A DNA stretch of 64,000 nucleotides, taken from NCBI RefSeq assembly GCF_009931435.1, contig NZ_CP043414.1. One strand, written 5' to 3'. Position numbers and translations under genes: made by a program. The notes under the pieces were generated by a model. The model had not been told where the DNA came from. It was given only the letters and a program-made list of their open reading frames with translations, and made no database searches. The DNA comes from Escherichia coli. Its GTDB lineage: Bacteria; Pseudomonadota; Gammaproteobacteria; Enterobacterales; Enterobacteriaceae. This document shows, piece after piece, positions 1 through 64,000 of this stretch. How positions within the stretch are numbered: the stretch's first letter is position 1; each line of letters opens with the position of its first letter.

Positions 1-202
1 TTAACACCAGGCTTATCAGGCGGTCTGGCTTACGCAGCAATTTTTCGACACGTTTGGCCGAGCGATTACCCTGTTTCGCCATATGCCGCAGACGATAGCG
101 GTTGAGGGTCATCATTCCGGTTTCGGACCCGGAAAAATAGGCTGAAATGACCACCATGATGATCAGAATAATGATCAACGTGGTAGTAGATATGTGTTCC
201 AG
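1..202 (-). CDS. corB: 5' portion of CorB/YfjD-family membrane protein gene (partial, runs off window); N-terminus reads EHISTTTLIIILIIMVV..., start codon uncertain
   Basis: Reverse-strand translation matches the N-terminus of E. coli YfjD/CorB as I recall it; synteny next to ypjD. Confidence 0.6.
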   Translation of the reverse strand, partial: MEHISTTTLIIILIIMVVISAYFSGSETGMMTLNRYRLRHMAKQGNRSAKRVEKLLRKPDRLISLVL

Positions 203-222
203 GGGAAACTCCTTTTCTGGGG

Positions 223-1014
223 TTAGCTGATTAACTGCTGGACAATTCGGCTACCGAAGTAGGCCAGTGTCAGAATGACCGCACCCGCAACGTTAAACCA
301 GACGACGCGGCGTCCACGCCATCCTTCATGATAATGTCCCCACAGCAGCACAATATAGACAAACCACGCCACGATAGAGAGCACGGCCTTGTCGATATTT
401 TCCATGCTAAATAAGTTGTGCATGTAGAAGAGACCAGTGCAAAGAGTGAGCGTTAACAGCACCACGCCAATCTGCGTGATGTGGAACATTTTACGCTCGA
501 TACTCATCAACGGCGGCATTTCCTGGTTAAACGCCAGCTTCTTGTTCTTCAGTTGGTAATCAATCCACGCCAGTTGTAATGCATACAGAGCGGCGATAAT
601 CAGCGTGGCATAGGAAAAGAGCGATAAGCCAATGTGAACCAGCATCCCAGGCGTTGCTTCCAGATGGGTGATGTATTCATTGGGCATAAAGGTGGCCAGC
701 GCCAGGTTGATAAGCGCAAAGGCATAGACAATGGGTAGCAGTAACCAGCCACGATTGCGGGAAGCCACGATGGTCATTACCGTACAGATCATCAAACTGA
801 CCAGCGAACCAACGTTCAGTAAGCTGAGGTTTTGTCCGCTATCACCGTCGGGCAGGATGCGGGCTTCCAGAGCGATTGCGTGGCAGACCAGCGCGATGAC
901 CGCAGAAATAATAGCCATGCGCCGCCAGCCGCCGTTTTTTTGCAGCAGACCGGGAACAATCAGCGCAAGACTGACGGAGTAGGCGACAAGCGCGAGCAGA
1001 GCAAAAACGGGCAT
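223..1014 (-). CDS. ypjD: Inner membrane protein YpjD (cytochrome c assembly family); start taken at the internal Met (MPVFALLALV...)
   Basis: ORF 223..1089; multi-TM protein matching YpjD; 263-aa product from the internal start. Confidence 0.85.
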   Translation of the reverse strand: MPVFALLALVAYSVSLALIVPGLLQKNGGWRRMAIISAVIALVCHAIALEARILPDGDSGQNLSLLNVGSLVSLMICTVMTIVASRNRGWLLLPIVYAFALINLALATFMPNEYITHLEATPGMLVHIGLSLFSYATLIIAALYALQLAWIDYQLKNKKLAFNQEMPPLMSIERKMFHITQIGVVLLTLTLCTGLFYMHNLFSMENIDKAVLSIVAWFVYIVLLWGHYHEGWRGRRVVWFNVAGAVILTLAYFGSRIVQQLIS

Positions 1015-1180
1015 AGTAATGTCGACAGTTTGAGCAATAAGAAAGAGAAGCAGTATAGCGTCAGGTGAACGCTGCTCCAACCGTTGCATAACAACAAAGA
1101 CGCCTTCATGTTATACTGCGGCAAAATACTGATGATGTGTCGCGATTGCGGCCAACCGTTTCCACCCCAGGCGAGAGACA

Positions 1181-2542
1181 ATGTTTGATAATTTAACCGA
1201 TCGTTTGTCGCGCACGCTGCGCAATATCAGTGGCCGTGGACGCCTCACTGAAGACAACGTAAAAGATACGCTGCGCGAAGTGCGCATGGCGCTGCTGGAG
1301 GCGGACGTCGCCCTGCCGGTAGTGCGTGAGTTTATCAATCGCGTAAAAGAGAAAGCGGTTGGTCATGAAGTTAATAAGAGCCTGACGCCGGGGCAGGAGT
1401 TCGTCAAAATCGTCCGTAACGAACTGGTTGCGGCGATGGGCGAAGAGAACCAGACCCTGAATCTGGCTGCGCAACCGCCAGCGGTGGTACTGATGGCGGG
1501 CCTGCAAGGTGCCGGTAAAACAACCAGCGTGGGCAAGCTCGGTAAGTTCCTGCGTGAGAAGCACAAGAAGAAAGTGCTGGTGGTTTCTGCTGACGTCTAT
1601 CGCCCGGCGGCAATCAAACAGCTTGAGACGCTGGCAGAGCAGGTGGGCGTTGATTTCTTCCCTTCTGATGTTGGTCAGAAGCCGGTTGATATTGTTAACG
1701 CGGCGCTGAAAGAAGCCAAACTGAAATTCTACGACGTGCTGCTGGTGGATACCGCTGGTCGTCTGCACGTTGACGAAGCGATGATGGACGAGATCAAACA
1801 AGTCCATGCGTCGATTAACCCGGTTGAAACCCTGTTTGTGGTTGACGCCATGACCGGTCAGGATGCGGCCAATACGGCAAAAGCATTCAATGAAGCGTTA
1901 CCGCTGACCGGTGTGGTACTGACTAAAGTCGACGGCGATGCTCGTGGCGGTGCGGCGCTCTCTATTCGTCACATTACGGGCAAACCGATCAAGTTCCTCG
2001 GTGTTGGCGAGAAAACCGAGGCGCTGGAGCCGTTCCATCCGGACCGCATCGCTTCCCGTATTCTCGGCATGGGCGACGTGCTGTCGCTGATCGAAGATAT
2101 CGAAAGTAAAGTTGACCGCGCGCAGGCAGAGAAATTAGCCAGCAAGCTGAAAAAAGGCGACGGCTTCGATCTCAACGACTTCCTTGAGCAACTGCGCCAG
2201 ATGAAAAATATGGGCGGCATGGCTAGCCTGATGGGCAAACTGCCGGGCATGGGGCAGATCCCGGATAACGTCAAGTCGCAGATGGACGATAAAGTGCTGG
2301 TGCGTATGGAAGCCATCATCAACTCGATGACGATGAAAGAGCGCGCTAAGCCAGAAATCATCAAAGGTTCGCGTAAACGCCGTATCGCTGCCGGTTGCGG
2401 TATGCAGGTGCAGGACGTTAACCGTCTTCTGAAACAGTTCGACGACATGCAGCGCATGATGAAGAAAATGAAGAAGGGCGGAATGGCGAAGATGATGAGA
2501 AGCATGAAAGGGATGATGCCGCCGGGATTTCCTGGTCGCTAA
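1181..2542 (+). CDS. ffh: Signal recognition particle protein Ffh (SRP54 GTPase)
   Basis: 453 aa; GTPase motifs GLQGAGKTT, DTAGR, TKVDGD; Met-rich C-terminal M domain. Confidence 0.97.
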   Translation: MFDNLTDRLSRTLRNISGRGRLTEDNVKDTLREVRMALLEADVALPVVREFINRVKEKAVGHEVNKSLTPGQEFVKIVRNELVAAMGEENQTLNLAAQPPAVVLMAGLQGAGKTTSVGKLGKFLREKHKKKVLVVSADVYRPAAIKQLETLAEQVGVDFFPSDVGQKPVDIVNAALKEAKLKFYDVLLVDTAGRLHVDEAMMDEIKQVHASINPVETLFVVDAMTGQDAANTAKAFNEALPLTGVVLTKVDGDARGGAALSIRHITGKPIKFLGVGEKTEALEPFHPDRIASRILGMGDVLSLIEDIESKVDRAQAEKLASKLKKGDGFDLNDFLEQLRQMKNMGGMASLMGKLPGMGQIPDNVKSQMDDKVLVRMEAIINSMTMKERAKPEIIKGSRKRRIAAGCGMQVQDVNRLLKQFDDMQRMMKKMKKGGMAKMMRSMKGMMPPGFPGR

Positions 2543-2600
2543 ATGACCTTATGCGACAGAGTTATTAACTGCTGATTGCATTTTCTCCAGAAATCAGTAA

Positions 2601-2927
<327 letters not shown>

Positions 2928-2945
2928 TCTGTCACGGTGGTCATG

Positions 2946-3494
2946 ATGAGCAAACAACTCACCGCGCAAGCACCTGTTGATCCCATCGTTTTGGGAAAAA
3001 TGGGTTCGTCTTACGGTATTCGTGGGTGGCTCAGAGTGTTTTCTTCCACCGAAGACGCCGAAAGCATTTTTGACTATCAGCCCTGGTTTATCCAGAAGGC
3101 GGGTCAGTGGCAGCAAGTCCAGCTGGAAAGCTGGAAGCACCACAATCAGGACATGATCATCAAGCTGAAAGGCGTTGACGATCGTGATGCGGCGAACCTG
3201 CTGACGAATTGTGAAATTGTCGTGGATTCATCGCAGCTGCCTCAGCTTGAAGAGGGTGACTACTACTGGAAAGACCTGATGGGCTGCCAGGTAATAACCA
3301 CTGAAGGCTACGATCTCGGTAAAGTCATCGATATGATGGAAACCGGATCTAATGACGTTCTCGTCATTAAGGCAAACCTGAAAGATGCGTTTGGTATCAA
3401 GGAACGTCTCGTACCGTTCCTCGATGGGCAGGTTATCAAGAAAGTCGATCTCACTACTCGTTCAATCGAAGTAGATTGGGATCCTGGTTTTTAA
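2946..3494 (+). CDS. rimM: Ribosome maturation factor RimM
   Basis: 182 aa from [10 protein letters not shown]...; operon context. Confidence 0.93.
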
Positions 3495-3524
3495 ACCACC
3501 GGATAAACGGTAAAAGACGGCGCT

Positions 3525-4292
3525 ATGTGGATTGGCATAATTAGCCTGTTTCCTGAAATGTTCCGCGCAATTACCGATTACGGGGTAACTGGCCGGGCAG
3601 TTAAAAATGGCCTGCTGAGCATCCAGAGCTGGAGTCCTCGTGACTTCACGCATGACCGGCACCGTACTGTGGACGATCGTCCTTACGGCGGCGGACCGGG
3701 GATGTTAATGATGGTGCAACCTTTACGGGACGCCATTCATGCAGCAAAAGCCGCGGCGGGTGAAGGCGCAAAGGTGATTTATCTGTCACCGCAGGGGCGC
3801 AAGCTTGATCAAGCAGGCGTCAGCGAACTGGCAACGAATCAAAAATTGATTCTGGTGTGCGGTCGCTACGAAGGTATAGATGAGCGCGTGATCCAAACCG
3901 AAATTGACGAAGAATGGTCAATCGGCGATTACGTTCTCAGTGGTGGTGAGTTACCAGCAATGACGCTGATTGACTCCGTTTCCCGGTTTATTCCGGGAGT
4001 ACTGGGACATGAAGCTTCGGCAACGGAAGATTCCTTTGCTGAAGGATTGCTGGATTGCCCGCACTATACACGGCCTGAGGTGTTAGAAGGGATGGAAGTT
4101 CCGTCAGTGTTACTGTCGGGCAACCATGCTGAGATACGTCGCTGGCGTTTGAAACAGTCGCTGGGCCGTACCTGGCTTAGAAGACCTGAACTTCTGGAAA
4201 ACCTGGCTCTGACTGAAGAGCAAGCAAGGTTGCTGGCGGAGTTCAAAACGGAACACGCACAACAGCAACATAAACATGATGGGATGGCGTAA
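3525..4292 (+). CDS. trmD: tRNA (guanine37-N1)-methyltransferase TrmD
   Basis: 255 aa; SPOUT-family sequence; operon context. Confidence 0.95.
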
Positions 4293-4330
4293 GCCCCCGA
4301 GATATCAGTTTACCCAGGATAAGAGATTAA

Positions 4331-4681
<351 letters not shown>

Positions 4682-4711
4682 GATTTCGCTTAAGCGACAT
4701 CCTGTTAAGAA

Positions 4712-4740
4712 GGGCTGGCCAATTGGCTGGCCCTTTTTTT
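4712..4740 (+). terminator. Rho-independent terminator after rplS
   Basis: GC palindrome ggccaattggcc followed by T7 run. Confidence 0.75.
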
Positions 4741-4757
4741 ATCTGTTTGCTCGTGTT

Positions 4758-5240
4758 TTAAGGGGTAGTAATCACTACTGCGACGCGGCGGTTCTCGGCG
4801 CGGCCCTGGGCGGTCTTGTTACTGGCTATGGGATATTTTTTTCCTAAACCCTGTGTGGTGAGGTTGCTGCGCGGAATTTGTCCACCTATAGCCCATGCAT
4901 CGGCCACAACATTCGCCCGTTTCAATGATAAGGCTTCGTTGTAACTGTCTTCACCATAGTTGTCGGTGTGTCCATCCATACGGGCATGCGTTAGCCCTGT
5001 CGAGGCCAATTTGGCTGCCATGGTTTGGATCTGTTGCTGGCTTTCCGGGAGCAATTTGTAGTCATTTTTTGCGAACAGAATGGCATCTGATAATCCCAGC
5101 GACCAGTCGCCGGCGGATTCAGTAAATCCATAAGATTGCATAGCGGCAACTTGCTCAGGAGTAAACTTTCCCTGAGGGGACTGGCAGCCAGTCAGTACTA
5201 GCGAGGTGAAAATCAGGGGTGCTACCAGGTGCTTTATCAT
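4758..5240 (-). CDS. yfiB: OmpA-family outer membrane lipoprotein YfiB
   Basis: 160 aa; lipobox LVLTGC; OmpA-like C-terminal domain; yfiRNB operon. Confidence 0.9.
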   Translation of the reverse strand: MIKHLVAPLIFTSLVLTGCQSPQGKFTPEQVAAMQSYGFTESAGDWSLGLSDAILFAKNDYKLLPESQQQIQTMAAKLASTGLTHARMDGHTDNYGEDSYNEALSLKRANVVADAWAIGGQIPRSNLTTQGLGKKYPIASNKTAQGRAENRRVAVVITTP

Positions 5241-5255
5241 ATCGATATATCCTTG

Positions 5256-6482
5256 TTATCTCACCAGCTTTTCGGCACGCTGGTGTTTGGCCTGATACAT
5301 ATTGTGATCGGCCAGCTCTTGTAATTTTTCCGCAGAGGCATGCTCAATGGTCATCGCGTAACCAATGCTTAATGTCATGGTGGTCTGATGACCATTATGA
5401 AGATCAAACGGGCGATTAAAGATTTGTGTCAGTGCTGAGCATATCCGCTGCACTTCAGATTCCGACTGTACACCATAGAGCACCATCGCGAATTCATCGC
5501 CGCCTATGCGGTATGCTTTATGTTGCAGCCCGCCAAATTCTGCTAACCGTTTTGCTACCTCAATCAAGACCCGATCGCCCGTCGCATGACCCCAGGTATC
5601 GTTGATATATTTAAAATTATCGCCATCAAGAAACAGTAACGCCGACGTTTTTCTGGCATCGGAACTGCTCATCAACGTGTTGATGCCGCTACGAAACGCA
5701 GCCCGGTTCGCCAGCCCGGTTAATGGGTCATGTAGCGCGGTACGTAGAAGCTGCGCATTTTTGGCCTGTAAACGAAGCTGCCACTCTTCCATTTCATCCA
5801 GCAGACTGTTGAAGTCGAGAGCGAAGCGGTGAAACTCAGCGATACGTTCTTCCGAAACTCGTCGGGAAAAATTGCGGTTGGAACGCACATCATGTACGAC
5901 ATCGGTGATATTTTTCAGCGCTTCCACCAGGCCATTGTGCAAATGGCGGGTGAGGGTAATTGCGATGCCTGATGCCAGCAGAATACAACCGGTCAGGACA
6001 GCGAGCGAAAACCAGATAAAATGGCTGATCGAGCTGTCGCGAGCGGTTAAGCGTACTTCGCCAATGGTTTCACCATTGTGACGAATCGGCTGAGTGATGG
6101 GGGCAGGGAAGAGCCAGTGGCTTATGAAATTGCTGAAAGTATCGCCTGGATCCTTACGGGTGTAATGCCAGGATGCCAGAATATTTTGCTGCTTATCACG
6201 CACTTCTGCAGTTGAAAATTGCCCTTGCTTCCCCAGCGCTGCCAGTGTTTGAGTTGCTGCAGGGCCATCGGCAAAAACGACCGCTGCTTCCAGACTGTAA
6301 GTCATTGTTGCTGCTGTCAGTGCCAGGTTTTTTTGCGCGTACTGTTTCAGGGTCAGCACCGAGGTCACGGAAAGCAGCAACCAGATCAGCATCATAGTGA
6401 TAAATATGCTGGTCATACTGATGTTGCGTAATGCTCTTTTAAACGTGGGGCGCTTATTAAGAGAATTATCGTTATCCATCAT
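5256..6482 (-). CDS. dgcN: Diguanylate cyclase DgcN/YfiN (membrane GGDEF protein)
   Basis: 408 aa; N-terminal TM/HAMP region; GGDEF domain with RIGGDEF motif. Confidence 0.93.
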
Positions 6483-6990
6483 TTTTCTTCCGTGCGAGCA
6501 TTAAGACATCTGGGTTCACCTTTACACCGCTACGCGATAAGGCATCCAGGTTTACGGCAAATCTGACGTCATTATTGTGGATGATCAGACAAAAGGCGCT
6601 GCCAATAATGCACTCGGCATTTTGTTCGGCAATTAATAATAACGCCTTTGACGGATATTGTTCGGTTAATTCCATCTGGAATGTTGGTGACTCGTTGCCA
6701 AAATAAAAACCATTGCAGCCTGATATCATCGCCTCTTGTTGAGAGTGAATGATGACAGGCAGATAAGGCAAAGATGTCGCGCCATTCTCTTGTAGGGCGG
6801 TACTAAAACGTGAAGATGAAAAGATACATAACTTTGGTAGGCCTGATAGCGCAGGCCAGCGAGTGTAACTGACAATACCGGAAACCATCGTACGCACGTT
6901 TTTCGCAACGTCTGAAGGTTCCTGAGCGAGTATTGGTGCTCCCGTCAGGAGGAGAATCAGCAGTAAGAACAGACGATGAGAAAAACGCAT
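6472..6990 (-). CDS. yfiR: Periplasmic regulator YfiR (inhibitor of YfiN)
   Basis: 172 aa with signal peptide; overlaps dgcN start; conserved operon. Confidence 0.88.
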
Positions 6991-7139
6991 TCAGGGATCC
7001 TCACCATCTTCGCTTGCAATGCATCGATAATTTTTCAGAATGCTCATTAAAATATCATTCTTTCATGCGGTCGTCATCAATGTGAGAAATAAAACACAAT
7101 GAGTAGAATCTCATGTTTAATTTATTTGTGGGGGGTTAA

Positions 7140-7505
7140 TTAATTTAATCGTATTGTGCTGGCATTTTCATCAGCCCCTTTTTGCCATACTTCATGCAGT
7201 TGGCTGGCATTTTCAACATTGTTGCAGCTGGCAGGAAAGCTTTTACCGGAAAGTCCTCGGGCATAAGTAAAATCGGTCTGGCAAGTTTTCTTTTGTCCTT
7301 CGGCATATCCTTTAAGGTATAGACCGCGATCCGCCTGTGAATCGCTAAATGCATCGTCATCTTTTATGGCGTTGCCCGATATCGCATCTTCCATACCAAC
7401 ATCATACCAGTCGGTGCTGGTCAAGGTTGGCGCGTGAGTATAAGGATCAATCTGACATCCGCTAACCAGTAAAGCCAACAAGGGGGCGATAAACTTTTTC
7501 ATCAT
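7140..7505 (-). CDS. yfiL: Lipoprotein YfiL
   Basis: Start taken at MMKKFIAPLLALLVSGC (lipobox) behind an AGGAG RBS. Confidence 0.75.
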   Translation of the reverse strand: MMKKFIAPLLALLVSGCQIDPYTHAPTLTSTDWYDVGMEDAISGNAIKDDDAFSDSQADRGLYLKGYAEGQKKTCQTDFTYARGLSGKSFPASCNNVENASQLHEVWQKGADENASTIRLN

Positions 7506-7603
7506 TTCTTTCTCCTTTTTCAAAGCATAGCGGATTGTTTTCAAAGGCGATGTAAATTTATTTATACATAAACAAGGATTAAAAGCGCGAATAAATTGCT
7601 TGT

Positions 7604-7643
7604 GTAAAGAAAAATGTACGAAATATGGATTGAAAACTTTACT
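7604..7643 (+). promoter_or_regulatory. TyrR boxes in the aroF promoter region
   Basis: TGTAAAgaaaaaTGTACg and TGGATTgaaaacTTTACT match the TGTAAA-N6-TTTACA consensus immediately upstream of aroF. Confidence 0.7.
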
Positions 7644-7714
7644 TTATGTGTTATCGTTACGTCATCCTCGCTGAGGATCAACTATCGCAAACGAGCATAA
7701 ACAGGATCGCCATC

Positions 7715-8785
7715 ATGCAAAAAGACGCGCTGAATAACGTACATATTACCGACGAACAAGTTTTAATGACTCCGGAACAACTGAAGGCCGCTTTTCCATT
7801 AAGCCTGCAACAGGAAGCCCAGATTGCTGACTCGCGTAAAACTATTTCAGATATTATCGCCGGGCGCGATCCTCGTCTGTTGGTAGTATGTGGTCCTTGT
7901 TCCATTCATGATCCGGAAACTGCTCTGGAATATGCTCGTCGATTTAAAGCCCTTGCCGCAGAGGTCAGCGATAGCCTCTATCTGGTAATGCGCGTCTATT
8001 TTGAAAAACCCCGTACCACTGTCGGTTGGAAAGGGTTGATTAACGATCCCCATATGGATGGCTCTTTTGATGTAGAAGCCGGGCTGCAGATCGCGCGTAA
8101 ATTGCTGCTTGAGCTGGTGAATATGGGACTGCCACTGGCGACGGAAGCGTTAGATCCTAATAGCCCGCAATACCTGGGCGATCTGTTTAGCTGGTCAGCA
8201 ATTGGTGCTCGTACAACGGAATCGCAAACACACCGTGAAATGGCCTCCGGGCTTTCCATGCCGGTTGGTTTTAAAAACGGCACCGACGGCAGCCTTGCAA
8301 CGGCTATTAACGCTATGCGTGCCGCCGCCCAGCCGCACCGTTTTGTTGGCATTAACCAGGCAGGGCAGGTTGCGTTGCTACAAACTCAGGGGAATCCGGA
8401 CGGGCATGTGATCCTGCGCGGTGGTAAAGCGCCGAACTATAGCCCTGCGGATGTTGCGCAATGTGAAAAAGAGATGGAACAGGCGGGACTGCGCCCGTCT
8501 CTGATGGTAGATTGCAGCCACGGTAATTCCAATAAAGATTATCGCCGTCAGCCTGCGGTGGCAGAATCCGTGGTTGCTCAAATCAAAGATGGCAATCGCT
8601 CAATTATTGGTCTGATGATCGAAAGTAATATCCACGAGGGCAATCAGTCTTCCGAGCAACCGCGCAGTGAAATGAAATACGGTGTATCCGTAACCGATGC
8701 CTGCATTAGCTGGGAAATGACCGATGCCTTGCTGCGTGAAATTCATCAGGATCTGAACGGGCAGCTGACGGCTCGCGTGGCTTAA
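7715..8785 (+). CDS. aroF: Tyr-sensitive DAHP synthase AroF
   Basis: 356 aa from [15 protein letters not shown]...; the longer ORF start at 7646 is an upstream extension. Confidence 0.96.
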
Positions 8786-8795
8786 GAGGTTTATT

Positions 8796-9917
8796 ATGGT
8801 TGCTGAATTGACCGCATTACGCGATCAAATTGATGAAGTCGATAAAGCGCTGCTGAATTTATTAGCGAAGCGTCTGGAACTGGTTGCTGAAGTTGGCGAG
8901 GTGAAAAGCCGCTTTGGACTGCCTATTTATGTTCCGGAGCGCGAGGCATCTATGCTGGCCTCGCGGCGTGCAGAGGCGGAAGCTCTGGGTGTACCGCCAG
9001 ATCTGATTGAGGATGTTTTGCGTCGGGTGATGCGTGAATCTTACTCCAGTGAAAACGACAAAGGATTTAAAACGCTTTGTCCGTCTCTGCGTCCGGTGGT
9101 TATCGTCGGTGGTGGCGGTCAGATGGGACGTCTGTTCGAGAAGATGCTGGCACTCTCGGGTTATCAGGTGCGGATTCTGGAGCAACATGACTGGGATCGA
9201 GCGGCTGATATTGTTGCCGATGCCGGAATGGTGATTGTTAGTGTGCCCATCCACGTTACTGAACAGGTTATTGGCAAATTACCGCCTTTACCGAAAGATT
9301 GTATTCTGGTCGATCTGGCATCGGTGAAAAATGGACCATTACAGGCCATGCTGGCGGCGCATGATGGTCCGGTGCTGGGGTTACACCCGATGTTCGGCCC
9401 GGACAGCGGTAGCCTGGCAAAGCAAGTTGTGGTCTGGTGTGATGGACGTAAGCCGGAAGCATACCAATGGTTTCTGGAGCAAATTCAGGTCTGGGGCGCT
9501 CGGCTGCATCGTATTAGCGCTGTCGAGCACGATCAGAATATGGCGTTTATTCAGGCACTGCGCCACTTTGCTACTTTTGCTTATGGGCTGCACCTGGCAG
9601 AAGAAAATGTTCAGCTTGAGCAACTTCTGGCGCTTTCTTCGCCGATTTACCGCCTTGAGCTGGCGATGGTTGGGCGACTGTTTGCCCAGGATCCGCAACT
9701 GTATGCCGACATTATTATGTCGTCAGAGCGTAATCTGGCGTTAATCAAACGTTACTATAAGCGTTTCGGCGAGGCGATTGAGTTGCTGGAGCAGGGCGAT
9801 AAGCAGGCGTTTATTGACAGTTTCCGCAAGGTGGAGCACTGGTTCGGCGATTACGCACAGCGTTTTCAGAGTGAAAGCCGCGTGTTATTGCGTCAGGCGA
9901 ATGACAGTCGCCAGTAA
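8796..9917 (+). CDS. tyrA: Bifunctional chorismate mutase / prephenate dehydrogenase TyrA
   Basis: 373 aa; aroF-tyrA operon. Confidence 0.96.
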
Positions 9918-9925
9918 TAATCCAG

Positions 9926-9951
9926 TGCCGGGTGGCGTGTTTCACCCGGCA
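9926..9951. terminator. Bidirectional terminator between convergent tyrA and pheA
   Basis: Inverted repeat gtgccgggtg / cacccggcac flanked by A/T runs. Confidence 0.75.
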
Positions 9952-9959
9952 CGATTTCA

Positions 9960-11120
9960 TTATGCCGGATCGACTGGTACCACATTCTCGCTTGGGTAAC
10001 AGCCCAGGACTTTCATCGAGCGAGTGATTTCACCTAGCTCTTTCAACGCCTGTTGCATTTCCGCTGATTCCAGATTGGCCTGAATATCCAGATAAAACAT
10101 CTCTTCCCACGGGTTTCCGTGAATCGGGCGTGATTCCAGACGGGTCATAATCAGATTGTGGTTGCGCAGTACCAGCAACGCTTCAACCAGCGCACCAGCT
10201 TGTTGTCCGGTCGCCATTAACAACGTCGTTTTCGCCGGAACCTGGTCAGAAACGTTAATGGCTTTACGTGCCAACACCACAAATCGGGTGAAGTTTTGTC
10301 GCTGATTCGCTTCAATATGCTCCAGTACCTGCAAACCGTACAAAGTGCCGCCAGCTTCGCTTCCCAACGCAGCAACATGCGGTGATTTTGCCTGTGCAAC
10401 CTTTTCCATTGCCGCAGACGTACTTTCGGTATATTCAATCTTCCAGTGCGGATAACGATTAAGGAATTTGCTGCATTGCTGGAATGGCTGCGGATGGCTG
10501 TAGACCGTATTAATGGTGGATAAATCAGTAGTGCCGGAGACCAACAAACAATGATCGATAGTTAACGTCATCTCGCCAACAATCGACAAACTGGTATGTT
10601 GCAGCAGATCGTAAACGTCGTTTATGGCACCGGAGCTGGTATTTTCAATCGGTACGACGGCATAGTCGGCCTGGCCGGTTTCCACCTGATTAAAAATATC
10701 GGCAAATTTGGCGCAGCCACTTTCAATGAATTGCTCAAAGTGACGCGCAGCGTACTGACGAGCGGCAAGATGTGAATAGGAGCCTTTGGGGCCGAGAAAA
10801 GCGATGCGTGCTGAGTGCGGATTAATTTTATTGAGATGTTGCTGGAGCAGTGCCTGCTGAGTTAATACGGAATCTTCAATGATGAGTTGGAACAGGCGAG
10901 TAATGTAATGGGCGTCCAGATGGTGCACTTTACCGAGCGTAATTAATCTTTCCAGCAAATCGCGTTCGCGATCAATATCACGTACCGGGCGATGAGAGAG
11001 CAGTTTGGCTTTTCCCACCTCGACGGCCAGTTCGCGCCGCTCTGCCAGTAATGCTAATAATTTTTCATCCAGCGCGCTGATTTTCTCTCGCAGCGCCAGT
11101 AACGGGTTTTCCGATGTCAT
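9960..11120 (-). CDS. pheA: Bifunctional chorismate mutase / prephenate dehydratase PheA
   Basis: 386 aa; [22 protein letters not shown]... Confidence 0.96.
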
Positions 11121-11142
11121 AGTGTTGCCTTTTTGTTATCAA

Positions 11143-11170
11143 TAAAAAAGGCCCCCCGGTTTGGGAGGCC
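11143..11170 (-). terminator. pheA attenuator terminator
   Basis: Minus-strand hairpin ggcctcccaaaccggggggcc followed by U-run, between pheL and pheA. Confidence 0.8.
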
Positions 11171-11218
11171 TTATTGTTCGTCTTCGCATTCTGTTTCACA
11201 CGACGAAACGCCTCCCAT

Positions 11219-11266
11219 TCAGGGGAAGGTAAAAAAGAATGCGAAGAAAAACGGCGTGTGTTTCAT
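11219..11266 (-). CDS. pheL: pheA leader peptide PheL ([15 protein letters not shown])
   Basis: 15-codon minus-strand ORF with seven Phe codons, directly upstream of the attenuator. Confidence 0.9.
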   Translation of the reverse strand: [15 protein letters not shown]

Positions 11267-11320
11267 GTTTGTTTCCTTAGGTGACTTCAGTACAGTACCC
11301 GTACTGTTTTCTCGCTGTCA

Positions 11321-11347
11321 ACAAAAAACGCGCCCGAAGGTGCGTTG
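11321..11347. repeat. attL: left copy of 27-bp direct repeat (acaaaaaacgcgcccgaaggTgcgttg)
   Basis: Matches 49447..49473 with one mismatch; integrase gene lies just inside. Confidence 0.75.
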
Positions 11348-11433
11348 TAAAACCCACTGAATTCAATGTTTTCCCTTTGTTTTCAGTGGGTTTTGTTATT
11401 GGTGGGGGTTACTGATTACCCTATAAAACCCAC

Positions 11434-12456
11434 TTATGTGGATGAAATGTGGATGCCTCCTTTTAACGGATTAAGTGAAATTGCATCCTGGAGGAAATCA
11501 GGAGCGAGGTGCGCATAGGTCATAGTTTGCTGGATCGTGGCGTGCCCCATAATTCGCTGGAGCGTAAGTATATTTCCTCCATTAATCATAAAGTGAGCAG
11601 CAAAGGTATGGCGTAGAACATGTACAGCCTGTCCTTTTGGTAGGTCTGGCTTAACACTGCGAAGCACCTTGCGATATTCCTCATAATTGACGTCAAACAA
11701 AAGGCCGGATTTCTTTGTTTTGATCTCACTAACAACTTCATCAGAGACAGGAATAATTCGAACTTTTCCGTTTTTAGTTTTGTTAAACGTCACGCGATTA
11801 TTGATGATGTGTTCCGCGCGCAGATTTTTCGCTTCTCCCCATCTCGCCCCAGTACTGAGACAAAGTAGCGTAATCCGCCGGGCATCACCGCTTACTGCAT
11901 CCAGTAATTTGGCGATTTCTTCCATGGTGAGATACGTCATTTCGGGTGATTTTCGTTTCAAAGAGGGGAGGGCGCGGAGCGGATTTTCTCCGTGAAATTC
12001 CCCGGCATTTGCCAGGAGTGTAAACATTCCTCCGAGATCCGACTCATCACGCCGAACAGTAGACTCTTTTACTCCCAAAGATAAACGGGAGCTTCGATAA
12101 GCGGCCATGAAACGAGCATTAATCTGGCTAACCCTTGGATCATTCATTTCTTTGATGATTTTTTTCAACCTGGTTAGAACGCCGTTAGCATATGGCTTAT
12201 TGCGTCCACCCAATTCCCACCATAACGGAAGCAGATCTGAGAGATGACGTTGCTCTGTTGGCTTTTCAAGCCATTCCTTATCGTGCATGTGGCTGAGAAC
12301 ATAACGCTCAAAGGCCACTGCATCTGCCTTTTTCTTAAAAATCCGCTGAATCCGACGTCCACTTCGGCCACGCGGTCTAACATCCACTTTATACCGTCCA
12401 CCATCGAGCGCTTTAATTGCCATTGGCAAGCCCTCCGGTGAAACGAGGAAAGACAT
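11434..12456 (-). CDS. int: Tyrosine integrase, P2 Int-like (start possibly at 12423, MAIKALDGGRY)
   Basis: Similar to P2 Int as I recall it (LSTGARWGEA, HxLRHTFA, YAH motifs). Confidence 0.9.
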   Translation of the reverse strand: MSFLVSPEGLPMAIKALDGGRYKVDVRPRGRSGRRIQRIFKKKADAVAFERYVLSHMHDKEWLEKPTEQRHLSDLLPLWWELGGRNKPYANGVLTRLKKIIKEMNDPRVSQINARFMAAYRSSRLSLGVKESTVRRDESDLGGMFTLLANAGEFHGENPLRALPSLKRKSPEMTYLTMEEIAKLLDAVSGDARRITLLCLSTGARWGEAKNLRAEHIINNRVTFNKTKNGKVRIIPVSDEVVSEIKTKKSGLLFDVNYEEYRKVLRSVKPDLPKGQAVHVLRHTFAAHFMINGGNILTLQRIMGHATIQQTMTYAHLAPDFLQDAISLNPLKGGIHISST

Positions 12457-12489
12457 TTCCAGTTTGTAAAACGTAAGAATAATAAAGGG

Positions 12490-12807
12490 TTAGCCAATTT
12501 TCCTTTCGGATGGGGGTAAGTCCGTTGGCTCTTGCCCATAGTGTGCGAGAGCCGGAGCTATCTGCCCGGATTCAGGCGCAATTTTCCCAGTCATAAACCA
12601 CAACGCATATTTCTCAAATCTGGGGTTGTTTAGTATTTGCTCAATTACTTCAGCATTAGGGATAGTTTTACCGCTTTCATATCTCCACAGAGCATCACGG
12701 TTTAAACCAAGCATTTTTGCTGTATCCGGGAGGCTAGTAAGTCTCTCGCTTTCACGCATGATTTTTATGCGCTCTCCAATAGTCATACGCATGTTGCAAT
12801 TCTCCAA
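12490..12807 (-). CDS. Immunity repressor, P2 C-like
   Basis: C-terminal WFMTGKIAPESGQIAPALAHYGQ block matches P2 C as recalled; divergent from the cox-like gene. Confidence 0.85.
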   Translation of the reverse strand: MENCNMRMTIGERIKIMRESERLTSLPDTAKMLGLNRDALWRYESGKTIPNAEVIEQILNNPRFEKYALWFMTGKIAPESGQIAPALAHYGQEPTDLPPSERKIG

Positions 12808-12887
12808 CGTCTGTATTAATGTTTATACAAATGAGTTTGATTTGGGGCATCCGTCGCAAGAAATACCCCAAACAGGGAGATTATCAC
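12808..12887. promoter_or_regulatory. Lysis/lysogeny switch region (divergent promoters and operators)
   Basis: Intergenic between divergent repressor and cox-like genes; inferred from P2 architecture. Confidence 0.5.
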
Positions 12888-13214
12888 ATGAATGAAGAAC
12901 TATTGAGGGCATTGTTTAAGATCCCAGACCCCATCACCGTCGATGAGTTTTCCCGCCGTACAGGTAAGACCGAATCAGCCGTAAGAAAGTTGGTAGAGCG
13001 TCGACTCATCCCTCTAACTACTGAGCGCGAGGTTTTAGGCGAGGAAGGGAGTTCGCGCCGTCTTCTCATCCTTTGGAATGAGTGGCTCGAAATGGTCTAT
13101 GACGCAACGAAACAGCTTCCTCCTGAGCGTAAAGATTGGCGCAATCACTGGCTTAAGAAAGCCAAGAAGCTGGCGGAAGATTTGGGATTAGGCTTTCTTA
13201 ATTTTGCTGCATGA
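12888..13214 (+). CDS. Cox-like excisionase / early regulator (start at MNEELLRALF)
   Basis: Position opposite the repressor; GGAG RBS before the internal Met; small HTH-like protein. Confidence 0.55.
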   Translation: MNEELLRALFKIPDPITVDEFSRRTGKTESAVRKLVERRLIPLTTEREVLGEEGSSRRLLILWNEWLEMVYDATKQLPPERKDWRNHWLKKAKKLAEDLGLGFLNFAA

Positions 13215-13232
13215 GATGCAGGGAGTTTTGAT

Positions 13233-13574
13233 ATGAAACAGCAACGTAATTCACGCTTTCGTAATGGTGCTGAACGCCACGCTAACCGTTTCGCTACCAG
13301 TGCATCACGCAGCAACATCCGCTACAGCCTGAGTGATACACACGCAACGCCGGATGGCTACCCAGTAAAACAAATCGGCGAGCACGCTTGGCTGATTGAG
13401 AAAGCTGGAATCGTGATCCACAAATGCCCACGCAATCCGTTTACCGGAAACCGCATTTTTGCATTGAGCTGTGGCGACAATCAGTTTGGGCAGGATTTCA
13501 CATTATACGAAGCACTTCGCACGGTTGATCGTCTGCTTCGCGGGCAAAGTTTTATTAAACAGGCTGATTTATAA
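13233..13574 (+). CDS. Hypothetical early-operon protein (113 aa)
   Basis: Co-directional ORF in the early operon. Confidence 0.45.
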   Translation: MKQQRNSRFRNGAERHANRFATSASRSNIRYSLSDTHATPDGYPVKQIGEHAWLIEKAGIVIHKCPRNPFTGNRIFALSCGDNQFGQDFTLYEALRTVDRLLRGQSFIKQADL

Positions 13575-13584
13575 CGGGTGCTTT

Positions 13585-13872
13585 ATGACCAAAGACCATG
13601 CACAAGGTGTATTTATCCGCTTTATTGATTTTCGCGGTGAACTGTTATTACGTGCATCCGCTATTGACGGAGTGACTCCGGCGGGTAAAAACGGAGCCGA
13701 CGAAGCCACTTACGTTTATCTGAACGGCACGCGACTGCTTGTGGAACTTCCGTACCAGACCGTACGAGAAATCATTAGCGAAGCTGAAAAGGCACGCCAA
13801 GTTAATGGCGATGAACCCTATATCGAAATTATTTGTATGGATTCAGAAGCTGAAATACAGAAAGCAGATTAA
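13585..13872 (+). CDS. Hypothetical early-operon protein (95 aa)
   Basis: Internal ATG immediately after the upstream stop. Confidence 0.45.
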   Translation: MTKDHAQGVFIRFIDFRGELLLRASAIDGVTPAGKNGADEATYVYLNGTRLLVELPYQTVREIISEAEKARQVNGDEPYIEIICMDSEAEIQKAD

Positions 13873-13883
13873 AGGGCGTTGTG

Positions 13884-14126
13884 ATGGGCAAAGAATATAA
13901 AACTCTCATTAACAAAGCACTTGAGCGTTTTTATTTTCGCTTAAGTGCATCAGGCGCTCATGCTGAACGTGCAGCCCGTGACTCATTGACCAGGGCAATC
14001 CGGAGTTTGTATGACGTCGCTTTTTACGCTGATGATCTGGATGCACTTAACGAACTTTCCGAGCTGATCTGTGCCGCAGAATGCGGGGAACATATTGAAC
14101 CGTATAAGCTGGGGAATATCGCATGA
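13884..14126 (+). CDS. Hypothetical early-operon protein (80 aa)
   Basis: ORF in early operon. Confidence 0.4.
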   Translation: MGKEYKTLINKALERFYFRLSASGAHAERAARDSLTRAIRSLYDVAFYADDLDALNELSELICAAECGEHIEPYKLGNIA

Positions 14127-14236
14127 GTATATTTATCTCATGGCTTGTTCTGATTATTTCGGTGGCCTGCGCCATTGGAATTATGCGAATTATTCATTCA
14201 GTAAAAAAGATTGAACGTTTTTTCACTGGTGAATAA
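14123..14236 (+). CDS. Small hydrophobic peptide (37 aa, MSIFISWLVLIISVACAIGIMRIIHSVKKIERFFTGE)
   Basis: Found by reading; ATGA overlap with upstream stop; single predicted TM helix. Confidence 0.3.
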   Translation: MSIFISWLVLIISVACAIGIMRIIHSVKKIERFFTGE

Positions 14237-14329
14237 CGATACAAATAAAACATCAAATTAAATAAGAAAACGTGAAAACCATCCGTATTAACGGAGGTAT
14301 TCGCACACGCAAATAACGGAGATACAAAA

Positions 14330-14740
14330 ATGCACGCAAAAGAAGAAGGTATCATCAGAGCACTGAAAGAAATTTCAAAGACAGAAAACGAAGTAGCGAA
14401 AAAAGCCATAGCAAATAATCATATGGACGTCGCAACCCACACACTGATAGTCGCAAGAGTCACGGCAGAAGCAGCCGAAATTATCGCAAAACAGGATGCT
14501 GAACTGGCGGTTCTCAGAACACAACCAGTCACCGGACTGGATTTGTCTAACACCGGACGCCTTATTTACACAATTGGCTCGGAGCTACAGCGATACACCA
14601 TTATCGCCGGGTTACAGGATAAATACCTGATCACTCCTCACCCCATAAGGGAATCAGAAATTCTGACAAATCTCCGCCTGATAGAGCGCTCTCAAGTCGC
14701 ATTCATTGATGACGCACAGTGCACCGTATTTAACGCATAG
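14330..14740 (+). CDS. Hypothetical early-operon protein (136 aa)
   Basis: ORF with purine-rich RBS region. Confidence 0.45.
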   Translation: MHAKEEGIIRALKEISKTENEVAKKAIANNHMDVATHTLIVARVTAEAAEIIAKQDAELAVLRTQPVTGLDLSNTGRLIYTIGSELQRYTIIAGLQDKYLITPHPIRESEILTNLRLIERSQVAFIDDAQCTVFNA

Positions 14741-14763
14741 AGTTACTGGACAAAGGGGGCGCA

Positions 14764-14967
14764 ATGGCAATTAAGCATTTTCCCGTCGTTCGCTTTACCT
14801 CCAGAGGGCGCGAATACGAGGTCGACGAACGCCTGATTACCACTATCGACAAACATCGTTCGGAAAAGGATGCACACCACATCTACCTCACTGACGGCAC
14901 TTACTTCTGCGCCACTAATGTGGCGCGGGTAAACCTTATCCGACAGGTACAGGAGCCACGCAGATGA
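14764..14967 (+). CDS. Hypothetical small protein (67 aa)
   Basis: ORF; stop overlaps next start. Confidence 0.4.
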   Translation: MAIKHFPVVRFTSRGREYEVDERLITTIDKHRSEKDAHHIYLTDGTYFCATNVARVNLIRQVQEPRR

Positions 14968-15230
14968 CCATTCTGGACTACATCGCTACTCATCCGGGGT
15001 GTAGCGGCGGAGAGATCGCCGCAGCACTGAATACTCCAACCACAGCCATTAATGCTGAGTTACGCCAACTTTGGCGCGGCGGCTTAGTCATCAGAACAAA
15101 CCGCAGCACAGGTGGTCGCGCTCGCAAAACTGGAGGCCAGGCTTCTTACCACGTAAACCCGATGCCGTTCGGGTGTAGCAATCCACTTACTCACATGTTT
15201 AACCAGCTACTGAAGGAAGCCAGAACATGA
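14964..15230 (+). CDS. Small winged-helix-like DNA-binding protein (88 aa)
   Basis: Translationally coupled; HTH-like GCSGGEIAAALNTPTTAINAELRQL. Confidence 0.45.
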   Translation: MTILDYIATHPGCSGGEIAAALNTPTTAINAELRQLWRGGLVIRTNRSTGGRARKTGGQASYHVNPMPFGCSNPLTHMFNQLLKEART

Positions 15231-15526
15231 GCACCATCAACCACCAGAAGCTACGCGAACTGGCATTTGCCCTGCAACGAATGGCAACACCTCAAAAATT
15301 ACTGGCATTTCGCGCAATGCTCTCGCCGTCTGCTGTGCTGGCACTGCTGGATGAGCTGGAGCACGCCAGAACCATGGCTCCAGCCATTCGCCTGACGCTC
15401 CATCATGAAATCGCTGATTTCTGCGCACCACTGGGTTCGCCTGGTGAACCAGAAACGCCGGAAACAATGCAACGAGAGCTACTGCAACGCATCGACAAGG
15501 TTTTTGATTTTTTCCTTAACCAGTAA
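15227..15526 (+). CDS. Hypothetical protein (99 aa)
   Basis: Translationally coupled ORF. Confidence 0.4.
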   Translation: MSTINHQKLRELAFALQRMATPQKLLAFRAMLSPSAVLALLDELEHARTMAPAIRLTLHHEIADFCAPLGSPGEPETPETMQRELLQRIDKVFDFFLNQ

Positions 15527-15537
15527 AGGACCGCGAT

Positions 15538-15750
15538 ATGAACAAAAAGACCTGGTTTCGCGCATACATGTGGGCGCTGGTATGCGTCCTCGTTTCTCTC
15601 ATTCTGTATGTGGGGCTACTTCCCAGAATGATTTCATCAGACAGCTCCTTCCTGGTATTGCTGGGCATTTTTGTCGCCTTGCTGTACCCGGCGGGCGTTG
15701 TTCGCTTTTTCAGTAACTACATCAAAGCAATTATGGAAACCAAACAATGA
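15538..15750 (+). CDS. Small two-TM membrane protein (70 aa)
   Basis: Two hydrophobic helices; ATGA overlap with downstream SPFH gene. Confidence 0.5.
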   Translation: MNKKTWFRAYMWALVCVLVSLILYVGLLPRMISSDSSFLVLLGIFVALLYPAGVVRFFSNYIKAIMETKQ

Positions 15751-16571
15751 AAAAACTATTACCACTCATCCCTCTCCTGATGACCACACTTCTGGTTGGC
15801 TGTGACCGCGTGGAGCCGGGCAATGTAGGCATCAAAGTCAACAAACTGGGCGACGATAAAGGCGTCGGTGAAGTAGTTGGCGTTGGCCGCTACTGGACAG
15901 GCTGGAATACAGAGGTTTACATCTTCCCGACTTTCAAACAAATGAAGACTTACGATGAGCCGTTCAACTTCCAGATGAGTGACGGCACAACCATCGGCTA
16001 TCACATCGGCGTGGCCTACAAAGTTGATCCATCCAAAGTTACCACTGTGTTTCAGACCTACCGCAAAGGCGTGGATGACATTACCGACACTGACCTGCGC
16101 CAGAAGATCGCCGATGCACTCAACCGACTGGCCAGCAAAATGACCACCGATAAGTTTATCGACGGTGGCAAGTCTGAACTGCTGGATTCAGCACTTAAAG
16201 ACATTCAGTCAGAAATGACACCTATCGGCATTCAGGTCATGAGCCTCTCTTATGTCGGTAAACCGGAATATCCGCCAACCGTTATCGACAGCATTAACGC
16301 CAAAGTCACGGCAAACCAGAAAACCCTGCAACGCGAACAGGAAGTCAAGCAACGCGAAGCAGAAGCCAACATGTTGCGCGCAGAAGCTGCCGGACAGGCT
16401 GATGCCATTCGCACAAAAGCCCAGGCTGAAGCCGACGCCATTCGTTTACGCGGTGAAGCTCTGCGCCAGAATCCCGGCGTTATGGAGCTGGAAGCAATCA
16501 ACAAATGGAACGGCACGCTGCCGCAATACATGACCAGCAACACCGCTGTTCCGTTTGTTCCGGTGAAGTAA
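15747..16571 (+). CDS. SPFH/band-7 (prohibitin/HflKC-like) domain lipoprotein
   Basis: Signal peptide plus lipobox LLVGC; SPFH-like core; Ala/Glu/Arg-rich coiled-coil tail. Confidence 0.6.
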   Translation: MKKLLPLIPLLMTTLLVGCDRVEPGNVGIKVNKLGDDKGVGEVVGVGRYWTGWNTEVYIFPTFKQMKTYDEPFNFQMSDGTTIGYHIGVAYKVDPSKVTTVFQTYRKGVDDITDTDLRQKIADALNRLASKMTTDKFIDGGKSELLDSALKDIQSEMTPIGIQVMSLSYVGKPEYPPTVIDSINAKVTANQKTLQREQEVKQREAEANMLRAEAAGQADAIRTKAQAEADAIRLRGEALRQNPGVMELEAINKWNGTLPQYMTSNTAVPFVPVK

Positions 16572-16940
16572 TTAAACCCGGCCAGTGAAAATCGCTGGCC
16601 GGAGCAGTATCAGGATTTTTTTTAGTATGCCGTTCTCACAAAAAAACCGCTTGCCATGCCGCAATCAGTCAGGTTACATTTCCGCTGCACCTCATAAAAC
16701 GGGTGCCGGGTTTCGCAGCCTGCTGACAACCAAAGCGCACAACCGCGCCAGCGGTTTTTTTGTGCGTACTGTATTGCCACGTCTTTTTCGCACACGAATT
16801 ATGGCGGGGCGTACGGGGCCGACTTCGGTCGGGCCGGGTTCTTTGGTTGCCGGTACTGCGAACCCCGTACGTCTCGCCACCCACAGTTTCGCAGCTCTGG
16901 ATGGTGAGTTTTCAAAACTTACAACCAAAGAGGCTACACC

Positions 16941-17171
16941 ATGGCAAACCGCAAACAGCACCGCGCTATCGCGGAGCGTCGTCACATCCAGACTGAAATC
17001 AACCGCAGACTTTCCCGCGCATTCCGCGTCGCTAAAATCATGCACATCAATATGCTGCATGAGCGTAGCTGCGAACTTTCAAACCTCTACTCATCCGCTG
17101 TTTTCAGTTATCTGGCGGATGATCTGCGCGAGCTTCAGCAGCTCATCCAGCAGCAAAACAAACTCCATTAA
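16941..17171 (+). CDS. Hypothetical small basic protein (76 aa)
   Basis: AAAGAGG RBS. Confidence 0.45.
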   Translation: MANRKQHRAIAERRHIQTEINRRLSRAFRVAKIMHINMLHERSCELSNLYSSAVFSYLADDLRELQQLIQQQNKLH

Positions 17172-17243
17172 TTCCTGTTCCGGGCCTTTCCTGCACCTTG
17201 CGGCGGGAGGCCTTCGCACATCTGTAACAAGAGGATTGCCGCA

Positions 17244-17609
17244 ATGATTCTCGCCAACGACTTTCTTGAATACCTGCTCAACACAGAGCGTGATCTTGCC
17301 GCTCGCGTGCGTGATCGTTATGACATGTACCTGAAATCCCTGCCTGTACCGCAGCTCGCTGACGGAAAGATTGTTATTGATGGTCGCTACATGATTGACA
17401 GCCACGAGGGAAATTACAGGCTTTCCCGCATTGAAGGTGGCACCCCGTCCGTTATTGGCATTTACCAGCGCCCATCCTCTGCAATCGTCGATGTGATTGC
17501 CGACAGCATCCGCATCACACATCGCCATGCCGACACAGAAGACACCGTGCTGGAAATTCAGCGGCTGGCTACAGTCTGCCGCGACACCCTGAATGGCATG
17601 ACGAAGTAA
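17244..17609 (+). CDS. Hypothetical protein (121 aa) upstream of replication gene
   Basis: AGAGGA RBS; position analogous to P2 gene B. Confidence 0.45.
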   Translation: MILANDFLEYLLNTERDLAARVRDRYDMYLKSLPVPQLADGKIVIDGRYMIDSHEGNYRLSRIEGGTPSVIGIYQRPSSAIVDVIADSIRITHRHADTEDTVLEIQRLATVCRDTLNGMTK

Positions 17610-17615
17610 ATCACT

Positions 17616-20438
17616 ATGACGGCAGAGTACATCAGGGACTGGCAACAACCGCGCCACGCAGTGGGGCGTGAAGGAACGGGGATCCCCGCTCCTGAATCCG
17701 CGCTTTCCTCCTGGCTGGATGCCTACCGGGTAGAGAACGAGCGCCGCCAGGAAATGGCTGATGCGGCGTTCTCCGCCACGCCGCTGGGCAACCTGATTAA
17801 TAAAAGCCTGGACGCACAGGAAAAACAGGACAAAACCATCACACTGGCAGGAGACGCCAGAAAACAGGCACGCGGCGCAGTGGATGAAGCCATGACCTCG
17901 CTGCGCCTGCTGCCGTCCTATCTGCGCGATCCGCTTATTCGCCACCTCTCCTTCCTGCGCAAAAAACAGGAAGCCGATCGCCGGAAAGGCAAAAAGAGCT
18001 GGCAGGCGGAACGCTATGCACGCGGAACCCTGCGCAAAATATTCGAACGTCTGGACCGCACCGATCACCGCTGGCTGACACCGGGTTATCGCTCCCTTGC
18101 CGGACGCGAACGCCTGGACGATTTGCTTTACCTGCCGCAGCTCAACAAACACCAGATACAGACGCTGGCCACCATGACGGCGGCGATGTTCAGCAGCACC
18201 TTCGAAAAACTCTGCGATGGCTTTGGCGCGACTGATGGCGAACTGACCATGGATGTAACGCTGAAGGCGTATCAGATGCTGGCCCGCATGGCGTTACACC
18301 TGCACGCCATGCCTCCACATTATGACGCACTGACAACAGACAAAGACCGGAGGAACGAACCGGACACAGAGCTGCTGCCGGGCGCAATCCTTCGCCTGAC
18401 CTGTGCGGAATGGTGGAAACGCAAACTGTGGCTGTTACGTTGCGAGTGGCGGGAAGAACAACTCCGCGCCGCCTGTCTGGTTTCCAGAAAAACATCGCCC
18501 TATCTGAGCCAGGACGCGTTAAGCGAGTTTCGCGCACAGCGCGAGAAAACACGCGATTTCCTGAAAAGTTTCATGCTGGAAAACGAAGACGGGTTCACGA
18601 TTGATCTCGAGACAGTGTATTACGCGGGAGTAAGTAACCCGGTTCACCGTAAGGCAGAAATGATGGCCACCATGAAGGGACTGGAACTTCTGGCCGAAGC
18701 CCGTGGCGACAGAGCGGTGTTTCTGACTGTCACCTGCCCGTCAAAATACCACGCAACAACGGAGAACGGTCATCCGAACCCCAAATGGAACGGGGCCACC
18801 ATGCGCGACTCCAGCGATTACCTGGTTAACACGTTTTTTGCGGCGGTCCGCAAAAAACTGAACCGCGACGGCCTGCGCTGGTATGGCATCCGCACGGTGG
18901 AGCCTCACCATGACGGCACCGTGCACTGGCATATGATGGTCTTTGCTCATCCGGAAGAAATCGACAGCATCGTGGCCATCACCCGCGATATTGCCATTCA
19001 GGAAGACCGCCACGAGCTGGGCAATGATATTACTCCGCGCTTTAAAGTGGAGTATGTCGACGGCTCAAAAGGCACACCAACCAGCTATATCGCGACCTAC
19101 ATCGGGAAAAACCTGGACAGCCGCGCCGTGGATGGCATCGACCCGAAAACGGGCAAACCACGCGTTGACCACGAAACCGGAAAGTCAATGGCCGAGAGCG
19201 TGGAACGCGCCATCGGCTGGGCGCGCCTTCACCGTGTCCGCCAGTTCCAGTTCTTTGGTATCCCCTCCCGTCAGGTGTGGCGTGAACTGCGTCGCCTTGC
19301 CAGCCAGATGGCACGCAACCCGGAAGGCCCGCAACAGCTGAAGGATGACGCAATGGATGCGGTACTCGCTGCCGCTGATGCCGGATGTTTTGCCACCTAC
19401 ATAGAGAAACAGGGCGGCGTTCTTGTTCCACGCAAAGACTACCTGATTCGCACCGCCTACGACCTCGCAGATGAGCTGAACGATTACGGCGAACAGAGCG
19501 TACAGATTTACGGGATCTGGTCGCCACTCATCGGGGAATCCTCCCGTGTGTGCACGCATCCGGATAACTGGAAGCTGGTAAGACGTAAACCGGAAACGGA
19601 AGACAGCGCCCGCGAAAATGGTTTTGACCTTCAGGGCGGCCCTGCCGCCCCTTGGACTCGTGGCAATAACTGTCCCCGTGTACAGGAAACGGACAACAAC
19701 GGGACAGAACAGCCGGAAGAACGGCCAGCACCGTGGCCGCAGCTTCCTGACAGCGTTGACGTGAATGAATGGATGCGCTCACTGAAACGGCACGAACGCC
19801 GGGCGCTGATGCGTTCGCTGCGTGACAAACAGGCAAAAAACAGCAGTGATGAAATGCAGAACTGGACACAGAGCCGCAAACAGCCACGGCCTTTGCCTGA
19901 TAACCACGAGTTACTCGCTAAAGAATGGCGGGAGTCTGCTGAATCTCTCGGCCTGCATATTGGTGAACAGCAGATGCAGCACCTGTTACGGGGCGGCAGT
20001 CTGTACGTTGACGGCAGCATCATTGCACCGCAGGGATTTGAAATTGTACGCAAACCGGATACCCGCCCGGACAGCCGAATCACGCAGCTCTGGCAGCGCC
20101 TGAGCCGTAATCACGGCGTAAGCAGCACGGGGATCCGCCATAACCCGGTCGCCAGCTATCTGGAACAGCTGGGGGCATCAGACCCCGAAGCCGCCGCACG
20201 CCTGGCATCCACACTTCAGCAGGACCAGAACACCATGAAAACCCCCGTTACCGTGCTTTCTGACATGCTGCGCGCCATCCGTGACGCAGAGCACGCACAG
20301 AGAATCAGTGAAACAACTGAACGCGCCCGCCGCAAAGCAGACCTGCTGCGGGGTGGCCTGACCAGTGGAAACAAAAAACAGACAAAAACAGGATTCACAA
20401 ATCCCGTAAATGAGCAAAAAACGCGCCGTGATATATGA
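17616..20438 (+). CDS. Rolling-circle replication initiator (HUH endonuclease, P2 gpA / phiX174 gpA family), 940 aa
   Basis: HUH motif in VHWHMMVFAHP and catalytic Tyr motif YIATYIGKNLD; position after the early operon. Confidence 0.8.
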   Translation: MTAEYIRDWQQPRHAVGREGTGIPAPESALSSWLDAYRVENERRQEMADAAFSATPLGNLINKSLDAQEKQDKTITLAGDARKQARGAVDEAMTSLRLLPSYLRDPLIRHLSFLRKKQEADRRKGKKSWQAERYARGTLRKIFERLDRTDHRWLTPGYRSLAGRERLDDLLYLPQLNKHQIQTLATMTAAMFSSTFEKLCDGFGATDGELTMDVTLKAYQMLARMALHLHAMPPHYDALTTDKDRRNEPDTELLPGAILRLTCAEWWKRKLWLLRCEWREEQLRAACLVSRKTSPYLSQDALSEFRAQREKTRDFLKSFMLENEDGFTIDLETVYYAGVSNPVHRKAEMMATMKGLELLAEARGDRAVFLTVTCPSKYHATTENGHPNPKWNGATMRDSSDYLVNTFFAAVRKKLNRDGLRWYGIRTVEPHHDGTVHWHMMVFAHPEEIDSIVAITRDIAIQEDRHELGNDITPRFKVEYVDGSKGTPTSYIATYIGKNLDSRAVDGIDPKTGKPRVDHETGKSMAESVERAIGWARLHRVRQFQFFGIPSRQVWRELRRLASQMARNPEGPQQLKDDAMDAVLAAADAGCFATYIEKQGGVLVPRKDYLIRTAYDLADELNDYGEQSVQIYGIWSPLIGESSRVCTHPDNWKLVRRKPETEDSARENGFDLQGGPAAPWTRGNNCPRVQETDNNGTEQPEERPAPWPQLPDSVDVNEWMRSLKRHERRALMRSLRDKQAKNSSDEMQNWTQSRKQPRPLPDNHELLAKEWRESAESLGLHIGEQQMQHLLRGGSLYVDGSIIAPQGFEIVRKPDTRPDSRITQLWQRLSRNHGVSSTGIRHNPVASYLEQLGASDPEAAARLASTLQQDQNTMKTPVTVLSDMLRAIRDAEHAQRISETTERARRKADLLRGGLTSGNKKQTKTGFTNPVNEQKTRRDI

Positions 20439-20486
20439 AGCGCGCACAAAACAGGCGAAAACGGGATTTAAAAATCCTGTAACCGA
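20385..20486. repeat. Two copies of a ~24-bp imperfect palindrome spanning the replication-gene stop and parM upstream region
   Basis: aaaacaGGATTcacaaATCCCgtaa (20385..20410) and aaaacgGGATTtaaaaATCCTgtaa (20457..20486); possible ParR operator or parC. Confidence 0.5.
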
Positions 20487-20514
20487 TTAATTAATCAACA
20501 TAAGGAAAAGCGAC

Positions 20515-21474
20515 ATGAAAATTTGTATCGACGACGGATCCACCAACATCAAGCTGGCATGGACTGAGAACGGCGAACGCCGCAACGCCATCAGCCCGAA
20601 CAGCTTCAAGTCAGAATGGTCTGCGCCGTTCGGTGGCACGCAGCCCGCGAACTACATGCTTGATGGCGTGCGCTATGGTTTTGATCCGGTCAGCGATCGC
20701 TTTGTCCAGACGACCGACACGCAATACCAGTACAGCGATGTGAATGTCATTGCCATTCATCATGCGCTGGTCAAATCAGGCATCACGCCACAGGAGGTGG
20801 ATGTGGTTGTCACCCTGCCACTGAGCGAGTATTTCGACACAAACGCACAGCCGGACATGGCCAACATCAACCGCAAAAAAGCGAACGTTATGCGCCCGGT
20901 GGAGTACCAGAACGGCGAGGCATTCACTATCCGTAACGTGCGGGTTATGCCTGAATCCATTCCGGCTGGCTTTAAAGCACTGGCTGACATGAGTCCGTTT
21001 GAATCCCTGCTGATTGTGGATTTGGGCGGAACCACGCTGGATGTGGCAAAGGTTCAGGGGCAACTGGCAGGTATCAGCCAGGTGTTTTGCGATCCACACG
21101 TAGGCGTTTCCCTGATGGCCGATGCCGTACTGTCGGTAATGGCCACTAACGGTATGCGCACCAGTCACCACATCGCCAATACCATTATCGAACATCGCCA
21201 CGATGAAGCCTGGCTGCGCCAGCACATCCACAATAACGCACATTACGCCAGCCTGATGGCTGTTATTCGTGAAAAGGAAGAAACACTGAAACAACGCGTG
21301 ATCCGCGCGCTGGCGGGTTTTTCGGGTTACGGGCGGGTGATGGTTGTAGGTGGAGGGGCAGAGATTGTGGCACCCGCTATCCGCGAAGCCTGCGGAGTTA
21401 ATGCGACTTTCATCGCGGACGGGGTGCCACAGTTTGCTCTGGTTAATGGGCTGTACGCAATGGACAAGGAGTAA
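20515..21474 (+). CDS. parM: Actin-like segregation ATPase ParM/StbA
   Basis: N-terminal IDDGSTNIKLAW and overall similarity to plasmid R1 ParM as recalled. Confidence 0.85.
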   Translation: MKICIDDGSTNIKLAWTENGERRNAISPNSFKSEWSAPFGGTQPANYMLDGVRYGFDPVSDRFVQTTDTQYQYSDVNVIAIHHALVKSGITPQEVDVVVTLPLSEYFDTNAQPDMANINRKKANVMRPVEYQNGEAFTIRNVRVMPESIPAGFKALADMSPFESLLIVDLGGTTLDVAKVQGQLAGISQVFCDPHVGVSLMADAVLSVMATNGMRTSHHIANTIIEHRHDEAWLRQHIHNNAHYASLMAVIREKEETLKQRVIRALAGFSGYGRVMVVGGGAEIVAPAIREACGVNATFIADGVPQFALVNGLYAMDKE

Positions 21475-21478
21475 ATCA

Positions 21479-21793
21479 ATGACGACACCAACCAGACGGA
21501 TAAGTTTCTATCTGAAGCCCGCCGTCGTCAAGAGCGAACGGGAGGCGTGCAGTTACCTCGACAGCCTGCCAGCCTCCGAACGCAGCCGCGCACAACGCGC
21601 GGCTTTTCTGGCCGGACTGGCTCTTATAAAACGCACCCCCGCGTTGGCGTATTCGCTGGCAGAATGGTCAGAAGACGAAATACGGATGCCACCGCTACCA
21701 GTACAGCCTGAAAAACCGGCGCAACCAGCAGCAGACAGCGCCCCCCATATGCAGCAGGTGAAAAAGAATATTCAGGCGTTTTTCCCGAAGTGA
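21479..21793 (+). CDS. parR: ParR/StbB-like centromere-binding protein (104 aa)
   Basis: Immediately downstream of parM; AGGAG RBS; N-terminal RRISFYLKP resembles R1 ParR. Confidence 0.65.
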   Translation: MTTPTRRISFYLKPAVVKSEREACSYLDSLPASERSRAQRAAFLAGLALIKRTPALAYSLAEWSEDEIRMPPLPVQPEKPAQPAADSAPHMQQVKKNIQAFFPK

Positions 21794-21807
21794 AAACAGG
21801 AGTAACT

Positions 21808-22095
21808 ATGTCCACCATTACCAAAGAATGGTTACAACGTAAAATCACAGAGTTTAAATCGTGGCGCGAAGACATCCCGTTCGGTCTTGATGAAGACGAT
21901 CACAATATGTTAATCGCACTGGAAATCGCACTTGCATCACTGGAAGCAGAGCCAGTGGCATGGATGCACGCAAATAATCCTATTGGAATACCGGCGATAA
22001 CAAGAAGTAAAGATGTTGCAGACAGCTGGCGCTCTAAGGGATGGAATGTATTGCCTCTTTATTCACTGACCCGCTCCATCAATTTATGCCATTAA
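21808..22095 (+). CDS. Hypothetical protein (95 aa)
   Basis: ORF starting MSTITKEWLQRK. Confidence 0.4.
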   Translation: MSTITKEWLQRKITEFKSWREDIPFGLDEDDHNMLIALEIALASLEAEPVAWMHANNPIGIPAITRSKDVADSWRSKGWNVLPLYSLTRSINLCH

Positions 22096-22106
22096 TGGAA
22101 GTAATC

Positions 22107-22466
22107 ATGATGAAAGATAATTCCGGAAGCCAGCGTGCATCAGTTGCAGTTATGGTAATGATTAAATTTGTGAAACAGTACACCGGAAAGCCAATCTCGC
22201 TCCGGCAATTAAGCAAAGAAACCGTTTCACTGTCATATCTGGAGCAAATATTCAGATATTTACGGGAAAGTAGCCTGGTAAAAGCCACACGCGGCCCGGG
22301 TGGTGGATATATCCCGACAAAAGAAAATTACAGTGTTGGTGATATTGTCCGGGCAATGAAATGTTCCGGATTATATACACAGCACGTTATTCTGGCTGCA
22401 CTGGATAATATTTCTTTAACCAGCCTGCAGGAAGACACAAATTATCAGTTGTCTGCCATTGAATAA
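22107..22466 (+). CDS. Rrf2-family-like transcriptional regulator (short, 119 aa)
   Basis: LSYLEQIFRYLRESSLVKATRGPGGGY matches the Rrf2/IscR HTH signature. Confidence 0.55.
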   Translation: MMKDNSGSQRASVAVMVMIKFVKQYTGKPISLRQLSKETVSLSYLEQIFRYLRESSLVKATRGPGGGYIPTKENYSVGDIVRAMKCSGLYTQHVILAALDNISLTSLQEDTNYQLSAIE

Positions 22467-22534
22467 GAAAACCCGGAACGGGTGCGCAAATTCTTTGTGC
22501 GCCCGTTCCGGGTTGGACAAGCGAAGCGCGTCAG

Positions 22535-22792
22535 CTATCCGGCCTGCAACAACTCCAGAGCCATTTGTTTTTCTTCCGGACGCATCCGCTCAATCAACAG
22601 CTTTAACACACCATTCTCCAGCCCGCTGGGCACCAGTGTGTGCGAGTAGGTCAGATTCATCACCCAGGTATGTCCGCACTCGAGACGGGTGCAACGGTAA
22701 TACACATCAGCAAACTGATCGGTTTTCCAGGCTGTTTTCTCAATCACTGCATGTGCACCGCAGCAATGACATCGCGCTTTCTGTCTGCGCAT
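22535..22792 (-). CDS. Ogr/Delta-family zinc-finger late-gene activator (start at internal Met)
   Basis: CxCC...YYRC...CGH pattern similar to P2 Ogr; adjacent to the late operon. Confidence 0.65.
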   Translation of the reverse strand: MRRQKARCHCCGAHAVIEKTAWKTDQFADVYYRCTRLECGHTWVMNLTYSHTLVPSGLENGVLKLLIERMRPEEKQMALELLQAG

Positions 22793-22857
22793 TTTCCACC
22801 TCCCGGAACAGCGTTTTACTGCCACCGATTTTACCCGCTCTTTCCCCATACCGCACA

Positions 22858-23892
22858 TCACTCCATGGGTTCATCAAAATCAAGAATAAATTTCACCTCC
22901 CCCAGTCGTCTGATATCCGGGTCGCTGTTGATCCCCTCCATAATCAGGCGGCGCATCGGGATAACCTCATCCCTGTAATATGCCTCGCGGGATTTCAGTG
23001 GGTCACCAAGCCCGGCCGTATTTGCGGGAATGATGCCGGCAAGCCCGGGTGGAAAACGGTGCGCAACGAGCTGATCCTGGGCACTGATAGTTTTTATATT
23101 CAGGAACTCATCTTTTGTACCTGAATCTCCGATAGGGATCACCTTAACGCCTTCTTTGTCTCCGCCAGGTATATTGATAAACATGGATTTAAAATTGCCC
23201 GCCCCTTTTGACGCCTCTATCTTTTTACGGAATTCCGCCTCGAGCTCGGGATCCATGTCCGGGTCAGTGGAATACAGGATATAACCAAGATGTGCGCCGT
23301 TCTTGTAATACTTGCGGCGAAAGCGGGTGGCATCCACATTCAGCATGGCAGATTCCATCCCGTGAATATAATCCGGGACACCGTAAACCTGCTGTTGCGG
23401 GTCATAAATGGCCACGAACACTACTTCGCCTGGCGGGTAAACGAGATCTTCCAGTGCCGCCTGCACAATCACCGTGCCACCCTCGTTGTTACGCCGCAGG
23501 TACAGAGAAGGTAACGTATGCAGGCGCACCACTCGACCGAAGCCATTGCGCACTTTAAGCAACCCCATATCCCCGAATATCAGCAGATTGGTTACTGCTG
23601 CCGCCATGGCGGCGTGTGTCATACCACCACCCCCCCGAAAACCCTGCATGATCATATTGACGCGCGCACGCAATACCGCGCCGTGATACGGTGCGATATT
23701 GGACAACATGGCGAGATCCATGCGCTCAATGGGCGGCGTGTACCAGCCGTTATAGCCATCCCAGAGCGAGCCGTAATAACAGCCCCATGCAGCGACCGGT
23801 TCCGGGTCACCAAATTCAATAAAAGTCATTTTGCTGGCTGTTTTTTTTGCCACGCCATCGTGTAACACGGGGTATTTTTTCTTTTTACTCAT
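22858..23892 (-). CDS. Portal protein (P2 gpQ-like, 344 aa)
   Basis: Size and position next to terminase large subunit, divergent from scaffold/capsid. Confidence 0.75.
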   Translation of the reverse strand: MSKKKKYPVLHDGVAKKTASKMTFIEFGDPEPVAAWGCYYGSLWDGYNGWYTPPIERMDLAMLSNIAPYHGAVLRARVNMIMQGFRGGGGMTHAAMAAAVTNLLIFGDMGLLKVRNGFGRVVRLHTLPSLYLRRNNEGGTVIVQAALEDLVYPPGEVVFVAIYDPQQQVYGVPDYIHGMESAMLNVDATRFRRKYYKNGAHLGYILYSTDPDMDPELEAEFRKKIEASKGAGNFKSMFINIPGGDKEGVKVIPIGDSGTKDEFLNIKTISAQDQLVAHRFPPGLAGIIPANTAGLGDPLKSREAYYRDEVIPMRRLIMEGINSDPDIRRLGEVKFILDFDEPME

Positions 23893-25672
23893 CTGACAGG
23901 ATCCATGTTGATTTGCGCTTGTGCTTATAGTTCAGGGGTTCATTACTTGCGGCATGAGCTATGGCAAAGAAGATGTCAGCGTGCCCGGTTTCTTCGCTAC
24001 GTTCGGCGGTGAAAGTGACTTTATTGCCGCTGTTGGTGGATTCCTGACGAATGGCCAGGAACGATGCCGGAATATCCGTGGCTTCTTCATCCCACTCAAT
24101 ACGGTTGGCGTAAATCAGATCCAGCATCTTCATCACCAGGCGGTTTTTGGATTCCACGCTGTAATGAATGGCCACTGTTTCACGGCGGGCAAATCCCTGA
24201 ACCAGCTCAAAGACACCGTAGCCAAGACCGGTGACGTCAATGCCGATAAATGTCATGTTATAGCGCGCCTTAATGCTGCGGATACGCTCTGCCATAAACT
24301 GGAATGACATGCTGCGCCAGTGGTGTTTTTCCAGCACGCGGAATCGTTCTGCCGCAACCAGCGGCGGTGCCAGCACAACAAATGTGGCGTTATCGCCGGA
24401 GCGCGCAGGGTCAAAGCCGCCCCACACTTCACGGTTACCAAATGGCATGGGCTCTTCCGGGTGAAAATCCTCCCACGTACTGACATCAACACCACAACGC
24501 ACAAGATCATCGAATTTAAAGACGCTCTCTTTGTCATCCACAAACACACACATAAACAGCATATTGAACGCTGTTTCGTTGTATCGCTCGCGCAGCTCGT
24601 TGATGTCAGCAAGGTTAAAGCCGCCGGCAATGGCATCTTCCAGCGTAACCACATAGCGCCACTGACCATCCGGACATTCACGCCCACCATCGCGCAGCTC
24701 ATCAAAGGACGGAAACTCAACCCCTTTTCGTTTCGGATCGCCTTTGCGCCATTCATCGCCAGACCAGAACGGGTAACCCTGGTGTGTTTTGGATGACGGC
24801 GTGGAGAAATAGGTAATGCGCCAGTGTTTATGGGTGGCCATCCCTGATGCCACTTCATTGAGACGGCGAAAACCGGGGATCCACAGGTATTCATCAATAT
24901 ACAGGTGGCCGCTGTTTGACTGCGCTGTGTTACTGTTGGTCGCCAGAAAATACAGTTCAGCCAGATTACTTAACTTAACCGGATTGCCTTTAATGGGAAT
25001 GCCAAACTCTGTTTGTGCAATTTTTACAATATAAGTACGGAACACTTCGGCCTGACGTTTTGATGCCGATAAAAATATCTGTGTGTCGCCGGTTAATACT
25101 GCATCTTCAAATGCCTCAAACGCGAAGTAATACGTCGCCCCAATCTGGCGGGATTTAAGCAGGTTGCGTACACGGCGGAATTTGTTTTCACGCAGATGCA
25201 ACTGATAAGCAAACAACTTTTTCGTAAACGGCTCAAAACTTTCAGCAGTCAGTCCGGAAACGTCATTAGCTTTGCGGGGGCGCTCTTTCTTACCTGCACC
25301 TTTTTCTCCGCGTTCTTCTTTTCCATAACGACCAGACTGGGGAATATCCGCTCCCATTCGTTCAATCTCGGCCATTCGTTCCGTGTGCTTGTTCCTGACC
25401 GACATCAGTTTGACATGATGACCAATCAGGCGATCGAGTTCATCGTGCTCTTCCGGCGTTTTATGATCACGCTCCGCCAGTACAGCGAGACGACGGGCGA
25501 TAACATCCTCCACGCCTTCAGTATTAAGCTGTGTGTACCACTCAAACTTTGTCGCCCAGTAATAAACAATTCGCGGGCTGTTCAGTCCGAGCTTCTTTTG
25601 TATTTCTTTTGGTGTGTGTCTTTTCAGATAGAGCGATTTTGCAGCAGCAATCACCTCATCAGAATACGCCAT
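23885..25672 (-). CDS. Terminase large (ATPase) subunit, P2 gpP-like
   Basis: 595 aa; ATPase motif region; gene order. Confidence 0.85.
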   Translation of the reverse strand: MAYSDEVIAAAKSLYLKRHTPKEIQKKLGLNSPRIVYYWATKFEWYTQLNTEGVEDVIARRLAVLAERDHKTPEEHDELDRLIGHHVKLMSVRNKHTERMAEIERMGADIPQSGRYGKEERGEKGAGKKERPRKANDVSGLTAESFEPFTKKLFAYQLHLRENKFRRVRNLLKSRQIGATYYFAFEAFEDAVLTGDTQIFLSASKRQAEVFRTYIVKIAQTEFGIPIKGNPVKLSNLAELYFLATNSNTAQSNSGHLYIDEYLWIPGFRRLNEVASGMATHKHWRITYFSTPSSKTHQGYPFWSGDEWRKGDPKRKGVEFPSFDELRDGGRECPDGQWRYVVTLEDAIAGGFNLADINELRERYNETAFNMLFMCVFVDDKESVFKFDDLVRCGVDVSTWEDFHPEEPMPFGNREVWGGFDPARSGDNATFVVLAPPLVAAERFRVLEKHHWRSMSFQFMAERIRSIKARYNMTFIGIDVTGLGYGVFELVQGFARRETVAIHYSVESKNRLVMKMLDLIYANRIEWDEEATDIPASFLAIRQESTNSGNKVTFTAERSEETGHADIFFAIAHAASNEPLNYKHKRKSTWILSDE

Positions 25673-25866
25673 AAATAAACCTCACCTGCTGATGCAATTT
25701 TAATTTATGCATTTTCAGCAAAGGATTTTTTAAAAACGAATATCGCTTTTCGGTATTTTTCGGATATATACGCATATCCGAAAGTACCGGAAATTAATCA
25801 GATGACGACATTTTTATTTCTCCGTTAAATAACGCCAGTTTAATTTTTATCAGCGGGTTAATTCAG

Positions 25867-26757
25867 ATGTCGAAACTGAAAACAGACTGGGTGGTCGTAG
25901 CCACTTCAGGCCCCACCATCGACGGTCGGGAAATTGATCCAAAGTGGCTGACGGATGCCGCCGAGGTTTATAACCCGGACGAACACACCGCCATGCTCTG
26001 GCCGTTTCATGCCAGCGCCGGCTGGCGTGCTTTCACCAATAACTATGGTCTTGTTGATGCACTGAAGGCGGAAAAAGTCGGTGATAAAGTGCAGCTGAAA
26101 GCCCGCCTGATACCCAACCGCTTTCTGACCGAAGCCAACGAGGCTGGACAAAAACTTTTCACCTCCATAGAGGTAAAGGAAAACTACCTGGGAACAGGCA
26201 AATTCTTTGTATCCGGTATCGCTGTGACTGACACACCGGCCAGCATCAACACCACCCGCCTGCAATTTTCGCAGGGAGATTCCATTCACATGGGGAATGC
26301 AGAAGAACTGAATTTCACGCTGCAGTCTGACGACGAGCAGGCCAAACGCAGTTTCTTTTCCGGCCTTTTCTCCGTGGGACGCAACAAACAGGAAAACGAT
26401 ATGAACGAAAAACAGTTCGGCCAGTTGATGGACGCTATCAACAAAACCGGCGAACGCCTGGACAAACTGGAAGAAAACGTCGCGCAGTTCAGCGCGAAGG
26501 ATGCCCCGAAAGATACCAGTGATAACAAGCCGGAAGGCAGCACCGGCGATCAGGGGCAGGACAACGCAGAACAGAACAACAAGGACGACAAAACCTTCAC
26601 GCTGACCACCGAGCAGGGCGAAAAGCTGTTCTCCACAGTGAACGCCATCGCGGAGAAGGTTACCAGTATGGAAACCGCATTTGCTGAACTCAGCAAGGAC
26701 GCCACGAAGCTGCCGGGCAACAATCCGGCCGGTGGCGAAACTTTTAACCTGGTGTAA
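25867..26757 (+). CDS. Capsid scaffolding protein / protease, P2 gpO-like
   Basis: GPTIDGREI and GIAVTDTPAS blocks match P2 gpO as recalled; acidic coiled-coil C-terminus. Confidence 0.85.
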   Translation: MSKLKTDWVVVATSGPTIDGREIDPKWLTDAAEVYNPDEHTAMLWPFHASAGWRAFTNNYGLVDALKAEKVGDKVQLKARLIPNRFLTEANEAGQKLFTSIEVKENYLGTGKFFVSGIAVTDTPASINTTRLQFSQGDSIHMGNAEELNFTLQSDDEQAKRSFFSGLFSVGRNKQENDMNEKQFGQLMDAINKTGERLDKLEENVAQFSAKDAPKDTSDNKPEGSTGDQGQDNAEQNNKDDKTFTLTTEQGEKLFSTVNAIAEKVTSMETAFAELSKDATKLPGNNPAGGETFNLV

Positions 26758-26771
26758 CCGGAGAGAACGCA

Positions 26772-27785
26772 ATGAACATGACACCAGAAGCACAAAAGCT
26801 GGTTAATCAGTACATCAGCGAACTGCAAAAAACATTCAGTGACTGCGGGAAATCAAGCGATCGTTTCTTTTCGCTGACCGAGCCACGCAGTATTGCTCTG
26901 CATAAAGCCCTGCTGGAAAGCACGGAGTTTCTGAGTTTCATCACCTGCATGGACGTTCCGCACCCGCAGGGGCAGGTCGTCACCGTGGGCGAATCCACAC
27001 TGCGCACCGGTCGCGTGAAAAGCGGTCGTTTCGCTAAAGGTTCGGGCATCAAAGGCAACGAATTTAAACTCGTTGAAACTGATTCCTGCTGCGTGATCAC
27101 CTGGGAACAACTCGCCATCTGGGCGAATGCCGGCAGCCCGCAGGAATTTTTCAACCTGATGAACTCCGCCGCCGTCACCAACTTTGCGCTGGATATGCTG
27201 CGCATTGGCTTTAACGGTAAAACAGCAGCGGAAAACTCTGACCCGGAAAGTCACCCGAACGGCGAAGACGTCAACATCGGCTGGCATGAAATCGCCAAAA
27301 AGTGGGGAGAACAGCCCGGCAATACCTCCCGTATTCTGACAGACGCCGTTACCCTGGGCGAAGGCGGCGATTATGTCGGTCTTGATGCCATGGCCTCAGA
27401 CCTGATCCGCACTTACATCCCGGCACAGTATCACAACGACCCACGACTTACCGTACTGGTCGGCGCAGACCTTGTGGCTGCTGAAGAACTACGCCTCTAC
27501 AACAAAGAGGATAAGCCTACCGAAAAAGTGGCCGCACAGTTGCTGACGAAGAACATTGCAGGCCGCAAGGCCATCATTCCGCCGTTTATGCCGGGCAAAC
27601 GTATGGTGGTGACCATGCTGCCAAACCTGCAGATCCTGACGCTGAAAGGCTCCCGCCGCCGCAAGGCAGAAGATGTGGGCGATCGCAAACAGTTCGAAAA
27701 CTCATACTGGCGTTACGAGGGGTACGCCCTGGGCGATCCGGATTTATATGCTGCCGTAGATGAGTCTGCGGTCACCATCGCCTGA
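26772..27785 (+). CDS. Major capsid protein, P2 gpN-like
   Basis: Blocks IGFNGK and LGEGGDYVGLDAMASD match P2 gpN. Confidence 0.9.
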   Translation: MNMTPEAQKLVNQYISELQKTFSDCGKSSDRFFSLTEPRSIALHKALLESTEFLSFITCMDVPHPQGQVVTVGESTLRTGRVKSGRFAKGSGIKGNEFKLVETDSCCVITWEQLAIWANAGSPQEFFNLMNSAAVTNFALDMLRIGFNGKTAAENSDPESHPNGEDVNIGWHEIAKKWGEQPGNTSRILTDAVTLGEGGDYVGLDAMASDLIRTYIPAQYHNDPRLTVLVGADLVAAEELRLYNKEDKPTEKVAAQLLTKNIAGRKAIIPPFMPGKRMVVTMLPNLQILTLKGSRRRKAEDVGDRKQFENSYWRYEGYALGDPDLYAAVDESAVTIA

Positions 27786-27802
27786 TAAACGGAGCGCACG
27801 GT

Positions 27803-28513
27803 ATGCCAACGCCAATGCAGCGACAACGTGCCCGACAGATGGATGAGCGCCGTGCGGCGCTCATGACCAGAACGGACGGGAGCGCCATCAGCACAGAGAG
27901 TCAGCACATTAAGCTGCTGGCACTGGATAACGACATCAGACAACTGCACAACATGGAGCTGCTGTCTGACAAGCTGGAATTCAAACGGAACACGCTGCTG
28001 CCCCGCTGGCTGCCACACGCACAGGCTTATCTGGAGGGGGAACGCGTCTATCAGAATCCCATTCTGGTGTACTGCATCATCTGGCTGTTCGATACCGGGC
28101 AGTTTGAGATGGCGCTGCGGTGGGCTGACATTGCCATTGAGCAGGGGCAAAAGACGCCGGAGAACTTCAAAAGCGAGCTGCCAACGTTTGTGGCCCATTT
28201 CATTCTTGAATGGGCAGAAACCGAAGCTGAACGTGGGAACAGTATCGCGCCATATTTTCAGCAGGTGTTTGAAAAAATCCGTGACAAATGGCGCGTGAAT
28301 GAACGCCTTGCTGCCCGCTACTGGCGCTTTGCAGGCGTCCTGCTGCTGCGCGGCGATGACGGTAAACCGCTGGCCAGTGCAATTAACGATCCGGAGAGAC
28401 TGCAACAGGCCGACCAGTGTCTGGAACAGGCTGCCTGGCTGCATCCAAAAATTCAGGTGAAAACCCTGCGCCAGCGCATTGCCGCAAGACTGCGCGCGTT
28501 GCAGGGCACGTAA
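27803..28513 (+). CDS. Terminase small / endonuclease subunit, P2 gpM-like
   Basis: Gene order after capsid; 236 aa. Confidence 0.75.
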   Translation: MPTPMQRQRARQMDERRAALMTRTDGSAISTESQHIKLLALDNDIRQLHNMELLSDKLEFKRNTLLPRWLPHAQAYLEGERVYQNPILVYCIIWLFDTGQFEMALRWADIAIEQGQKTPENFKSELPTFVAHFILEWAETEAERGNSIAPYFQQVFEKIRDKWRVNERLAARYWRFAGVLLLRGDDGKPLASAINDPERLQQADQCLEQAAWLHPKIQVKTLRQRIAARLRALQGT

Positions 28514-28611
28514 ACGACTCCCAACAACCGGGCGGGCGCGGTGGAGGTGTGCCGGCAAAAGCCATCAGCACACTGCGGAAACCGGTCAGCCCGCCTTTCC
28601 CCGGAGTGAGC

Positions 28612-29106
28612 ATGTTTGACGGGAAAAGCATTCACTATCAGCAGGCCATTATTCAGAACGATGGATTCTGGCCGGATATTGATGCCGGCGATTTTGAAAA
28701 GAGCCGCAGCATCTCCGCCGTCACGTCACACGAAACGGTGCTGACGGCGCTGCTTTGCGCGGTAACAGAGATTAACACTGAACTGGCTGCACGCCGTGAA
28801 TACTGGCAGGAACAGGGCCACATCCGGGCCGCTGATATTCCGGGTTACACCGTGTTGCAACCAGAGCCGCGCAATACGGATGCACAACCTGAACGGATGC
28901 AGAACCACATTACAGCACTGTACACCAAGGCTGTATATGCCCGCGCAAAGGCCGATCTTTTGCCGGAATCTGCCAGCGTGGGGCGGCGCGAGGCGCAGCC
29001 ATCATCAGAAGCCAGCGAAAGCCGCCGGACGTTGCTGGCTGAAGCGGCCATGGCGGTGCGGGCGCTGCTGGGCCGACCGCGTGCATCCATCGCGCTGATT
29101 GATTAA
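28612..29106 (+). CDS. Head completion/stabilisation protein, P2 gpL-like (start at internal Met MFDGK)
   Basis: GGAGTGAG RBS; 164 aa; gene order. Confidence 0.7.
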   Translation: MFDGKSIHYQQAIIQNDGFWPDIDAGDFEKSRSISAVTSHETVLTALLCAVTEINTELAARREYWQEQGHIRAADIPGYTVLQPEPRNTDAQPERMQNHITALYTKAVYARAKADLLPESASVGRREAQPSSEASESRRTLLAEAAMAVRALLGRPRASIALID

Positions 29107-29115
29107 GGAAATGGT

Positions 29116-29589
29116 ATGACGCAACTCGCCAGCCTGACGGCATTCATTGAAAACAATCTGCCGGCACGCGCACGCATTCCGTTCACCAGTGACATGGATG
29201 ACATCACGCTCGTTCCGTTTACGAAGTCGCTGGGGCACGGGCAGTTATGTACGCAGGTCCGAAAATATACGGCTTTTCTGCGATGGGACGCATGGCCCTA
29301 TCGTCAGCTCAATCCGGATTTGGTGTTTTCTCTGGTTGAAGCCTGGCTGGCAGACAACGGCGGCGACCTGCGCCAGCGCCTGGCACCGGATGCGCCAGCC
29401 GTTGACGTCGAAGTGGATGATGAAAATGAAGTGGCATGGCTGGAAATCAGTCTGCCGCTGGTTGATCCCATCACCCTGGTTGAGGACGAAAACGGCCCCA
29501 TCCCCAGAGGCGGGAAACGTTACCAGCTGGAAAAGCCTGAAATCTGGGTGGCTCAGGCGCATCAGCTTCACTGCCAGGTGATGCCATGA
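29116..29589 (+). CDS. Putative head-tail joining / tail completion protein (157 aa)
   Basis: Position between head completion and sheath genes. Confidence 0.45.
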   Translation: MTQLASLTAFIENNLPARARIPFTSDMDDITLVPFTKSLGHGQLCTQVRKYTAFLRWDAWPYRQLNPDLVFSLVEAWLADNGGDLRQRLAPDAPAVDVEVDDENEVAWLEISLPLVDPITLVEDENGPIPRGGKRYQLEKPEIWVAQAHQLHCQVMP

Positions 29590-30299
29590 CGCGCCCCGTG
29601 ATTAACGAGTCACAACTCCGGCAGGTTCGTCGCGCCATCAGAGAGGCAGAACTTCCGCCGGCAAAGGCCAGAAAGCTGCTGGTTCGCATTGCGAAATACG
29701 GCCTGATACCGGCTGCACGACGCAATGTGAAAGCACAGCGAACACCGGAGGGGGCAGCCTGGGCACCACGAAAAAGACCGGATAAAGCCGGCGGCAGGTA
29801 TAAAAACAAAATGCTGCTGGGACTGCCGAAACTGCTGGCCATCAGGGTTGACGGCAGCGGGAAAAGTGTCCGCCTTTTCTTCAAAAAAGGGGATTACAAC
29901 ACCGGCTCTCATGGTGGGGCGGTCGCGTGGGTGCAACAGCACGGCGCAACCATCAAAGGCCGCGCCACAAAACGCCGGGACAGCGAAGCCATGCGCACCC
30001 GTCCCGCCACACGACGGCAGGCAGAACGCCTTCTTTCTCTGGGCTTTCGCGCCCCCGTCGGCGCAGTCAACAAAAAAAACGGACGCAGGGGACGCAGAAA
30101 GCCTTCTCTGAAATGGATTATGGAAAACATGAGTATGGCGCAGGCCGGACTGGTGATCAGCATTCTGAAAGGCGAGCAGAAAAAACGTGTATGGGAAATC
30201 AAAATCCCCTCCCGCGCATTTCTGGGAGCCAGCGATGCTGAATTTGCCCGCATTCTGGAAGCGCAGCTGCGCAGCCTGCATTACGGCGGCACGAGATAA
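29586..30299 (+). CDS. Putative virion morphogenesis / tail completion protein (237 aa)
   Basis: Translationally coupled; position before sheath. Confidence 0.45.
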   Translation: MTRPVINESQLRQVRRAIREAELPPAKARKLLVRIAKYGLIPAARRNVKAQRTPEGAAWAPRKRPDKAGGRYKNKMLLGLPKLLAIRVDGSGKSVRLFFKKGDYNTGSHGGAVAWVQQHGATIKGRATKRRDSEAMRTRPATRRQAERLLSLGFRAPVGAVNKKNGRRGRRKPSLKWIMENMSMAQAGLVISILKGEQKKRVWEIKIPSRAFLGASDAEFARILEAQLRSLHYGGTR

Positions 30300-30318
30300 C
30301 AAAATCAGGAGACAAACC

Positions 30319-31467
30319 ATGACATGGCCATCTGTCACGATTGAACAGTACAACACATTCAGCAGTTCACCGGACGGCGTGGAAAATACGCTGCTGTTTG
30401 TGGGCAATGCACAAAACAACAAAGGTGAGGTTCTGCCGGTTAATGCCAACAGCGATCTGGATGAGCTACTGGGAAAGAACGCCAGCCCGCTGAAGAACTT
30501 CCTTCAGTCTGCACTGACCAATGCCGGACAGAATGCCTTTTTCTATGTTGCCGTTCTGCCGGAAGCCGGCAAAGGCAAAGAAGCAACGCCAGCCTGCCAG
30601 GTATGGCAGAACGCCATACTGGCGGCTCAGGAAACTGTTTCAGTTGAAGGCGTGGTGATCACCGAGCCGGTCAGCACGAAGGATGACATCAACGCCATAC
30701 AGGCGTTACGTCAGACCATCATCAATAAATATCAGCGCCGCATCTGGTTCATCCTGACCATCGCCGCCAACGACAACAGTAAAACCTGGGCGGAATACGT
30801 TGCCGAACTGACCGCACTACAGAAAGGCATTGCAGCCCCGCAGGTCATGCTGGTTCCGGAGATTTTTGGATTTGAACCGGGCGTTCTTGCCGGTCGCCTG
30901 TGTAACAGCGCCGTCACCATTGCTGACAGTCCGGCACGTGTGGCAACCGGGCACCTGTCCGCACTGAAAACCACAGAACGCCCGAAAGACAGCACAGGGC
31001 AGGCAATTGATCTCGACACTCTGCAGGCACTGGCAACCGCCCGCTACAGCGTGCCCATGTGGTATGCCGACTATGACGGCCTTTACTGGGCTGACGGTGT
31101 AACACTTGAGGTGGAAGGCGGGGACTACAACGTCATTGAGCATGTCCGCATTGCTGATAAGGTGGCGCGCCGCGTGCGGCTGATGGCCATCCCCAAGATT
31201 GCCGACCGCTCGCTGAACAGCACGCCGGGCAGCATTGCCGCACATGAAACGCTGTTTGCCCGCCCACTGCGTGCCATGGCGAAATCCATGCAAATTAACG
31301 GCATCACGTTTCCGGGCGAAGTGAAATCGCCCCGGAAAGGCGACGTGGTTATCACCTGGCAGGACGAAAAGACGGTCAGCATCAGCATTGTCGTCCGCCC
31401 TTACGCCTGCCCTAAAACCATCAAAGTGGGCATTCAGCTGGATAAATCTCTGGAGGAAAACGCATGA
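30319..31467 (+). CDS. Tail sheath protein (382 aa, start at MTWPSVTIEQ)
   Basis: AGGAGA RBS; size; immediately upstream of tube gene. Confidence 0.65.
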   Translation: MTWPSVTIEQYNTFSSSPDGVENTLLFVGNAQNNKGEVLPVNANSDLDELLGKNASPLKNFLQSALTNAGQNAFFYVAVLPEAGKGKEATPACQVWQNAILAAQETVSVEGVVITEPVSTKDDINAIQALRQTIINKYQRRIWFILTIAANDNSKTWAEYVAELTALQKGIAAPQVMLVPEIFGFEPGVLAGRLCNSAVTIADSPARVATGHLSALKTTERPKDSTGQAIDLDTLQALATARYSVPMWYADYDGLYWADGVTLEVEGGDYNVIEHVRIADKVARRVRLMAIPKIADRSLNSTPGSIAAHETLFARPLRAMAKSMQINGITFPGEVKSPRKGDVVITWQDEKTVSISIVVRPYACPKTIKVGIQLDKSLEENA

Positions 31468-41758: not shown

Positions 41759-42330
41759 TGAAAATAATCGACATAAAGGCGATGAAATACCTGGAAGACG
41801 GGTCTGTTTCCTGTGAAGTGTTGTTTGGAGGGCGGGCTGATTATATTCCTTATCGTGCAGTGGAAAATGATTCTGCTGCATCAGGCCAGCGGGTATGGGG
41901 AACACTGATGAGCGGTGAGTTTGGTGAAATCATCCCCTTCACTGTAACAGCAGAGATGCTGGACAAAGAAAAAGAACTGAAAAAAGAGGAAATCAGGCGC
42001 TGGCGAACAGAACAGGAGGCGCAGCCGTTCACATTCGAATGGAACAGCAGCACATGGAATGGAGGAAAATCCTCACTGGAACGCTTATTCCCGGCAGTGA
42101 TGGCAGCAAAATCTGGTGTGGCACACAATGCCACAGTATGGAGTGATGCAAATAACCAACAAATTAAATTGTCACAACAAAAGCTGGAAGAACTACTTAC
42201 GGCAATGGTGCAGGCTCAGGCTGCACGCAACGATGAGATTTACCTGCGCCAGCGTGAGATGAAAAACACGCTGGCCACACTGAATAACATTGCTGCAATT
42301 AGGGCATTTCAGGTGGGCAAAGCAGAATGA
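41758..42330 (+). CDS. Tail fibre assembly chaperone 2 (190 aa, start at MKIIDIKAMKY)
   Basis: Downstream of fibre 2; internal Met coupled to fibre stop. Confidence 0.65.
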   Translation: MKIIDIKAMKYLEDGSVSCEVLFGGRADYIPYRAVENDSAASGQRVWGTLMSGEFGEIIPFTVTAEMLDKEKELKKEEIRRWRTEQEAQPFTFEWNSSTWNGGKSSLERLFPAVMAAKSGVAHNATVWSDANNQQIKLSQQKLEELLTAMVQAQAARNDEIYLRQREMKNTLATLNNIAAIRAFQVGKAE

Positions 42331-43040
42331 AATGGAAAGAGGTAATTTTACGTCCGTCTGCCATAAACATTAAATGTTCTGTGGTTTGTCTTCATCCGTG
42401 GTCAGAAAATACCGGAAACATCAAACCATCGGGGCGTTATCTCAGCCCCGAAAATGCTGTATCTGCACTTTTACCCTACCTGAAAGAAAGCACAGAAAAA
42501 GACATTGTGGCGCTGTTGTTTTGCGCTCCTTCTGCTGGCGAGTTTTTATCACTCGCCAGGCAATTTTCAGGCGCATTTCCATTGCCAGAGGTGGGGCGAA
42601 TGTCCCGCATGATTTCCAGTCAACTTTCACTGGCCATCAGCAGAATGCAAATCCCCGCCAGACCGGCAACATCACTTCCGGAACCGATAATGCTGTCGAC
42701 ACAGACCACTCGCAGCATGTCGCTGGCAGCAACCATTGCACAGGCAGCCACTCCTGCCGCCACATCACCGGAAACATTGTCATCATCGCTGCATCAGTTC
42801 ATGAATGCGAGAGATAAAGCCTTACAGGAAATCGCTGATCAGCAGGCCGCACTCCGGCAAAAAGTTTGCCCGGTGTGGCGCTTTTGCTACAAGGGAGCCC
42901 TTAGCCAGGCTGCAGTGCTGATACAAAAAAACATCCCACACCCCGAGTGGGTTTTTACAGCTGTGATGCTGTTCGTCGGCGATAATCTCTCATCACTAAG
43001 GGAAGCACTACATGACCCAGATGATTGTCCTTGCGCTTGA
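42327..43040 (+). CDS. Hypothetical protein (237 aa), function unknown
   Basis: Translationally coupled ORF between fibre chaperone and baseplate/spike genes. Confidence 0.5.
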   Translation: MKWKEVILRPSAINIKCSVVCLHPWSENTGNIKPSGRYLSPENAVSALLPYLKESTEKDIVALLFCAPSAGEFLSLARQFSGAFPLPEVGRMSRMISSQLSLAISRMQIPARPATSLPEPIMLSTQTTRSMSLAATIAQAATPAATSPETLSSSLHQFMNARDKALQEIADQQAALRQKVCPVWRFCYKGALSQAAVLIQKNIPHPEWVFTAVMLFVGDNLSSLREALHDPDDCPCA

Positions 43041-43587
43041 CGGGGAAGCCATTCTGCTGCGTAACATCACCGTCAGCGCCACCATGCAACTACCGGACAA
43101 AGATATGTCCGGACAGTCAACCAGCACCACGAGCGCCCAGCAGGGAAACAAGGCTAAAGAGCTGCGCGTGTCGGGGGTTATTGATTTTAACGATGAAGCT
43201 ATTCTGACCCGTATTTTTCAGCTTGCGGAGGCAACAGAAAGCAACGGTGCTAAAAAAACATATCGCATTGCTAACGCTACCGCGAAGGCAATCAATATGC
43301 GACAGGGGGTGTTTTCTGGTGGCATTGATGCCACGGAACAACAGGGAAAAATGCACTGGCAGATCACCTTTACTCTCAGGGAAAAATTAAGCGTGCCAGA
43401 GAAAGCATCCGCACGCAGCGGTTCGCAGAAAACCATCGCCAGACAGCAGACCCAGAATGGCAGCGAACAGGTACCAGACAAAGGCATGAATACGCAAAGT
43501 TCGTTCTGGAAAAAAATCAATGATGCCGTTGGCTCTGGTCTGGATGCTGTTGGCATCGGGAGCGTGAAAGAGGAAGGGAAAACATGA
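43012..43587 (+). CDS. Hypothetical tail/baseplate-associated protein (191 aa)
   Basis: AAGGGA RBS; coupled to downstream spike gene. Confidence 0.5.
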   Translation: MTQMIVLALDGEAILLRNITVSATMQLPDKDMSGQSTSTTSAQQGNKAKELRVSGVIDFNDEAILTRIFQLAEATESNGAKKTYRIANATAKAINMRQGVFSGGIDATEQQGKMHWQITFTLREKLSVPEKASARSGSQKTIARQQTQNGSEQVPDKGMNTQSSFWKKINDAVGSGLDAVGIGSVKEEGKT

Positions 43588-45281
43588 AATTGATACAACG
43601 CTGCATGATTAATGGCGAACGGGTGGAAATTGCCGATATAAGCCTTGTTCTTACCCTGAATGCTGCCGGTCGTGGCTTCATTTCTGTTAACAATCTGTCA
43701 CCCGAACACAGCCTTGCCGGCGCAATGGTACAAATTGATCTCGGCCGTGACGGTGAAGCATGGCGCTATTTCTCCGGCTACATTGAGCGCGATCAACCTG
43801 CTGAAAATGGCTCACGTCGCCTTTTTATTCGTGAAGCGGCTGCTGTGCTGGATTTTGATTTCCCTTGCTCCATGCAACACCCGACGTTGCGGGGGGTACT
43901 CGATAATCTGGGGCGACAAAGCGGTATCGTTTTTATCACTCCGGATGCGGATTATGCCAGTATACCAACTCCCTACATCACCCACAGCGGCAGCGGAGCA
44001 CAACTGCTCAGCCAACTGGGGCGAGCATTCAGTATCAGCGATTACGTCTGGCACCCTATGCCGGACGGTTCTGTATTTGTGGGAAGCGCAGCTGATTCAC
44101 GATTTGCCAGTATTACAATGCCGGATATTCCGCAACAGTACACACTCGGGCAAAGCGGCGGAAACAGCATCGACATCATGTTTATGGAAACTGTGCGACC
44201 GGGCGTGAACCTACCGGCCGGGCGCATTACCCGTGTAGCCCTCAACAACGAGAAAATGACCCTGACATGGGAGCGCCTTACCGCCACGGGTACCCCTGTT
44301 TCCAAATCACCATTACGCAGACAAATGGAAACACAGTTCCCAGAACTGGCCAGCGGTACGCTACATACCCGGCTGGCGCGCGTCATTGCGCCAACGGAGC
44401 CCACCACCCTGGGCGACGTGGCCGACAGTTTCCGCCCACGCTACGCCGTCGATGTGCAGTTGCTTGATGAGAACGGCAACGATAAAAGCGACACGCCCGT
44501 TTACCCGGCAGTACCGCTCCCCGTCCCCATGGCTGGCAGTGAGGCGGGATGTTTTGCCTACCCACCGGCAGGCACCATCGTGGAAATATCCAACATTGAA
44601 GGACGTCCGGACAAACCCGTTATCAGGCAAATCTTACCCGCTGGCCATAACCTGCCTGATGTAAAGCCCGGCGAACAGCTGCAGCAACAGCGCGCAGAAG
44701 TGTTTCAGCGCGTCACGACTGACGGAAGCTGGCACAGAGAAACCGATCAGCAAATCAGGGAGCATTCAGCCAGACGAACCATTAACAGCGATCAGGAAGA
44801 ACGCACAACAACAACCAGAACAACAACAGTACAGGCAAACGACATAACCAGCGTTCTGGGAACCAGCAAGCTGATGACAGGCCAGACAGAACACATTACT
44901 ACTGGTCATTATGCGATCGCAGCCGGTGAGCATATCCAGATGGTAGCGCAGGATTTGCTGACTAAACTCAAAGGGGCGACATCCACGATTGAGCGCGACC
45001 TTACTGAAAACGTGGGAGGCCGCAGAACATGCCGGGCGGACGGTGGTCTGGAGTTTACAGCCCCGACAGTATTTATTGGTCGCGGTGGCTCACGGGAAAA
45101 ATCCGGACTTAATCTGCTGACGTTGTTGATTGATATTCTGGATCTGGTTCAGTTGCTGGCCACACACACTGCAAACCACACCCACAGCAACACCGGCGCA
45201 CCAACAAACAACAGCGAACTTGCCGCAGACGCCAAACAGGCTACGAGCCTGCGCGAAAAATACGGTGACCTTATCGCCTGA
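43584..45281 (+). CDS. Baseplate central spike protein (gpV-like C-terminal domain)
   Basis: C-terminal THTANHTHSNTGAPT resembles the His-rich tip motif of P2 gpV as recalled; 565 aa. Confidence 0.55.
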   Translation: MKLIQRCMINGERVEIADISLVLTLNAAGRGFISVNNLSPEHSLAGAMVQIDLGRDGEAWRYFSGYIERDQPAENGSRRLFIREAAAVLDFDFPCSMQHPTLRGVLDNLGRQSGIVFITPDADYASIPTPYITHSGSGAQLLSQLGRAFSISDYVWHPMPDGSVFVGSAADSRFASITMPDIPQQYTLGQSGGNSIDIMFMETVRPGVNLPAGRITRVALNNEKMTLTWERLTATGTPVSKSPLRRQMETQFPELASGTLHTRLARVIAPTEPTTLGDVADSFRPRYAVDVQLLDENGNDKSDTPVYPAVPLPVPMAGSEAGCFAYPPAGTIVEISNIEGRPDKPVIRQILPAGHNLPDVKPGEQLQQQRAEVFQRVTTDGSWHRETDQQIREHSARRTINSDQEERTTTTRTTTVQANDITSVLGTSKLMTGQTEHITTGHYAIAAGEHIQMVAQDLLTKLKGATSTIERDLTENVGGRRTCRADGGLEFTAPTVFIGRGGSREKSGLNLLTLLIDILDLVQLLATHTANHTHSNTGAPTNNSELAADAKQATSLREKYGDLIA

Positions 45282-45880
45282 TCACCGGGCATACCCCCCC
45301 ATAAACGCCCATCACGCAACGCACGGCTCCGGTCGTGCGTTTTCATATCTGCCACCTGATTAATGCGTTCTGCGTGCCATTCTGGCGCTGTATGCGCACA
45401 CCGCGTAAACGGTGTGACGTAAAGCGTGAGGTGACGTAAACCGCGCTACCCCCTCCAACCCGCGGGTTTCGTGTCGAAACAGTTTTTCAGTTTTCTGCCG
45501 TGCAAAAATGACCGCCAGCCCGCGCAGCAACTGAGGGAAAAGCGAAGATCTGAAATTTCACGCTTTGAAATTTTTTGCAGTTTTCAAAGTGGTTTTTACG
45601 ATCGCACAAATGGCCGGAGCAATAAAACCGCATGATATTAAAAGAGTTTTCATACTTTACGCGAGACAAAAAAACGATCACGAAAGGATCGCATCAAACA
45701 GCCATCAAACAAAGAAGGCAGACACGGCGCGGCCTGCACAAAATTAAGCTCCAAAATAAAACTGAAAAAAAGGATCGCAACAAGAAGAAAAGCGCGTAAA
45801 ACGATCGCTGCTGATGTGGCGTTTCTTTATACAAGCTGCTATTTGCGATATGCTGAACACATCAACCTGTGGAGTGCATT

Positions 45881-46507
45881 ATGAAACGAAAATCAAAGTC
45901 TGCTGCCATTGCTGCTATTACTACAGCTCTGACAGCATCACTGGCTCCGGTGCCAGCTAAAAGCACGATACTACCAACAACAGTTATTGAATCCGCGACA
46001 CACGCCAGAGTGGTTTCAATGCTTACATTTGAGCATCATGATGGTCAGGTGTTTCTGCCTCTCGAAGAAGCTATTGAATATATCAACGGGCTGAATGACA
46101 ACATGCGCGCCGCGCTCAATGCAGTCATTGAAGAACGACAGAACAGAGGCAAGGGAGCACTGTTTACTGACAAAACCGCAAAAATCATAAAAATATGCGA
46201 AGAGTCAATTAAGCAGCACACCCGTGTTAAAGAGGCTGTCAAAATTGTAATGGATCCGGATAACCTGGCAAAAATGTATCCGGATAGCCTGGAGCAAAGA
46301 ATCGCCTATCGCAATAAACTGGTTCGTTTTGGTCGGGCAATTGCGCAGGGAGAGTTTATCGCTCGTGATGCCATCAACACCATCAAACGAAGCACCGCAC
46401 CAGACAAAACAACCAGCCTGGGCAATACGCTGTCTGACGGAAATGTGAAAGCAATGATTATTGCCGAGCATAAAAACATGGGACTCCCGGCACCGGAGTT
46501 TTCCTGA
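45881..46507 (+). CDS. Hypothetical protein (208 aa) with signal-peptide-like N-terminus, coupled to the YafO-like gene
   Basis: GGAG RBS before MKRKSK; N-region/hydrophobic stretch MKRKSKSAAIAAITTALTASLAPVPA; TGATG overlap with next gene. Confidence 0.6.
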   Translation: MKRKSKSAAIAAITTALTASLAPVPAKSTILPTTVIESATHARVVSMLTFEHHDGQVFLPLEEAIEYINGLNDNMRAALNAVIEERQNRGKGALFTDKTAKIIKICEESIKQHTRVKEAVKIVMDPDNLAKMYPDSLEQRIAYRNKLVRFGRAIAQGEFIARDAINTIKRSTAPDKTTSLGNTLSDGNVKAMIIAEHKNMGLPAPEFS

Positions 46508-46887
46508 TGGCAAGCAAAGTAAGCATTCATAAAGATGTTGAATACCAGGACATTGCAAAAGTTTACGGAAAGGCTCTGGAAAACTGGTTAAATACCGGTG
46601 TTCTCCCTGACAGATTCGGCAATGAAGGGCAGTGGGAAGATAACGCAAGATTATGTGGTTCGTTTGTATATAAATTACACATAAGACTACCGTCAGAACC
46701 ACCATGGAAGAAAAGCAAAGCCCAAATAGACAGAACTTCAAATATCTATCTGGTTTATACAAGGCACTGGATGGATTATGACAATATACAAATCATCAGC
46801 ATCATGGCCCCAGATGCTCACGAAAAAGCCAAAACTTCTTTCATGGCTGAACTGGAAAGACGGGCTGAAGAATTCCAGAACTCATAA
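46507..46887 (+). CDS. YafO-family toxin-like protein (126 aa)
   Basis: Blocks GVLPDRFGNEG, HIRL, YLVYTR and C-terminal ISIMAPDAHEKAK...AEEF resemble E. coli YafO as I recall it. Confidence 0.55.
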   Translation: MASKVSIHKDVEYQDIAKVYGKALENWLNTGVLPDRFGNEGQWEDNARLCGSFVYKLHIRLPSEPPWKKSKAQIDRTSNIYLVYTRHWMDYDNIQIISIMAPDAHEKAKTSFMAELERRAEEFQNS

Positions 46888-46907
46888 ATTGCCTGATTTT
46901 CTCTCAG

Positions 46908-46942
46908 AAACCCGCAGCGTAAAAACTGTGGGTTTTCTTTTT
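46908..46942 (+). terminator. Rho-independent terminator after the YafO-like operon
   Basis: Hairpin aaacccgcag...ctgtgggttt followed by T-run. Confidence 0.65.
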
Positions 46943-47178
46943 GCTACCCTGATACGTGAGGGTAGCACTCAAAGTGAGGCAATATGTAGGCAACCTATTT
47001 AATACGTAAAAATTAATGCATTAAATGGATATTTACTAGCATGGGTACTGGCTTAAAATATCACAACCCTGTTTTATAACGTACTGAATTTATTAGGTGT
47101 GACGGTTTTCCAATGGGGCTTCCGACATTACGTTCAGCTGATGCTTTTCTTATGTAACGAGAAGACATATATTGGTAA

Positions 47179-47234
47179 GCGATGAAGCGATGAAGCGATG
47201 AAGCGATGAAGCGATGAAGCGATGAAGCGATGTA
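47179..47234. repeat. Octanucleotide tandem repeat (GCGATGAA) x6 plus one degenerate unit, flanked by ATGTAACG
   Basis: Directly visible; about 95 bp upstream of the ATPase start codon. Confidence 0.95.
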
Positions 47235-47251
47235 ACGTCTGTTTGGTTATA

Positions 47252-47296
47252 AACTTCACACTAATAATTTCTAAATGAAATTATTAGTGTGAAGTT
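47252..47296. promoter_or_regulatory. 20-bp perfect inverted repeat (aacttcacactaataatttc / gaaattattagtgtgaagtt, 5-nt spacer): candidate operator or 5'-UTR hairpin
   Basis: Perfect palindrome ending 34 bp upstream of the ATPase ATG; RBS AAGGAA follows. Confidence 0.6.
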
Positions 47297-47329
47297 GATG
47301 TTTATTGTGATTATAACTAAGGAATTAAA

Positions 47330-48799
47330 ATGAAATTATCTCCAGCAGAATTGAAGTTAGAAAGGGGTAAGGTTCAAGATAATAAATTCAATCAATATGT
47401 TAAACGTATCACATTAAAAAATGTCAGAGGGTTTGATGAGGAAATTGTGGAGTTTAAAACACCAGTTACAGCTCTTATCGGGACTAATGGTGGAGGGAAG
47501 TCGACTATATTAGGTGCTGTAGCTCTCGCTTATAAAAATGTTAAGCCAAGCAAGTTTTTCCCTAAATCATTTTATGGGGATGATTCAATGAGTGATTGGG
47601 AAATTGGATTCGAATTGATTGACAAGCCTATTTCAAAAGATAAAAATATTAACAGGACTGCAAAATTTAAACAGATGAAATGGCGCAGAGATAATTTCCC
47701 AGAGCGAAATGTTGTATATGTAGAAATACAAAGAACTGTTCCTGCAGGCGAACTAACTAAGTTTAATAAATTTTTATCTGGCGATGCTAAACAATTTGAA
47801 GAAAAAAATCTCAACCCTGAGACAATAAAATATTGCTCTGCCGTTTTAGATAAAAAGATAGAAGATTACAGATGTATAATAAATAAGCACGATCCATCTT
47901 CAAGAATGTTTGTAGGTAAGGCAATTAATGGTTCTGGTTATTCTCAGTTCCATTTTGGTGCAGGTGAAGCATCAATAATAGATACTATTGATAGAATAGA
48001 GACTGCTGCTGATAATTCTCTTGTTTTAATTGAAGAAATTGAAAATGGACTGCATCCTGTTGCAGTGCGGTTGTTTGTTAACTATTTGACAAATGTAGCA
48101 AAGAGGAAAAAGCTGCAAATAATATTTACAACACATTCGCAGGATGCAGTAAACGAGCTAGAGCCAGAAGCTGTTTGGGCTTCTATTAACAAAAAAGTAT
48201 GGAATGGTAAACTAAGTATTGAAAGTTTACGCGCTATAACGGGACAGAAGATAAATTCGAAAGTTATATATGTTGAAGATTCTTTTGCAAAAGAGTGGGT
48301 TGAAAATGCGATGGATCGATATATTCCAGAACTAGCCTCAACAATAAAAGTCTACACGGCAGGTGGTTACCCCAGCGTGGTTAAAGTAAGTCAATATCAT
48401 AATGAGAACCCTACTATAAATTATCCATCAATCGCATTAGTTGATGGGGATATTAAAGGTAGACCCGGAACTAAAGATCTGCCTGATAATGCAATGTTCA
48501 TCGGGGATGATTATCCTGACGCTACGGTTTTTCATTATATTGCAAATAACATAGAAGAAAATGCCTCAGTTTTGAGGCAAAGATGTTTGTTAACAAGATT
48601 TGACGCTGAAAAGATTAAATCGGAAGTTGAGAGTGTGATGCATTCTGCATGTGATCACCATGTTTATTTTACTAGATTAAGTGATAAATTAGATTTTGCC
48701 TCAGAACTATTCATTCGAGCTGGTATGATAGATTTATTTAATGAGAAAAATCCAGAATTTTGGTCCCCAATTATGGACTTCATTAAAAAAGGTCTATAG
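47330..48799 (+). CDS. OLD-family-like ABC ATPase fused to Toprim/DUF4435-like domain (489 aa); candidate antiphage defence protein
   Basis: Walker A GTNGGGKST, Walker B LVLIEEIE, H-loop TTHS; C-terminal YVEDS (Glu) and ALVDGD (DxD); AT-rich gene. Confidence 0.65.
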   Translation: MKLSPAELKLERGKVQDNKFNQYVKRITLKNVRGFDEEIVEFKTPVTALIGTNGGGKSTILGAVALAYKNVKPSKFFPKSFYGDDSMSDWEIGFELIDKPISKDKNINRTAKFKQMKWRRDNFPERNVVYVEIQRTVPAGELTKFNKFLSGDAKQFEEKNLNPETIKYCSAVLDKKIEDYRCIINKHDPSSRMFVGKAINGSGYSQFHFGAGEASIIDTIDRIETAADNSLVLIEEIENGLHPVAVRLFVNYLTNVAKRKKLQIIFTTHSQDAVNELEPEAVWASINKKVWNGKLSIESLRAITGQKINSKVIYVEDSFAKEWVENAMDRYIPELASTIKVYTAGGYPSVVKVSQYHNENPTINYPSIALVDGDIKGRPGTKDLPDNAMFIGDDYPDATVFHYIANNIEENASVLRQRCLLTRFDAEKIKSEVESVMHSACDHHVYFTRLSDKLDFASELFIRAGMIDLFNEKNPEFWSPIMDFIKKGL

Positions 48800-48865
48800 T
48801 AATAATGCAAAAATATAATATTTAGTTTGCGATTTATATTTTTCATAATGAATTGTTGAGAAAAT

Positions 48866-48901
48866 AAGAGAGCATCGAAAATTGAGGCTCTCTTATTTTT
48901 A
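48866..48901 (+). terminator. Rho-independent terminator after the ATPase gene
   Basis: Hairpin aagagagc...gctctctt followed by T-run. Confidence 0.7.
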
Positions 48902-48959
48902 TGAGATATCTCTAATGTATTAATCGTTTTATTTTGGTGCTACCACCACTGATGCTAAC

Positions 48960-49346
48960 TTGTCGATCAGACATTCGCACTATTCAATATCTTTTAGGCT
49001 CCGCAATGAAAACGCCCCCGAAGGAACAATCCCCCGTCAATCGGTTGCCAAAGGCCATTTAGGTAAATCGCCTTCGAGGTCGTTCGATGGCTGCATGACG
49101 TTCCCGGTTATCCCGTCAAAGAAAATGCACTCGACCGGAAAACCAGAAGAACTAATGGCGGAGTTGGTCAGGACTGCGAATAGTGGCGGAACAGTCCTTG
49201 ATCCTTTTATGGGGCCAGGGACAACGGGTGTGGCTGCACTGAAAGCAGGGCGAAAATTTATTGGTATAGAGACCAGTGATCATTATTTTGAAGTAGCAGC
49301 ACAGCGACTTCGGGGGACTATTACCACAACCATTTCGACTACATAA
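48960..49346 (+). pseudogene. 3' fragment of a beta-class DNA methyltransferase gene (N6-adenine or N4-cytosine), N-terminally truncated
   Basis: HSTGKPEELMAEL and VLDPFMGPGTTGVAALKAGRKFIGIE (SAM-binding FxGxG) present; no catalytic DPPY region upstream. Confidence 0.6.
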
Positions 49347-49350
49347 GACA

Positions 49351-49378
49351 AAGCCCGCATTTTTGCGGGCTTGTATAT
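49351..49378 (+). terminator. Terminator hairpin after the methyltransferase remnant
   Basis: aagcccgca tttt tgcgggctt stem-loop. Confidence 0.6.
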
Positions 49379-49446
49379 CATTAGTGATGTGGACAGTTTG
49401 TGGATGTTTACAAGAAATAAGCTAATAGAAACAATTTGTTATCTTT

Positions 49447-49473
49447 ACAAAAAACGCGCCCGAAGGCGCGTTG
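49447..49473. repeat. attR: right copy of the 27-bp direct repeat; also the raiA terminator hairpin
   Basis: acaaaaaacgcgcccgaaggcgcgttg; perfect hairpin acgcgcc/ggcgcgt plus T-run on the raiA strand. Confidence 0.75.
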
Positions 49474-49495
49474 GCGATACACTCAATATAAAGGA

Positions 49496-49891
<396 letters not shown>

Positions 49892-50028
49892 TCAAAATGT
49901 GTGATGGAAATCTCATAATTTTGTCACTTTTTGTCAACGAATCTTTTTTGTGAGAAATCGCAGGAAGAGGTGTTTTTTTACTTGAGGAATATCTCAAAGC
50001 GAGCCATATTTGATGAGATCGATAGTGA

Positions 50029-50808
50029 CTAAATCGCTTCAGTTTCACAACTAACAGAATAAAAAAACGGCAGCTCAAGGCTGTAATGCCAGTCAGTTAA
50101 GCAACTGACTGGCTCTTTTTCGGGGCTGTGGGGTATTTCCAGGGCCTCTCCTTTACCACTCTCGGGAAGGCCCTTTCCCTTCTTGTCGGTAATTTCACTG
50201 GCTGTCCCATACTTGCAAGATCGCGCATCAGCTCCGGTATACGTCCCGGTGAAGCGCATGGCGTCCGTCATCGACGTCAGCAGATGGCTGGTCAGTTCCA
50301 TCTGGCAGACCATTTTGACCTGCGGGTAGAGCGCCGGGTTCCCGGCATGTGTCTGGCGGGGGAAGGCTGCATCGTTCTCTGGTGTATCCGGTGTGCGCCA
50401 GAACACACCATCGATGGCCAGCAGGGTCAGGCTGCACCAGTGCGGATGCAGCGTGGCGTTATGCCAGAGCTGCGCTGTTTTCGTGAACACGCGGCGGACA
50501 GCCTCACTTCCCAGGCGCTGGCGGGCCTGAATAACGGCACTGGGGGCAACGAAGGGGCGATTGCCCGGCAGCATGATGTCCAGGCGATTCACAATCTGGT
50601 GAAGAGGTTCTTTACGCTCAAGCGCCATGCCAACAATACACCAGACCATCATTTCGAGGGGAAGACGGCGCTTGCGTAGCGTTACAGTACCTGATTCGGC
50701 AAGGCAACGAGAGATGAGTTCGGGGTCGAGGTAATCCCCCAGAAAAGTCAGTGGGTTACGCAGAGAATCGTAACGGGATACCAAATCAAGGGCCTGTCCA
50801 ATGAGCAT
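50029..50808 (-). pseudogene. Truncated/frameshifted IS4 transposase (InsG N-terminal ~200 aa fused to out-of-frame tail)
   Basis: N-terminal sequence matches IS4 InsG as recalled, then diverges after HLLTSMTDAMRF. Confidence 0.75.
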
Positions 50809-50892
50809 AAAAAAATCCGGAAACGAGTGAGCGTTTCCGGATTCTTACACAGCCACTGAATCGGTCAACTGATCCTTAACTGATCGGCATTA
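50084..50892. mobile_element. IS4 copy with internal deletion (~0.8 kb versus 1.4 kb full length), with target-site duplication
   Basis: Terminal inverted repeats taatgccagtcagttaag / cttaactgatcggcatta; flanking direct repeat cagctcaagg(g)ctg at 50071..50083 and 50893..50906. Confidence 0.75.
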
Positions 50893-50930
50893 CAGCTCAA
50901 GGGCTGCCGTTTTTTTATTTCAATCTTCTG

Positions 50931-51668
50931 TTATGTATTGCTGCTGTTAGCAGCGATAATCTTCGCTACCTTTTCAGCTTGCGCATTCATCTGCATCTGA
51001 CGGTATGCATTTTCCATCAGCGGCAGCGCATCACGCGTAGCCTGGGTATCCGGATAGTCGCGCAACATGCCTTCTACGCGGTTAACGACAGCAACCCATG
51101 CACCACGTTCTGTATAATACTCGGCAACGGAGTATTCATATTTCGCCAGACGATCTTTCAGGAATACCAGACGTTTGGTGGCATCGGTGGTGTACTGACT
51201 GTTCGGATAGCCGCGCACCAGTTTGGAAAAGTCACTAAACGCAGCTCGTGCATGTTGAGGATCGCGATCGCTACGGTCAACGCCAAAGAACCCTTGCAGC
51301 GCACTGTCATCCAGCGCCATATTGGTCAGGCCACGCATGTACATGACATAATCGATATTCGGATGGGTCGGGTTAAGGCGAATAAAACGATCGATGGCAG
51401 CCTGTGCTAACGGCAAATCGGCGTTTTTATAGTAGGCGTAGATGAGATCCAGCTGCACCTGCTGCGAATACGGACCAAACGGATAGCGATTATCTAACGC
51501 TTCCAGTTGCGTTATTGCCTGTCTCCAGTTACCGTCCTGCAGCTTTTGTTGTGCAGTCGCGTAAATTTCATTTGGCGGATTATCAGGTACTTCTTCCTTT
51601 GACCCCGAGCAACCCGCCAAAAACAGGCTTAGTGTGGCGGCTGCCACCAGATATTTCATGCGCGTCAT
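50931..51668 (-). CDS. bamD: Outer membrane protein assembly factor BamD
   Basis: 245 aa; lipobox LAGC; TPR-like lipoprotein. Confidence 0.95.
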
Positions 51669-51802
51669 GACGTTTTGACTTTCCTCAAAATGTAATACGG
51701 GAGATTCTCTGTTCCTGCTCCCGGTTAAGACCAGCTACAATAGCACACTATATTAAACGGCAAAGCCGTAAAACCCCAACGATAAACGAAGAAGCAGTAT
51801 AT

Positions 51803-52783
51803 ATGGCACAACGAGTACAGCTCACTGCAACGGTGTCCGAAAACCAACTCGGTCAACGCTTAGATCAGGCTTTGGCCGAAATGTTCCCGGATTATTCACG
51901 TTCGCGAATAAAAGAATGGATCCTCGACCAGCGCGTGCTGGTTAACGGCAAAGTTTGTGATAAGCCGAAAGAAAAAGTATTGGGTGGCGAGCAGGTGGCC
52001 ATCAACGCTGAGATTGAAGAAGAAGCGCGTTTTGAACCGCAGGATATCCCGCTGGATATCGTCTATGAAGATGAAGATATCATCGTCATTAATAAACCAC
52101 GCGACCTGGTGGTACATCCTGGCGCGGGTAACCCGGATGGCACGGTACTGAATGCGTTGCTTCATTATTATCCGCCCATTGCCGATGTACCGCGTGCGGG
52201 CATCGTCCATCGTCTGGATAAAGACACCACCGGCCTGATGGTTGTGGCAAAAACCGTTCCGGCTCAGACGCGTTTAGTCGAATCTTTGCAACGGCGTGAA
52301 ATTACTCGTGAGTATGAAGCGGTGGCAATTGGTCATATGACCGCTGGCGGTACAGTAGATGAACCAATCAGCCGCCACCCGACCAAACGTACTCACATGG
52401 CGGTGCATCCGATGGGTAAACCGGCGGTCACTCACTATCGCATCATGGAACACTTCCGTGTGCACACGCGTCTGCGGTTGCGTCTGGAAACCGGACGTAC
52501 GCACCAGATCCGCGTGCATATGGCCCATATCACTCATCCGCTGGTGGGCGATCCGGTTTATGGCGGCCGTCCGCGTCCGCCAAAAGGTGCTTCGGAAGCG
52601 TTTATCTCCACGCTGCGTAAGTTTGACCGCCAGGCGCTTCATGCAACCATGCTGCGTCTTTATCACCCGATCTCCGGCATCGAAATGGAATGGCATGCGC
52701 CTATTCCACAAGATATGGTGGAGCTGATTGAGGTGATGCGCGCCGATTTCGAAGAGCATAAGGATGAAGTGGACTGGTTATGA
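51803..52783 (+). CDS. rluD: 23S rRNA pseudouridine synthase RluD
   Basis: 326 aa; S4 domain plus RluA-family core (HRLDKDTTGL). Confidence 0.95.
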   Translation: MAQRVQLTATVSENQLGQRLDQALAEMFPDYSRSRIKEWILDQRVLVNGKVCDKPKEKVLGGEQVAINAEIEEEARFEPQDIPLDIVYEDEDIIVINKPRDLVVHPGAGNPDGTVLNALLHYYPPIADVPRAGIVHRLDKDTTGLMVVAKTVPAQTRLVESLQRREITREYEAVAIGHMTAGGTVDEPISRHPTKRTHMAVHPMGKPAVTHYRIMEHFRVHTRLRLRLETGRTHQIRVHMAHITHPLVGDPVYGGRPRPPKGASEAFISTLRKFDRQALHATMLRLYHPISGIEMEWHAPIPQDMVELIEVMRADFEEHKDEVDWL

Positions 52784-53511
52784 GTAAGCTGATTGTCCCG
52801 CAGTGGCCGCTGCCAAAAGGTGTTGCGGCCTGTAGCTCTACCCGTATCGGCGGCGTGAGCTTGCCGCCGTATGACTCGCTCAACCTCGGTGCCCATTGTG
52901 GCGATAACCCGGATTACGTCGAGGAAAATCGTAAGCGACTTTTTGCTGCGGGCAATTTGCCTTCAAAACCGGTCTGGCTTGAGCAGGTACACGGCAGAGA
53001 TGTGCTTAAGCTTACTGGCGAACCTTATGCCTCAAAACGAGCAGATGCCTCTTATAGCAATACGCCCGGCACGGTTTGCGCCGTGATGACGGCCGACTGC
53101 CTCCCCGTGCTGTTTTGCAATCGAGCGGGAACGGAAGTCGCCGCCGCTCATGCTGGCTGGCGTGGACTGTGCGCTGGCGTGCTGGAGGAGACGGTTTCCT
53201 GTTTTGCTGATAATCCGGAAAATATTCTCGCCTGGTTAGGGCCGGCAATTGGTGCACGCGCGTTTGAAGTGGGGGCGGAGGTTCGCGAGGCGTTTATGGC
53301 AGTAGACGCCAAAGCGAGTACAGCTTTCATTCAGCATGGTGATAAGTATCTGGCGGATATTTATCAGCTTGCCCGGCAGCGTCTGGCGAGCGTAGGTGTT
53401 GAGCAAATTTTCGGCGGCGACCGTTGTACATATACGGAAAATGAGACATTCTTCTCTTATCGTCGCGACAAGATCACCGGTCGTATGGCAAGTTTCATTT
53501 GGCTGATATAA
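52780..53511 (+). CDS. yfiH: YfiH/PgeF family protein
   Basis: 243 aa; conserved synteny after rluD. Confidence 0.9.
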   Translation: MSKLIVPQWPLPKGVAACSSTRIGGVSLPPYDSLNLGAHCGDNPDYVEENRKRLFAAGNLPSKPVWLEQVHGRDVLKLTGEPYASKRADASYSNTPGTVCAVMTADCLPVLFCNRAGTEVAAAHAGWRGLCAGVLEETVSCFADNPENILAWLGPAIGARAFEVGAEVREAFMAVDAKASTAFIQHGDKYLADIYQLARQRLASVGVEQIFGGDRCTYTENETFFSYRRDKITGRMASFIWLI

Positions 53512-53640
53512 CCTAAAGAATCAAGACGATCCGGTACGCGTGATTTTCTTTTCACATTAATCTGGTCAATAACCTTGAATAATTGAGGGATGACCTCATT
53601 TAATCTCCAGTAGCAACTTTGATCCGTTATGGGAGGAGTT

Positions 53641-56214
53641 ATGCGTCTGGATCGTCTTACTAATAAATTCCAGCTTGCTCTTGCCGATGCCCAATCACTT
53701 GCACTCGGGCACGACAACCAATTCATCGAACCTCTTCATTTAATGAGCGCCCTGCTGAATCAGGAAGGGGGTTCGGTTAGTCCTTTATTAACATCCGCCG
53801 GCATCAATGCTGGTCAGTTGCGCACAGATATCAATCAGGCATTAAATCGTTTACCGCAGGTTGAAGGCACTGGTGGCGATGTCCAGCCCTCACAGGATCT
53901 GGTGCGCGTTCTTAATCTTTGCGACAAGCTGGCGCAAAAACGTGGTGATAACTTTATCTCGTCAGAACTGTTCGTTCTGGCGGCACTTGAGTCTCGCGGC
54001 ACGCTGGCCGACATCCTGAAAGCAGCAGGGGCGACCACCGCCAACATTACTCAAGCGATTGAACAAATGCGTGGAGGTGAAAGCGTGAACGATCAAGGAG
54101 CTGAAGACCAACGTCAGGCTTTGAAAAAATACACTATCGACCTCACCGAACGAGCCGAACAAGGCAAACTCGATCCGGTGATTGGCCGTGATGAAGAAAT
54201 TCGCCGTACCATTCAGGTACTGCAACGTCGTACTAAAAATAACCCGGTGCTGATTGGTGAACCAGGTGTTGGTAAAACAGCCATCGTTGAAGGTCTGGCT
54301 CAGCGTATTATCAATGGCGAAGTACCGGAAGGGCTGAAAGGCCGCCGCGTACTGGCGCTGGATATGGGCGCGCTGGTGGCTGGGGCGAAATATCGCGGTG
54401 AGTTTGAAGAACGTTTAAAAGGCGTACTTAACGATCTTGCTAAACAGGAAGGGAACGTCATCCTGTTTATCGACGAATTACATACCATGGTCGGCGCGGG
54501 TAAAGCCGATGGCGCAATGGACGCCGGAAACATGCTGAAACCGGCGCTGGCGCGTGGTGAATTGCACTGCGTAGGTGCCACGACGCTGGACGAATATCGC
54601 CAGTACATCGAAAAAGATGCTGCGCTGGAACGTCGCTTCCAGAAAGTGTTTGTTGCCGAGCCAACCGTGGAAGACACCATTGCTATTCTGCGTGGCCTGA
54701 AAGAACGTTATGAACTGCACCACCATGTGCAAATTACTGACCCGGCAATTGTTGCAGCGGCGACGTTGTCTCATCGCTACATTGCTGACCGTCAGCTGCC
54801 GGATAAAGCCATCGACCTGATCGATGAAGCAGCATCCAGCATTCGTATGCAGATTGACTCAAAACCGGAAGAACTCGACCGACTCGATCGTCGTATCATC
54901 CAGCTCAAACTGGAACAACAGGCGTTAATGAAAGAGTCTGATGAAGCCAGTAAAAAACGCCTGGATATGCTCAACGAAGAACTGAGCGACAAAGAACGTC
55001 AGTATTCCGAGTTAGAAGAAGAGTGGAAAGCAGAGAAAGCCTCGCTCTCTGGTACGCAGACCATTAAAGCGGAACTGGAACAGGCGAAAATCGCTATTGA
55101 ACAGGCTCGCCGTGTGGGTGATCTGGCGCGGATGTCTGAACTGCAATACGGCAAAATTCCAGAACTGGAAAAGCAACTGGAAGCCGCAACGCAGCTCGAA
55201 GGCAAAACTATGCGTCTCTTGCGTAATAAAGTGACCGACGCCGAAATTGCTGAAGTGCTGGCGCGTTGGACGGGGATTCCGGTTTCTCGCATGATGGAAA
55301 GCGAGCGCGAAAAACTGCTGCGTATGGAGCAAGAGCTGCACCATCGCGTTATTGGTCAGAACGAAGCGGTTGATGCGGTATCTAACGCTATTCGTCGTAG
55401 CCGTGCGGGGCTTGCTGACCCGAATCGCCCGATTGGTTCATTCCTGTTCCTCGGCCCAACGGGTGTGGGGAAAACTGAGCTTTGTAAGGCGCTGGCGAAC
55501 TTTATGTTTGATAGCGACGAGGCGATGGTCCGTATCGATATGTCCGAGTTTATGGAGAAACACTCGGTGTCTCGTCTGGTTGGTGCGCCTCCGGGATATG
55601 TCGGTTATGAAGAAGGTGGCTACCTGACCGAAGCAGTGCGTCGTCGTCCGTATTCCGTCATCCTGCTGGATGAAGTGGAAAAAGCGCATCCGGATGTCTT
55701 CAACATTCTGTTGCAGGTACTGGATGATGGGCGTCTGACTGACGGGCAGGGGAGAACGGTCGACTTCCGTAATACGGTTGTCATTATGACCTCTAACCTC
55801 GGTTCCGATTTGATTCAGGAACGCTTCGGTGAACTGGATTATGCGCACATGAAAGAGCTGGTACTCGGTGTGGTAAGCCATAACTTCCGTCCGGAATTCA
55901 TTAACCGTATCGATGAAGTGGTGGTCTTCCATCCGCTGGGTGAACAGCACATTGCGTCGATTGCGCAGATTCAGTTGAAACGTCTGTACAAACGTCTGGA
56001 AGAACGTGGTTATGAAATCCACATTTCTGACGAGGCGCTGAAACTGCTGAGCGAGAACGGTTACGATCCGGTCTATGGTGCACGTCCTCTGAAACGTGCA
56101 ATCCAGCAGCAGATCGAAAACCCGCTGGCACAGCAAATACTGTCTGGTGAATTGGTTCCGGGTAAAGTTATTCGCCTGGAAGTTAATGAAGACAGGATTG
56201 TCGCCGTCCAGTAA
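53641..56214 (+). CDS. clpB: Chaperone disaggregase ClpB (start at [10 protein letters not shown])
   Basis: 857 aa; two AAA+ modules (GEPGVGKT and GPTGVGKT Walker A); ORF start at 53629 is a short upstream extension. Confidence 0.97.
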
Positions 56215-56328
56215 TGATAAAACGAGTCCTTCGGGGCTCGTTTTTGTCTATAAATTAGACGGAAAAGACTATATTCAAGATGTTTTGCCTGAAAAATGAG
56301 CGAACGATAAAGTTTTTATATTTTTCGC

Positions 56329-56356
56329 TTGTCAGGCCGGAATAACTCCCTATAAT
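56329..56356 (+). promoter_or_regulatory. rRNA operon promoter P1
   Basis: TTGTCA -35, 16-bp spacer, TATAAT -10. Confidence 0.75.
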
Positions 56357-56445
56357 GCGCCACCACTGACACGGAACAACGGCAAACACGCCGCCGGGTC
56401 AGCGAGGTTCTCCTGAGAATCTCGACAGAGAAAAGCAAAAAAATG

Positions 56446-56474
56446 CTTGACTCTGTAGCGGGAAAGCGTATTAT
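56446..56474 (+). promoter_or_regulatory. rRNA operon promoter P2
   Basis: TTGACT -35, 17-bp spacer, TATTAT -10. Confidence 0.7.
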
Positions 56475-56655
56475 GCACACCCCGCGCCGCTGAGAAAAAG
56501 CGAAGCGGCACTGCTCTTTAACAATTTATCAGACAATCTGTGTGGGCACTCGAAGATACGGATTCTTAACGTCGCAAGACGAAAAATGAATACCAAGTCT
56601 CAAGAGTGAACACGTAATTCATTACGAAGTTTAATTCTTTGAGCATCAAACTTTT

Positions 56656-58197
<1,542 letters not shown>

Positions 58198-58368
58198 CCT
58201 TAAAGAAGCGTACTTTGCAGTGCTCACACAGATTGTCTGATGAAAAGTGAATAGCAAGGCGTTTACGCGTTGGGAGTGAGGCTGAAGAGAATAAGGCCGT
58301 TCGCTTTCTATTAATGAAAGCTCACCCTACACGAAAATATCACGCAGCGCGTGATAAGCAATTTTCGT

Positions 58369-58444
58369 GTCCCCTTCGTCTAGAGGCCCAGGACACCGCC
58401 CTTTCACGGCGGTAACAGGGGTTCGAATCCCCTAGGGGACGCCA
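58369..58444 (+). tRNA. gltW: tRNA-Glu (UUC) in the 16S-23S spacer
   Basis: GTCCCCTTCGTCTAGAGG...GGGGACGCCA, 76 nt. Confidence 0.95.
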
Positions 58445-58637
58445 CTTGCTGGTTTGTGAGTGAAAGTCACCTGCCTTAATATCTCAAAACTCATCTTCGG
58501 GTGACGTTTGAGATATTTGCTCTTTAAAAATCTGGATCAAGCTGAAAATTGAAACACTGAACAACGAAAGTTGTTCGTGAGTCTCTCAAATTTTCGCAAC
58601 ACGATGATGAATCGCAAGAAACATCTTCGGGTTGTGA

Positions 58638-61541
<2,904 letters not shown>

Positions 61542-61728
61542 TACAACGCCGAAGGTGTTTTGGCGGATTGAGAGAATTTCAGCTTGGATCCAGAGTCCGA
61601 AGGATTTTGCGCTGAGACAAGGCGGCAAATGAAGCGAAGGAAGGAGCATACTGAAGTATGTGACTGATTTTCGCGAATGCAGCCAACGCAGTATCAGCAC
61701 AAAAGACACAGGACAGAGCACAGGAATT

Positions 61729-61848
61729 TGCCTGGCGGCCTTAGCGCGGTGGTCCCACCTGACCCCATGCCGAACTCAGAAGTGAAACGCCGTAGCGCCG
61801 ATGGTAGTGTGGGGTCTCCCCATGCGAGAGTAGGGAACTGCCAGGCAT
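61729..61848 (+). rRNA. rrfG: 5S ribosomal RNA
   Basis: TGCCTGGCGGCC...GAACTGCCAGGCAT, 120 nt. Confidence 0.97.
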
Positions 61849-61860
61849 CAAATTAAGCAG

Positions 61861-61890
61861 AAGGCCATCCGTCAGGATGGCCTTTTTGCG
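61861..61890 (+). terminator. rRNA operon terminator
   Basis: Hairpin aaggccatcc...ggatggcctt followed by TTT. Confidence 0.8.
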
Positions 61891-62178
61891 CTGGTGCGGA
61901 AAAAATGCCGGATGCGACGCTGGCTGCATCTTATCCGTCCTACGCTCCCACATAAGCCAGATTCAACAGCGAATACGGCTTCCCCAAATTGCCCACTTAA
62001 ATACTTCCTCCTTACCAGAAATCTATCCTTAAGCTCCTTAATAACCATTTTCCTGCTAACTAAATTCATGGTTAAGGTTGCATAATGATGCGCAACAAAT
62101 GCATAACATTTTCTTTACCAAAAAAATAAACAACAGCGACCGACAAAAGCATCGGATTACGGCAGGAGACATAATGGC

Positions 62179-63477
62179 ATGGCTGAAAGTACTGTAACGG
62201 CAGACAGCAAACTGACAAGTAGTGATACTCGTCGCCGCATCTGGGCAATTGTGGGGGCCTCTTCAGGTAATTTGGTCGAGTGGTTCGATTTCTATGTCTA
62301 CTCGTTCTGTTCACTCTACTTCGCCCACATCTTCTTCCCTTCCGGGAACACGACGACTCAACTACTGCAAACAGCAGGTGTTTTTGCTGCGGGATTTCTG
62401 ATGCGCCCAATAGGCGGTTGGCTATTTGGCCGGATAGCCGATAAACATGGTCGCAAAAAATCGATGCTGTTATCGGTGTGTATGATGTGTTTCGGCTCAC
62501 TGGTTATCGCCTGTTTGCCAGGCTACGAAACAATCGGTACCTGGGCTCCGGCATTATTGCTTCTTGCTCGTTTATTCCAGGGATTATCCGTTGGCGGAGA
62601 ATATGGCACCAGCGCCACCTATATGAGTGAAGTTGCCGTTGAAGGGCGCAAAGGTTTTTACGCATCATTTCAGTATGTGACGTTGATCGGCGGGCAACTG
62701 CTAGCTCTACTGGTTGTCGTGGTTTTACAACACACCATGGAAGACGCTGCACTCAGAGAGTGGGGATGGCGTATTCCTTTCGCGTTAGGAGCTGTGTTAG
62801 CTGTTGTGGCGTTGTGGTTACGTCGTCAGTTAGATGAAACTTCACAACAAGAAACACGCGCTTTAAAAGAAGCTGGTTCTCTAAAAGGATTATGGCGCAA
62901 TCGCCGTGCATTCATCATGGTTCTCGGTTTTACCGCTGCAGGCTCCCTTTGTTTCTATACCTTCACCACTTATATGCAGAAGTATCTGGTAAATACTGCG
63001 GGAATGCATGCCAACGTGGCGAGTGGCATTATGACTGCCGCATTGTTTGTATTCATGCTTATTCAACCACTTATTGGCGCGCTGTCGGATAAGATTGGTC
63101 GTCGTACCTCAATGTTATGTTTCGGTTCTCTGGCAACCATTTTTACCGTTCCTATTCTCTCAGCATTGCAGAACGTTTCTTCGCCTTATGCCGCTTTTGG
63201 TCTAGTGATGTGCGCCCTGCTGATAGTGAGTTTTTATACTTCAATCAGTGGAATACTGAAGGCTGAGATGTTCCCGGCACAGGTTCGCGCATTAGGCGTT
63301 GGTCTGTCATATGCGGTCGCCAATGCTATATTTGGTGGTTCGGCGGAGTACGTAGCGTTGTCACTGAAATCAATAGGAATGGAAACAGCCTTCTTCTGGT
63401 ATGTGACCTTGATGGCCGTGGTGGCGTTTCTGGTTTCACTAACATTGCACCGTAAAGGAAAAGGGATGCGTCTTTAG
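62179..63477 (+). CDS. kgtP: Alpha-ketoglutarate permease KgtP (MFS transporter)
   Basis: 432 aa; [40 protein letters not shown]...; 12-TM MFS. Confidence 0.96.
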
Positions 63478-63797
63478 TGATGCGCCAGTTGCCAGACGGT
63501 ATAGCCAGTAGTTGCACCGGCGACATCCCAGGTAAAATCTTTCCAGCTCCAGCCGCTCCCCTCGGGGCGGCTATCCCAAAGTTCTTTTGACGCGCCCAGC
63601 CCAACAGAGAACATCAGCCCGAAAGTGGCACTGCGATCGCGACTCATCCCCTGATGCTGTGAATATTCATTTCCGGCAGCGGAAAGCATCGCCGAGGCGA
63701 TAAAGTGTTGAGCTTTATCCTGCCCGCTCCAGCTATCGTTAGCCATATGGCTGCATCCAGAAAGTAACAATAGCGAACAGACAAAAAGAATACGCAA
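63474..63797 (-). CDS. yfiM: Lipoprotein YfiM
   Basis: 107 aa; lipobox LLSGC; synteny kgtP-yfiM-pssA. Confidence 0.85.
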
Positions 63798-63840
63798 AAC
63801 GTGGCCTCCAAAAACAAACCCCGTACAGGACGGGGTTGTG

Positions 63841-64000
63841 ATTACAGGATGCGGCTAATTAATCGGTCGATGCGGATACGGCGCAAACGGCGAATGAGTT
63901 TACGAACCTTCACCGGATAATCGGCAATACTTTGCAGATCGCGATAGTGCTTAACGATGGTGGTATGCTCGCGGATCAGCTCCAGTTCTTTCTCTCGCTG
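63841..64000 (-). CDS. pssA: 3' end of phosphatidylserine synthase gene pssA (partial, runs off window)
   Basis: Minus-strand reading ends ...[15 protein letters not shown]-stop; synteny. Confidence 0.7.

What the first reader, a model, noticed from the sequence alone, without database searches (positions are those of the whole stretch)
11321..49473. P2-type prophage integrated into the raiA terminator, with mosaic architecture
The imperfect 27-bp direct repeats at 11321..11347 and 49447..49473 are the raiA transcription terminator hairpin, so the att core coincides with a host terminator and integration rebuilds it at attR. The element combines a P2-like early region and head module with a tail module arranged sheath-tube-lysis-chaperone-tape measure-baseplate-fibres-spike, which differs from the canonical P2 order, plus partition and cargo genes.
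Basis: partly seen in the sequence, partly recalled or inferred. Interest (0 to 1): 0.45.

Follow-up and report, generated by a model that had tools for sequence, protein, structure and literature searches.

The report
P2-family prophage in raiA terminator
This is an intact-looking 38-kb temperate phage of the P2 family sitting exactly in the terminator of the E. coli raiA gene; it is a real, modular prophage, but of an already well-understood kind.

Summary
A 27-bp repeat (26/27 identical) at 11321..11347 and 49447..49473 brackets a 38,126-bp prophage. E. coli K-12 has one copy at the same place, and it is the raiA terminator, which is also the 3' end of the sRNA RaiZ.

The element belongs to the P2 family (Peduoviridae). 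The "non-canonical" tail order is the normal order of the HP1/ESSI-2 branch of that family. The head genes belong to that same block, not to a P2/P88-type block.

The real mosaic joints are at about 13231/13232, 21631/21632 and 45776/45777:
- The integrase/immunity module is shared with a P88-type prophage examined at the same site.
- The early region is 94-96% identical in DNA to phage P88.
- The late block is 41-77% identical in protein to ESSI-2.
- The cargo is a YafO-toxin pair, a HEC-04/IbfA-type ATPase-TOPRIM defence gene and a truncated methylase.

The attachment site has P2-like geometry. A joined attP with the predicted sequence exists in one IMG/VR contig, from a P88-type relative. 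The late block occurs in 41 of 5,426 complete E. coli genomes, and no deposited phage is closer than 58% (capsid protein).

Verdict: a new genus-level member of a known kind, of low to moderate interest. One side lead: the lysis cassette has no spanin but carries a conserved 35-aa cationic peptide ORF.

The parts
11142..11267 (-). Host Phe leader / pheL (left flank). A TTGACA hexamer, probably the -35 box of its promoter, starts with the last base of the att core.
   Evidence: Rfam Phe_leader, 131 bits. PGAP annotation of near-identical genomes. Sequence.
11321..11347 (.). attL core (B-O-P'): 27 bp, T at position 21 (the phage-derived variant). On the minus strand it is a weakened copy of the raiA terminator, -9.0 kcal/mol.
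   Evidence: The same T is present in attL of two other lysogens and in the joined attP of L009.
11348..11455 (.). P' arm of attP. The motif AAAACCCACT occurs three times (11349, 11384 inverted, 11423), at the position where P2 has its Cox sites. Tandem TGTGGATG repeats lie 11 bp apart at 11437 and 11448, inside the 3' end of int.
   Evidence: compared with the annotated P2 Int and Cox sites. This arm is 100% identical over 96 nt to the attP contig L009.
11434..12423 (-). Tyrosine integrase, 329 aa.
   Evidence: Pfam Int_N and Phage_integrase. 54% identical to P2 Int, 50% to P88 Int, 100% to the integrase of prophage L002 at the same site.
12490..12792 (-). Immunity repressor (P2 C-like helix-turn-helix protein).
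   Evidence: HTH_31/HTH_3. 52% identical to P2 C.
12888..13214 (+). Cox-like excisionase/repressor; the match is weak.
   Evidence: Pfam Phage_Cox, 25.3 bits, below the 27.5 cut-off. PHROG 272 Cox-like, E 2e-4.
13232..21631 (+). Early/replication module, 94-96% identical in DNA to phage P88. It holds DUF4761, DUF4754, a MarR-like gene, an ead-like gene, a small membrane protein with an SPFH lipoprotein (15538..16571), isrK-like and C4-like RNAs (16687..16884), a 76-aa ORF named 'derepression protein' in P88 (16941..17171), gpA replication endonuclease (17616..20438) and ParM (20515..21474).
21479..22466 (+). ParR-like protein (53% identical to the P88 one), a 95-aa ORF and an Rrf2-family regulator. 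The block shared with the flk-site prophage but not with P88 starts inside parR.
   Evidence: Pfam Plasmid_stab_B and Rrf2. Identities, breakpoint.
22535..22792 (-). Ogr/Delta-type zinc-finger late activator, placed next to the portal gene as in ESSI-2.
   Evidence: PF04606, E 9e-13. 48% identical to ESSI-2 gp32.
22858..25672 (-). Portal (22858..23892) and large terminase (23885..25672), divergent from the head operon as in P2 and HP1.
   Evidence: Pfam. 47-58% identical to ESSI-2/HP1, against 30-44% to P2/P88.
25867..29106 (+). GPO scaffold, P2-family major capsid protein, small terminase and head completion protein.
   Evidence: PF05929 and PF05125. Capsid 58% identical to ESSI-2 against 27-29% to P88/P2.
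29116..31919 (+). gpR-like and gpS-like tail completion proteins, sheath (DUF2586, 30319..31467) and tube (HP1 Orf24 family, 31464..31919).
   Evidence: The sheath is at most 56% identical to any deposited phage.
31923..32670 (+). Lysis cassette: holin (31923..32219), an unannotated 35-aa cationic ORF (32225..32332) and an M15 peptidase endolysin (32329..32670). No spanin was found.
32741..35312 (+). Tail assembly chaperone, DUF6890 and tape measure protein.
35302..37461 (+). Baseplate proteins: DUF2590, a gpJ-like protein and a gpI-like protein.
37458..42330 (+). Two fibre sets: fibre 1 with its assembly protein, then fibre 2 with a DUF4376 protein. The C-terminal part of fibre 2 (40238..41986) is the variable region.
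42327..45281 (+). HP1 orf33-like protein, HP1 ORF34 baseplate protein (43012..43587) and a 565-aa VgrG-like hub and spike protein (43584..45281).
   Evidence: PF25759. PHROG 2258, 'baseplate protein'. AF2 model with Foldseek matches to VgrG and contractile-injection-system spikes at E 3e-17 to 4e-13 and to Mu gp44 at 2e-9.
45282..45776 (.). Conserved non-coding stretch at the end of the late block. It is the candidate cos region by analogy with HP1; this is an inference.
   Evidence: 90% identical in the flk-site prophage L006, and similarity ends at 45776. HP1 cos lies just after orf35.
45881..46887 (+). Cargo: a 208-aa protein of unknown family, with a YafO-family toxin gene overlapping its stop codon.
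   Evidence: PF13957, E 1e-27. No family for the 208-aa partner.
47330..48799 (+). Cargo: a HEC-04/IbfA-type ABC-ATPase-TOPRIM single-gene defence protein, in a low-GC (34-39%) island. A palindrome with 20-bp arms lies at 47252..47296, just upstream.
   Evidence: PADLOC HEC-04, E 6e-204, full length. GC profile. Palindrome. Function of HEC-04 from bioRxiv 10.1101/2024.01.29.577857 and PMC12111858.
48960..49346 (+). Remnant (C-terminal part) of an N6/N4 DNA methyltransferase. The gene is full length next to attP in related phages.
   Evidence: PF01555. PGAP marks the homologue as 'missing N-terminus'. A full-length 268-aa ORF occupies the corresponding place in L009.
49388..49406 (.). P arm of attP: TGTGGACA and TGTGGATG 11 bp apart, 41-59 bp from the core, followed by an A/T-rich spacer.
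   Evidence: compared with the annotated P2 P arm.
49447..49473 (.). attR core (P-O-B'). It is identical to the K-12 sequence and is the intact raiA terminator and 3' end of RaiZ (-14.4 kcal/mol).
49496..49837 (-). Host raiA (right flank).

Best explanation
The interval is one complete-looking temperate phage genome of 38,126 bp from the family Peduoviridae (P2-like phages). A P2-type tyrosine integrase inserted it by site-specific recombination between a 27-bp attP core and the identical sequence in the host. That host sequence is the intrinsic terminator of raiA and also the 3' end of the sRNA RaiZ.

Because the core is duplicated, raiA/RaiZ keep a perfect terminator at attR. The pheL-pheA promoter keeps its TTGACA hexamer and its upstream T-run at attL, so integration is silent for both neighbours. 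The single mismatch shows that attP carries T at core position 21 and that strand exchange took place to the left of it.

The genome is built from four exchangeable modules:
1. int-C-cox, which sets site and immunity.
2. A P88-like early/replication module with ParM.
3. An HP1/ESSI-2-type late block, running from parR and ogr through the head, tail and lysis genes to a VgrG-like spike.
4. A cargo island next to attP, carrying a YafO-toxin pair and an OLD-like HEC-04/IbfA defence gene. This island displaced most of an ancestral methylase gene.

Shown here: the repeats, the empty site, the gene content and order, the module boundaries, the P2-like attP geometry, and a joined attP in a relative. 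Inferred: present-day inducibility, the cos position, and the defence function of the cargo.
For: - Repeats and empty site.
- RaiZ is annotated as ending inside the core in MG1655. Hairpin energies.
- P2-family hallmarks by Pfam: Phage_GPA, Phage_GPO, Phage_cap_P2, Ogr_Delta, gpR, gpS and integrase.
- The late region is colinear, gene for gene, with HP1 and ESSI-2, with families HP1_Orf24, HP1_ORF34, DUF2586 and DUF2590.
- Identity table: late genes 41-77% to ESSI-2 and 25-57% to HP1. Head genes are only 24-44% identical to P2/P88, and most tail genes gave no tblastn match to P2/P88.
- Module joints.
- The same int and early arm is joined to a P2-order late arm at the same site in L002. The same early and late arms are joined to a different repressor/cox module and different cargo at the flk site in L006, where the integrase itself lies outside the fetched stretch.
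- attP geometry: tandem TGTGGAYR arm repeats 11 bp apart on both arms, at P2-like distances from the core.
- A P-O-P' junction with the predicted T variant exists in IMG/VR contig L009.
- No frameshifted or interrupted essential gene: PGAP calls every essential-function gene intact in the 99.4-99.7% identical copy L003 (its only interrupted phage gene is the IS66-split DUF4761 gene), and the window lacks that copy's IS66 insertion.
- The late block is present at 95-99% identity in 41 of 5,426 genomes.
Against: - No experiment shows excision or virion production for this copy.
- The only joined attP found belongs to a P88-type relative that shares the att module. It could also come from a tandem lysogen. 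A scan of metagenome contigs found none.
- At 38.1 kb the genome is longer than its isolated relatives, whose deposited records are 28.8-35.8 kb, so packaging capacity is untested.
- No spanin gene was found.
- The Cox assignment is below Pfam's cut-off.
- The cos site was not identified.
Confidence: 0.9

Rival explanations
1. It is a defective or cryptic prophage remnant that can no longer excise or form particles.
For: - The methyltransferase next to attR is truncated.
- No spanin was found.
- The genome is 38.1 kb, larger than its isolated relatives.
- A sister copy in strain 7_33_46A carries an IS66 insertion.
- No attP junction of this exact type was found in metagenome contigs.
Against: - All replication, regulation, head, tail and lysis genes are open and full length relative to homologues.
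- Both att copies and both arm-site pairs are intact.
- The truncated gene is cargo, not an essential gene.
- The whole clade lacks spanins yet is kept at 95-99% identity in 41 genomes and at several chromosomal sites, which implies recent mobility.
Confidence: 0.25
2. The interval holds two adjacent elements, a P88-like remnant next to an HP1-like phage, rather than one mosaic genome.
For: There is a sharp change of affinity at about 21631. The DNA is 94-96% P88-like to the left, and no P88 DNA match was found to the right.
Against: - There is only one integrase, one repressor/cox switch, one replication module, one late block and one pair of att repeats.
- The left part has no structural genes, and the right part has no int, repressor or replication gene.
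- The identical junction (ParM, ParR, Rrf2, ogr, portal) recurs in a prophage at the flk site with different ends.
Confidence: 0.03
3. The 27-bp repeat is a chance or host-derived duplication unrelated to integration, for example a terminator sequence that happens to be reused.
For: Terminator hairpins of the form GC stem, UUCG loop and T-run are common motifs.
Against: - 0 matches are expected by chance with up to 3 mismatches.
- Homology ends exactly at the junctions with the empty site.
- The same junctions occur in other lysogens.
- A P-O-P' junction exists.
- Int arm-type repeats flank the core at P2-like distances.
Confidence: 0.01

Closest known systems
Haemophilus phage HP1 (Hpunavirus) and Cronobacter phage ESSI-2 (Seongnamvirus), Peduoviridae
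   Same: The late-region order is the same gene for gene: (ogr) portal and terminase on one strand, then scaffold, capsid, small terminase, head completion, gpR-like, gpS-like, sheath (DUF2586), tube (Orf24), holin, endolysin, chaperone, tape measure, DUF2590, J, I, fibre, assembly protein, orf33, ORF34 and the orf35 hub-spike. The protein families are shared. The M15 endolysin is 77% identical and the capsid 58% identical to ESSI-2.
   Different: Protein identity is only 41-77% (ESSI-2) and 25-57% (HP1), and approximate intergenomic similarity is 13.7% and 4.7%. The early region differs: gpA is 32-36% identical, and no ParMR was seen in those phages. The Rz/Rz1 spanin genes after the endolysin are missing and a 35-aa ORF is inserted before it. 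There is an extra fibre pair, and the integrase and att site differ.
Escherichia phage P88 (Xuanwuvirus, Peduoviridae) and P88-type prophages at the raiA site (for example strain MFDS1022581)
   Same: The early region from DUF4761 to ParM is 94-96% identical in DNA. The MFDS1022581 prophage also shares an identical integrase, C and cox-like gene and the same attL. The attP contig L009 is of this type.
   Different: P88 itself has a different integrase (50% identical) and a different att. P88-type late genes follow the P2 order and are 24-36% identical for head proteins, with most tail genes giving no match. Overall similarity is about 23%, far below the 70% usually used for a genus (my knowledge of ICTV practice).
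Phage P2 (Peduovirus) integration system
   Same: The integrase is 54% and the C repressor 52% identical. The core is 27 bp. Two tandem TGTGGAYR-type arm repeats lie 11 bp apart on each arm. The P' arm overlaps the 3' end of int about 90 bp from the core, and the P arm lies about 40-60 bp away across an A/T-rich spacer. An OLD-like ATPase-TOPRIM defence gene is carried as cargo, the counterpart of P2 old.
   Different: The core sequence and host target differ. The cargo lies between the tail end (candidate cos region) and attP, not between gene A and gene Q. The ogr gene sits next to the portal gene. The tail gene order differs.
HEC-04 / IbfA single-gene anti-phage defence (ABC ATPase fused to TOPRIM)
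   Same: Full-length PADLOC match, E 6e-204, covering residues 2-488 of 489. The N-terminal ABC ATPase resembles OLD-family nucleases.
   Different: Activity and phage targets were not tested for this copy. The published HEC-04 was found embedded in Hma systems, and IbfA on plasmids. Here the gene is prophage cargo.

Membership tests
Peduoviridae (P2-like temperate myoviruses) | P2-family major capsid protein, GPO scaffold/protease, and a divergent portal-terminase operon | tested here: met
   PF05125 at E 7e-83 and PF05929 at E 2e-40. Portal and terminase lie on the minus strand, abutting the plus-strand head operon.
Peduoviridae (P2-like temperate myoviruses) | gpA-type rolling-circle replication endonuclease | tested here: met
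   PF05840 at E 2e-130.
Peduoviridae (P2-like temperate myoviruses) | Ogr/Delta zinc-finger late activator | tested here: met
   PF04606 at E 9e-13, at 22535..22792 on the minus strand.
Peduoviridae (P2-like temperate myoviruses) | C repressor / Cox developmental switch with face-to-face genes next to int | tested here: inconclusive
   The C-like helix-turn-helix protein is 52% identical to P2 C and is divergent from the next gene. The Cox match is 25.3 bits, below the 27.5 cut-off, and PHROG Cox-like gives E 2e-4.
Peduovirus-type (canonical P2) late gene order | Order: lysis, R, S, V, W, J, I, H, G, then FI, FII, E, T, U, D | tested here: not met
   Here sheath and tube precede the lysis genes and the tape measure, and the baseplate, fibres and hub-spike follow (compared).
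HP1-type late module (Hpunavirus/Seongnamvirus-like) | Colinear order with DUF2586 sheath, HP1_Orf24 tube, DUF2590, HP1_ORF34 and an orf35-like terminal hub-spike | tested here: met
HP1-type late module (Hpunavirus/Seongnamvirus-like) | Rz/Rz1-type spanin genes directly after the endolysin | tested here: not met
   Only 70 nt separate the M15 gene from the chaperone gene. There is no Rz match and no credible lipobox ORF.
Genus Xuanwuvirus (P88), Seongnamvirus (ESSI-2) or Hpunavirus (HP1) | At least about 70% nucleotide similarity over the whole genome (the genus threshold as I know ICTV practice) | tested here: not met
   Approximate blastn-based intergenomic similarity is 23.0%, 13.7% and 4.7%. 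Megablast coverage of the first half of the prophage is at most 36%, and of the second half at most 6%.
P2-type integrative recombination site | Core identical in attP and attB, flanked by tandem arm-type Int sites; one core copy in the empty site; a joined attP exists | tested here: met
   Int binding itself is not testable here.
HEC-04 / IbfA defence | Single protein with an N-terminal ABC ATPase and a C-terminal TOPRIM nuclease domain | tested here: met
   PADLOC HEC-04 at E 6e-204, full length. Pfam finds AAA_15/AAA_21. The TOPRIM domain is inferred from the family description, since Pfam did not call it.
HEC-04 / IbfA defence | Protects against phage infection | not testable with these tools
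   Published for HEC-04 (T4, T5) and for IbfA; not assayed for this copy.
YafNO-type type II toxin-antitoxin | YafO toxin preceded by a small YafN-type antitoxin | tested here: not met
   The toxin domain is present (PF13957, E 1e-27). The upstream partner is a 208-aa protein with no family match in Pfam, PHROGs, NCBIfam or PDB sequences.

The most novel reading that the evidence does not exclude
The E. coli lineage of this HP1-type late block lyses without spanins. A conserved 27-35-aa cationic, tryptophan-rich amphipathic peptide would take over outer-membrane disruption, as the 'disruptin' gp28 does in phage phiKT. Its ORF lies at 32225..32332 between the holin and endolysin genes and is not annotated.

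In a survey of 80 related IMG/VR loci plus the window and L010, every member of the close clade (tube at least 84% identical) has this ORF and no Rz/Rz1. Every ESSI-2-like locus with an M15 endolysin has an Rz-like gene and no such ORF. The ORF stays open, and one comparison shows 9 synonymous against 6 non-synonymous changes.

Against: the pattern may reflect a single evolutionary event. Two intermediate loci (L034, L035) lack both features. No function was tested.
Probability: 0.25. Interest if true: 0.5.

Novelty: new member of a known kind. Interest (0 to 1): 0.25.

Why it matters
It matters mainly as careful annotation.

- It fixes the exact att site of a recurrent E. coli prophage family. 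121 of 5,426 complete genomes carry the pheL-integrase junction.
- It shows that the site is the raiA/RaiZ terminator and that integration leaves both neighbouring transcription units intact.
- It gives a clean natural example of module swapping inside the P2 family. The same integration and early arm is joined either to a P2-order or to an HP1-order late arm, and the same late arm is found at different sites with different cargo.
- The late block has no close relative among the deposited phage records searched (capsid at most 58% identical), so an isolate would probably found a new genus.
- The cargo adds one more case of an OLD-like defence gene (HEC-04/IbfA type) carried next to attP.

None of this challenges current understanding.

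Tried and rejected
- Phage P88 as the source of the att site: rejected. The P88 record has no match to the core with up to 2 mismatches, its integrase is only 50% identical, and its record ends show a different terminator-like sequence.
- A mosaic joint between head and tail: rejected by the identity table.
- Rfam found no RaiZ family hit at gathering thresholds, so the RaiZ link rests on the MG1655 annotation and on PMC5391140 (title and abstract only).
- Literature searches for this integration site (raiA/yfiA, pheL/pheA, P2-like, prophage) found nothing specific.
- cos site: blastn of 45282..45880 against the HP1, P2 and P88 records found nothing. ESSI-2 gave only a 46-nt match at 76%.
- A scan of metagenome contigs for the attP junction gave 0 hits.
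- Sequence searches of the 565-aa protein and the sheath against PDB sequences were uninformative. The fold search resolved the 565-aa protein, although the model is of moderate quality: pLDDT 67.6 overall, with the C-terminal half low.
- The 208-aa partner of YafO has no family and no significant PDB sequence match.
- A lipobox scan for an o-spanin returned only implausible antisense ORFs.

Full report
**Observation**

11321..11347 reads ACAAAAAACGCGCCCGAAGGTGCGTTG and 49447..49473 reads ACAAAAAACGCGCCCGAAGGCGCGTTG. Allowing 3 mismatches, these are the only matches in the window, against 0.00 expected in shuffles.

The left flank is pheA and the Phe leader/pheL on the minus strand (Rfam Phe_leader 11142..11267). 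The right flank is raiA (49496..49837, minus strand) followed by bamD.

I fetched the uninterrupted raiA-pheL spacer of E. coli K-12 MG1655. It contains one copy, the C version. Both junctions of the window diverge from it exactly at the edges of the 27 bp.

On the raiA strand the core reads CAACGCGCC-UUCG-GGCGCGUUUUUUGU and starts 24 nt after the raiA stop codon. It is an 8-bp GC-rich stem with a UUCG loop and a U-run, at -14.4 kcal/mol, and the terminator scan picks it up. The left copy has an A.C mismatch in the stem and folds at -9.0 kcal/mol.

RefSeq annotates the sRNA RaiZ (b4805) as ending inside this core. By its title and abstract, PMC5391140 describes a ProQ-dependent small RNA that represses an mRNA in trans; I did not read its text. 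The att core is therefore both the raiA terminator and the last 25 nt of RaiZ.

**What lies between the repeats**

The gene content, checked with Pfam, PHROGs, PADLOC and the PGAP annotation of a 99.4-99.7% identical copy in strain 7_33_46A, runs as follows:

- Integrase (11434..12423, minus strand), a P2 C-like repressor and a weak Cox-like gene.
- A run of small early genes.
- A small membrane protein with an SPFH lipoprotein.
- isrK-like and C4-like RNAs, upstream of a 76-aa ORF that the P88 record names 'derepression protein'.
- gpA replication endonuclease, ParM and ParR, a 95-aa ORF and an Rrf2-family regulator.
- Ogr, portal and large terminase on the minus strand.
- Scaffold, P2-family capsid, small terminase and head completion.
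- gpR-like, gpS-like, sheath (DUF2586) and tube (HP1 Orf24 family).
- Holin and M15 endolysin.
- Chaperone, DUF6890 and tape measure.
- DUF2590, J and I.
- Two fibre sets.
- An orf33-like protein, HP1 ORF34 and a 565-aa protein.
- 0.5 kb of conserved non-coding DNA.
- Cargo.

For the 565-aa protein I built a 29-sequence alignment and an AlphaFold model. Mean pLDDT is 67.6; residues 1-250 are near 90 and the C-terminal half is low. Foldseek against the PDB gives full-length matches to VgrG and to the central spikes of contractile injection systems (E 3e-17 to 4e-13). It also matches the Mu gp44 hub (about 2e-9).

**The tail order is HP1-type, and the heads go with it**

The order sheath, tube, lysis, chaperone, tape measure, baseplate, fibres, hub-spike differs from P2. 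It is identical, gene for gene, to Haemophilus phage HP1 (orf15-35) and Cronobacter phage ESSI-2, both Peduoviridae.

tblastn of every predicted protein against P88, ESSI-2, HP1 and P2 gives these identities:

| Protein | ESSI-2 | HP1 | P88 | P2 |
|---|---|---|---|---|
| Portal | 47% | 54% | 30% | 37% |
| Large terminase | 58% | 53% | 35% | 44% |
| Capsid | 58% | 31% | 27% | 29% |

Sheath, tube, DUF2590, J, I, ORF34 and the spike match only ESSI-2/HP1 (38-67%). Head and tail are thus one HP1-type block, together with an ogr gene placed beside the portal gene as in ESSI-2. Among 50,697 deposited phage records, nothing exceeds 58% (capsid) or 56% (sheath) protein identity. Megablast finds only fibre fragments in the late half.

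**Where the mosaic joints really are**

1. 11348..13231 (int, C, cox-like) is 98% identical to a prophage at the same site in strain MFDS1022581. That prophage has a P88-like, P2-order late region. P88 itself has a different integrase (50% identical) and a different att.
2. 13232..21631 is 94-96% identical to P88 and to the MFDS1022581 prophage. The SPFH cassette (15527..16636) is an indel relative to the latter.
3. From 21632, inside parR, to 45776 there is no DNA similarity to P88. This stretch is 95-97.5% identical to a prophage in isolate SC418, apart from the variable fibre-2 segment (40238..41986). The SC418 prophage lies next to flk. Its repressor/cox module is different, and its cargo is Hok, Com and a full-length methylase.
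4. 45777..49446 is cargo specific to this lineage.

The combination of a P88-like early arm with an HP1-type late arm is therefore a stable lineage, not a one-off. Its integration/immunity module and its cargo are exchangeable cassettes.

The pheL-integrase junction occurs in 121 of 5,426 complete E. coli genomes. The late block occurs in 41. My rough VIRIDIC-like similarity is 23% to P88, 14% to ESSI-2, 5% to HP1 and 4% to P2.

**Integration mechanism**

The integrase is 54% identical to P2 Int, and the site geometry copies P2.

- The annotated P2 P arm is ATGTGGTCAATGTGTGGACG and the P' arm is CTGTGGACACTGTGTGGACAC. The P' arm overlaps the 3' end of int, 87 bp from the core.
- Here TGTGGACA and TGTGGATG lie 11 bp apart at 49388 and 49399, 41-59 bp from the core across an A/T-rich spacer.
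- TGTGGATG occurs twice, 11 bp apart, at 11437 and 11448, inside the 3' end of int and 90 bp from the core.
- These four sites are 4 of only 11 occurrences of the degenerate 8-mer in the window, counting both strands.
- Three copies of AAAACCCACT lie between the core and the P' arm, where P2 has its Cox sites. That they bind Cox is an inference.

The mismatch fits a simple exchange. attL (B-O-P') has T at position 21 and attR (P-O-B') has the host C. So attP should carry T, and the crossover lies to the left of position 21. Two other lysogens show the same pattern.

A scan of IMG/VR for the predicted P-O-P' junction found one contig, L009. In it the right arm, a single core with T, and the left arm are contiguous. 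The left arm plus core is 100% identical over 96 nt, and the core plus right arm is 94% identical over 429 nt. That contig carries P88-type tail genes and a full-length methylase. It therefore documents the att module in a relative, not excision of this very phage. A tandem lysogen could give the same junction. The metagenome scan was negative.

**Consequences for the host** (sequence-based inference)

The attR copy is identical to K-12, so the raiA terminator and the RaiZ 3' end are unchanged. On the pheL side, a perfect TTGACA hexamer starts with the last base of the core. The probable pheL-pheA -35 box and its upstream T-run are thus preserved. The weakened terminator copy sits between int and that promoter.

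**Cargo**

- The 489-aa protein is a full-length match to PADLOC HEC-04 (E 6e-204). [quoted passage not shown] It was shown to protect against T4 and T5 and is homologous to IbfA (bioRxiv 10.1101/2024.01.29.577857 and PMC12111858).
- It is the functional counterpart of P2 old. It sits in a 34-39% GC island, behind a palindrome with 20-bp arms.
- Upstream is a YafO-family toxin whose 208-aa partner has no known family. Similar 'X + YafO' pairs sit at other positions in related prophages.
- The 128-aa ORF at 48960..49346 is the C-terminal remnant of the methylase that is full length next to attP in L009 and SC418. The cargo was therefore inserted at the expense of that gene.
- Rousset et al. (PMC9122126) describe cos-proximal defence hotspots in P2-like phages. 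If cos lies in 45282..45776, as in HP1, this island is cos-proximal too. That is untested.

**Intactness**

I found no interrupted essential gene. The window's copy lacks the IS66 insertion seen in strain 7_33_46A. Open points are the 38.1-kb size, the unidentified cos site and the missing spanin.

**Side lead**

ESSI-2 and HP1 have Rz/Rz1-type genes after the endolysin. Here only 70 nt separate the M15 gene from the chaperone gene, and no credible lipobox ORF exists anywhere in the prophage.

Instead, an unannotated 35-aa ORF (32225..32332) fills the gap between holin and endolysin. Its product, MLSRREQKAAAIAWKIIRALWYWLRKPQQPHKEQK, has net charge +7, three tryptophans and a hydrophobic moment of 0.62.

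I surveyed 80 IMG/VR loci with tube homologues, plus the window and L010:

- The clade with tube at least 84% identical always has such an ORF (27-35 aa, charge +6 to +9) and no Rz.
- The ESSI-2-like loci with an M15 endolysin all have an Rz-like gene and no such ORF.
- Two intermediate loci (L034, L035) have neither.
- Between the window and L026 the ORF differs at 15 of 108 nt, 9 of them synonymous.

This resembles the 'disruptin' solution of phage phiKT (bioRxiv 10.1101/515445). It remains a hypothesis.

**Verdict**

The element is an ordinary, apparently complete P2-family prophage. Its 'unusual' tail order is the standard HP1-type layout. It is a new, probably genus-level member of a known kind. 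Interest is low to moderate.

Noticed in passing
window 31923..32741: The lysis cassette lacks the Rz/Rz1 spanin genes that ESSI-2 and HP1 have after the endolysin. An unannotated 35-aa cationic, Trp-rich ORF (32225..32332, net charge +7) sits between holin and endolysin. Across 80 related IMG/VR loci plus the window and L010, the ORF and the Rz-like gene never occur together. The ORF shows more synonymous than non-synonymous change in one comparison (9 against 6). It is a possible disruptin-like substitute for spanins.
   Followed up: partly
window 16687..17171: Rfam hits to isrK (16687..16761, 65.9 bits) and C4 antisense RNA (16797..16884, 87.1 bits) lie just upstream of a 76-aa ORF that the P88 record names 'derepression protein'. 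This looks like a P1-type C4-controlled antirepressor switch inside a P2-family early region. The mechanical ORF 16585..17247 and the PGAP partial 'hypothetical protein' at the corresponding place in strain 7_33_46A overlap these RNAs and are probably not genes.
   Followed up: no
window 49447..49610 (minus strand); L001 582..743: The att core covers the last 25 nt of the annotated sRNA RaiZ, which derives from the raiA 3' end. The prophage-side (attL) copy places a RaiZ-terminator look-alike with one stem mismatch downstream of int. Whether that 3' end binds ProQ is unknown.
   Followed up: partly
window 47252..47296: A palindrome with 20-bp arms (AACTTCACACTAATAATTTC taaat GAAATTATTAGTGTGAAGTT) overlaps promoter-like hexamers on both strands, 34 nt upstream of the HEC-04/IbfA-type defence gene. 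It is a possible operator.
   Followed up: no
window 45881..46887; L002 30951..31934; L010 29285..30444: A two-gene cassette, a variable unknown protein followed by a YafO-family toxin, recurs in related prophages at different positions: between parR and the portal gene in L002, and after the spike gene here and in L010. The upstream partners are only 28% identical and have no known family. One of them is annotated, doubtfully, as SufA.
   Followed up: partly
window 15527..16636: The cassette of a small membrane protein and an SPFH/Band-7 lipoprotein is present here, in P88 and in the flk-site prophage. It is cleanly absent from the otherwise 96-98% identical prophage of strain MFDS1022581.
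   Followed up: no
L003 3286..5702 (strain 7_33_46A); window 13454..13461: The closest genomic copy of this prophage carries an ISEc23 (IS66-family) insertion in the DUF4761 gene. It has an 8-bp overlap at the insertion point, consistent with a target-site duplication. The window's copy is uninterrupted.
   Followed up: no
window 48960..49346; L009 201..1007: The ORF next to attR is only the C-terminal part of an N6/N4 DNA methyltransferase. The gene is full length, and in SC418 preceded by a Com-like gene, next to attP in related phages. Similarity to those relatives stops at about 49049, so the present cargo replaced the 5' part of the gene.
   Followed up: partly
L004 1..20 and 35790..35814 (phage P88 record ends): The deposited P88 genome starts with GCCACCCGAAGGTG, preceded across the circular junction by ...TTTTCGT. 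This looks like part of a different terminator-type att core. P88-group integrases may commonly target intrinsic terminators.
   Followed up: no
window 39719..42330: A second fibre gene and a DUF4376 protein follow the first fibre and its assembly gene. HP1 and ESSI-2 have only one set. The C-terminal part of fibre 2 (40238..41986) is the only late-region segment that differs from the flk-site prophage. Parts of the fibre genes are 83-89% identical in DNA to fibre genes of phiP27, Rac and an Actinobacillus phage.
   Followed up: no
window 53522..53660 and 56656..61846: Ordinary host features to the right of the prophage: the RyfD sRNA and a complete rRNA operon (16S, tRNA-Glu, 23S, 5S).
   Followed up: no

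What the first reader, a model, noticed from the sequence alone, without database searches (positions are those of the whole stretch)
14123..14236. Possible unannotated 37-codon hydrophobic peptide gene in the early operon
An ATG overlapping the stop of the preceding gene opens a 37-codon frame encoding a single predicted TM helix with a basic C-terminal tail. Small membrane peptides in phage early regions are often toxins, holin-like modulators or exclusion factors and are easily missed.
Basis: seen in the sequence. Interest (0 to 1): 0.25.

Follow-up and report, generated by a model that had tools for sequence, protein, structure and literature searches.

The report
Small prophage membrane peptide gene
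The 37-codon frame is a real, evolutionarily conserved gene for a tiny membrane-spanning peptide in the early operon of a P88-type (P2-family) E. coli prophage; databases already annotate it as a hypothetical or membrane protein, and its function is unknown.

Summary
ATG 14123 overlaps the TGA of the upstream DUF4754 gene (ATGA) and opens a 37-codon frame, MSIFISWLVLIISVACAIGIMRIIHSVKKIERFFTGE. It is not unannotated: RefSeq lists it as WP_000021656.1 (hypothetical) and phage P88 as gp07 "membrane protein".

Comparative evidence shows a real gene:
- It is the only frame without stops in 36/36 variants.
- dN/dS is 0.22, versus 1.1-1.4 in four other frames and 0.31 in the wobble-sharing antisense frame.
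- Independent lineage pairs show excess synonymous change (p=5e-5).
- The ATGA overlap and an SD-like tract persist in eight lineages in which DUF4754 falls to 26% identity.

The family is tiny: 17 representatives among 1.84 billion proteins, essentially all E. coli P88-like prophages. It has no Pfam, PHROG, NCBIfam or PADLOC match, no counterpart in P2 or 186, and no literature.

Best reading: a single-pass N-out/C-in inner-membrane peptide made during lytic development and translationally coupled to DUF4754. It would act through one conserved helix face on another membrane helix. It occupies the slot where phage 186 carries fil and dhr. A holin or exclusion role is disfavoured by context; toxicity is untested. 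This is an ordinary but solid candidate small protein, of low-to-moderate interest.

The parts
14123..14236 (+). 37-codon gene (stop included) for a small hydrophobic peptide, identical to RefSeq WP_000021656.1 and P88 gp07.
   Evidence: Selection tests.
14123..14126 (+). ATGA start/stop overlap with the upstream DUF4754 gene, the signature of translational coupling.
   Evidence: Present in 95/95 related loci and in all 8 deep lineages.
14111..14116 (+). SD-like GGGGAA inside the 3' end of DUF4754, 7-8 nt before the ATG.
   Evidence: Pairing with the anti-SD is -5.5 kcal/mol here and -4.2 to -8.5 in 8 lineages, although the overlapping DUF4754 residues differ. Neighbouring genes range from -3.3 to -10.7.
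14129..14194 (+). Codons 3-24, the predicted transmembrane helix IFISWLVLIISVACAIGIMRII.
   Evidence: KD19 maximum 2.68. AF2 gives a continuous helix over residues 1-34. S6, W7, L10, G19, I23 and I24 are invariant.
14195..14233 (+). Codons 25-37, the conserved basic/amphipathic tail HSVKKIERFFTGE, predicted to be cytoplasmic.
   Evidence: K28, I30, E31 and F34 are invariant across deep lineages. pN is 0.06-0.13 versus pS 0.35-0.44 in the independent pairs.
14203..14208 (+). A6 run. Loss of one A gives a 45-aa allele with the tail KRLNAFSLANN...
   Evidence: P0079. The exact sequence and a cluster mate occur on about 16 contigs. The in-phase A_AAA_AAG heptamer is not conserved.
14218..14223 (+). 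T6 run. Loss of one T gives a widespread 45-aa allele ending ...KKIERFSLVNNDTNKTSN.
   Evidence: 8/95 loci, in at least 3 sequence backgrounds. The exact protein occurs on at least 1000 contigs, including complete chromosomes.
13884..14126 (+). DUF4754 gene (80 aa), the obligate upstream neighbour.
   Evidence: Pfam PF15946, E=2.8e-54. Adjacent to the peptide gene in every locus examined. AF2 pLDDT 90.5, helical bundle, no fold match.
12888..13872 (+). The rest of the conserved first early block: cox (12888-13214), DUF4761 (13233-13574) and a 95-aa phrog_3800 gene (13585-13872).
   Evidence: The same order appears in P88 and in all relatives.
14282..14295 (.). Conserved hairpin TCCGT-ATTA-ACGGA in the spacer after the gene. 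It marks the boundary between the conserved block and the variable downstream genes.
   Evidence: One copy per locus and 31 distinct versions. The stem is 100% paired with one double change, and the loop is variable. It holds the same relative position as the annotated P2 terminator and 186 tR1.

Best explanation
The frame is a genuine protein-coding gene. It is the last gene of the conserved first block (cox, DUF4761, phrog_3800, DUF4754, peptide) of the early lytic operon of a P88-type (Xuanwuvirus, P2-family) prophage. Ribosomes finishing DUF4754 reinitiate at the overlapping ATGA, helped by an SD-like tract. The product is a 37-residue single-pass inner-membrane peptide: a 2-residue periplasmic N-terminus, a TM helix at about residues 3-24, and a basic cytoplasmic tail. 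It would therefore be made when the prophage is induced or the phage infects, not in the stable lysogen. Its conserved residues lie on one stripe of a continuous helix (S6, L10, S/A13, A17, I24, K28, E31, T35). The most likely mode of action is helix-helix packing, with itself or with a host or phage membrane protein, which modulates a membrane-associated host process early in lytic growth. It occupies the operon slot where phage 186 carries the host-directed genes fil and dhr. Shown here: gene reality, purifying selection, coupling signals, hydrophobicity, restricted distribution. Inferred: topology, timing of expression, mode of action. My probability that this is a real, selected membrane-peptide gene is about 0.9. 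My probability that it specifically works as a helix-packing modulator is about 0.35.
For: Annotation and distribution:
- The same CDS is annotated in RefSeq, P88 and other phage records.
- The 601-bp region occurs in 1363 of 5426 complete E. coli genomes.

Coding signal:
- It is the only frame of six without stops in 36/36 variants.
- dN/dS is 0.22, versus 1.1-1.4 in four other frames and 0.31 in the antisense frame sharing its wobble position, which carries stops in 27/36.
- Three phylogenetically independent pairs pool to 27.5 synonymous and 33.5 nonsynonymous differences, against an expected synonymous fraction of 0.227 (p=5e-5). Both the TM segment and the tail are constrained.

Deep conservation:
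- 41-aa homologues (P0080, P0081, P0085) keep the motif SW..A[IV]G..[RK]II..K.IE.[FL]FTG[DE].
- Their upstream partner drops to 26-40% identity.
- ATGA is present in 95/95 loci, and the SD-like pairing is -4.2 to -8.5 kcal/mol in all 8 lineages.

Membrane character and helix face:
- KD19 is 2.68 and all positive charges are C-terminal.
- AF2 predicts a single helix over residues 1-34.
- Conservation periodicity peaks at about 103-105 degrees (p=0.004 at 102.9 degrees).

Context:
- The gene lies downstream of cox on the same strand, with no promoter above chance level.
- P2 and 186 have an annotated terminator after their first early block, and 186 has fil and dhr immediately before it.
Against: - There is no direct evidence of translation or membrane localisation, and no literature mentions the gene.
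- No homologue has a known function: Pfam, PHROGs, NCBIfam and PADLOC give no hit.
- A frameshift allele that replaces the last residues (FFTGE becomes SLVNNDTNKTSN) is widespread, so the extreme C-terminus is not indispensable, or many prophage copies carry an altered-function allele.
- The helical-stripe periodicity is a post hoc test. It is only p=0.08 at 100 degrees.
- Peptide pLDDT is only 52-77.
- The analogy with 186 fil/dhr is positional only. No sequence similarity survives testing.
- Repression in the lysogen is inferred from P2 and 186, not shown for this element.
Confidence: 0.6

Rival explanations
1. Membrane-damaging 'kil'-type toxin. The peptide oligomerises in the inner membrane and dissipates membrane potential or arrests growth when the early operon fires, like type I toxins (Hok, TisB, Ldr) or small phage host-killing peptides.
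For: The size, strong hydrophobicity and basic C-terminal side fit such peptides. A conserved single helix face could be a self-association interface. The gene lies in an operon expected to be silent in lysogens, where a toxic product would be tolerated.
Against: It has no promoter of its own and no antisense RNA or Rfam element over the gene. Instead it is translationally coupled inside a long operon whose later genes (replication protein A and others) need a living, energised host. The tail motif K.IE.FFTG is conserved well beyond what simple membrane insertion needs. Toxicity was not tested.
Confidence: 0.2
2. Membrane anchor or partner of DUF4754. The two products form a complex, and the peptide tethers the soluble three-helix DUF4754 protein to the inner membrane.
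For: The two genes are adjacent with a 4-base overlap in every locus seen, while the genes on both sides vary. Coupling favours co-translation at a fixed ratio. No peptide homologue was found away from a DUF4754-like gene.
Against: A DUF4754-linker-peptide fusion with a paired alignment gave pTM 0.53 and no gain in confidence for either part (versus), though this is a weak test. L095 and L096 carry identical peptide genes next to DUF4754 genes that differ at pN 0.42, so a recombination joint sits exactly between them and there is no sign of co-adaptation. DUF4754 evolves about twice as fast as the peptide.
Confidence: 0.2
3. Lysogenic-conversion or superinfection-exclusion factor expressed from the prophage.
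For: Small membrane proteins can block DNA injection by other phages (general knowledge). The prophage type is very common, occurring in 25% of complete E. coli genomes.
Against: The gene is embedded in the cox-led early operon, with no promoter-like site above chance (5 found versus 5.2 expected in the region). It is not in a moron-like cassette. No PADLOC hit.
Confidence: 0.07
4. Not a functional protein: a chance ORF, or a frame kept open only so that ribosomes keep translating up to the spacer (anti-polarity), with the peptide itself irrelevant.
For: Many ORFs of this size arise by chance. Frameshift alleles that change the tail are common.
Against: The amino-acid sequence is under purifying selection (dN/dS 0.1-0.3, p=5e-5), with invariant residues across lineages that are near saturation at synonymous sites. 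The start, the overlap and the SD-like tract are all retained.
Confidence: 0.03

Closest known systems
Phage P88 gp07 'membrane protein' (YP_009113050.1) and RefSeq WP_000021656.1
   Same: Identical 37-aa sequence, in the same position after DUF4754 with the same 4-base overlap.
   Different: None; it is the same gene. Those records give only a predicted name, with no experiment or function.
Phage 186 fil (cell-division inhibitor) and dhr (host-replication inhibitor)
   Same: Small, overlapping, non-structural genes at the end of the first block of the early lytic operon of a P2-family phage, immediately before a hairpin or terminator (tR1).
   Different: No sequence similarity. For Fil the shuffle p is 0.03 for the window peptide only and 0.1-0.64 in other lineages. 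For Dhr p is at least 0.57. DUF4754 versus Fil gives hhalign probability 0.06%. Fil and Dhr have no strongly hydrophobic segment.
Bacterial small single-pass membrane regulators under 50 aa (AcrZ, MgtS, MgrB, SgrT class; from general knowledge)
   Same: About 30-50 residues and one TM helix. They act by binding a larger membrane protein, and conservation is concentrated on one helix face.
   Different: Those are chromosomal genes with their own regulation. This one is phage-borne and operon-embedded, and no partner is known. No sequence relationship was detected in any library.
Type I toxins (Hok, TisB, Ldr, ShoB; from general knowledge)
   Same: Short hydrophobic peptide with a charged C-terminal side.
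   Different: No dedicated promoter, no antisense RNA and no Rfam hit over the gene. It is translationally coupled within a polycistronic operon.

Membership tests
Protein-coding gene under selection (versus chance ORF) | Open frame retained in relatives, with an excess of synonymous over nonsynonymous change in that frame only. | tested here: met
   36/36 variants have no stop. dN/dS is 0.22, versus 1.1-1.4 in four other frames and 0.31 in the wobble-sharing antisense frame, which has stops in 27/36. Independent pairs give p=5e-5.
Translationally coupled operon gene | Start codon overlapping the upstream stop, plus an SD-like element, both conserved. | tested here: met
   ATGA in 95/95 loci. 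Anti-SD pairing is -4.2 to -8.5 kcal/mol in 8 lineages. Actual coupling was not measured.
Single-pass membrane peptide | One hydrophobic stretch of about 20 residues able to span the bilayer, with charge asymmetry. | tested here: met
   KD19 is 2.68. Positive charges are C-terminal only, and the 41-aa forms add KRRK, ERRK, KRHK or KHHK. Localisation and topology cannot be tested with these tools.
Holin / antiholin | Encoded in the lysis cassette next to endolysin and spanin genes, and expressed late. | tested here: not met
   The gene lies in the early operon between cox and replication gene A.
Type I toxin-antitoxin | Own promoter and an overlapping or adjacent antisense RNA that controls translation. 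| tested here: not met
   No promoter above chance and no Rfam family over 14123-14236. The gene is coupled to the upstream ORF.
Type I toxin-antitoxin | Toxic on overexpression. | not testable with these tools
   Requires an induction experiment.
Lipoprotein / secreted protein signal peptide | A positively charged n-region, and a lipobox [LVI][ASTVI][GAS]C or a signal peptidase I site. | tested here: not met
   There is no basic residue before the hydrophobic core. C16 is replaced by M or F in deep lineages, and position -3 is S or A.
Phage 186 Fil / Dhr | Sequence homology. | tested here: not met
   Only the operon position is shared.
Programmed -1 frameshift site (dnaX type) | A conserved in-phase X_XXY_YYZ heptamer with stimulatory elements. 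| tested here: not met
   A_AAA_AAG is in phase in the window, but it is broken by a synonymous GTG in about 21 loci and is absent from all 41-aa lineages.
Anti-phage defence system component | A match to a known defence protein family. | tested here: not met
   No PADLOC hit for the peptide or for six neighbouring proteins.

The most novel reading that the evidence does not exclude
The peptide founds a new family of phage-encoded small membrane regulators, specific to the P88/Xuanwuvirus lineage. On that reading, during early lytic growth it binds and inhibits a host inner-membrane machine (for example a divisome, transport or quality-control component) through its conserved helix stripe and K.IE.FFTG tail. 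It would be a membrane-embedded functional analogue of 186 Fil/Dhr, carried by about a quarter of sequenced E. coli strains.
Probability: 0.3. Interest if true: 0.45.

Novelty: new member of a known kind. Interest (0 to 1): 0.22.

Why it matters
Small membrane proteins are routinely under-studied. This one is clearly real and under purifying selection, and it sits in a prophage type found in about 25% of complete E. coli genomes, including the uropathogen UTI89. No functional family covers it. If it targets a host membrane process during induction, it would be a compact new tool and an example of phage host takeover. If not, it is one more conserved hypothetical gene. The practical value of this check is that the gene can be treated as genuine (it is already annotated), and that the holin and exclusion-factor ideas can be given lower priority.

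Tried and rejected
1. Family libraries. The peptide has no hit in Pfam, PHROGs, NCBIfam or PADLOC.
I replaced it with tblastn, exact-cluster look-ups and an exhaustive profile search.
3. The long 103-128-aa 'DUF4754' proteins looked like possible natural fusions. They are frameshift artefacts of draft assemblies. The phage 503458 record is riddled with frameshifts and was not used.
4. Homology to 186 Fil. A local match, IMRIIHSVKK versus IIRIVHFVIK, gave p=0.03 for the window peptide only and was not reproduced in other lineages. It is rejected as chance. DUF4754 versus Fil gave nothing.
5. Function through the partner. DUF4754 folds confidently (pLDDT 90.5), but its best PDB match has E about 1.3 and the matches are designed helical bundles. 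DUF4761 and the 95-aa protein have no relatives with solved structures.
6. A DUF4754-linker-peptide fusion model gave no confident complex.
7. dnaX-like programmed frameshifting at A_AAA_AAG is not conserved.
8. A lipoprotein or signal peptide is ruled out: there is no lipobox and the Cys is not conserved.
9. A small coding ORF across the spacer hairpin (GTG at about 14274, 14 codons) lacks a start codon in some lineages, and the loop changes show no coding pattern.
10. Literature. No paper mentions the accession, locus tag, sequence, DUF4754 or DUF4761. The P88 and phiSM papers say nothing about this gene. A search for 186 fil/dhr returned only noise.

Full report
**1. What is there**

The window carries a complete-looking P2-family prophage inserted beside pheA. 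The pheA leader lies at 11142-11267 and the integrase at 11434-12456 on the - strand. An HTH repressor (12490-12807, - strand) faces a rightward operon:
- cox, 12888-13214
- DUF4761, 13233-13574
- a 95-aa phrog_3800 gene, 13585-13872
- DUF4754, 13884-14126
- the frame in question, 14123-14236
- a 93-nt spacer
- a string of small genes
- a membrane-protein/SPFH-lipoprotein pair
- IsrK-like and C4-like RNA genes
- a 'derepression' ORF
- replication gene A, 17616-20438

The closest deposited phages are P88, Citrobacter phage phiSM and other Xuanwuvirus members. The 601-bp stretch around the finding is 100% identical to E. coli UTI89 and occurs in 1363 of 5426 complete E. coli genomes.

**2. Observation check**

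ATG 14123 overlaps the TGA of DUF4754, giving ATGA. There are 37 codons and a TAA stop at 14234-14236. The product is MSIFISWLVLIISVACAIGIMRIIHSVKKIERFFTGE.

The hydrophobic core is strong: the best 19-residue Kyte-Doolittle window scores 2.68. Every positive charge lies on its C-terminal side.

The word 'unannotated' is not correct for the public record. RefSeq annotates precisely this CDS as UTI89_RS28590 / WP_000021656.1, 'hypothetical protein'. P88 annotates it as gp07 'membrane protein', and vB_EcoM-569R5 as 'putative membrane protein'. The exact protein is on more than 1000 contigs in the protein collection.

**3. Is it more than chance?**

An ORF of this size is not significant by itself (105 ORFs of at least 25 aa in 7 kb), so I relied on comparative data.

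In 95 related loci:
- 81 have the 37-aa form and 4 have a 41-aa form.
- 8 have a 45-aa form caused by loss of one T in a T6 run near the 3' end.
- 2 are broken.
- All 95 keep ATGA.

Among the 36 distinct in-frame sequences:
- Variable sites fall 13/7/25 by codon position (chi-square p=0.004).
- dN/dS is 0.22 in this frame and 1.1-1.4 in four of the other five frames.
- The antisense frame that shares its wobble position gives 0.31, but it has stops in 27/36.
- This is the only frame never interrupted.
- The neighbouring accepted gene DUF4754 gives 0.11 by the same method.

An exhaustive profile search of 1.84 billion cluster representatives found only 17 hits. These include divergent 41-aa members:
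- P0080: MSVFLSWVILIISVLMAIGIMRIIEALKNIESLFTGEERRK
- P0081: MNILISWLILILAIICAVGTMRIINGIKTIESLFTGDKRHK
- P0085: MSIFMSWVVLVLAIIFAIGIVKIITVIKAIEALFTGDKHHK

Their loci show the same architecture, an 80-aa DUF4754-like gene followed by ATGA and the peptide, while the flanking genes vary.

Across eight lineages, synonymous divergence in the peptide gene reaches 0.5-0.8 per site and nonsynonymous divergence stays at 0.13-0.28. DUF4754 drifts to 26-40% identity. Three phylogenetically independent pairs pool to 27.5 synonymous and 33.5 nonsynonymous differences against an expected synonymous fraction of 0.227 (p=5e-5). Both the TM segment and the tail are constrained.

An SD-like purine tract 6-10 nt upstream is kept in all eight lineages (-4.2 to -8.5 kcal/mol against the anti-SD). 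Neighbouring genes range from -3.3 to -10.7. The tract is kept even though the overlapping DUF4754 C-terminal residues differ: LGNIA, LGSAA, TEVAA, IEELA, IEGET.

**4. What it is**

It is a very small, lineage-restricted protein family. All named members come from E. coli or occasionally Salmonella, Shigella or Citrobacter, and all are labelled hypothetical or membrane protein. It has no Pfam, PHROG, NCBIfam or PADLOC model. The searchable literature does not mention it. The P88 and phiSM papers do not discuss it. The early operons of P2 and 186 contain no comparable small hydrophobic ORF.

The consensus is M-[SN]-[IV]-[FL]-x-S-W-x-x-L-x-x-[SA]-x-x-x-A-x-G-x-x-[RK]-I-I-x-x-x-K-x-I-E-x-[FL]-F-[TS]-[GD]-[DE].

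Several features bear on topology and shape:
- There is no basic n-region and no conserved lipobox Cys, which argues against a signal peptide or lipoprotein.
- Charge asymmetry predicts N-out/C-in. The 41-aa forms add KRRK, ERRK, KRHK or KHHK at the C-terminus.
- AlphaFold2 models residues 1-34 as one continuous helix at moderate confidence (pLDDT 52-77).
- Conservation is periodic, peaking at about 103-105 degrees per residue. The permutation p is 0.004 at 102.9 degrees and 0.08 at 100 degrees.
- That periodicity places S2, S6, L10, S/A13, A17, I20, I24, K28, E31 and T35 on one stripe. This suggests a helix-packing interface, but it is a post hoc test.

**5. How it most likely works**

Shown: a selected coding frame, coupling signals, a membrane-type helix, and a constant position as the last gene of the conserved first early block.

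Inferred from the P2 and 186 paradigm (records):
- The operon is driven by the early promoter upstream of cox and is repressed in lysogens.
- The peptide is therefore made on induction or infection, by reinitiation from DUF4754.

I propose that it inserts into the inner membrane and uses its conserved face and tail to bind another helix, either itself or a host or phage membrane protein. That would alter a host membrane-associated process early in lytic growth. I put the probability of this specific mode at about 0.35.

A positional analogy supports this. In 186, the two small overlapping genes just before the first internal terminator tR1 are fil (blocks division) and dhr (depresses host replication). 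The DUF4754-peptide pair occupies that slot. There is no sequence similarity.

Rivals:
- A membrane-damaging kil/type I-toxin-like peptide (0.2). The composition fits, but there is no own promoter and no antisense RNA, and early depolarisation would hurt the phage's own replication.
- An anchor or partner for DUF4754 (0.2). The linkage is universal. Against it, the fusion model gives no confident complex (pTM 0.53). In addition, L095 and L096 have identical peptide genes next to DUF4754 genes differing at pN 0.42, so a recombination joint lies exactly at the gene boundary.
- An exclusion or conversion factor (0.07), disfavoured by operon context and by the lack of a promoter above chance.
- A non-functional frame (0.03), contradicted by the selection tests.

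**6. Caveats**

The 45-aa allele (T6 to T5; tail ...KKIERFSLVNNDTNKTSN) is not sequencing noise. That exact protein is on at least 1000 contigs, including complete chromosomes. It arose in at least three sequence backgrounds. A rarer allele from the A6 run also exists. So the last four or five residues can be replaced in nature, or many prophages carry an altered allele.

The in-phase A_AAA_AAG heptamer looked like a dnaX-type slippery site, with a -1 stop two codons later. It is broken by synonymous changes and is absent from deep lineages, so I reject programmed frameshifting.

**7. Side observation**

Thirty to fifty nucleotides after the stop lies a hairpin, at window 14282-14295: TCCGT-ATTA-ACGGA.
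- It occurs once in every related locus, always at the border between the conserved block and the variable downstream genes.
- The stem is TCCGC/GCGGA or the double-changed TCCGT/ACGGA, with no single mutants among 31 versions, and the loop varies.
- Formal covariation support is thin: one compensatory event, with 34/500 shuffles as good.
- On the + strand it has the layout of the annotated P2 terminator and 186 tR1 (hairpin + GGGC(A)TTC...), but with a degraded U-tract.
- On the - strand it is followed by a U-rich tract and folds more stably in divergent lineages (-18.6 to -24.0 versus -11.7 to -14.5 kcal/mol). The scan tool lists it there as terminator-like.

Which strand matters is unresolved.

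**8. Verdict**

This is a genuine, already-annotated, uncharacterised small membrane-peptide gene, a new member of a known kind. The result is solid but ordinary. Interest is about 0.2, rising to about 0.45 if the peptide proves to be a host-targeting membrane regulator.

Noticed in passing
window 14262-14312 (stem 14282-14295): A conserved spacer hairpin, TCCGY-NNNN-RCGGA, is preceded by two A-tracts. There is one copy per related locus, at the boundary between the conserved early block and the variable downstream genes. It holds the same relative position and layout as the annotated P2 terminator and 186 tR1, but its + strand U-tract is degraded. On the - strand it looks like an intrinsic terminator and folds more stably. 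Only one compensatory event supports the structure.
   Followed up: partly
window 16687-16761 and 16797-16884 (+): Rfam hits above gathering score to IsrK (65.9 bits) and C4 antisense RNA (87.1 bits), plus a weak c4-a1b1 target hit. They lie just upstream of a 76-aa 'Derepression'-type ORF (16941-17171). This suggests a P1/P7 c4-ant-like antisense control of an antirepressor inside this P2-family prophage. The 220-aa ORF at 16585-17247 that overlaps them is probably spurious.
   Followed up: no
L095 versus L096, locus coordinates 2762-3126: Two E. coli prophages carry identical peptide genes and spacers, but their DUF4754 genes differ at 42% of nonsynonymous sites. A recombination joint therefore falls essentially at the ATGA gene boundary, a clean example of mosaicism at gene borders.
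   Followed up: partly
window 14203-14208 (A6) and 14218-14223 (T6): Two homopolymer runs in the tail-coding part of the gene generate natural frameshift alleles. Both read into the same alternative frame and end 45 aa from the start. The T-run allele is on at least 1000 contigs and arose in at least 3 sequence backgrounds.
   Followed up: partly
window 15538-15750 and 15747-16571 (+): A second small membrane protein (70 aa, two hydrophobic segments, phrog_1130) is coupled by ATGA to a 274-aa SPFH-domain lipoprotein in the same early operon. The pair is present in some P88-like phages and absent in others, for example vB_EcoM-569R5.
   Followed up: no
window 11142-11267 (-) and 11434-12456 (-): The pheA leader (Rfam Phe_leader, 131 bits) and pheA lie directly next to the prophage integrase. 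This P88-type prophage therefore sits at a site beside pheA, not at the locus where the UTI89 copy (100% identical over the 601-bp query) lies with a different immunity region.
   Followed up: no
window 13884-14126: DUF4754 gives a confident AlphaFold model (pLDDT 90.5) with two long helices, probably a small helical bundle, and a disordered C-terminal tail that overlaps the SD of the peptide gene. It has no significant match among solved structures.
   Followed up: yes

What the first reader, a model, noticed from the sequence alone, without database searches (positions are those of the whole stretch)
15538..16571. Prophage early-region pair: small two-TM protein plus SPFH/band-7 lipoprotein
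A 70-aa two-helix membrane protein is translationally coupled to a 274-aa lipoprotein (lipobox LLVGC) with an SPFH-like core and a long Ala/Glu/Arg-rich coiled-coil tail. Host SPFH complexes (HflK/HflC) modulate FtsH and thereby the lambda lysis/lysogeny decision. A phage-encoded SPFH lipoprotein expressed from the early operon could act in superinfection exclusion, membrane remodelling or FtsH modulation, and is not a standard P2 gene.
Basis: partly seen in the sequence, partly recalled or inferred. Interest (0 to 1): 0.55.

Follow-up and report, generated by a model that had tools for sequence, protein, structure and literature searches.

The report
Phage SPFH lipoprotein with two-helix partner
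The two genes are real and form a mobile phage cassette encoding a lipid-anchored, prohibitin/HflK-like "cage" protein plus a small two-helix membrane partner; the pair is widespread in phages of Gram-negative bacteria and already catalogued, but nobody has tested what it does.

Summary
ORF 15538-15750 encodes a 70-aa two-TM protein. ORF 15747-16571, which overlaps it by ATGA, encodes a 274-aa lipoprotein (LLVGC|D). That protein has a Band_7/SPFH domain (Pfam E 5.8e-31), a confident AlphaFold model (pLDDT 93) and full-length fold matches to HflC/HflK, prohibitin, erlin, stomatin and QmcA.

The pair is a discrete ~1.1-kb cassette in the early operon of a P88-like (P2-family) prophage and is absent from close relatives. 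It is not a P2 oddity: SPFH relatives occur in 382 phage records, temperate and virulent, and in 7% of complete E. coli genomes.

The main new point is that the small partner forms a conserved family of its own, with a periplasmic loop motif P-x-L-[IV]-S. It was found upstream of the SPFH gene in 10 of 13 independently sampled lineages and in 80 of 80 close viral contigs. About 20 of the 150 best cluster representatives carry it fused in frame to the SPFH protein.

The partner is not NfeD-like. The protein is not an HflK/HflC orthologue. There is no match to known defence systems.

The most likely mechanism is an inner-membrane-anchored periplasmic SPFH cage built 1:1 with its partner and made early in lytic growth. 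Its physiological role (exclusion or membrane protection, versus FtsH control) remains untested. The family is known and its function is open, so interest is moderate.

The parts
15527..15531 (+). Shine-Dalgarno-like AAGGA, 6 nt before the partner start codon
   Evidence: Read directly from the sequence.
15538..15750 (+). Partner gene: 70-aa two-TM inner-membrane protein, inferred N-in/C-in, with periplasmic loop LLPRMISSDSS
   Evidence: ORF. Two hydrophobic segments. PHROG 1130 E 2e-21. No Pfam or NfeD match. Family alignment with near-invariant Pro29 and Ser33. An HMM of the family finds the ORF upstream of the SPFH gene in 10 of 13 independent phage lineages and in 80 of 80 viral contigs.
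15747..15750 (+). ATGA stop/start overlap (translational coupling)
   Evidence: Sequence. The same 4-nt overlap occurs in P88, phiP27, Fraca, Stx2 phages and phi1026b and in most of the 80 viral contigs.
15747..15803 (+). Signal peptide and lipobox (MKKLLPLIPLLMTTLLVGC); Cys19 is followed by Asp+2 and Arg+3
   Evidence: Sequence. Cys is invariant in alignments A5 and A7. C-D-R is present in 95 of 95 pattern-matched Enterobacterales homologues. DNA similarity to unrelated prophages starts just after this segment.
15804..16571 (+). Mature SPFH protein (255 aa, about 28 kDa): SPFH1 beta domain, SPFH2 alpha/beta domain, 65-residue helix, short helix, then a C-terminal tail with invariant W254 and G256 and near-invariant P259
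   Evidence: Pfam Band_7. AlphaFold2 pLDDT 93.2. Foldseek: HflC 2e-14, prohibitin, erlin, HflK, stomatin, flotillin, QmcA. Profile against PDB sequences: prohibitin-1 E 7e-11. Conservation.
16578..16622 (+). Strong hairpin (16578-16602) followed 12 nt later by U8 (16615-22), at the 3' end of the cassette; possibly a terminator, attenuator or RNA stabiliser
   Evidence: RNA fold -23.6 kcal/mol, z = -4.45. It lies inside the segment missing from phage 705R2.
15527..16638 (+). Extent of the cassette relative to P88-like phages that lack it
   Evidence: Alignments with vB_EcoM-705R2 and P88. Homology to 705R2 stops after the stop codon of the Ead/Ea22-like gene and resumes at about 16639, just before the isrK region.

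Best explanation
This is a mobile two-gene phage accessory module. Shown: gene 1 encodes a ~70-aa hairpin of two transmembrane helices, and gene 2 encodes a secreted SPFH (prohibitin/HflK/C-type) protein with a lipoprotein signal. Shown: the two genes overlap by ATGA, and in some relatives they are fused in frame into one precursor that keeps the lipobox. Inferred from this: they are made in roughly equal amounts. Inferred: after lipidation and signal-peptide cleavage the SPFH protein stays on the periplasmic face of the inner membrane. Three things point that way: Asp at +2, the natural fusions to the TM partner, and relatives with an uncleaved TM anchor. Inferred: like every structurally solved full-length SPFH relative, it assembles into a closed multimeric ring or cage over a patch of membrane, with the partner hairpins acting as its transmembrane skirt or as its enclosed client. 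Inferred from position: in this prophage the pair sits inside the Cox-to-gpA early operon with no evident promoter of its own, so it should be made early after infection or induction, as in the virulent phages that carry it. My preferred physiological role, which is speculative, is to insulate or stabilise the inner membrane of the infected cell. That could mean blocking genome entry by later-arriving phages or preserving membrane integrity until programmed lysis, rather than steering a lysis/lysogeny decision.
For: SPFH identity: Pfam E 5.8e-31; AlphaFold2 pLDDT 93 with SPFH1, SPFH2 and a 65-aa helix; full-length Foldseek matches to the cage formers HflC/HflK, prohibitin, erlin, stomatin, flotillin and QmcA; profile-to-PDB match to prohibitin-1 at E 7e-11. 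Lipoprotein: the Cys is invariant and lies 2-4 residues before the first strand across the family. Inner-membrane location: C-D-R in 95 of 95 Enterobacterales homologues; about 20 of 150 representatives are in-frame fusions of two-TM partner, signal/lipobox segment and SPFH, with basic linkers consistent with N-in/C-in topology, and these fusions are real ORFs on phage-like contigs; several relatives carry an uncleaved N-terminal TM helix instead of a lipobox. Obligate pairing: the partner HMM hits the ORF upstream of the SPFH gene at E 1e-14 to 1e-4 in 10 of 13 independent lineages, out of 1128 ORFs scored, and in 80 of 80 viral contigs. Early, lytic-phase use: the region is collinear with the P88 early operon; no promoter-like site lies between 14378 and 16651; the module occurs in early or DNA-metabolism regions of virulent N4-like, rV5-like and FelixO1-like phages. 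Accessory and mobile: it is a discrete indel, its mature-SPFH DNA is about 90-92% identical between P2-like and lambdoid prophages, and it is present in 392 of 5426 E. coli genomes.
Against: No oligomer could be modelled, so cage formation rests on analogy. Asp+2 is followed by Arg+3, and I did not verify how strongly that combination avoids Lol. Some enterobacterial-phage relatives have Glu, Asn or Tyr at +2, which by E. coli rules would send them to the outer membrane. A possibly related Pasteurella prophage protein was detected in outer-membrane vesicles (PMC9872710). The partner is only about 20% identical between cassettes whose mature SPFH is about 95% identical, so any specific contact must rely on the short loop motif or on generic TM packing. 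There is no hit in PADLOC, no homology to T4 Imm and no experimental paper on function. The proposed exclusion or membrane-protection role therefore has no direct support. The strong conservation across hosts from alpha- to delta-proteobacteria argues for a universal target (the membrane itself, or FtsH) rather than a phage-specific exclusion target.
Confidence: 0.5

Rival explanations
1. FtsH decoy or modulator. The phage cage mimics HflK/C on the periplasmic side of the inner membrane and captures or excludes host FtsH, changing the turnover of membrane or regulatory proteins (phage or host) during infection.
For: It has the same topology as HflK/C, with a periplasmic SPFH domain. HflK and HflC are among the best sequence and fold matches. 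FtsH is universal, which fits the wide host range of the family. In solved complexes HflK/C cages enclose FtsH (PDB titles 7vhp, 7wi3 and 9cz2).
Against: The protein is not an HflK/HflC orthologue: 19-26 bits against cut-offs of 134-660. There is one SPFH gene rather than a K/C pair, and a lipid anchor instead of the TM helix. Prohibitin scores better than HflK/C with the family profile. P2-family and virulent carriers have no CII-type, FtsH-controlled switch (established knowledge). The 'FtsH' and 'ClpX' genes annotated next to the module in phiEaP8 are plain AAA ATPases.
Confidence: 0.17
2. Lysogenic-conversion surface or virulence lipoprotein. The protein is made by the lysogen, reaches the outer membrane or vesicles, and benefits the bacterium, for example through host interaction or TLR2 signalling.
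For: A prophage-island HflK/C-like protein of about 25-35 kDa in Pasteurella multocida (PM0222) was detected in wild-type cells and outer-membrane vesicles, signals via TLR1/2, and its deletion attenuates virulence (PMC9872710). The cassette is accessory and is enriched in pathogenic E. coli prophages, including Stx phages.
Against: I could not verify that PM0222 belongs to this family. The module is common in strictly virulent phages, where conversion is meaningless. In the window it lies inside the repressed early operon with no promoter-like site of its own. Asp+2 and the TM-partner fusions point to the inner membrane.
Confidence: 0.1
3. Lysis-timing device. The two-TM partner is a holin- or antiholin-like protein, and the SPFH cage corrals it (or the phage holin) to delay or sharpen membrane permeabilisation.
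For: The partner has the size and two-TM layout of class II holins and pinholins (my own knowledge). SPFH scaffolds confine membrane proteins laterally. The 1:1 synthesis suggests a cage-and-cargo relationship.
Against: The module is never next to the lysis cassette in the loci examined; it lies in early or replication regions. The partner has no hit to holin families in Pfam, and PHROGs files it under 'moron/host takeover'. The prophage should carry its own P2-type lysis genes elsewhere; I did not examine that.
Confidence: 0.08

Closest known systems
HflK/HflC (E. coli FtsH-modulating SPFH cage)
   Same: SPFH1-SPFH2-long helix architecture. The SPFH domain is on the periplasmic side of the inner membrane. 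Weak but significant sequence similarity (E 1.6e-7 and 5.5e-6 with the family profile).
   Different: A single gene instead of a K/C pair. A lipoprotein anchor instead of an N-terminal TM helix. Scores are far below the NCBIfam equivalog cut-offs. It has a dedicated two-TM partner that HflK/C lacks. Any FtsH link is untested.
Prohibitin-1/2 (mitochondrial inner-membrane SPFH cage)
   Same: Best profile match, nearly full length (E 7e-11, profile positions 8-244 against residues 14-231). Similar size (about 270 aa). Top Foldseek hits.
   Different: Eukaryotic, a heteromeric PHB1/PHB2 pair, TM-anchored, and only 12-16% identical.
SPFH-NfeD operons (QmcA-YbbJ, YqiK-YqiJ, FloA/FloT-NfeD)
   Same: An SPFH gene in an operon with a small membrane protein. 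QmcA is a fold match (8z5g).
   Different: The partner has no NfeD/OB-fold domain. To my knowledge QmcA and YqiK face the cytoplasm, whereas this protein is exported. The gene order and the 4-nt overlap are specific to the phage module.
PHROG 200 'lipoprotein' and PHROG 1130 'membrane protein' (phage protein families; P88 gp12/gp11, phiP27 L05, SSU5 062/061, BcepF1 002/001, phi1026b gp48/gp49)
   Same: The window genes are members (E 3.8e-111 and 2e-21). P88 carries the same cassette at 92.6% DNA identity.
   Different: Nothing structural. These families are catalogued, but no function has been tested, and their names in public records have drifted ('serine protease', 'transposase').
T4 Imm / Imm.1 (superinfection immunity)
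   Same: A small two-TM inner-membrane protein encoded next to a lipoprotein and expressed early.
   Different: No detectable homology (hhalign probability 0.9%). Imm.1 is not an SPFH protein, and the gene order is reversed.

Membership tests
SPFH / Band 7 superfamily (Pfam PF01145) | Significant match to the Band_7 profile | tested here: met
   E 5.8e-31, residues 21-207 covering model positions 2-176 of 176.
SPFH / Band 7 superfamily (Pfam PF01145) | SPFH alpha/beta fold followed by a long coiled-coil helix | tested here: met
   AlphaFold2 pLDDT 93.2 with strands at 19-93, an alpha/beta domain at 95-174 and a helix at 177-241. Foldseek E 1e-14 to 1e-8 against HflC, HflK, prohibitin, erlin, stomatin, flotillin and QmcA.
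SPFH / Band 7 superfamily (Pfam PF01145) | N-terminal membrane anchor | tested here: met
   Signal peptide plus lipobox LLVGC, with the Cys invariant across the family. Actual lipidation was not tested.
SPFH / Band 7 superfamily (Pfam PF01145) | Assembly into a large ring or cage oligomer | not testable with these tools
   Only monomer prediction was available. Inferred from the solved relatives listed.
HflK / HflC (NCBIfam TIGR01933, TIGR01932, NF008181, NF008259) | Score above the curated equivalog cut-off | tested here: not met
   26.4, 22.6, 19.0 and 18.6 bits against cut-offs of 134.4, 159.4, 427 and 660.
HflK / HflC (NCBIfam TIGR01933, TIGR01932, NF008181, NF008259) | Two paralogous SPFH subunits encoded together, each with an N-terminal TM helix | tested here: not met
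   There is one SPFH gene, it has a lipoprotein anchor, and its neighbour is a 70-aa two-TM protein.
HflK / HflC (NCBIfam TIGR01933, TIGR01932, NF008181, NF008259) | Physical association with FtsH | not testable with these tools
The 'FtsH' neighbour annotated in phage phiEaP8 is only an AAA ATPase.
SPFH-NfeD pair | Partner carries the NfeD C-terminal OB-fold domain (Pfam NfeD) | tested here: not met
   No Pfam hit at E <= 0.001. In the 70-aa protein only about 12 residues lie outside the TM hairpin.
Phage module PHROG 1130 + PHROG 200 | Both proteins match the family profiles and are adjacent on the same strand | tested here: met
   E 2e-21 and 3.8e-111. Adjacency holds in 10 of 13 independent lineages and 80 of 80 viral contigs.
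Known anti-phage defence systems (PADLOC-DB 2.0) | Match to any defence-protein model | tested here: not met
   No family at E <= 0.1 for either protein.
T4 Imm-type superinfection immunity protein | Sequence or profile homology of the two-TM partner to Imm | tested here: not met
   hhalign probability 0.9%, E 0.062 over 16 columns. The partner HMM does not hit T4 Imm.
Inner-membrane-retained lipoprotein (Lol avoidance) | Asp at position +2 after the lipidated Cys | tested here: met
   C-D-R in the window protein and in 95 of 95 pattern-matched Enterobacterales homologues. The effect of Arg at +3 was not verified and localisation was not tested.

The most novel reading that the evidence does not exclude
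The partner-SPFH pair is a self-contained phage 'membrane corral', a distinct class of SPFH system. A lipid-anchored periplasmic cage is made 1:1 with, or cleaved from, a two-TM hairpin. Phages of many diderm (Gram-negative-type) hosts deploy it early in infection to seal off a patch of inner membrane. This could block entry of competing phage genomes or neutralise membrane-targeting host defences. It would be a widespread, previously unrecognised exclusion or anti-defence mechanism that works through membrane compartmentalisation.
Probability: 0.2. Interest if true: 0.75.

Novelty: new member of a known kind. Interest (0 to 1): 0.4.

Why it matters
SPFH cages (HflK/C, prohibitin, stomatin, erlin, flotillin) have only recently been resolved structurally, and their clients and purposes are still debated. 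This phage version is small, has a single SPFH subunit, and comes with an obligate and sometimes fused two-helix partner. It is present in hundreds of phages, including virulent ones, and in about 7% of complete E. coli genomes. That makes it a compact and genetically tractable system for asking what an SPFH cage does to a bacterial membrane and why phages want one. If it proves to mediate superinfection exclusion, membrane protection or FtsH control, it would assign a function to a very common phage 'lipoprotein' that is now misannotated as a serine protease or a transposase. If not, it remains an ordinary accessory gene of unknown role.

Tried and rejected
1. NfeD-like partner: rejected. There is no Pfam match and no room for an OB-fold.
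2. HflK/HflC orthology: rejected by the NCBIfam cut-offs and by the architecture.
3. Known defence system: no PADLOC hit for either protein or for neighbours.
4. Partner homologous to T4 Imm: rejected. The 'superinfection exclusion protein' next to the SPFH gene in PhiSH19 has no TM helices and is unrelated to the partner.
5. A phage-encoded FtsH/ClpX next to the module in N4-like phiEaP8: the annotation has drifted, and the protein I scanned is only an AAA ATPase.
6. 'Serine protease' annotation (phiP27, Stx2 phages, P88 note): no protease domain was found. I take the name to be inherited from the old 'membrane protease subunit, stomatin/prohibitin homologue' label; that is my inference.
7. 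Spanin-like pair (inner-membrane protein plus lipoprotein): rejected. The module is never in a lysis cassette, the lipoprotein is a 28-kDa SPFH protein, and Asp+2 argues against the outer membrane.
8. Own promoter or moron-style expression: the consensus scan found nothing convincing upstream of the pair in the window or in phiP27. This is weak negative evidence only.
9. Foreign base composition: the cassette's GC content (0.48-0.53) is not distinct from its flanks.
Its fold search added nothing.
11. Literature: six searches found no functional study of the phage family. Several genome papers state that the role is unclear (PMC13239085, PMC8540360).
12. The first attempt to scan viral contigs with the 92-sequence alignment failed because it had no stretch conserved enough. 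A 14-sequence alignment worked but returned only close relatives.

Full report
OBSERVATION. The window carries a P88-like prophage of the P2 family (genus Xuanwuvirus). Its integrase lies at 11434-12456 on the minus strand, next to the Phe leader at 11142-11267. From the cox-like gene through replication gene A (17616-20438) the region is collinear with phage P88.

Both ORFs in the finding exist exactly as described: 15538-15750 (70 aa) and 15747-16571 (274 aa), sharing an ATGA stop/start overlap. The small protein has two hydrophobic helices with basic ends. The large one starts with a lipoprotein signal, MKKLLPLIPLLMTTLLVGC|DR. It matches Pfam Band_7/SPFH over residues 21-207 (E 5.8e-31). 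It ends in a 65-residue helix rich in Ala, Glu, Arg and Gln.

WHAT IT IS. An AlphaFold2 model built on 92 diverse homologues is confident (pLDDT 93.2). It shows a beta-rich SPFH1 domain beginning right after the lipidated Cys, an alpha/beta SPFH2 domain, one long helix, a short helix and a less confident C-terminal tail. Foldseek returns full-length matches to HflC, HflK, prohibitin-1/2, erlin-1/2, stomatin, flotillin and QmcA, at E between 1e-14 and 1e-8. These were all solved as large membrane-anchored rings or cages. A family profile matches prohibitin-1 best (E 7e-11), followed by HflK, HflC and QmcA.

The protein is not an HflK or HflC orthologue: NCBIfam scores are 19-26 bits against cut-offs of 134-660. 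PHROGs places the two proteins in families 200 ('lipoprotein') and 1130 ('membrane protein').

A DISCRETE, MOBILE CASSETTE. In the related phage vB_EcoM-705R2 the Ead/Ea22-like gene is followed directly by the isrK/C4 RNA region. The window and P88 differ from it by an insertion spanning about 15527-16638. That insertion holds just the two genes and a strong 3' hairpin.

Six P2-family relatives match only the flanks. The DNA encoding the mature SPFH protein is about 90-92% identical in lambdoid Stx2 phages, phiP27 and other E. coli prophages. The similarity begins just after the lipobox Cys and ends about 11 codons before the stop, so the partner plus signal peptide is exchanged as a separate unit. 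In total 392 of 5426 complete E. coli genomes carry the SPFH gene, and 144 carry the full P88-type pair.

NOT A PROPHAGE PECULIARITY. A tblastn search finds relatives in 382 phage records. They include P1-like RCS47, SSU5 phage-plasmids, N4-like Schitoviridae, rV5-like Vequintavirinae, FelixO1-like Ounavirinae and Pseudomonas Bruynogheviruses. They also include Burkholderia phages (phi1026b, BcepF1), phiCbK-like Caulobacter phages, Myxococcus Mx1, crAss-like phages and Lak megaphages. The exhaustive representative search gives 2869 hits at E<1e-3, and at least 589 viral contigs carry a relative.

THE PARTNER IS THE INFORMATIVE PART. The small protein has no Pfam match and no NfeD domain. It nevertheless belongs to a real family: two TM helices joined by a short loop with the motif P-x-[LM]-[IV]-S-[AS]-x-[SDT], in which the Pro and Ser are nearly invariant.

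I built an HMM of this family and scored it against all 1128 stop-to-stop ORFs of 18 loci. Its significant hits were the ORFs immediately upstream of the SPFH gene in 10 of 13 lineages that had not contributed to the HMM. These were RCS47, Hena1, phiEaP8, ORM_20, Paxi, Mx1, Pseudomonas phage 5400, Alcaligenes QDWS595, HHBS55_2 and BcepF1, at E 1e-14 to 1e-4. Two more lineages were borderline (crAss cr128, phiEa21-4). There was no hit in Karma, PhiSH19 or T4. Several of these partner genes are unannotated in the public records.

All 80 close viral-contig relatives have the partner upstream, overlapping the SPFH start by 4 or 20 nt.

About 20 of the best 150 cluster representatives are natural in-frame fusions of partner, basic linker, signal/lipobox segment and SPFH. 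All of those aligned keep the lipobox Cys. Two of them were checked and are intact ORFs on phage-like contigs, next to exonuclease and recombinase-like genes. This Rosetta-stone pattern, together with the start/stop overlap, argues that the two proteins act together in roughly equal amounts.

LOCATION AND TOPOLOGY (INFERRED). The basic termini of the partner and the basic linkers in the fusions fit an N-in/C-in hairpin with its conserved loop in the periplasm. The SPFH domain is exported.

Three observations point to the inner membrane:
- Asp at +2, as C-D-R, is present in 95 of 95 pattern-matched Enterobacterales homologues despite variable signal peptides.
- In the natural fusions the SPFH protein is joined to a TM hairpin.
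- Some relatives carry an uncleaved N-terminal TM helix in place of a lipobox.

Caveats: I did not verify the effect of Arg at +3. Some relatives have Glu, Asn or Tyr at +2.

MECHANISM. By analogy with every solved full-length relative, the most likely molecular picture is a multimeric SPFH ring or cage on the periplasmic face of the inner membrane. The partner hairpins would form its transmembrane skirt or its enclosed client.

In the window the pair lies inside the Cox-to-gpA early operon, and no promoter-like site precedes it. In virulent phages it sits among early and DNA-metabolism genes. It therefore looks like an early lytic-phase function.

The physiological role is not established. 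I favour insulation or protection of the infected cell's inner membrane, meaning exclusion of later phage genomes or maintenance of integrity until lysis. This has no direct support: PADLOC gives no hit, and the partner is not homologous to T4 Imm.

Its lambda-specific rationale does not transfer to P2-family or virulent phages. The 'FtsH' neighbour annotated in phiEaP8 is just an AAA ATPase.

A lysogenic-conversion role is suggested only by the Pasteurella prophage protein PM0222. That protein is HflK/C-like, is found in vesicles, signals through TLR1/2 and affects virulence (PMC9872710). I could not check whether it belongs to this family.

COMPARISON AND NOVELTY. The proteins are members of the SPFH superfamily and of catalogued phage families. 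The identical cassette is already annotated in P88 ('putative SPFH domain protein'), BcepF1 carries the label 'HflC/HflK family inner membrane lipoprotein', and several genome papers remark on the gene and call its role unclear (PMC13239085, PMC8540360).

Compared with characterised SPFH systems it differs in three ways. It has a lipid anchor rather than a TM helix. It has a single subunit rather than a K/C or PHB1/2 pair. It has a non-NfeD two-TM partner. I did not find the conserved partner, its loop motif or the natural fusions described in the literature I could search.

I rate it a new member of a known kind: a common, uncharacterised phage accessory module rather than something strange. 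Interest is moderate at 0.4, mainly as a tractable route to SPFH cage function and to annotating a very frequent phage 'lipoprotein'.

Noticed in passing
window 16687-16761, 16797-16884 and 16941-17171 (+): Directly downstream of the cassette lie an isrK-like sRNA (65.9 bits) and a C4-type antisense RNA (87.1 bits), each preceded by a sigma-70-like site. A 76-aa ORF follows that corresponds to P88 gp14 'derepression protein'. This looks like a P1 immI-type (c4/ant) antirepressor control module inside the early operon of a P2-family prophage.
   Followed up: partly
window 16585-17247 (+); L002 3339-3956: The 220-aa GTG ORF overlaps the isrK and C4 RNA genes and the derepression gene, and is probably spurious. 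Its counterpart is annotated as a 205-aa hypothetical protein in phage vB_EcoM-705R2.
   Followed up: partly
L003 2753-2941; L005 2762-2950; L019 1230-1466; L007 2253-2426; L009 1783-1995: The two-TM partner gene is missing from the annotation of phiP27, Stx2-converting phages, RCS47, phiEaP8 and HHBS55_2. In HHBS55_2 an opposite-strand ORF is annotated over it instead.
   Followed up: yes
public phage records listed: The SPFH gene carries drifted product names, including 'serine protease', 'putative transposase' and 'putative outer membrane lipoprotein'. In phiEaP8, AAA ATPases nearby are named 'FtsH' and 'ClpX'.
   Followed up: partly
window 15792-15807 and about 16537: There are mosaic breakpoints inside the SPFH gene. 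DNA similarity to lambdoid and other prophages starts just after the lipobox Cys codon and stops about 11 codons before the stop codon. Three partner types each travel with their own signal-peptide type, and two C-terminal tail variants occur (…NTAVPFVPVK and …GANTPFIQVK).
   Followed up: partly
window 16578-16622 (+): An 11-bp GC-rich hairpin, followed after 12 nt by U8, lies at the 3' end of the cassette, inside the early operon and upstream of replication gene A. It could attenuate read-through into the downstream genes.
   Followed up: no
L017 4374-5014 (phage T4 imm and imm.1): T4 imm (83 aa, two TM helices) is preceded by imm.1, a 125-aa protein with a clear lipobox (MKIAILVIALGLAGC) that is annotated 'iduronate sulfatase'. 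The layout, a lipoprotein next to a small two-TM protein, resembles the window pair, but there is no detectable homology.
   Followed up: partly
window 11142-11267 (-), 11434-12456 (-), 53522-53660 (+), 56656-61846 (+): Host context: the Phe leader lies next to the prophage integrase, and RyfD sRNA, an 861-aa ORF (53629-56214) and a complete rRNA operon lie downstream. The finding's pair (15538-16571) is 100% identical to E. coli strain 89-3156.
   Followed up: no

What the first reader, a model, noticed from the sequence alone, without database searches (positions are those of the whole stretch)
16572..16940. GC-rich structured non-coding segment between the SPFH gene and the replication module
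About 370 bp lacks any convincing ORF but contains a terminator-like hairpin with T-run (about 16736..16762) and a long imperfect stem-loop (cgtacgggg ... ccccgtacg around 16808..16870 enclosing a smaller ggccgac/gtcgggcc hairpin). It could encode a small RNA, a regulatory leader for the replication operon or part of an origin.
Basis: seen in the sequence. Interest (0 to 1): 0.35.

Follow-up and report, generated by a model that had tools for sequence, protein, structure and literature searches.

The report
Phage antisense-RNA immunity cassette (IsrK + C4)
The "structured non-coding segment" holds two known phage regulatory RNAs, an IsrK/seqA-type small RNA and a C4/CI-type antisense RNA, arranged as in satellite phage P4's immunity region but sitting in a P2-like prophage, where they most likely hold an anti-repressor-like gene and the replication genes in check.

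Summary

It is not a new RNA. Rfam places 16687-16761 in isrK (65.9 bits, cut-off 50) and 16797-16884 in C4 antisense RNA (87.1 bits, cut-off 45). Phage P4's immunity region gives the same pair, where the RNAs are called seqA and CI. In P4 they are followed by epsilon and the replication gene. Here they are followed by a 76-aa epsilon-family ORF, a 121-aa ORF and a P2-type A replication endonuclease.

Two unpaired segments of the C4 RNA (b' 16839-16849, a' 16856-16862) are complementary to sites upstream in IsrK (a1, b1) and downstream (a2, b2). Site b2 covers the ribosome-binding site of the epsilon-like gene.

In 39 distinct relatives almost all variation falls in these six sites and is three-way compensatory, with 5 a-alleles and 13 b-alleles. 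In 25 cassettes 97.5% of stem positions stay paired.

Most likely mechanism: trans-acting RNA immunity that blocks translation of the first downstream gene, with polar effects on replication.

Verdict: a new member of a known kind. It occurs in about a quarter of complete E. coli genomes but is unannotated or mislabelled there. An origin of replication is not supported.

The parts
16578..16602 (+). Hairpin directly after the SPFH stop codon (CCGGCCAGUGA / UCGCUGGCCGG). A U8 run follows only 13 nt later. Possible weak terminator of the upstream cargo gene. Not part of the conserved cassette.
   Evidence: pair I8. The first ~65 nt of the segment are not conserved in many relatives, whose homology starts at 16637.
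16634..16649 (+). CUCACAAAAAAACCGC, just upstream of the -35 hexamer. It is complementary to the 3' half of the IsrK terminator plus its U-run (16751-16766). Candidate antiterminator for transcripts that start upstream, or simply a promoter UP element.
   Evidence: I1: 28 nt, 82% complementary; duplex of -28 to -38 kcal/mol in the five loci of the epsilon-like/replication-gene lineage that were tested; not seen in the lambdoid cassettes or P4. Function is inferred.
16651..16680 (+). Sigma-70-type promoter of IsrK: -35 TTGCCA (16651-16656), 18-nt spacer, -10 TACATT (16675-16680). The predicted start is at 16687.
   Evidence: Both hexamers are invariant in 39 distinct relatives. Position 1 of the Rfam isrK model aligns to 16687. 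No transcript data.
16687..16761 (+). IsrK / P4-seqA-type small RNA: hairpin 1 (16687-16706), hairpin 2 (16707-16722), single-stranded linker, and an intrinsic terminator (16741-16761).
   Evidence: Rfam RF01394, 65.9 bits against a gathering score of 50. The helices keep pairing with compensatory changes.
16712..16718 (+). a1 site (UUCGCAG) in the loop of IsrK hairpin 2. Complementary to a' of the C4 RNA.
   Evidence: I5, D8; alleles.
16727..16735 (+). b1 site (CAACCAAAG) in the IsrK linker. Complementary to b' of the C4 RNA.
   Evidence: (I13, D5).
16797..16884 (+). C4 / P4-CI-type antisense RNA: a 17-bp closing stem (16802-16818 / 16863-16879) enclosing hairpins 16819-16832 and 16833-16854.
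   Evidence: Rfam RF01695, 87.1 bits against a gathering score of 45. Fold z = -3.9. The closing stem is 100% paired in 25 cassettes, with 8 of 17 pairs changed on both sides.
16839..16849 (+). b' (UUCUUUGGUUG), the loop of the second inner hairpin. This is the antisense segment for b1 and b2.
   Evidence: (I9, I13).
16856..16862 (+). a' (CUGCGAA), the single-stranded junction. This is the antisense segment for a1 and a2.
   Evidence: (I5).
16888..16894 (+). a2 site (UUCGCAG) in the mRNA leader. It is a direct repeat of a1 (the 10-mer GTTTCGCAGC occurs at 16710 and 16886).
   Evidence: (D8).
16902..16908 (+). Leader segment UGGUGAG, complementary to the 3' strand of the C4 closing stem (16873-16879). 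This possible alternative helix would exclude the C4 fold in the unprocessed transcript.
   Evidence: 81.8% of cells paired, 4 pairs changed on both sides; slid controls 32-50%. P4 has the matching pair GCUAUCGCC / GGCGAUAGC. Support is modest and the role is unknown.
16922..16933 (+). b2 site (CAACCAAAGAG, 16922-16932) overlapping the Shine-Dalgarno sequence AAGAGG (16928-16933) of the epsilon-like ORF, whose ATG is at 16941.
   Evidence: (I9).
16941..17171 (+). 76-aa ORF of the P4 epsilon ('derepression') family. It is the first gene under the antisense target.
   Evidence: Pfam PF25738, 29.5 bits against a cut-off of 27. 29% identity to P4 epsilon, pairwise BLASTP E = 1e-8. The PHROG matches are reciprocal: each protein hits the other's family. 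Sources name it 'derepression protein'.
16801..17247 (+). Open frame starting at the conserved AUG of AAUUAUGG at the 5' edge of C4. It runs out of frame across the epsilon-like gene and stops in an ATGA overlap with the start of the next gene. Upstream the frame is open back to 16576. It is the counterpart of Gifsy-1 orf45 and of the P4 frame annotated as 'cI gene product'.
   Evidence: zero stops in this frame in three lineages only 57-65% identical in nucleotides, against 2-7 stops in the third frame. Pfam Phage_ASH, 26-32 bits. Translation here is inferred, not shown.
17244..17609 (+). 121-aa ORF of unknown function (phrog_3237). Absent from the Salmonella and lambdoid-type versions of the module.
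   Evidence: No similarity to P4 orf151.
17616..20438 (+). 940-aa P2 gpA-type replication endonuclease, the last gene of the regulated unit.
   Evidence: Pfam Phage_GPA, 434.9 bits.
12490..12807 (-). P2 C-type immunity repressor of this prophage. Presumed target of the epsilon-like protein.
   Evidence: 51.5% identity to P2 C by tblastn. That epsilon binds it is inferred from P4 biology, not tested.

Best explanation
The segment is a P4/P1-type antisense-RNA immunity cassette carried by a P88-like (Xuanwuvirus, P2-like) prophage.

Proposed mechanism:
1. A promoter at 16651-16680 starts transcription at about 16687.
2. Most transcripts stop at the intrinsic terminator (16741-16761) and give a ~75-nt IsrK/seqA-type RNA that carries sites a1 and b1.
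3. Read-through transcripts contain the C4/CI-type RNA (about 16802-16884). In P1 and P4 this RNA is cut out of the precursor.
4. The loop b' and junction a' of the C4 RNA pair with a2 and b2 in the leader. Because b2 overlaps the Shine-Dalgarno sequence, translation of the 76-aa epsilon-family gene is blocked. Through loss of translation (polarity), expression of the 121-aa ORF and the replication endonuclease falls too.
5. The same a'/b' segments pair with a1/b1. IsrK RNA can therefore compete for C4, so it acts as an anti-antisense activator, as shown for Gifsy-1.
6. The a/b sequences set the specificity. Relatives carry many mutually incompatible alleles, which amount to different RNA immunities.

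What is shown here: family membership, structure conservation, three-way complementarity and its co-evolution, and the gene order shared with P4.

What is inferred: promoter activity, processing, repression in trans, polarity on replication, and anti-repressor activity of the epsilon-like protein against the P2 C-type repressor.
For: - Rfam: isrK 65.9 bits against 50, and C4 87.1 bits against 45.
- P4's immunity region gives the same two families in the same order, followed by epsilon and then the replication gene alpha. The ORF here is in the epsilon family.
- Published work equates IsrK with seqA and C4 with CI RNA, and describes an 'IsrK-C4 immunity system of P4' (PMC3632133).
- c4 RNA blocks ant translation by pairing around the ribosome-binding site (PMC12197685; PMC8198154).
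- Complementarity in the window: b' with b2 over 11 nt and with b1 over 9 nt; a' with a1 and a2 over 7 nt. The only three copies of the 9-mer CAACCAAAG in 64 kb are these three sites, in the right orientations.
- Co-evolution: in 39 distinct relatives the variation is concentrated in the six sites and is compensatory, with 5 a' and 13 b' alleles in 15 combinations.
- Duplex energies: cognate about -10 (a) and -12 to -16 (b) kcal/mol, against -2.5 and -5 to -7 for non-cognate pairs. The same holds across lambdoid and Klebsiella cassettes.
- Structure: 97.5% of cells paired, 20 of 44 pairs changed on both sides, 0 of 500 shuffles as good, slid controls 36-48%.
- The promoter hexamers are invariant.
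- The spacing from C4 to the next ATG (57 nt) is identical in divergent modules.
Against: - There are no expression data of any kind. Promoter use, terminator read-through, processing and action in trans are all untested here.
- In Gifsy-1, the only experimentally dissected lambdoid cassette, the measured effect is activation by IsrK of a translationally silent read-through mRNA through orf45 coupling. Repression by a processed C4-like RNA was not demonstrated there (PMC4825925).
- The epsilon-family match is weak (29.5 bits against 27).
- The same epsilon-like/replication-gene module occurs in lambdoid-type contigs with a Q antiterminator gene downstream. Whether those phages carry a P2 C-type repressor was not checked, so an anti-repressor role is uncertain.
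- A conserved open frame crosses the RNAs, so part of the conservation may serve translation.
Confidence: 0.8

Rival explanations
1. Gifsy-1-type positive control is the main function. The read-through transcript is folded into a translationally silent form. [quoted passage not shown] Translation of the frame that starts at AUG 16801 (the orf45 counterpart) then delivers ribosomes to the downstream gene through the ATGA overlap at 17244-17247. Under this reading the C4-shaped element is mainly a cis-acting mRNA structure rather than a processed trans repressor.
For: - Experimental precedent in PMC4825925: IsrK in trans raises anrP translation more than 100-fold, orf45 is translated, and its stop overlaps the anrP start as AUGA.
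- Here the equivalent frame from AUG 16801 ends in ATGA on the next gene. It stays free of stops in lineages 57-65% identical, while the third frame has 2-7 stops.
Against: - P1 c4 is described in the papers read as an antisense RNA that represses ant. [quoted passage not shown]
- A stable processed RNA downstream of IsrK (STnc1160) exists in Salmonella.
- Site b2 sits on the Shine-Dalgarno sequence of the epsilon-like gene, which the activation model does not need.
- The two models use the same pairings and are not mutually exclusive.
Confidence: 0.25
2. The region is protein-coding: an 'Ash family' or eta-like protein. On this reading the conservation reflects that protein and the RNA folds are incidental.
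For: - A 220-codon open frame at 16585..17247.
- Pfam Phage_ASH matches at 26-32 bits against a cut-off of 26.
- RefSeq annotates a pseudo 'ash family protein' over the stretch equivalent to 16627-16890.
- The frame is conserved as open.
Against: - Substitutions come as base-pair-preserving doubles, including G-U intermediates, and as three-way changes at sites 100-200 nt apart. Protein selection does not predict this.
- The amino-acid sequence changes radically at the a and b sites.
- The Gifsy-1 authors report that the orf45 nucleotide sequence is conserved while its amino-acid sequence varies.
- The frame contains a promoter and an intrinsic terminator.
- What appears to be selected is that the frame stays open, not what it encodes.
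Confidence: 0.05
3. The region is a purely cis-acting transcription attenuator or terminator leader for the replication operon, with no trans-acting RNA.
For: An intrinsic terminator at 16741-16761, and a possible antiterminator pairing between 16627-16654 and 16747-16774.
Against: This does not explain the duplicated a/b sites on both sides of the C4 RNA or their three-way co-evolution. It also does not explain membership of two RNA families with known trans action.
Confidence: 0.05
4. The region is part of a replication origin.
For: Proximity to the replication endonuclease gene, and the presence of inverted repeats.
Against: - Many stem positions are G-U pairs, which work only in RNA from the + strand.
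- No iteron families or AT-rich block.
- In P2 the nick site at ori is annotated inside gene A.
Confidence: 0.01

Closest known systems
Satellite phage P4 immunity region (seqA - CI RNA/seqB - seqC, then kil/eta, epsilon, orf151, alpha)
   Same: - The same two Rfam families in the same order and strand: isrK 60.8 bits and C4 74.9 bits in P4.
- a/b-type sites upstream and downstream of the antisense RNA.
- The first start codon lies 57 nt after the RNA.
- An epsilon-family gene and then the replication gene lie downstream.
- A long open frame crosses the RNA region and matches Pfam Phage_ASH in both.
   Different: - The host element is a full P2-like phage, not a satellite.
- The replication gene is a P2 gpA-type endonuclease, not the P4 alpha primase.
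- The epsilon-like gene sits directly on the b2/Shine-Dalgarno target. In P4, epsilon starts about 245 nt after CI. From my own recollection of the P4 literature, not from a tool result, the gene in between is kil.
- The crossing frame is out of frame with the epsilon-like gene and ends on the next gene.
- No similarity to P4 orf151.
- The spacer between IsrK and C4 is 35 nt here and 107 nt in P4.
Phage P1/P7 ImmI operon (c4 - icd - ant1/2)
   Same: A C4-family antisense RNA with two antisense segments that pair around the ribosome-binding site of the next gene and control an anti-repressor. Sequence differences in these segments give heteroimmunity.
   Different: The downstream genes are unrelated: icd and ant in P1, an epsilon-like gene and gpA here. 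I did not fetch the P1 sequence, so the comparison rests on Rfam family membership and on the papers.
Gifsy-1 isrK - orf45 (STnc1160) - anrP locus, and the same cassette in lambdoid and Stx phages
   Same: - An IsrK sRNA with its own promoter and a leaky terminator.
- A C4-shaped element carrying an AUG at its 5' edge.
- A frame whose stop overlaps the next start as AUGA.
- All 12 phage loci tested carry isrK plus C4 upstream of an antirepressor-type or other early gene.
- Some a' alleles are identical to the window's.
   Different: - The downstream gene there is a Rha/Ant-type antirepressor.
- In mEp460-type phages the crossing frame is in frame with the antirepressor (my frame arithmetic).
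- There the cassette sits between cII or roi and the O/P replication genes of lambdoid phages.
- The complement that looks like an upstream antiterminator is absent there.

Membership tests
C4 antisense RNA (Rfam RF01695; P1 c4 / P4 CI) | Covariance-model score at or above the curated gathering score | tested here: met
   87.1 bits against 45, full-length match 1-87 of 87.
C4 antisense RNA (Rfam RF01695; P1 c4 / P4 CI) | Long closing stem enclosing two hairpins, maintained by compensatory change in relatives | tested here: met
   the closing stem is 100% paired, with 8 of 17 pairs changed on both sides. The first inner hairpin has 4 of 5 pairs changed on both sides and the second has 1 of 5.
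C4 antisense RNA (Rfam RF01695; P1 c4 / P4 CI) | Two unpaired segments (a', b') complementary to paired sites upstream (a1, b1) and downstream (a2, b2), the downstream one at a ribosome-binding site | tested here: met
   Three-way co-variation in 39 relatives and in 10 more distant cassettes.
C4 antisense RNA (Rfam RF01695; P1 c4 / P4 CI) | Excised from a longer precursor (by RNase P in P1 and P4, stated from my own knowledge) and active in trans as a repressor | not testable with these tools
   Needs Northern blots or RNA-seq, an RNase P mutant and reporter fusions.
IsrK / seqA sRNA (Rfam RF01394) | Covariance-model score at or above the curated gathering score | tested here: met
   65.9 bits against 50, model positions 1-77 of 77.
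IsrK / seqA sRNA (Rfam RF01394) | Own promoter directly upstream and an intrinsic terminator at the 3' end | tested here: met
   TTGCCA-18-TACATT ends 7 nt before model position 1. The hexamers are invariant. Terminator stem plus U7, with 2 of 6 pairs changed on both sides. This is sequence evidence only.
IsrK / seqA sRNA (Rfam RF01394) | Hfq binding and trans-activation of the read-through mRNA | not testable with these tools
   Known only from experiments in Salmonella (PMC4825925).
c4-a1b1 motif (Rfam RF03163) | Score at or above the gathering score | tested here: not met
   20.5 bits against 46.7 at 16674-16726. P4 itself reaches only 44.1 bits. The a1 and b1 sites are nevertheless present by direct complementarity.
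P4-type immunity operon | Gene order seqA - CI - seqC - epsilon - replication gene on one strand | tested here: met
   The same order, with a gpA-type replicase, is seen in Salmonella and lambdoid-type contigs.
P4-type immunity operon | Immunity acts through Rho-dependent termination before the replication gene | not testable with these tools
   No Rho-site predictor or expression data are available. The P4 primary papers are not in the held library.
P4 epsilon / Derepression protein family (Pfam PF25738) | Profile score above the Pfam cut-off and similarity to P4 epsilon | tested here: met
   29.5 bits against 27. 29% identity over 66 aa, pairwise E = 1e-8. Reciprocal PHROG matches. The margin is thin.
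P4 epsilon / Derepression protein family (Pfam PF25738) | Binds and inactivates a P2 C-type repressor | not testable with these tools
   The prophage does have a P2 C-type repressor, 51.5% identical to P2 C. The interaction itself is untested.
Replication origin | Iterons, an AT-rich unwinding block or a nick site, with DNA-level rather than RNA-level conservation | tested here: not met
   No iteron families. GC 44-66% with no AT-rich block. Strand-specific G-U pairing. In P2 the origin is annotated inside gene A.

The most novel reading that the evidence does not exclude
In P88-like and other phages with a gpA-type replicon, the IsrK-C4 cassette is a combinatorial RNA 'immunity barcode', with a and b alleles that reassort independently. 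It gates both an epsilon-type anti-repressor and the rolling-circle initiator.

Two conserved add-ons would make transcripts from the upstream lytic promoter insensitive to this immunity:
- an out-of-frame bridging ORF that ends in ATGA on the next gene;
- an upstream complement of the IsrK terminator.

On this reading helper-type phages carry the same immunity/derepression module that satellite P4 uses. That would allow RNA-level cross-talk among helpers, satellites and lambdoid prophages in one cell.
Probability: 0.3. Interest if true: 0.55.

Novelty: new member of a known kind. Interest (0 to 1): 0.35.

Why it matters
It turns an anonymous gap into a defined regulatory module. A second, RNA-based immunity layer sits in a common family of P2-like E. 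coli prophages: 1399 of 5426 complete genomes have a match, and 1152 have near-full coverage.

None of the 25 RefSeq E. coli matches or the P88-like phage records I inspected annotates the RNAs; one Stx phage record (F039) does. The stretch is labelled hypothetical, as a pseudo 'ash family protein', or carries a spurious minus-strand CDS.

The natural allele series (5 a-alleles by 13 b-alleles, with cognate targets) is a ready-made set of orthogonal antisense/target pairs. It is also a marker for prophage immunity typing.

The shared module with P4 bears on how satellites and helpers exchange control circuits.

For phage biology in general it is an expected member of a known system, not a surprise.

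Tried and rejected
- tRNA or tmRNA: ARAGORN finds nothing in the region.
- Origin of replication: rejected.
- A second promoter-like site at 16774-16802, just before C4: its -35 hexamer is changed (TTGCCA to TCGCCA) in many relatives, and its predicted start would fall inside the C4 stem. I do not adopt it.
- The Rfam c4-a1b1 match is below threshold. The Ms_AS-5, snoRNA and IRES matches are chance-level.
- IsrK folding energy alone is not significant.
- tblastn of the 76-aa protein finds only P88-like phages, not P4. The link to epsilon needed profiles and a pairwise comparison.
- The 121-aa ORF has no similarity to P4 orf151 and no Pfam or NCBIfam family.
- No solved structure is related to the epsilon-like protein.
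- P2 itself has no isrK or C4 match in its early region, so the cassette is not a general P2-like feature.
- The P4 primary papers (for example PMC176756) are not held. P4 mechanistic details such as RNase P processing, Rho-dependent termination at timm, and kil/eta are therefore cited from my own knowledge and from secondary statements in PMC3632133 and PMC4825925.
- Several literature calls failed because a search term was too short.

Full report
**What is in the sequence**

The segment 16572-16940 is the gap between the SPFH-domain gene (15747..16571) and a 76-aa ORF (16941..17171). A 121-aa ORF (17244..17609) and a 940-aa Phage_GPA replication endonuclease (17616..20438) follow.

- An intrinsic-terminator hairpin: 16741-16746 / 16751-16756, with a T-run to 16761.
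- A 17-bp imperfect stem: 16802-16818 / 16863-16879.

The 88-nt element folds at -49.8 kcal/mol, z = -3.9 against shuffles. The whole gap has z = -6.05. The first hairpin cluster is not exceptional by energy alone (z = -0.36).

**Identification**

An Rfam scan gives two matches above the curated thresholds, both on the + strand:
- isrK (RF01394) at 16687-16761, 65.9 bits against 50.
- C4 antisense RNA (RF01695) at 16797-16884, 87.1 bits against 45.

They are the only such pair in the 64-kb window.

The window is a P88-like prophage (Xuanwuvirus, Peduoviridae). The region is 93% identical to phage P88, whose record annotates no RNA and places a hypothetical CDS on the opposite strand across both RNAs. 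The integrase, a P2 C-type repressor and a cox-like gene lie upstream.

**The closest relative in organisation is satellite phage P4**

Scanning P4's immunity region gives the same two families in the same order: isrK at 60.8 bits and C4 at 74.9 bits. Epsilon, orf151, orf106 and the replication gene alpha follow.

P4 epsilon defines Pfam 'Derepression' (170 bits). The window's 76-aa ORF matches that family just above its cut-off (29.5 against 27). It is 29% identical to epsilon (pairwise E = 1e-8), and the PHROG matches are reciprocal.

Published work already equates IsrK with P4 seqA and C4 with P4 CI RNA. It speaks of an 'IsrK-C4 immunity system' that also occurs in P1, P7, N15 and lambdoid prophages (PMC3632133). 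The Gifsy-1 study names seqA as a structural homologue of IsrK (PMC4825925).

P2 itself has no such element in its early region.

**Target sites**

The loop of the second inner hairpin is b' (16839-16849, UUCUUUGGUUG). It is complementary to:
- b1 (16727-16735), in the single-stranded linker of IsrK;
- b2 (16922-16932), which overlaps the Shine-Dalgarno sequence AAGAGG, 7 nt before the ATG at 16941.

The junction segment is a' (16856-16862, CUGCGAA). It is complementary to:
- a1 (16712-16718), in the loop of IsrK hairpin 2;
- a2 (16888-16894).

The 9-mer CAACCAAAG occurs three times in the 64 kb, and all three are these sites, in the required orientations. The 10-mer GTTTCGCAGC occurs only at a1 and a2. 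The order a-b on the targets and b'-a' on the RNA fits antiparallel pairing. This is the a1b1 / a'b' / a2b2 layout that the Rfam C4 and c4-a1b1 families are named for; the seqA / seqB / seqC naming for P4 is my recollection.

**Comparative test**

The 76-aa protein retrieved 80 IMG/VR loci. Their intergenic regions collapse to 39 distinct sequences at 87-99% identity.

Nearly all substitutions fall in a1, b1, b', a', a2 and b2, and they are three-way compensatory. There are 5 a' alleles and 13 b' alleles in 15 combinations, so the a and b alleles reassort.

| Pairing | Cognate duplex (kcal/mol) | Non-cognate duplex (kcal/mol) |
|---|---|---|
| a' with a1 or a2 | about -10 | about -2.5 |
| b' with b1 or b2 | -12 to -16 | -5 to -7 |

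The same cognate advantage holds in nine lambdoid or Klebsiella cassettes and one Citrobacter phage.

On an alignment of 25 cassettes, the 44 proposed base pairs are formed in 97.5% of cells. Twenty pairs change on both sides, no shuffle out of 500 does as well, and slid controls give 36-48%. The C4 closing stem is 100% paired.

It is therefore clearly not met. Many stem positions are G-U, which fixes the functional strand as + and the functional molecule as RNA.

**Mechanism proposed**

A promoter starts IsrK at about 16687: TTGCCA-18-TACATT at 16651-16680, with hexamers invariant in all 39 variants. The terminator yields the short RNA, and read-through carries C4 and the leader.

By analogy with P1 c4 and P4 CI, the C4 RNA pairs with a2/b2 and occludes the ribosome-binding site of the epsilon-like gene. 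Loss of translation should reduce expression of the downstream 121-aa ORF and gene A.

IsrK carries decoy sites for the same antisense segments. In Gifsy-1, IsrK supplied in trans activates translation of the read-through mRNA.

The papers read here describe repression by the C4-type RNA in P1 and P4, and activation by IsrK in Gifsy-1. Both use the same pairings, and which one dominates here cannot be decided from sequence.

The epsilon-like protein is inferred to counteract the prophage's P2 C-type repressor, which is 51.5% identical to P2 C. That rests on P4 biology recalled from my own knowledge and on a weak family match. It is weakened by finding the same module in lambdoid-type contigs that carry a Q antiterminator gene downstream; their repressors were not examined.

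**Distribution**

The unit IsrK - C4 - 57 nt - epsilon-like gene - gpA-type replicase recurs in two other backgrounds:
- Salmonella contigs with a gpA-type replicase, where the epsilon-like protein is about 60% identical;
- lambdoid-type contigs.

Both RNAs score above threshold in every case.

In complete E. coli genomes, 1399 of 5426 have a match, with up to four per genome. Of the records I inspected, only the Stx phage F039 record annotates the two RNAs.

**Side observations that bear on 'no ORF'**

A frame is open from just after the SPFH stop (16576) to 17247. It contains the conserved AUG of AAUUAUGG at the 5' edge of C4 (16801), crosses the epsilon-like gene out of frame, and stops in an ATGA overlap with the next gene's start.

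In three lineages only 57-65% identical across the epsilon region, this frame has no stop. The third frame has 2-7 stops.

The frame's translation matches Pfam Phage_ASH, as does the P4 frame annotated as 'cI gene product'. RefSeq calls it a pseudo 'ash family protein'.

It corresponds to Gifsy-1 orf45. That ORF is translated and coupled to anrP through AUGA, and its nucleotide sequence is conserved while its amino-acid sequence is not. I read this as selection for an open, translatable bridge rather than for a protein.

Two further candidate RNA switches:
- 16634-16649, upstream of the IsrK start, is complementary to the 3' half of the IsrK terminator.
- 16902-16908 is complementary to the 3' strand of the C4 stem.

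**Verdict**

The element belongs to known families and to a known type of circuit. What is new is its setting in a P2-like phage with a gpA-type replicase, the breadth of its allele series, and some add-on features that remain hypotheses.

Noticed in passing
window 16576-17247 (+), especially 16801-17247: A conserved open frame runs through the IsrK promoter, IsrK, C4 (using the AUG of AAUUAUGG at 16801) and, out of frame, the whole epsilon-like gene. It ends in an ATGA overlap with the next gene. It has no stops in three lineages that are 57-65% identical, while the third frame has 2-7. It looks like a long version of Gifsy-1 orf45 or of P4 eta, acting as a translational bridge.
   Followed up: partly
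window 16627-16890; L084 3991-4254; L003 8168-8584 (-): Pfam Phage_ASH (PF10554) matches translations of the IsrK-C4 RNA region, both here and in P4. RefSeq annotates a pseudo 'ash family protein' over the RNAs. The protein family may largely reflect conserved RNA sequence.
   Followed up: partly
window 16627-16654 versus 16747-16774: A 28-nt, 82%-complementary long-range pair. The A7-CCGC segment just upstream of the IsrK -35 hexamer matches the 3' half of the IsrK terminator plus its U-run. It is strong (-28 to -38 kcal/mol) in the five loci of the epsilon-like/gpA lineage that were tested, and absent from the lambdoid cassettes and P4. It could let upstream-initiated transcripts read through, or it may just be a promoter UP element.
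   Followed up: partly
window 16873-16879 versus 16902-16908: The leader contains UGGUGAG, a near-copy of the 5' strand of the C4 stem, so it can pair with the 3' strand instead. Across 25 cassettes 81.8% of cells are paired and 4 pairs change on both sides. P4 has its own matching pair. This may be an alternative fold of the unprocessed transcript.
   Followed up: partly
L002 2141-3292 (mEp460); L085 1146-2297; L090 1141-2289: In lambdoid phages the annotated antirepressor/Rha CDS extends about 600 nt upstream of its likely start and runs in frame through isrK and C4. So either the start is mis-called or a nested long form exists.
   Followed up: no
L098-L101 (gene at 3501-3731; in L101 at 2273-2503), L096-L097: The IsrK-C4-epsilon-like unit is directly followed by shorter Phage_GPA replicases (640 or 839 aa), in contigs that also carry DUF968 and a Q antiterminator gene, or in Salmonella contigs with a gpA-type replicase. 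The RNA cassette travels with the gpA replicon across phage types.
   Followed up: partly
L001 5033-5221 (-): The P88 GenBank record has a 'hypothetical protein' CDS on the minus strand lying across both RNAs. It is probably spurious.
   Followed up: no
window 16856-16862 and L092/L093: The window's a' allele (ACUGCGAACC) and its a1/a2 sites are identical to those of two Stx-converting lambdoid phages. Its b' differs by two bases from that of mEp460. Partial cross-recognition between unrelated co-resident prophages is conceivable.
   Followed up: no
window 12490-12807 (-): The prophage's C repressor is 51.5% identical to P2 C but only 40% identical to P88's C, although the RNA cassette is 93% identical to P88. 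The protein immunity and the RNA immunity are mosaic and assort independently.
   Followed up: partly
window 11142-11267 (-), 11434-12456 (-), 53522-53660, 56656-61846: A Phe leader lies just outside the integrase end of the prophage. A RyfD-type sRNA and a complete rRNA operon with tRNA-Glu lie at the far end of the window.
   Followed up: no
window 16572-16636: The first ~65 nt of the finding (the SPFH-proximal hairpin 16578-16602 and a U8 run) are not conserved in many relatives. In some of these the upstream gene was seen to differ (for example a DNA-binding protein in Shae_phiSM, methylases in L096), so this stretch may belong to the variable upstream gene rather than to the cassette.
   Followed up: partly

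What the first reader, a model, noticed from the sequence alone, without database searches (positions are those of the whole stretch)
20385..21793. Plasmid-type ParM/ParR partition locus inside an integrated prophage, with paired palindromic repeats upstream
ParM (actin-like ATPase, DDGSTNIKL N-terminus) and a small ParR-like protein lie directly after the replication-initiator gene, preceded by two copies of a ~24-bp imperfect palindrome (GGATT-N5-AATCC core) 72 bp apart. Type II partition systems are hallmark plasmid genes and are unusual in P2-type integrating phages. Together with an integrase and att sites this suggests the element may also persist as an episome, or uses ParMR for another purpose.
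Basis: partly seen in the sequence, partly recalled or inferred. Interest (0 to 1): 0.55.

Follow-up and report, generated by a model that had tools for sequence, protein, structure and literature searches.

The report
ParMR partition cassette in P2-like prophage
An integrated P2-like E. coli prophage carries an intact plasmid-style actin (ParM/ParR) DNA-segregation cassette with a small two-site centromere; it is real and under selection, but very common, already annotated and already noted in the literature, and its role in the phage is untested.

Summary
parM (20515-21474) and parR (21479-21793) follow the P2-type replication gene gpA. They are preceded by two copies of a 38-nt repeat, 73 bp apart (not 72). 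Each copy holds a 20-bp imperfect palindrome, consensus ACGGGATT-N4-AATCCCGT (N4, not N5).

ParM is about 50% identical to plasmid R1 ParM and keeps all nucleotide-binding motifs. ParR is a Plasmid_stab_B/pB171-ParR-type adaptor.

The element is a 38-kb prophage integrated between pheL and raiA, with 20-bp att cores. The cassette is not a recent plasmid capture. It occurs in about 24% of complete E. coli genomes, almost always on the chromosome, and in about 94% of genomes carrying this gpA type. parM has dN/dS of 0.05.

P2-like prophages of Plesiomonas, Hafnia, Serratia and Enterobacter have the same gene order. Their ParMs form a clade apart from plasmid ParMs.

Rousset et al. 2022 already reported that about a quarter of E. 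coli P2-like phages carry a putative partition system, with the same episome speculation.

Most likely the cassette is an early-operon ParMRC module acting on free circular phage DNA after infection or excision. That role is inferred, not shown. Stable plasmid lysogeny is poorly supported.

The parts
11321..11340 (.). attL core (20-bp direct repeat ACAAAAAACGCGCCCGAAGG), on the pheL side
   Evidence: Exact 20-bp match with 49447-49466. Flanking genes pheA/pheL by comparison with NZ_CP074819.1.
11434..12456 (-). Tyrosine integrase of the prophage
   Evidence: ORF. Annotated as tyrosine-type recombinase/integrase in the matching record.
17616..20438 (+). gpA, the P2-type replication endonuclease (940 aa). 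Its last codons contain repeat/site 1.
   Evidence: PHROG 91 'nicking at origin of replication', E=1.4e-276. Annotated as replication endonuclease.
20372..20409 (+). Repeat 1 with the palindrome at 20388-20407. Proposed ParR-binding site 1 of a minimal parC, inside the 3' end of gpA.
   Evidence: The same paired architecture, 72-73 bp apart, occurs in Plesiomonas (L086) and Hafnia (L087).
20445..20482 (+). Repeat 2 with the palindrome at 20461-20480. Proposed ParR-binding site 2 (intergenic), a possible operator.
20490..20498 (+). ATTAATCAA box between site 2 and the parM ribosome-binding site (AAGGA, 20502-20506). It is conserved in E. coli, Plesiomonas and Hafnia. Its role is unknown; it might be a weak -10 element.
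   Evidence: Read from the sequences. The sigma-70 consensus scan did not call a promoter here.
20515..21474 (+). parM, an actin-fold filament-forming ATPase
   Evidence: Pfam StbA_N and ParM C-terminal domain. E=1.9e-92 to R1 ParM, PDB 1mwk, over the full length. dN/dS 0.05 across 71 unique copies.
21479..21793 (+). parR, a ribbon-helix-helix adaptor (104 aa) with a conserved C-terminal NIxAxFP tail. From about 21524 onward it is a deeply divergent allele relative to phage P88.
   Evidence: Pfam Plasmid_stab_B 2.7e-24. A ParR profile hits pB171 ParR, PDB 2jd3, at E=4.3e-14. Allele analysis.
21808..22466 (+). Variable hotspot cargo after parR: a 95-aa ORF of unknown function plus an Rrf2-family regulator
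   Evidence: Only 36 of 1303 genomes that match the locus also cover this part.
22535..23892 (-). ogr/Delta-type late activator and the portal gpQ, which close the gpA-gpQ interval
49447..49466 (.). attR core, on the raiA side

Best explanation
This is a complete type II (ParMRC-type) DNA-segregation cassette that belongs to one lineage of P2-like temperate phages (P88/Xuanwuvirus and relatives).

ParR dimers are proposed to bind the two GGGAyy-N4-rrTCCC palindromes, which lie 73 bp (seven helical turns) apart across the gpA stop codon. The conserved ParR C-terminal tail is proposed to capture ParM filaments. ParM polymerisation would then push or position DNA molecules carrying the sites.

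The cassette follows gpA with no intervening terminator and no clear promoter of its own. I therefore infer that it is expressed with the early/replication operon. It would act on the free circular phage genome just after infection or after excision, not on the quiescent integrated prophage. It could spread replicating monomeric circles through the cell, as the AlpAC system does for prophage CGP3. Or it could deliver copies to both daughter cells before integration.

Shown: homology, intact motifs, purifying selection, lineage-wide conservation of the gene order and of the paired sites, and chromosomal integration. Inferred: ParR binding to the sites, timing of expression, and the biological role.
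For: ParM. Full-length Pfam matches. About 50% identity to R1 ParM, with DDGSTNIK, PESIPAG, DLGGTTLD and GGGAE conserved.

ParR. Plasmid_stab_B. A ParR profile hits the pB171 ParR structure at 4.3e-14. The beta-strand RRISFYLKP is invariant in nearly all of the ParR variants seen in 85 loci, and the C-terminal N..A/x.F motif is shared with plasmid ParRs.

Sites. They are unique in the window. Pairs 72-73 bp apart recur immediately upstream of parM in Plesiomonas and Hafnia. In Hafnia and Enterobacter the repeats stay with parM even though other genes separate it from gpA.

Selection. parM dN/dS is 0.05. Both parR allele classes are intact, with dN/dS of about 0.3 in the DNA-binding domain.

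Lineage. The order gpA-parM-parR-cargo-ogr-portal occurs in five divergent enterobacterial lineages. The P2-like ParMs cluster apart from R1, ICE and plasmid ParMs in 100 of 100 bootstraps. parM is present in 1278 genomes against 1354 with this gpA type.

Expression. There is no + strand terminator between gpA and parM, and no consensus promoter in the 76-bp spacer.

Precedent. The integrated prophage CGP3 uses an actin-like protein plus adaptor on excised circular DNA for efficient replication (PMC4446434).
Against: There are no experimental data for this cassette in any P2-like phage in the searched literature.

Only two sites are present, against about ten iterons in classical parC (compare L091 and L092). 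Whether two ParR dimers can nucleate a segrosome is unknown.

Among close relatives the sites are no more conserved than neighbouring synonymous positions. There is no ParR/site covariation.

A weak promoter overlapping site 2 cannot be excluded, so the cassette could also be expressed in lysogens.

Partition is not obviously useful in a lytic cycle, where the cell does not divide.
Confidence: 0.55

Rival explanations
1. Dual lifestyle. The cassette lets the phage persist stably as a low-copy plasmid prophage when it does not integrate. This is the reading of the first reader and of Rousset et al.
For: The cassette is homologous to genuine plasmid stability systems. One PLSDB record, NZ_CP148288.1, is a 34,461-bp circular copy of the complete phage genome with int next to the closed junction. 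A 99.9% identical phage is chromosomal in another strain, so the same phage is recorded in both states. The speculation is published (PMC9122126).
Against: 1441 of 1443 places in 5426 complete E. coli genomes are chromosomal. The other 'plasmid' hits are large replicons. The one examined (pS2122_1) carries chromosomal flanks: pheA, ffh, rpsP. The rest were not examined. Every context examined that includes the left end keeps an integrase. From general knowledge of P2 biology, not tested here: replication by gpA is rolling-circle and sits in the operon repressed in lysogens, so no plasmid-type maintenance replicon is evident. A single circular assembly can be an excised replicative form from spontaneous induction.
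Confidence: 0.15
2. Hotspot cargo that serves the host or the prophage against competitors, for example partition-based incompatibility or exclusion of related phages or plasmids, rather than segregation of the phage's own DNA.
For: It lies in the gpA-gpQ interval, the known anti-phage hotspot of P2-like phages (PMC9122126). Defence-like cargo follows it in relatives: a KAP NTPase and HicAB. parR itself is mosaic, with deep alleles (dS about 1.0 against 0.08 for parM), as expected at a recombination hotspot or under diversifying pressure.
Against: No PADLOC model matches either protein. The cassette is near-fixed next to gpA across a whole lineage and in distant genera, while the genes after it vary. 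That is the pattern of a backbone module, not of cargo. The ParR recognition strand and the sites are the same across alleles, so no specificity switching is visible.
Confidence: 0.1
3. The paired palindromes are not a centromere. They would instead be an RNA or DNA structure, such as an attenuator between gpA and parM or a gpA-related element, and ParR would act elsewhere.
For: The 161-nt region folds well as RNA (z = -3.4), pairing the arms of the two sites. In the window, the outer arms carry matching A/T variants. Site 1 lies inside gpA.
Against: Among 30 unique site pairs, neither local hairpins nor cross-pairing is preserved better than the other, and mismatches occur in all modes. In Plesiomonas the arms shrink to GGG/CCC with a 10-nt gap, which is poor for a hairpin but fine for repeated protein sites. 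The sites follow parM, not gpA, in Hafnia and Enterobacter. There is no T-run after the stems.
Confidence: 0.08
4. A decaying relic of a past plasmid-phage recombination, with no present function.
For: Some copies are damaged: L084 has an internal stop in parM and a short parR; L012 has a short parR. Truncated ParM clusters exist.
Against: dN/dS is 0.05 over 71 unique parM sequences. 84 of 85 sampled copies are intact. The cassette is retained across genera whose gpA has diverged to 30-55% identity.
Confidence: 0.03

Closest known systems
ParMRC (type II partition) of plasmid R1/NR1 (parM/stbA, parR/stbB, parC)
   Same: Same gene order (cis site, parM, parR). ParM is about 50% identical over its full length, with all nucleotide-binding motifs. 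ParR belongs to the same Pfam family, Plasmid_stab_B. parM and parR are translationally coupled. Repeated sites lie directly upstream of parM.
   Different: It sits in an integrating P2-like phage, inside the early operon after gpA. It has only two palindromic sites 73 bp apart, instead of two blocks of about 11-bp iterons flanking a strong promoter (compare the iteron-rich L091 and L092). No consensus promoter is present. The E. coli phage ParR is shorter (104 aa) and lacks the middle helical segment present in plasmid ParRs. Its ParM falls in a separate clade.
pB171 par2 ParR (PDB 2jd3)
   Same: A profile of the phage ParRs matches it at E=4.3e-14 over the ribbon-helix-helix N-domain.
   Different: Only the N-terminal roughly 60 residues align for the window protein alone (E=0.009). 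Linker and length differ.
AlpAC/alpS of the Corynebacterium glutamicum prophage CGP3
   Same: An integrated prophage encodes an actin-like filament former plus a DNA-binding adaptor whose sites lie upstream of the operon. The system acts on excised circular phage DNA early after induction and is needed for efficient replication (PMC4446434). This is the best functional analogy.
   Different: Different host phylum, phage type and actin-like subfamily. A direct comparison of this ParM with AlpC was not made here. The function is demonstrated for CGP3 and not for P2-like phages.
Partition modules of phage-plasmids (for example P1-like phage D6, StbA type)
   Same: Phage D6 encodes a ParM homologue, 48% identical. 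It is a phage genome using a plasmid segrosome.
   Different: From general knowledge, D6 and P1 lysogenise as plasmids. The present element has an integrase and att sites and is almost always chromosomal.
gpA-gpQ hotspot systems of P2-like phages (old, tin, retrons and others; Rousset et al. 2022)
   Same: Same genomic interval. The paper lists the 'putative plasmid partitioning system' among the loci found there, in about a quarter of phages.
   Different: Unlike the swapping defence cargo, parMR is fixed next to gpA in its lineage, and the variable genes begin within or after parR. There is no defence-model match.

Membership tests
Type II (ParMRC) partition system | Actin-fold ATPase ParM with intact phosphate-1, phosphate-2, adenosine and catalytic motifs | tested here: met
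   Pfam StbA_N 2.5e-82 and ParM C-terminal domain 2.5e-68. E=1.9e-92 to R1 ParM. DDGSTNIK, PESIPAG, DLGGTTLD and GGGAE are conserved.
Type II (ParMRC) partition system | Small ribbon-helix-helix adaptor ParR encoded immediately downstream of parM | tested here: met
   Plasmid_stab_B 2.7e-24. A ParR profile hits pB171 ParR 2jd3 at 4.3e-14. The start codon lies 4 nt after the parM stop.
Type II (ParMRC) partition system | ParR C-terminal peptide that binds ParM | tested here: inconclusive
   The C-terminal motif (K/R)xN(I/A)xx(F/L/M)F is conserved across phage and plasmid ParRs despite a hypervariable linker. Binding itself cannot be tested.
Type II (ParMRC) partition system | Cis-acting centromere parC: repeated ParR sites upstream of parM, overlapping its promoter | tested here: inconclusive
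   Two unique repeated palindromes are in the right place, and their position and spacing are conserved across lineages. But there are only two sites, no consensus promoter and no covariation with ParR alleles.
Type II (ParMRC) partition system | Stabilises an otherwise unstable replicon | not testable with these tools
   Needs a plasmid-loss assay.
Phage-plasmid (extrachromosomal prophage) | The prophage is maintained as an autonomous replicon rather than integrated | tested here: not met
   Integrated here, with 20-bp att cores. 1441 of 1443 E. coli places are chromosomal. One phage-sized circular record exists.
Phage-plasmid (extrachromosomal prophage) | Plasmid-type replication module active in lysogeny, and usually no integrase | tested here: not met
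   Only the P2-type gpA rolling-circle initiator is present, and an integrase is present.
Anti-phage defence system of the P2 gpA-gpQ hotspot | Match to a known or candidate defence protein model | tested here: not met
   No PADLOC hit at E<=0.1 for ParM, ParR or the two downstream ORFs.
Anti-phage defence system of the P2 gpA-gpQ hotspot | Variable presence among otherwise similar phages (cargo behaviour) | tested here: not met
   parM is in 1278 genomes against 1354 with this gpA type. All 14 phage isolates with gpA of at least 80% identity carry it.
AlpAC-type prophage actin system (CGP3) | Induced early after excision and required for efficient phage DNA replication | not testable with these tools
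   Only the operon position (after gpA, no terminator) suggests early expression.

The most novel reading that the evidence does not exclude
A plasmid segrosome has been retained for a long evolutionary time as a backbone module of an integrating phage lineage. It would work with a minimal two-site centromere straddling the gpA stop codon, on transient free circles: replicating monomers, or pre-integration or excised genomes. That would be a non-plasmid use of ParMRC that raises replication efficiency or lysogenisation and inheritance. The deep parR allele classes, set against an almost invariant parM and invariant sites, could reflect selection on the adaptor, for example to avoid cross-talk between co-resident prophages.
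Probability: 0.45. Interest if true: 0.55.

Novelty: already known. Interest (0 to 1): 0.3.

Why it matters
The cassette sits in roughly one in four complete E. coli genomes. If it acts on free phage circles, a classic plasmid machine would be part of the infection or lysogeny programme of a very common prophage family. That would be a tractable Gram-negative counterpart to the CGP3 AlpAC system. If it instead supports heritable episomes, P2-like phages would have a hidden plasmid state, which matters for prophage detection, curing and gene transfer. As it stands, the presence of the cassette is annotated and published. Only the function is open.

Tried and rejected
1. ParR allele against site covariation. 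Two deep ParR N-domain classes exist. Both occur with the same palindrome variants across 85 loci, so a specificity switch is rejected.

2. Extra constraint on the sites. Third-codon positions of gpA inside palindrome 1 are no less variable than elsewhere. The relatives compared are too close for this test to have power.

3. RNA-structure reading. The region folds well (z = -3.4). But counts over 30 unique site pairs favour no pairing mode.

4. Defence function. PADLOC found nothing.

5. Own sigma-70 promoter. The consensus scan found none in the gpA-parM spacer. Manual inspection gives only weak candidates around the conserved ATTAATCAA box.

6. Does the strain carrying the circular 34.5-kb copy also have a chromosomal copy? 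Its chromosome is not in the E. coli collection. Only a 99.9% identical integrated copy in another strain was found.

7. The genome-contig scan returned only 25 loci because the peptide patterns were narrow. It was still useful for separating contexts with a gpA neighbour from those without.

8. I first thought the window carried an IS66 insertion in the early operon. That insertion is in NZ_CP074819.1, not in the window (coordinate comparison).


Full report
**What is in the window**

The region 17.6-23.9 kb reads as follows:
- gpA, 17616-20438 (+), 940 aa
- parM, 20515-21474 (+)
- parR, 21479-21793 (+)
- a 95-aa ORF and an Rrf2-type regulator, 21808-22466 (+)
- ogr, 22535-22861 (-)
- portal, 22858-23892 (-)
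- terminase, 23885-25672 (-)

The window is E. coli chromosome. The 2.2-kb locus is 100% identical to NZ_CP074819.1. That record carries an IS66 insertion upstream which the window lacks.

The prophage is bounded by a 20-bp direct repeat, ACAAAAAACGCGCCCGAAGG, at 11321-11340 (next to pheL and int) and at 49447-49466 (next to raiA). It is therefore about 38 kb long and integrated.

**Check of the observation**

ParM matches Pfam StbA_N (2.5e-82) and the ParM C-terminal domain (2.5e-68). It also matches PHROG 691, 'partition protein'. It aligns end to end with R1 ParM (PDB 1mwk, E=1.9e-92, about 50% identity), with the nucleotide-binding and catalytic motifs conserved.

ParR matches Plasmid_stab_B (2.7e-24). 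As a profile with relatives, it matches the pB171 ParR structure 2jd3 at 4.3e-14.

The repeats are real. A 38-nt direct repeat lies at 20372-20409 and 20445-20482. Each copy holds a 20-bp imperfect palindrome.

With up to 1 mismatch, the family consensus ACGGGATT-N4-AATCCCGT occurs only at these two places in 64 kb, and never in 100 shuffles.

**How common it is, and where**

The locus is found in 1303 of 5426 complete E. coli genomes. That is 1443 places, of which 1441 are chromosomal.

parM covers at least 80% of its length in 1278 genomes. The neighbouring gpA type does so in 1354 genomes. The cassette is therefore near-fixed in this phage lineage.

Among 50,697 phage records, an R1-type ParM appears in only two groups:
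- 14 P88/Xuanwuvirus-type records (95.6-99.7% identical)
- the phage-plasmid D6 (48% identical)

A gpA homologue is present in 382 records.

Plasmid ParMs are at most 52% identical. The few plasmid records with the phage-type gene fall into two kinds:
- Large replicons. The one examined carries the prophage embedded in chromosomal flanks such as pheA, ffh and rpsP.
- One 34,461-bp circular record that is simply the whole phage genome. A 99.9% identical copy is chromosomal in another strain.

**An old association, not a recent capture**

ParM homologues of 54-63% identity were traced to their contigs. In Plesiomonas, Hafnia, Serratia and Enterobacter they lie in the same order: gpA, sometimes 1-2 genes, parM, parR, variable cargo, ogr, portal.

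Homologues of 53% identity or less lie in plasmid or ICE contexts with no gpA nearby.

In a neighbour-joining analysis, the P2-like ParMs group to the exclusion of the R1, Mangrovibacter and Dickeya proteins in 100 of 100 bootstraps. The exact 16-member clade appears in 46 of 100.

gpA has diverged to 30-55% identity, and the portal to 34-75%, among these phages. The module has therefore travelled with the phage backbone for a long time.

Across 71 unique prophage copies, parM has pS = 0.077, pN = 0.004 and dN/dS = 0.05. Of 85 sampled copies, 84 are intact.

**The cis sites**

In E. coli both sites have the consensus ACGGGATT-N4-AATCCCGT. Variation is mainly in the 4-nt spacer and at one arm position.

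Related lineages show comparable arrangements:
- Plesiomonas has two GCGGGACAAC..AACCC repeats 72 bp apart, again one in the 3' end of gpA and one intergenic.
- Hafnia has GGGATTGAGGAAACCC and GGGTTCATTAAATCCC 73 bp apart. There they lie in the end of an extra ORF that separates gpA from parM.
- Serratia and Enterobacter instead have one long inverted repeat directly upstream of parM.

So the repeats follow parM rather than gpA.

Plasmid and ICE relatives show the classical many-iteron parC of TTATCTC repeats (L091, L092). The phage version is thus a reduced, two-site centromere.

An ATTAATCAA box between site 2 and the ribosome-binding site is shared by E. coli, Plesiomonas and Hafnia. Its role is unknown.

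The consensus scan finds no promoter in the 76-bp spacer and no + strand terminator after gpA. This fits read-through from the early operon but does not prove it.

**ParR is mosaic**

ParM is 98-100% identical among the E. coli phages. ParR is very different: the window ParR is only 52-54% identical to the P88-type ParR.

The first 15 codons are identical. Codons 16-64 then have dS of about 1.0 and dN of about 0.33, against dS of 0.08 for parM. A deep allele has evidently been exchanged, with a breakpoint near 21524.

Across 85 loci there are two N-domain classes, a hypervariable linker and a conserved C-terminal NIxAxFP tail. The recognition strand RRISFYLKP is invariant in nearly all of the ParR variants seen.

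Both ParR classes occur with the same site variants. I found no evidence of a specificity switch.

The E. coli ParRs also lack a middle helical segment that is present in the other lineages and in plasmid ParRs.

**Mechanism**

The best-supported reading is a working ParMRC module. ParR binds the two sites, its tail binds ParM, and ParM filaments move the DNA. The biological setting is inferred.

The module sits at the end of the replication operon of a phage that is almost always found integrated. Its natural substrate is therefore the free circular genome after infection or excision.

From general knowledge, P2-type replication produces monomeric circles, which is the kind of substrate a plasmid segrosome handles.

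The closest demonstrated analogue is AlpAC of the integrated prophage CGP3. It is induced early, binds sites upstream of its operon, and is needed for efficient replication of the excised circle (PMC4446434).

A second possibility of the same kind is delivery of copies to both daughter cells before integration.

The rival reading of a stable plasmid lifestyle has one supporting circular record. It is opposed by the chromosomal location of nearly all copies and by the retained integrase.

A defence or exclusion role has no model support, and the cassette does not behave as cargo.

An RNA-structure reading of the palindromes gains no support from pair counts.

**Novelty**

The genes are named ParM and 'plasmid partitioning/stability family protein' in RefSeq and in phage records.

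I found no experimental work on it.

- the separate ParM clade and its spread across genera
- near-fixation within the lineage and strong purifying selection
- the minimal two-site centromere and its conserved spacing
- the mosaic parR

**Verdict**

The feature is already known, with its function open. Interest is 0.3.

Noticed in passing
window 21524-21793 (parR from codon 16 on): parR is a deeply divergent allele relative to P88 (dS about 1.0 against 0.08 in parM), while the first 45 nt are identical. Across 85 loci there are two N-domain classes and many linker variants, next to an almost invariant parM. The reason is unknown; it may be a recombination-hotspot edge or selection on the adaptor.
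   Followed up: partly
window 21808-22466: The hotspot cargo after parR is a 95-aa ORF (PHROG 660, unknown function) plus an Rrf2/IscR-like regulator. Only 36 of the 1303 genomes with the locus share it. No defence-model hit.
   Followed up: partly
window 20490-20498: An ATTAATCAA box between site 2 and the parM ribosome-binding site is conserved in E. coli, Plesiomonas (L086 about 5973) and Hafnia (L087 about 5931), although ParM is only about 62% identical. It may be a weak -10 element or another protein site.
   Followed up: no
L082 (IMG/VR UViG_2657245439_000011), upstream of parM: A 73-bp deletion between the two repeats leaves one hybrid site and gives gpA a new tail (TGFKNPVTD*). Read in the gpA frame, repeat 2 encodes nearly the same peptide as repeat 1, which suggests the pair arose by duplication of the gpA 3' end.
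   Followed up: partly
L004 = NZ_CP148288.1 (1-34461): A 'plasmid' record that is the complete circular P88-like phage genome, with int next to the closed junction. It also carries a Hok/Gef gene and a Com/methyltransferase pair. A 99.9% identical phage is integrated in strain Z1323HEC0067.
   Followed up: partly
L003 = NZ_CP110658.1 99744-140700: A Salmonella IncHI2 'plasmid' contains a chromosomal segment (ffh, rpsP, trmD, aroF, tyrA, pheA) together with a sopE-carrying prophage of this same type, next to IS26. This is either a chimeric replicon or a misassembly.
   Followed up: no
L002 = NZ_CP074819.1, locus 4470-7353: The copy that is 100% identical over parMR has an IS66-family (ISEc23) insertion splitting the DUF4761 gene of the early operon. 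The window lacks this insertion.
   Followed up: partly
window about 29100-45300: The tail module differs from the P2-type tail genes of P88. It has a DUF2586 protein, a tape measure at 33216-35312, DUF2590, baseplate J and several large tail proteins. The early region and head genes are P88/P2-like, so the prophage is mosaic.
   Followed up: partly
window 46507-48799: A YafO-family toxin ORF (46507-46887) and a 489-aa ATP-dependent nuclease (47330-48799) lie near attR. They are probably prophage-end cargo or defence genes.
   Followed up: no
L084 and L012 (IMG/VR): Occasional damaged copies. L084 has an internal stop in parM at codon 182 and a 57-aa parR. L012 has a 79-aa parR. Large clusters of truncated ParM (188-261 aa) also exist in the protein database.
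   Followed up: no
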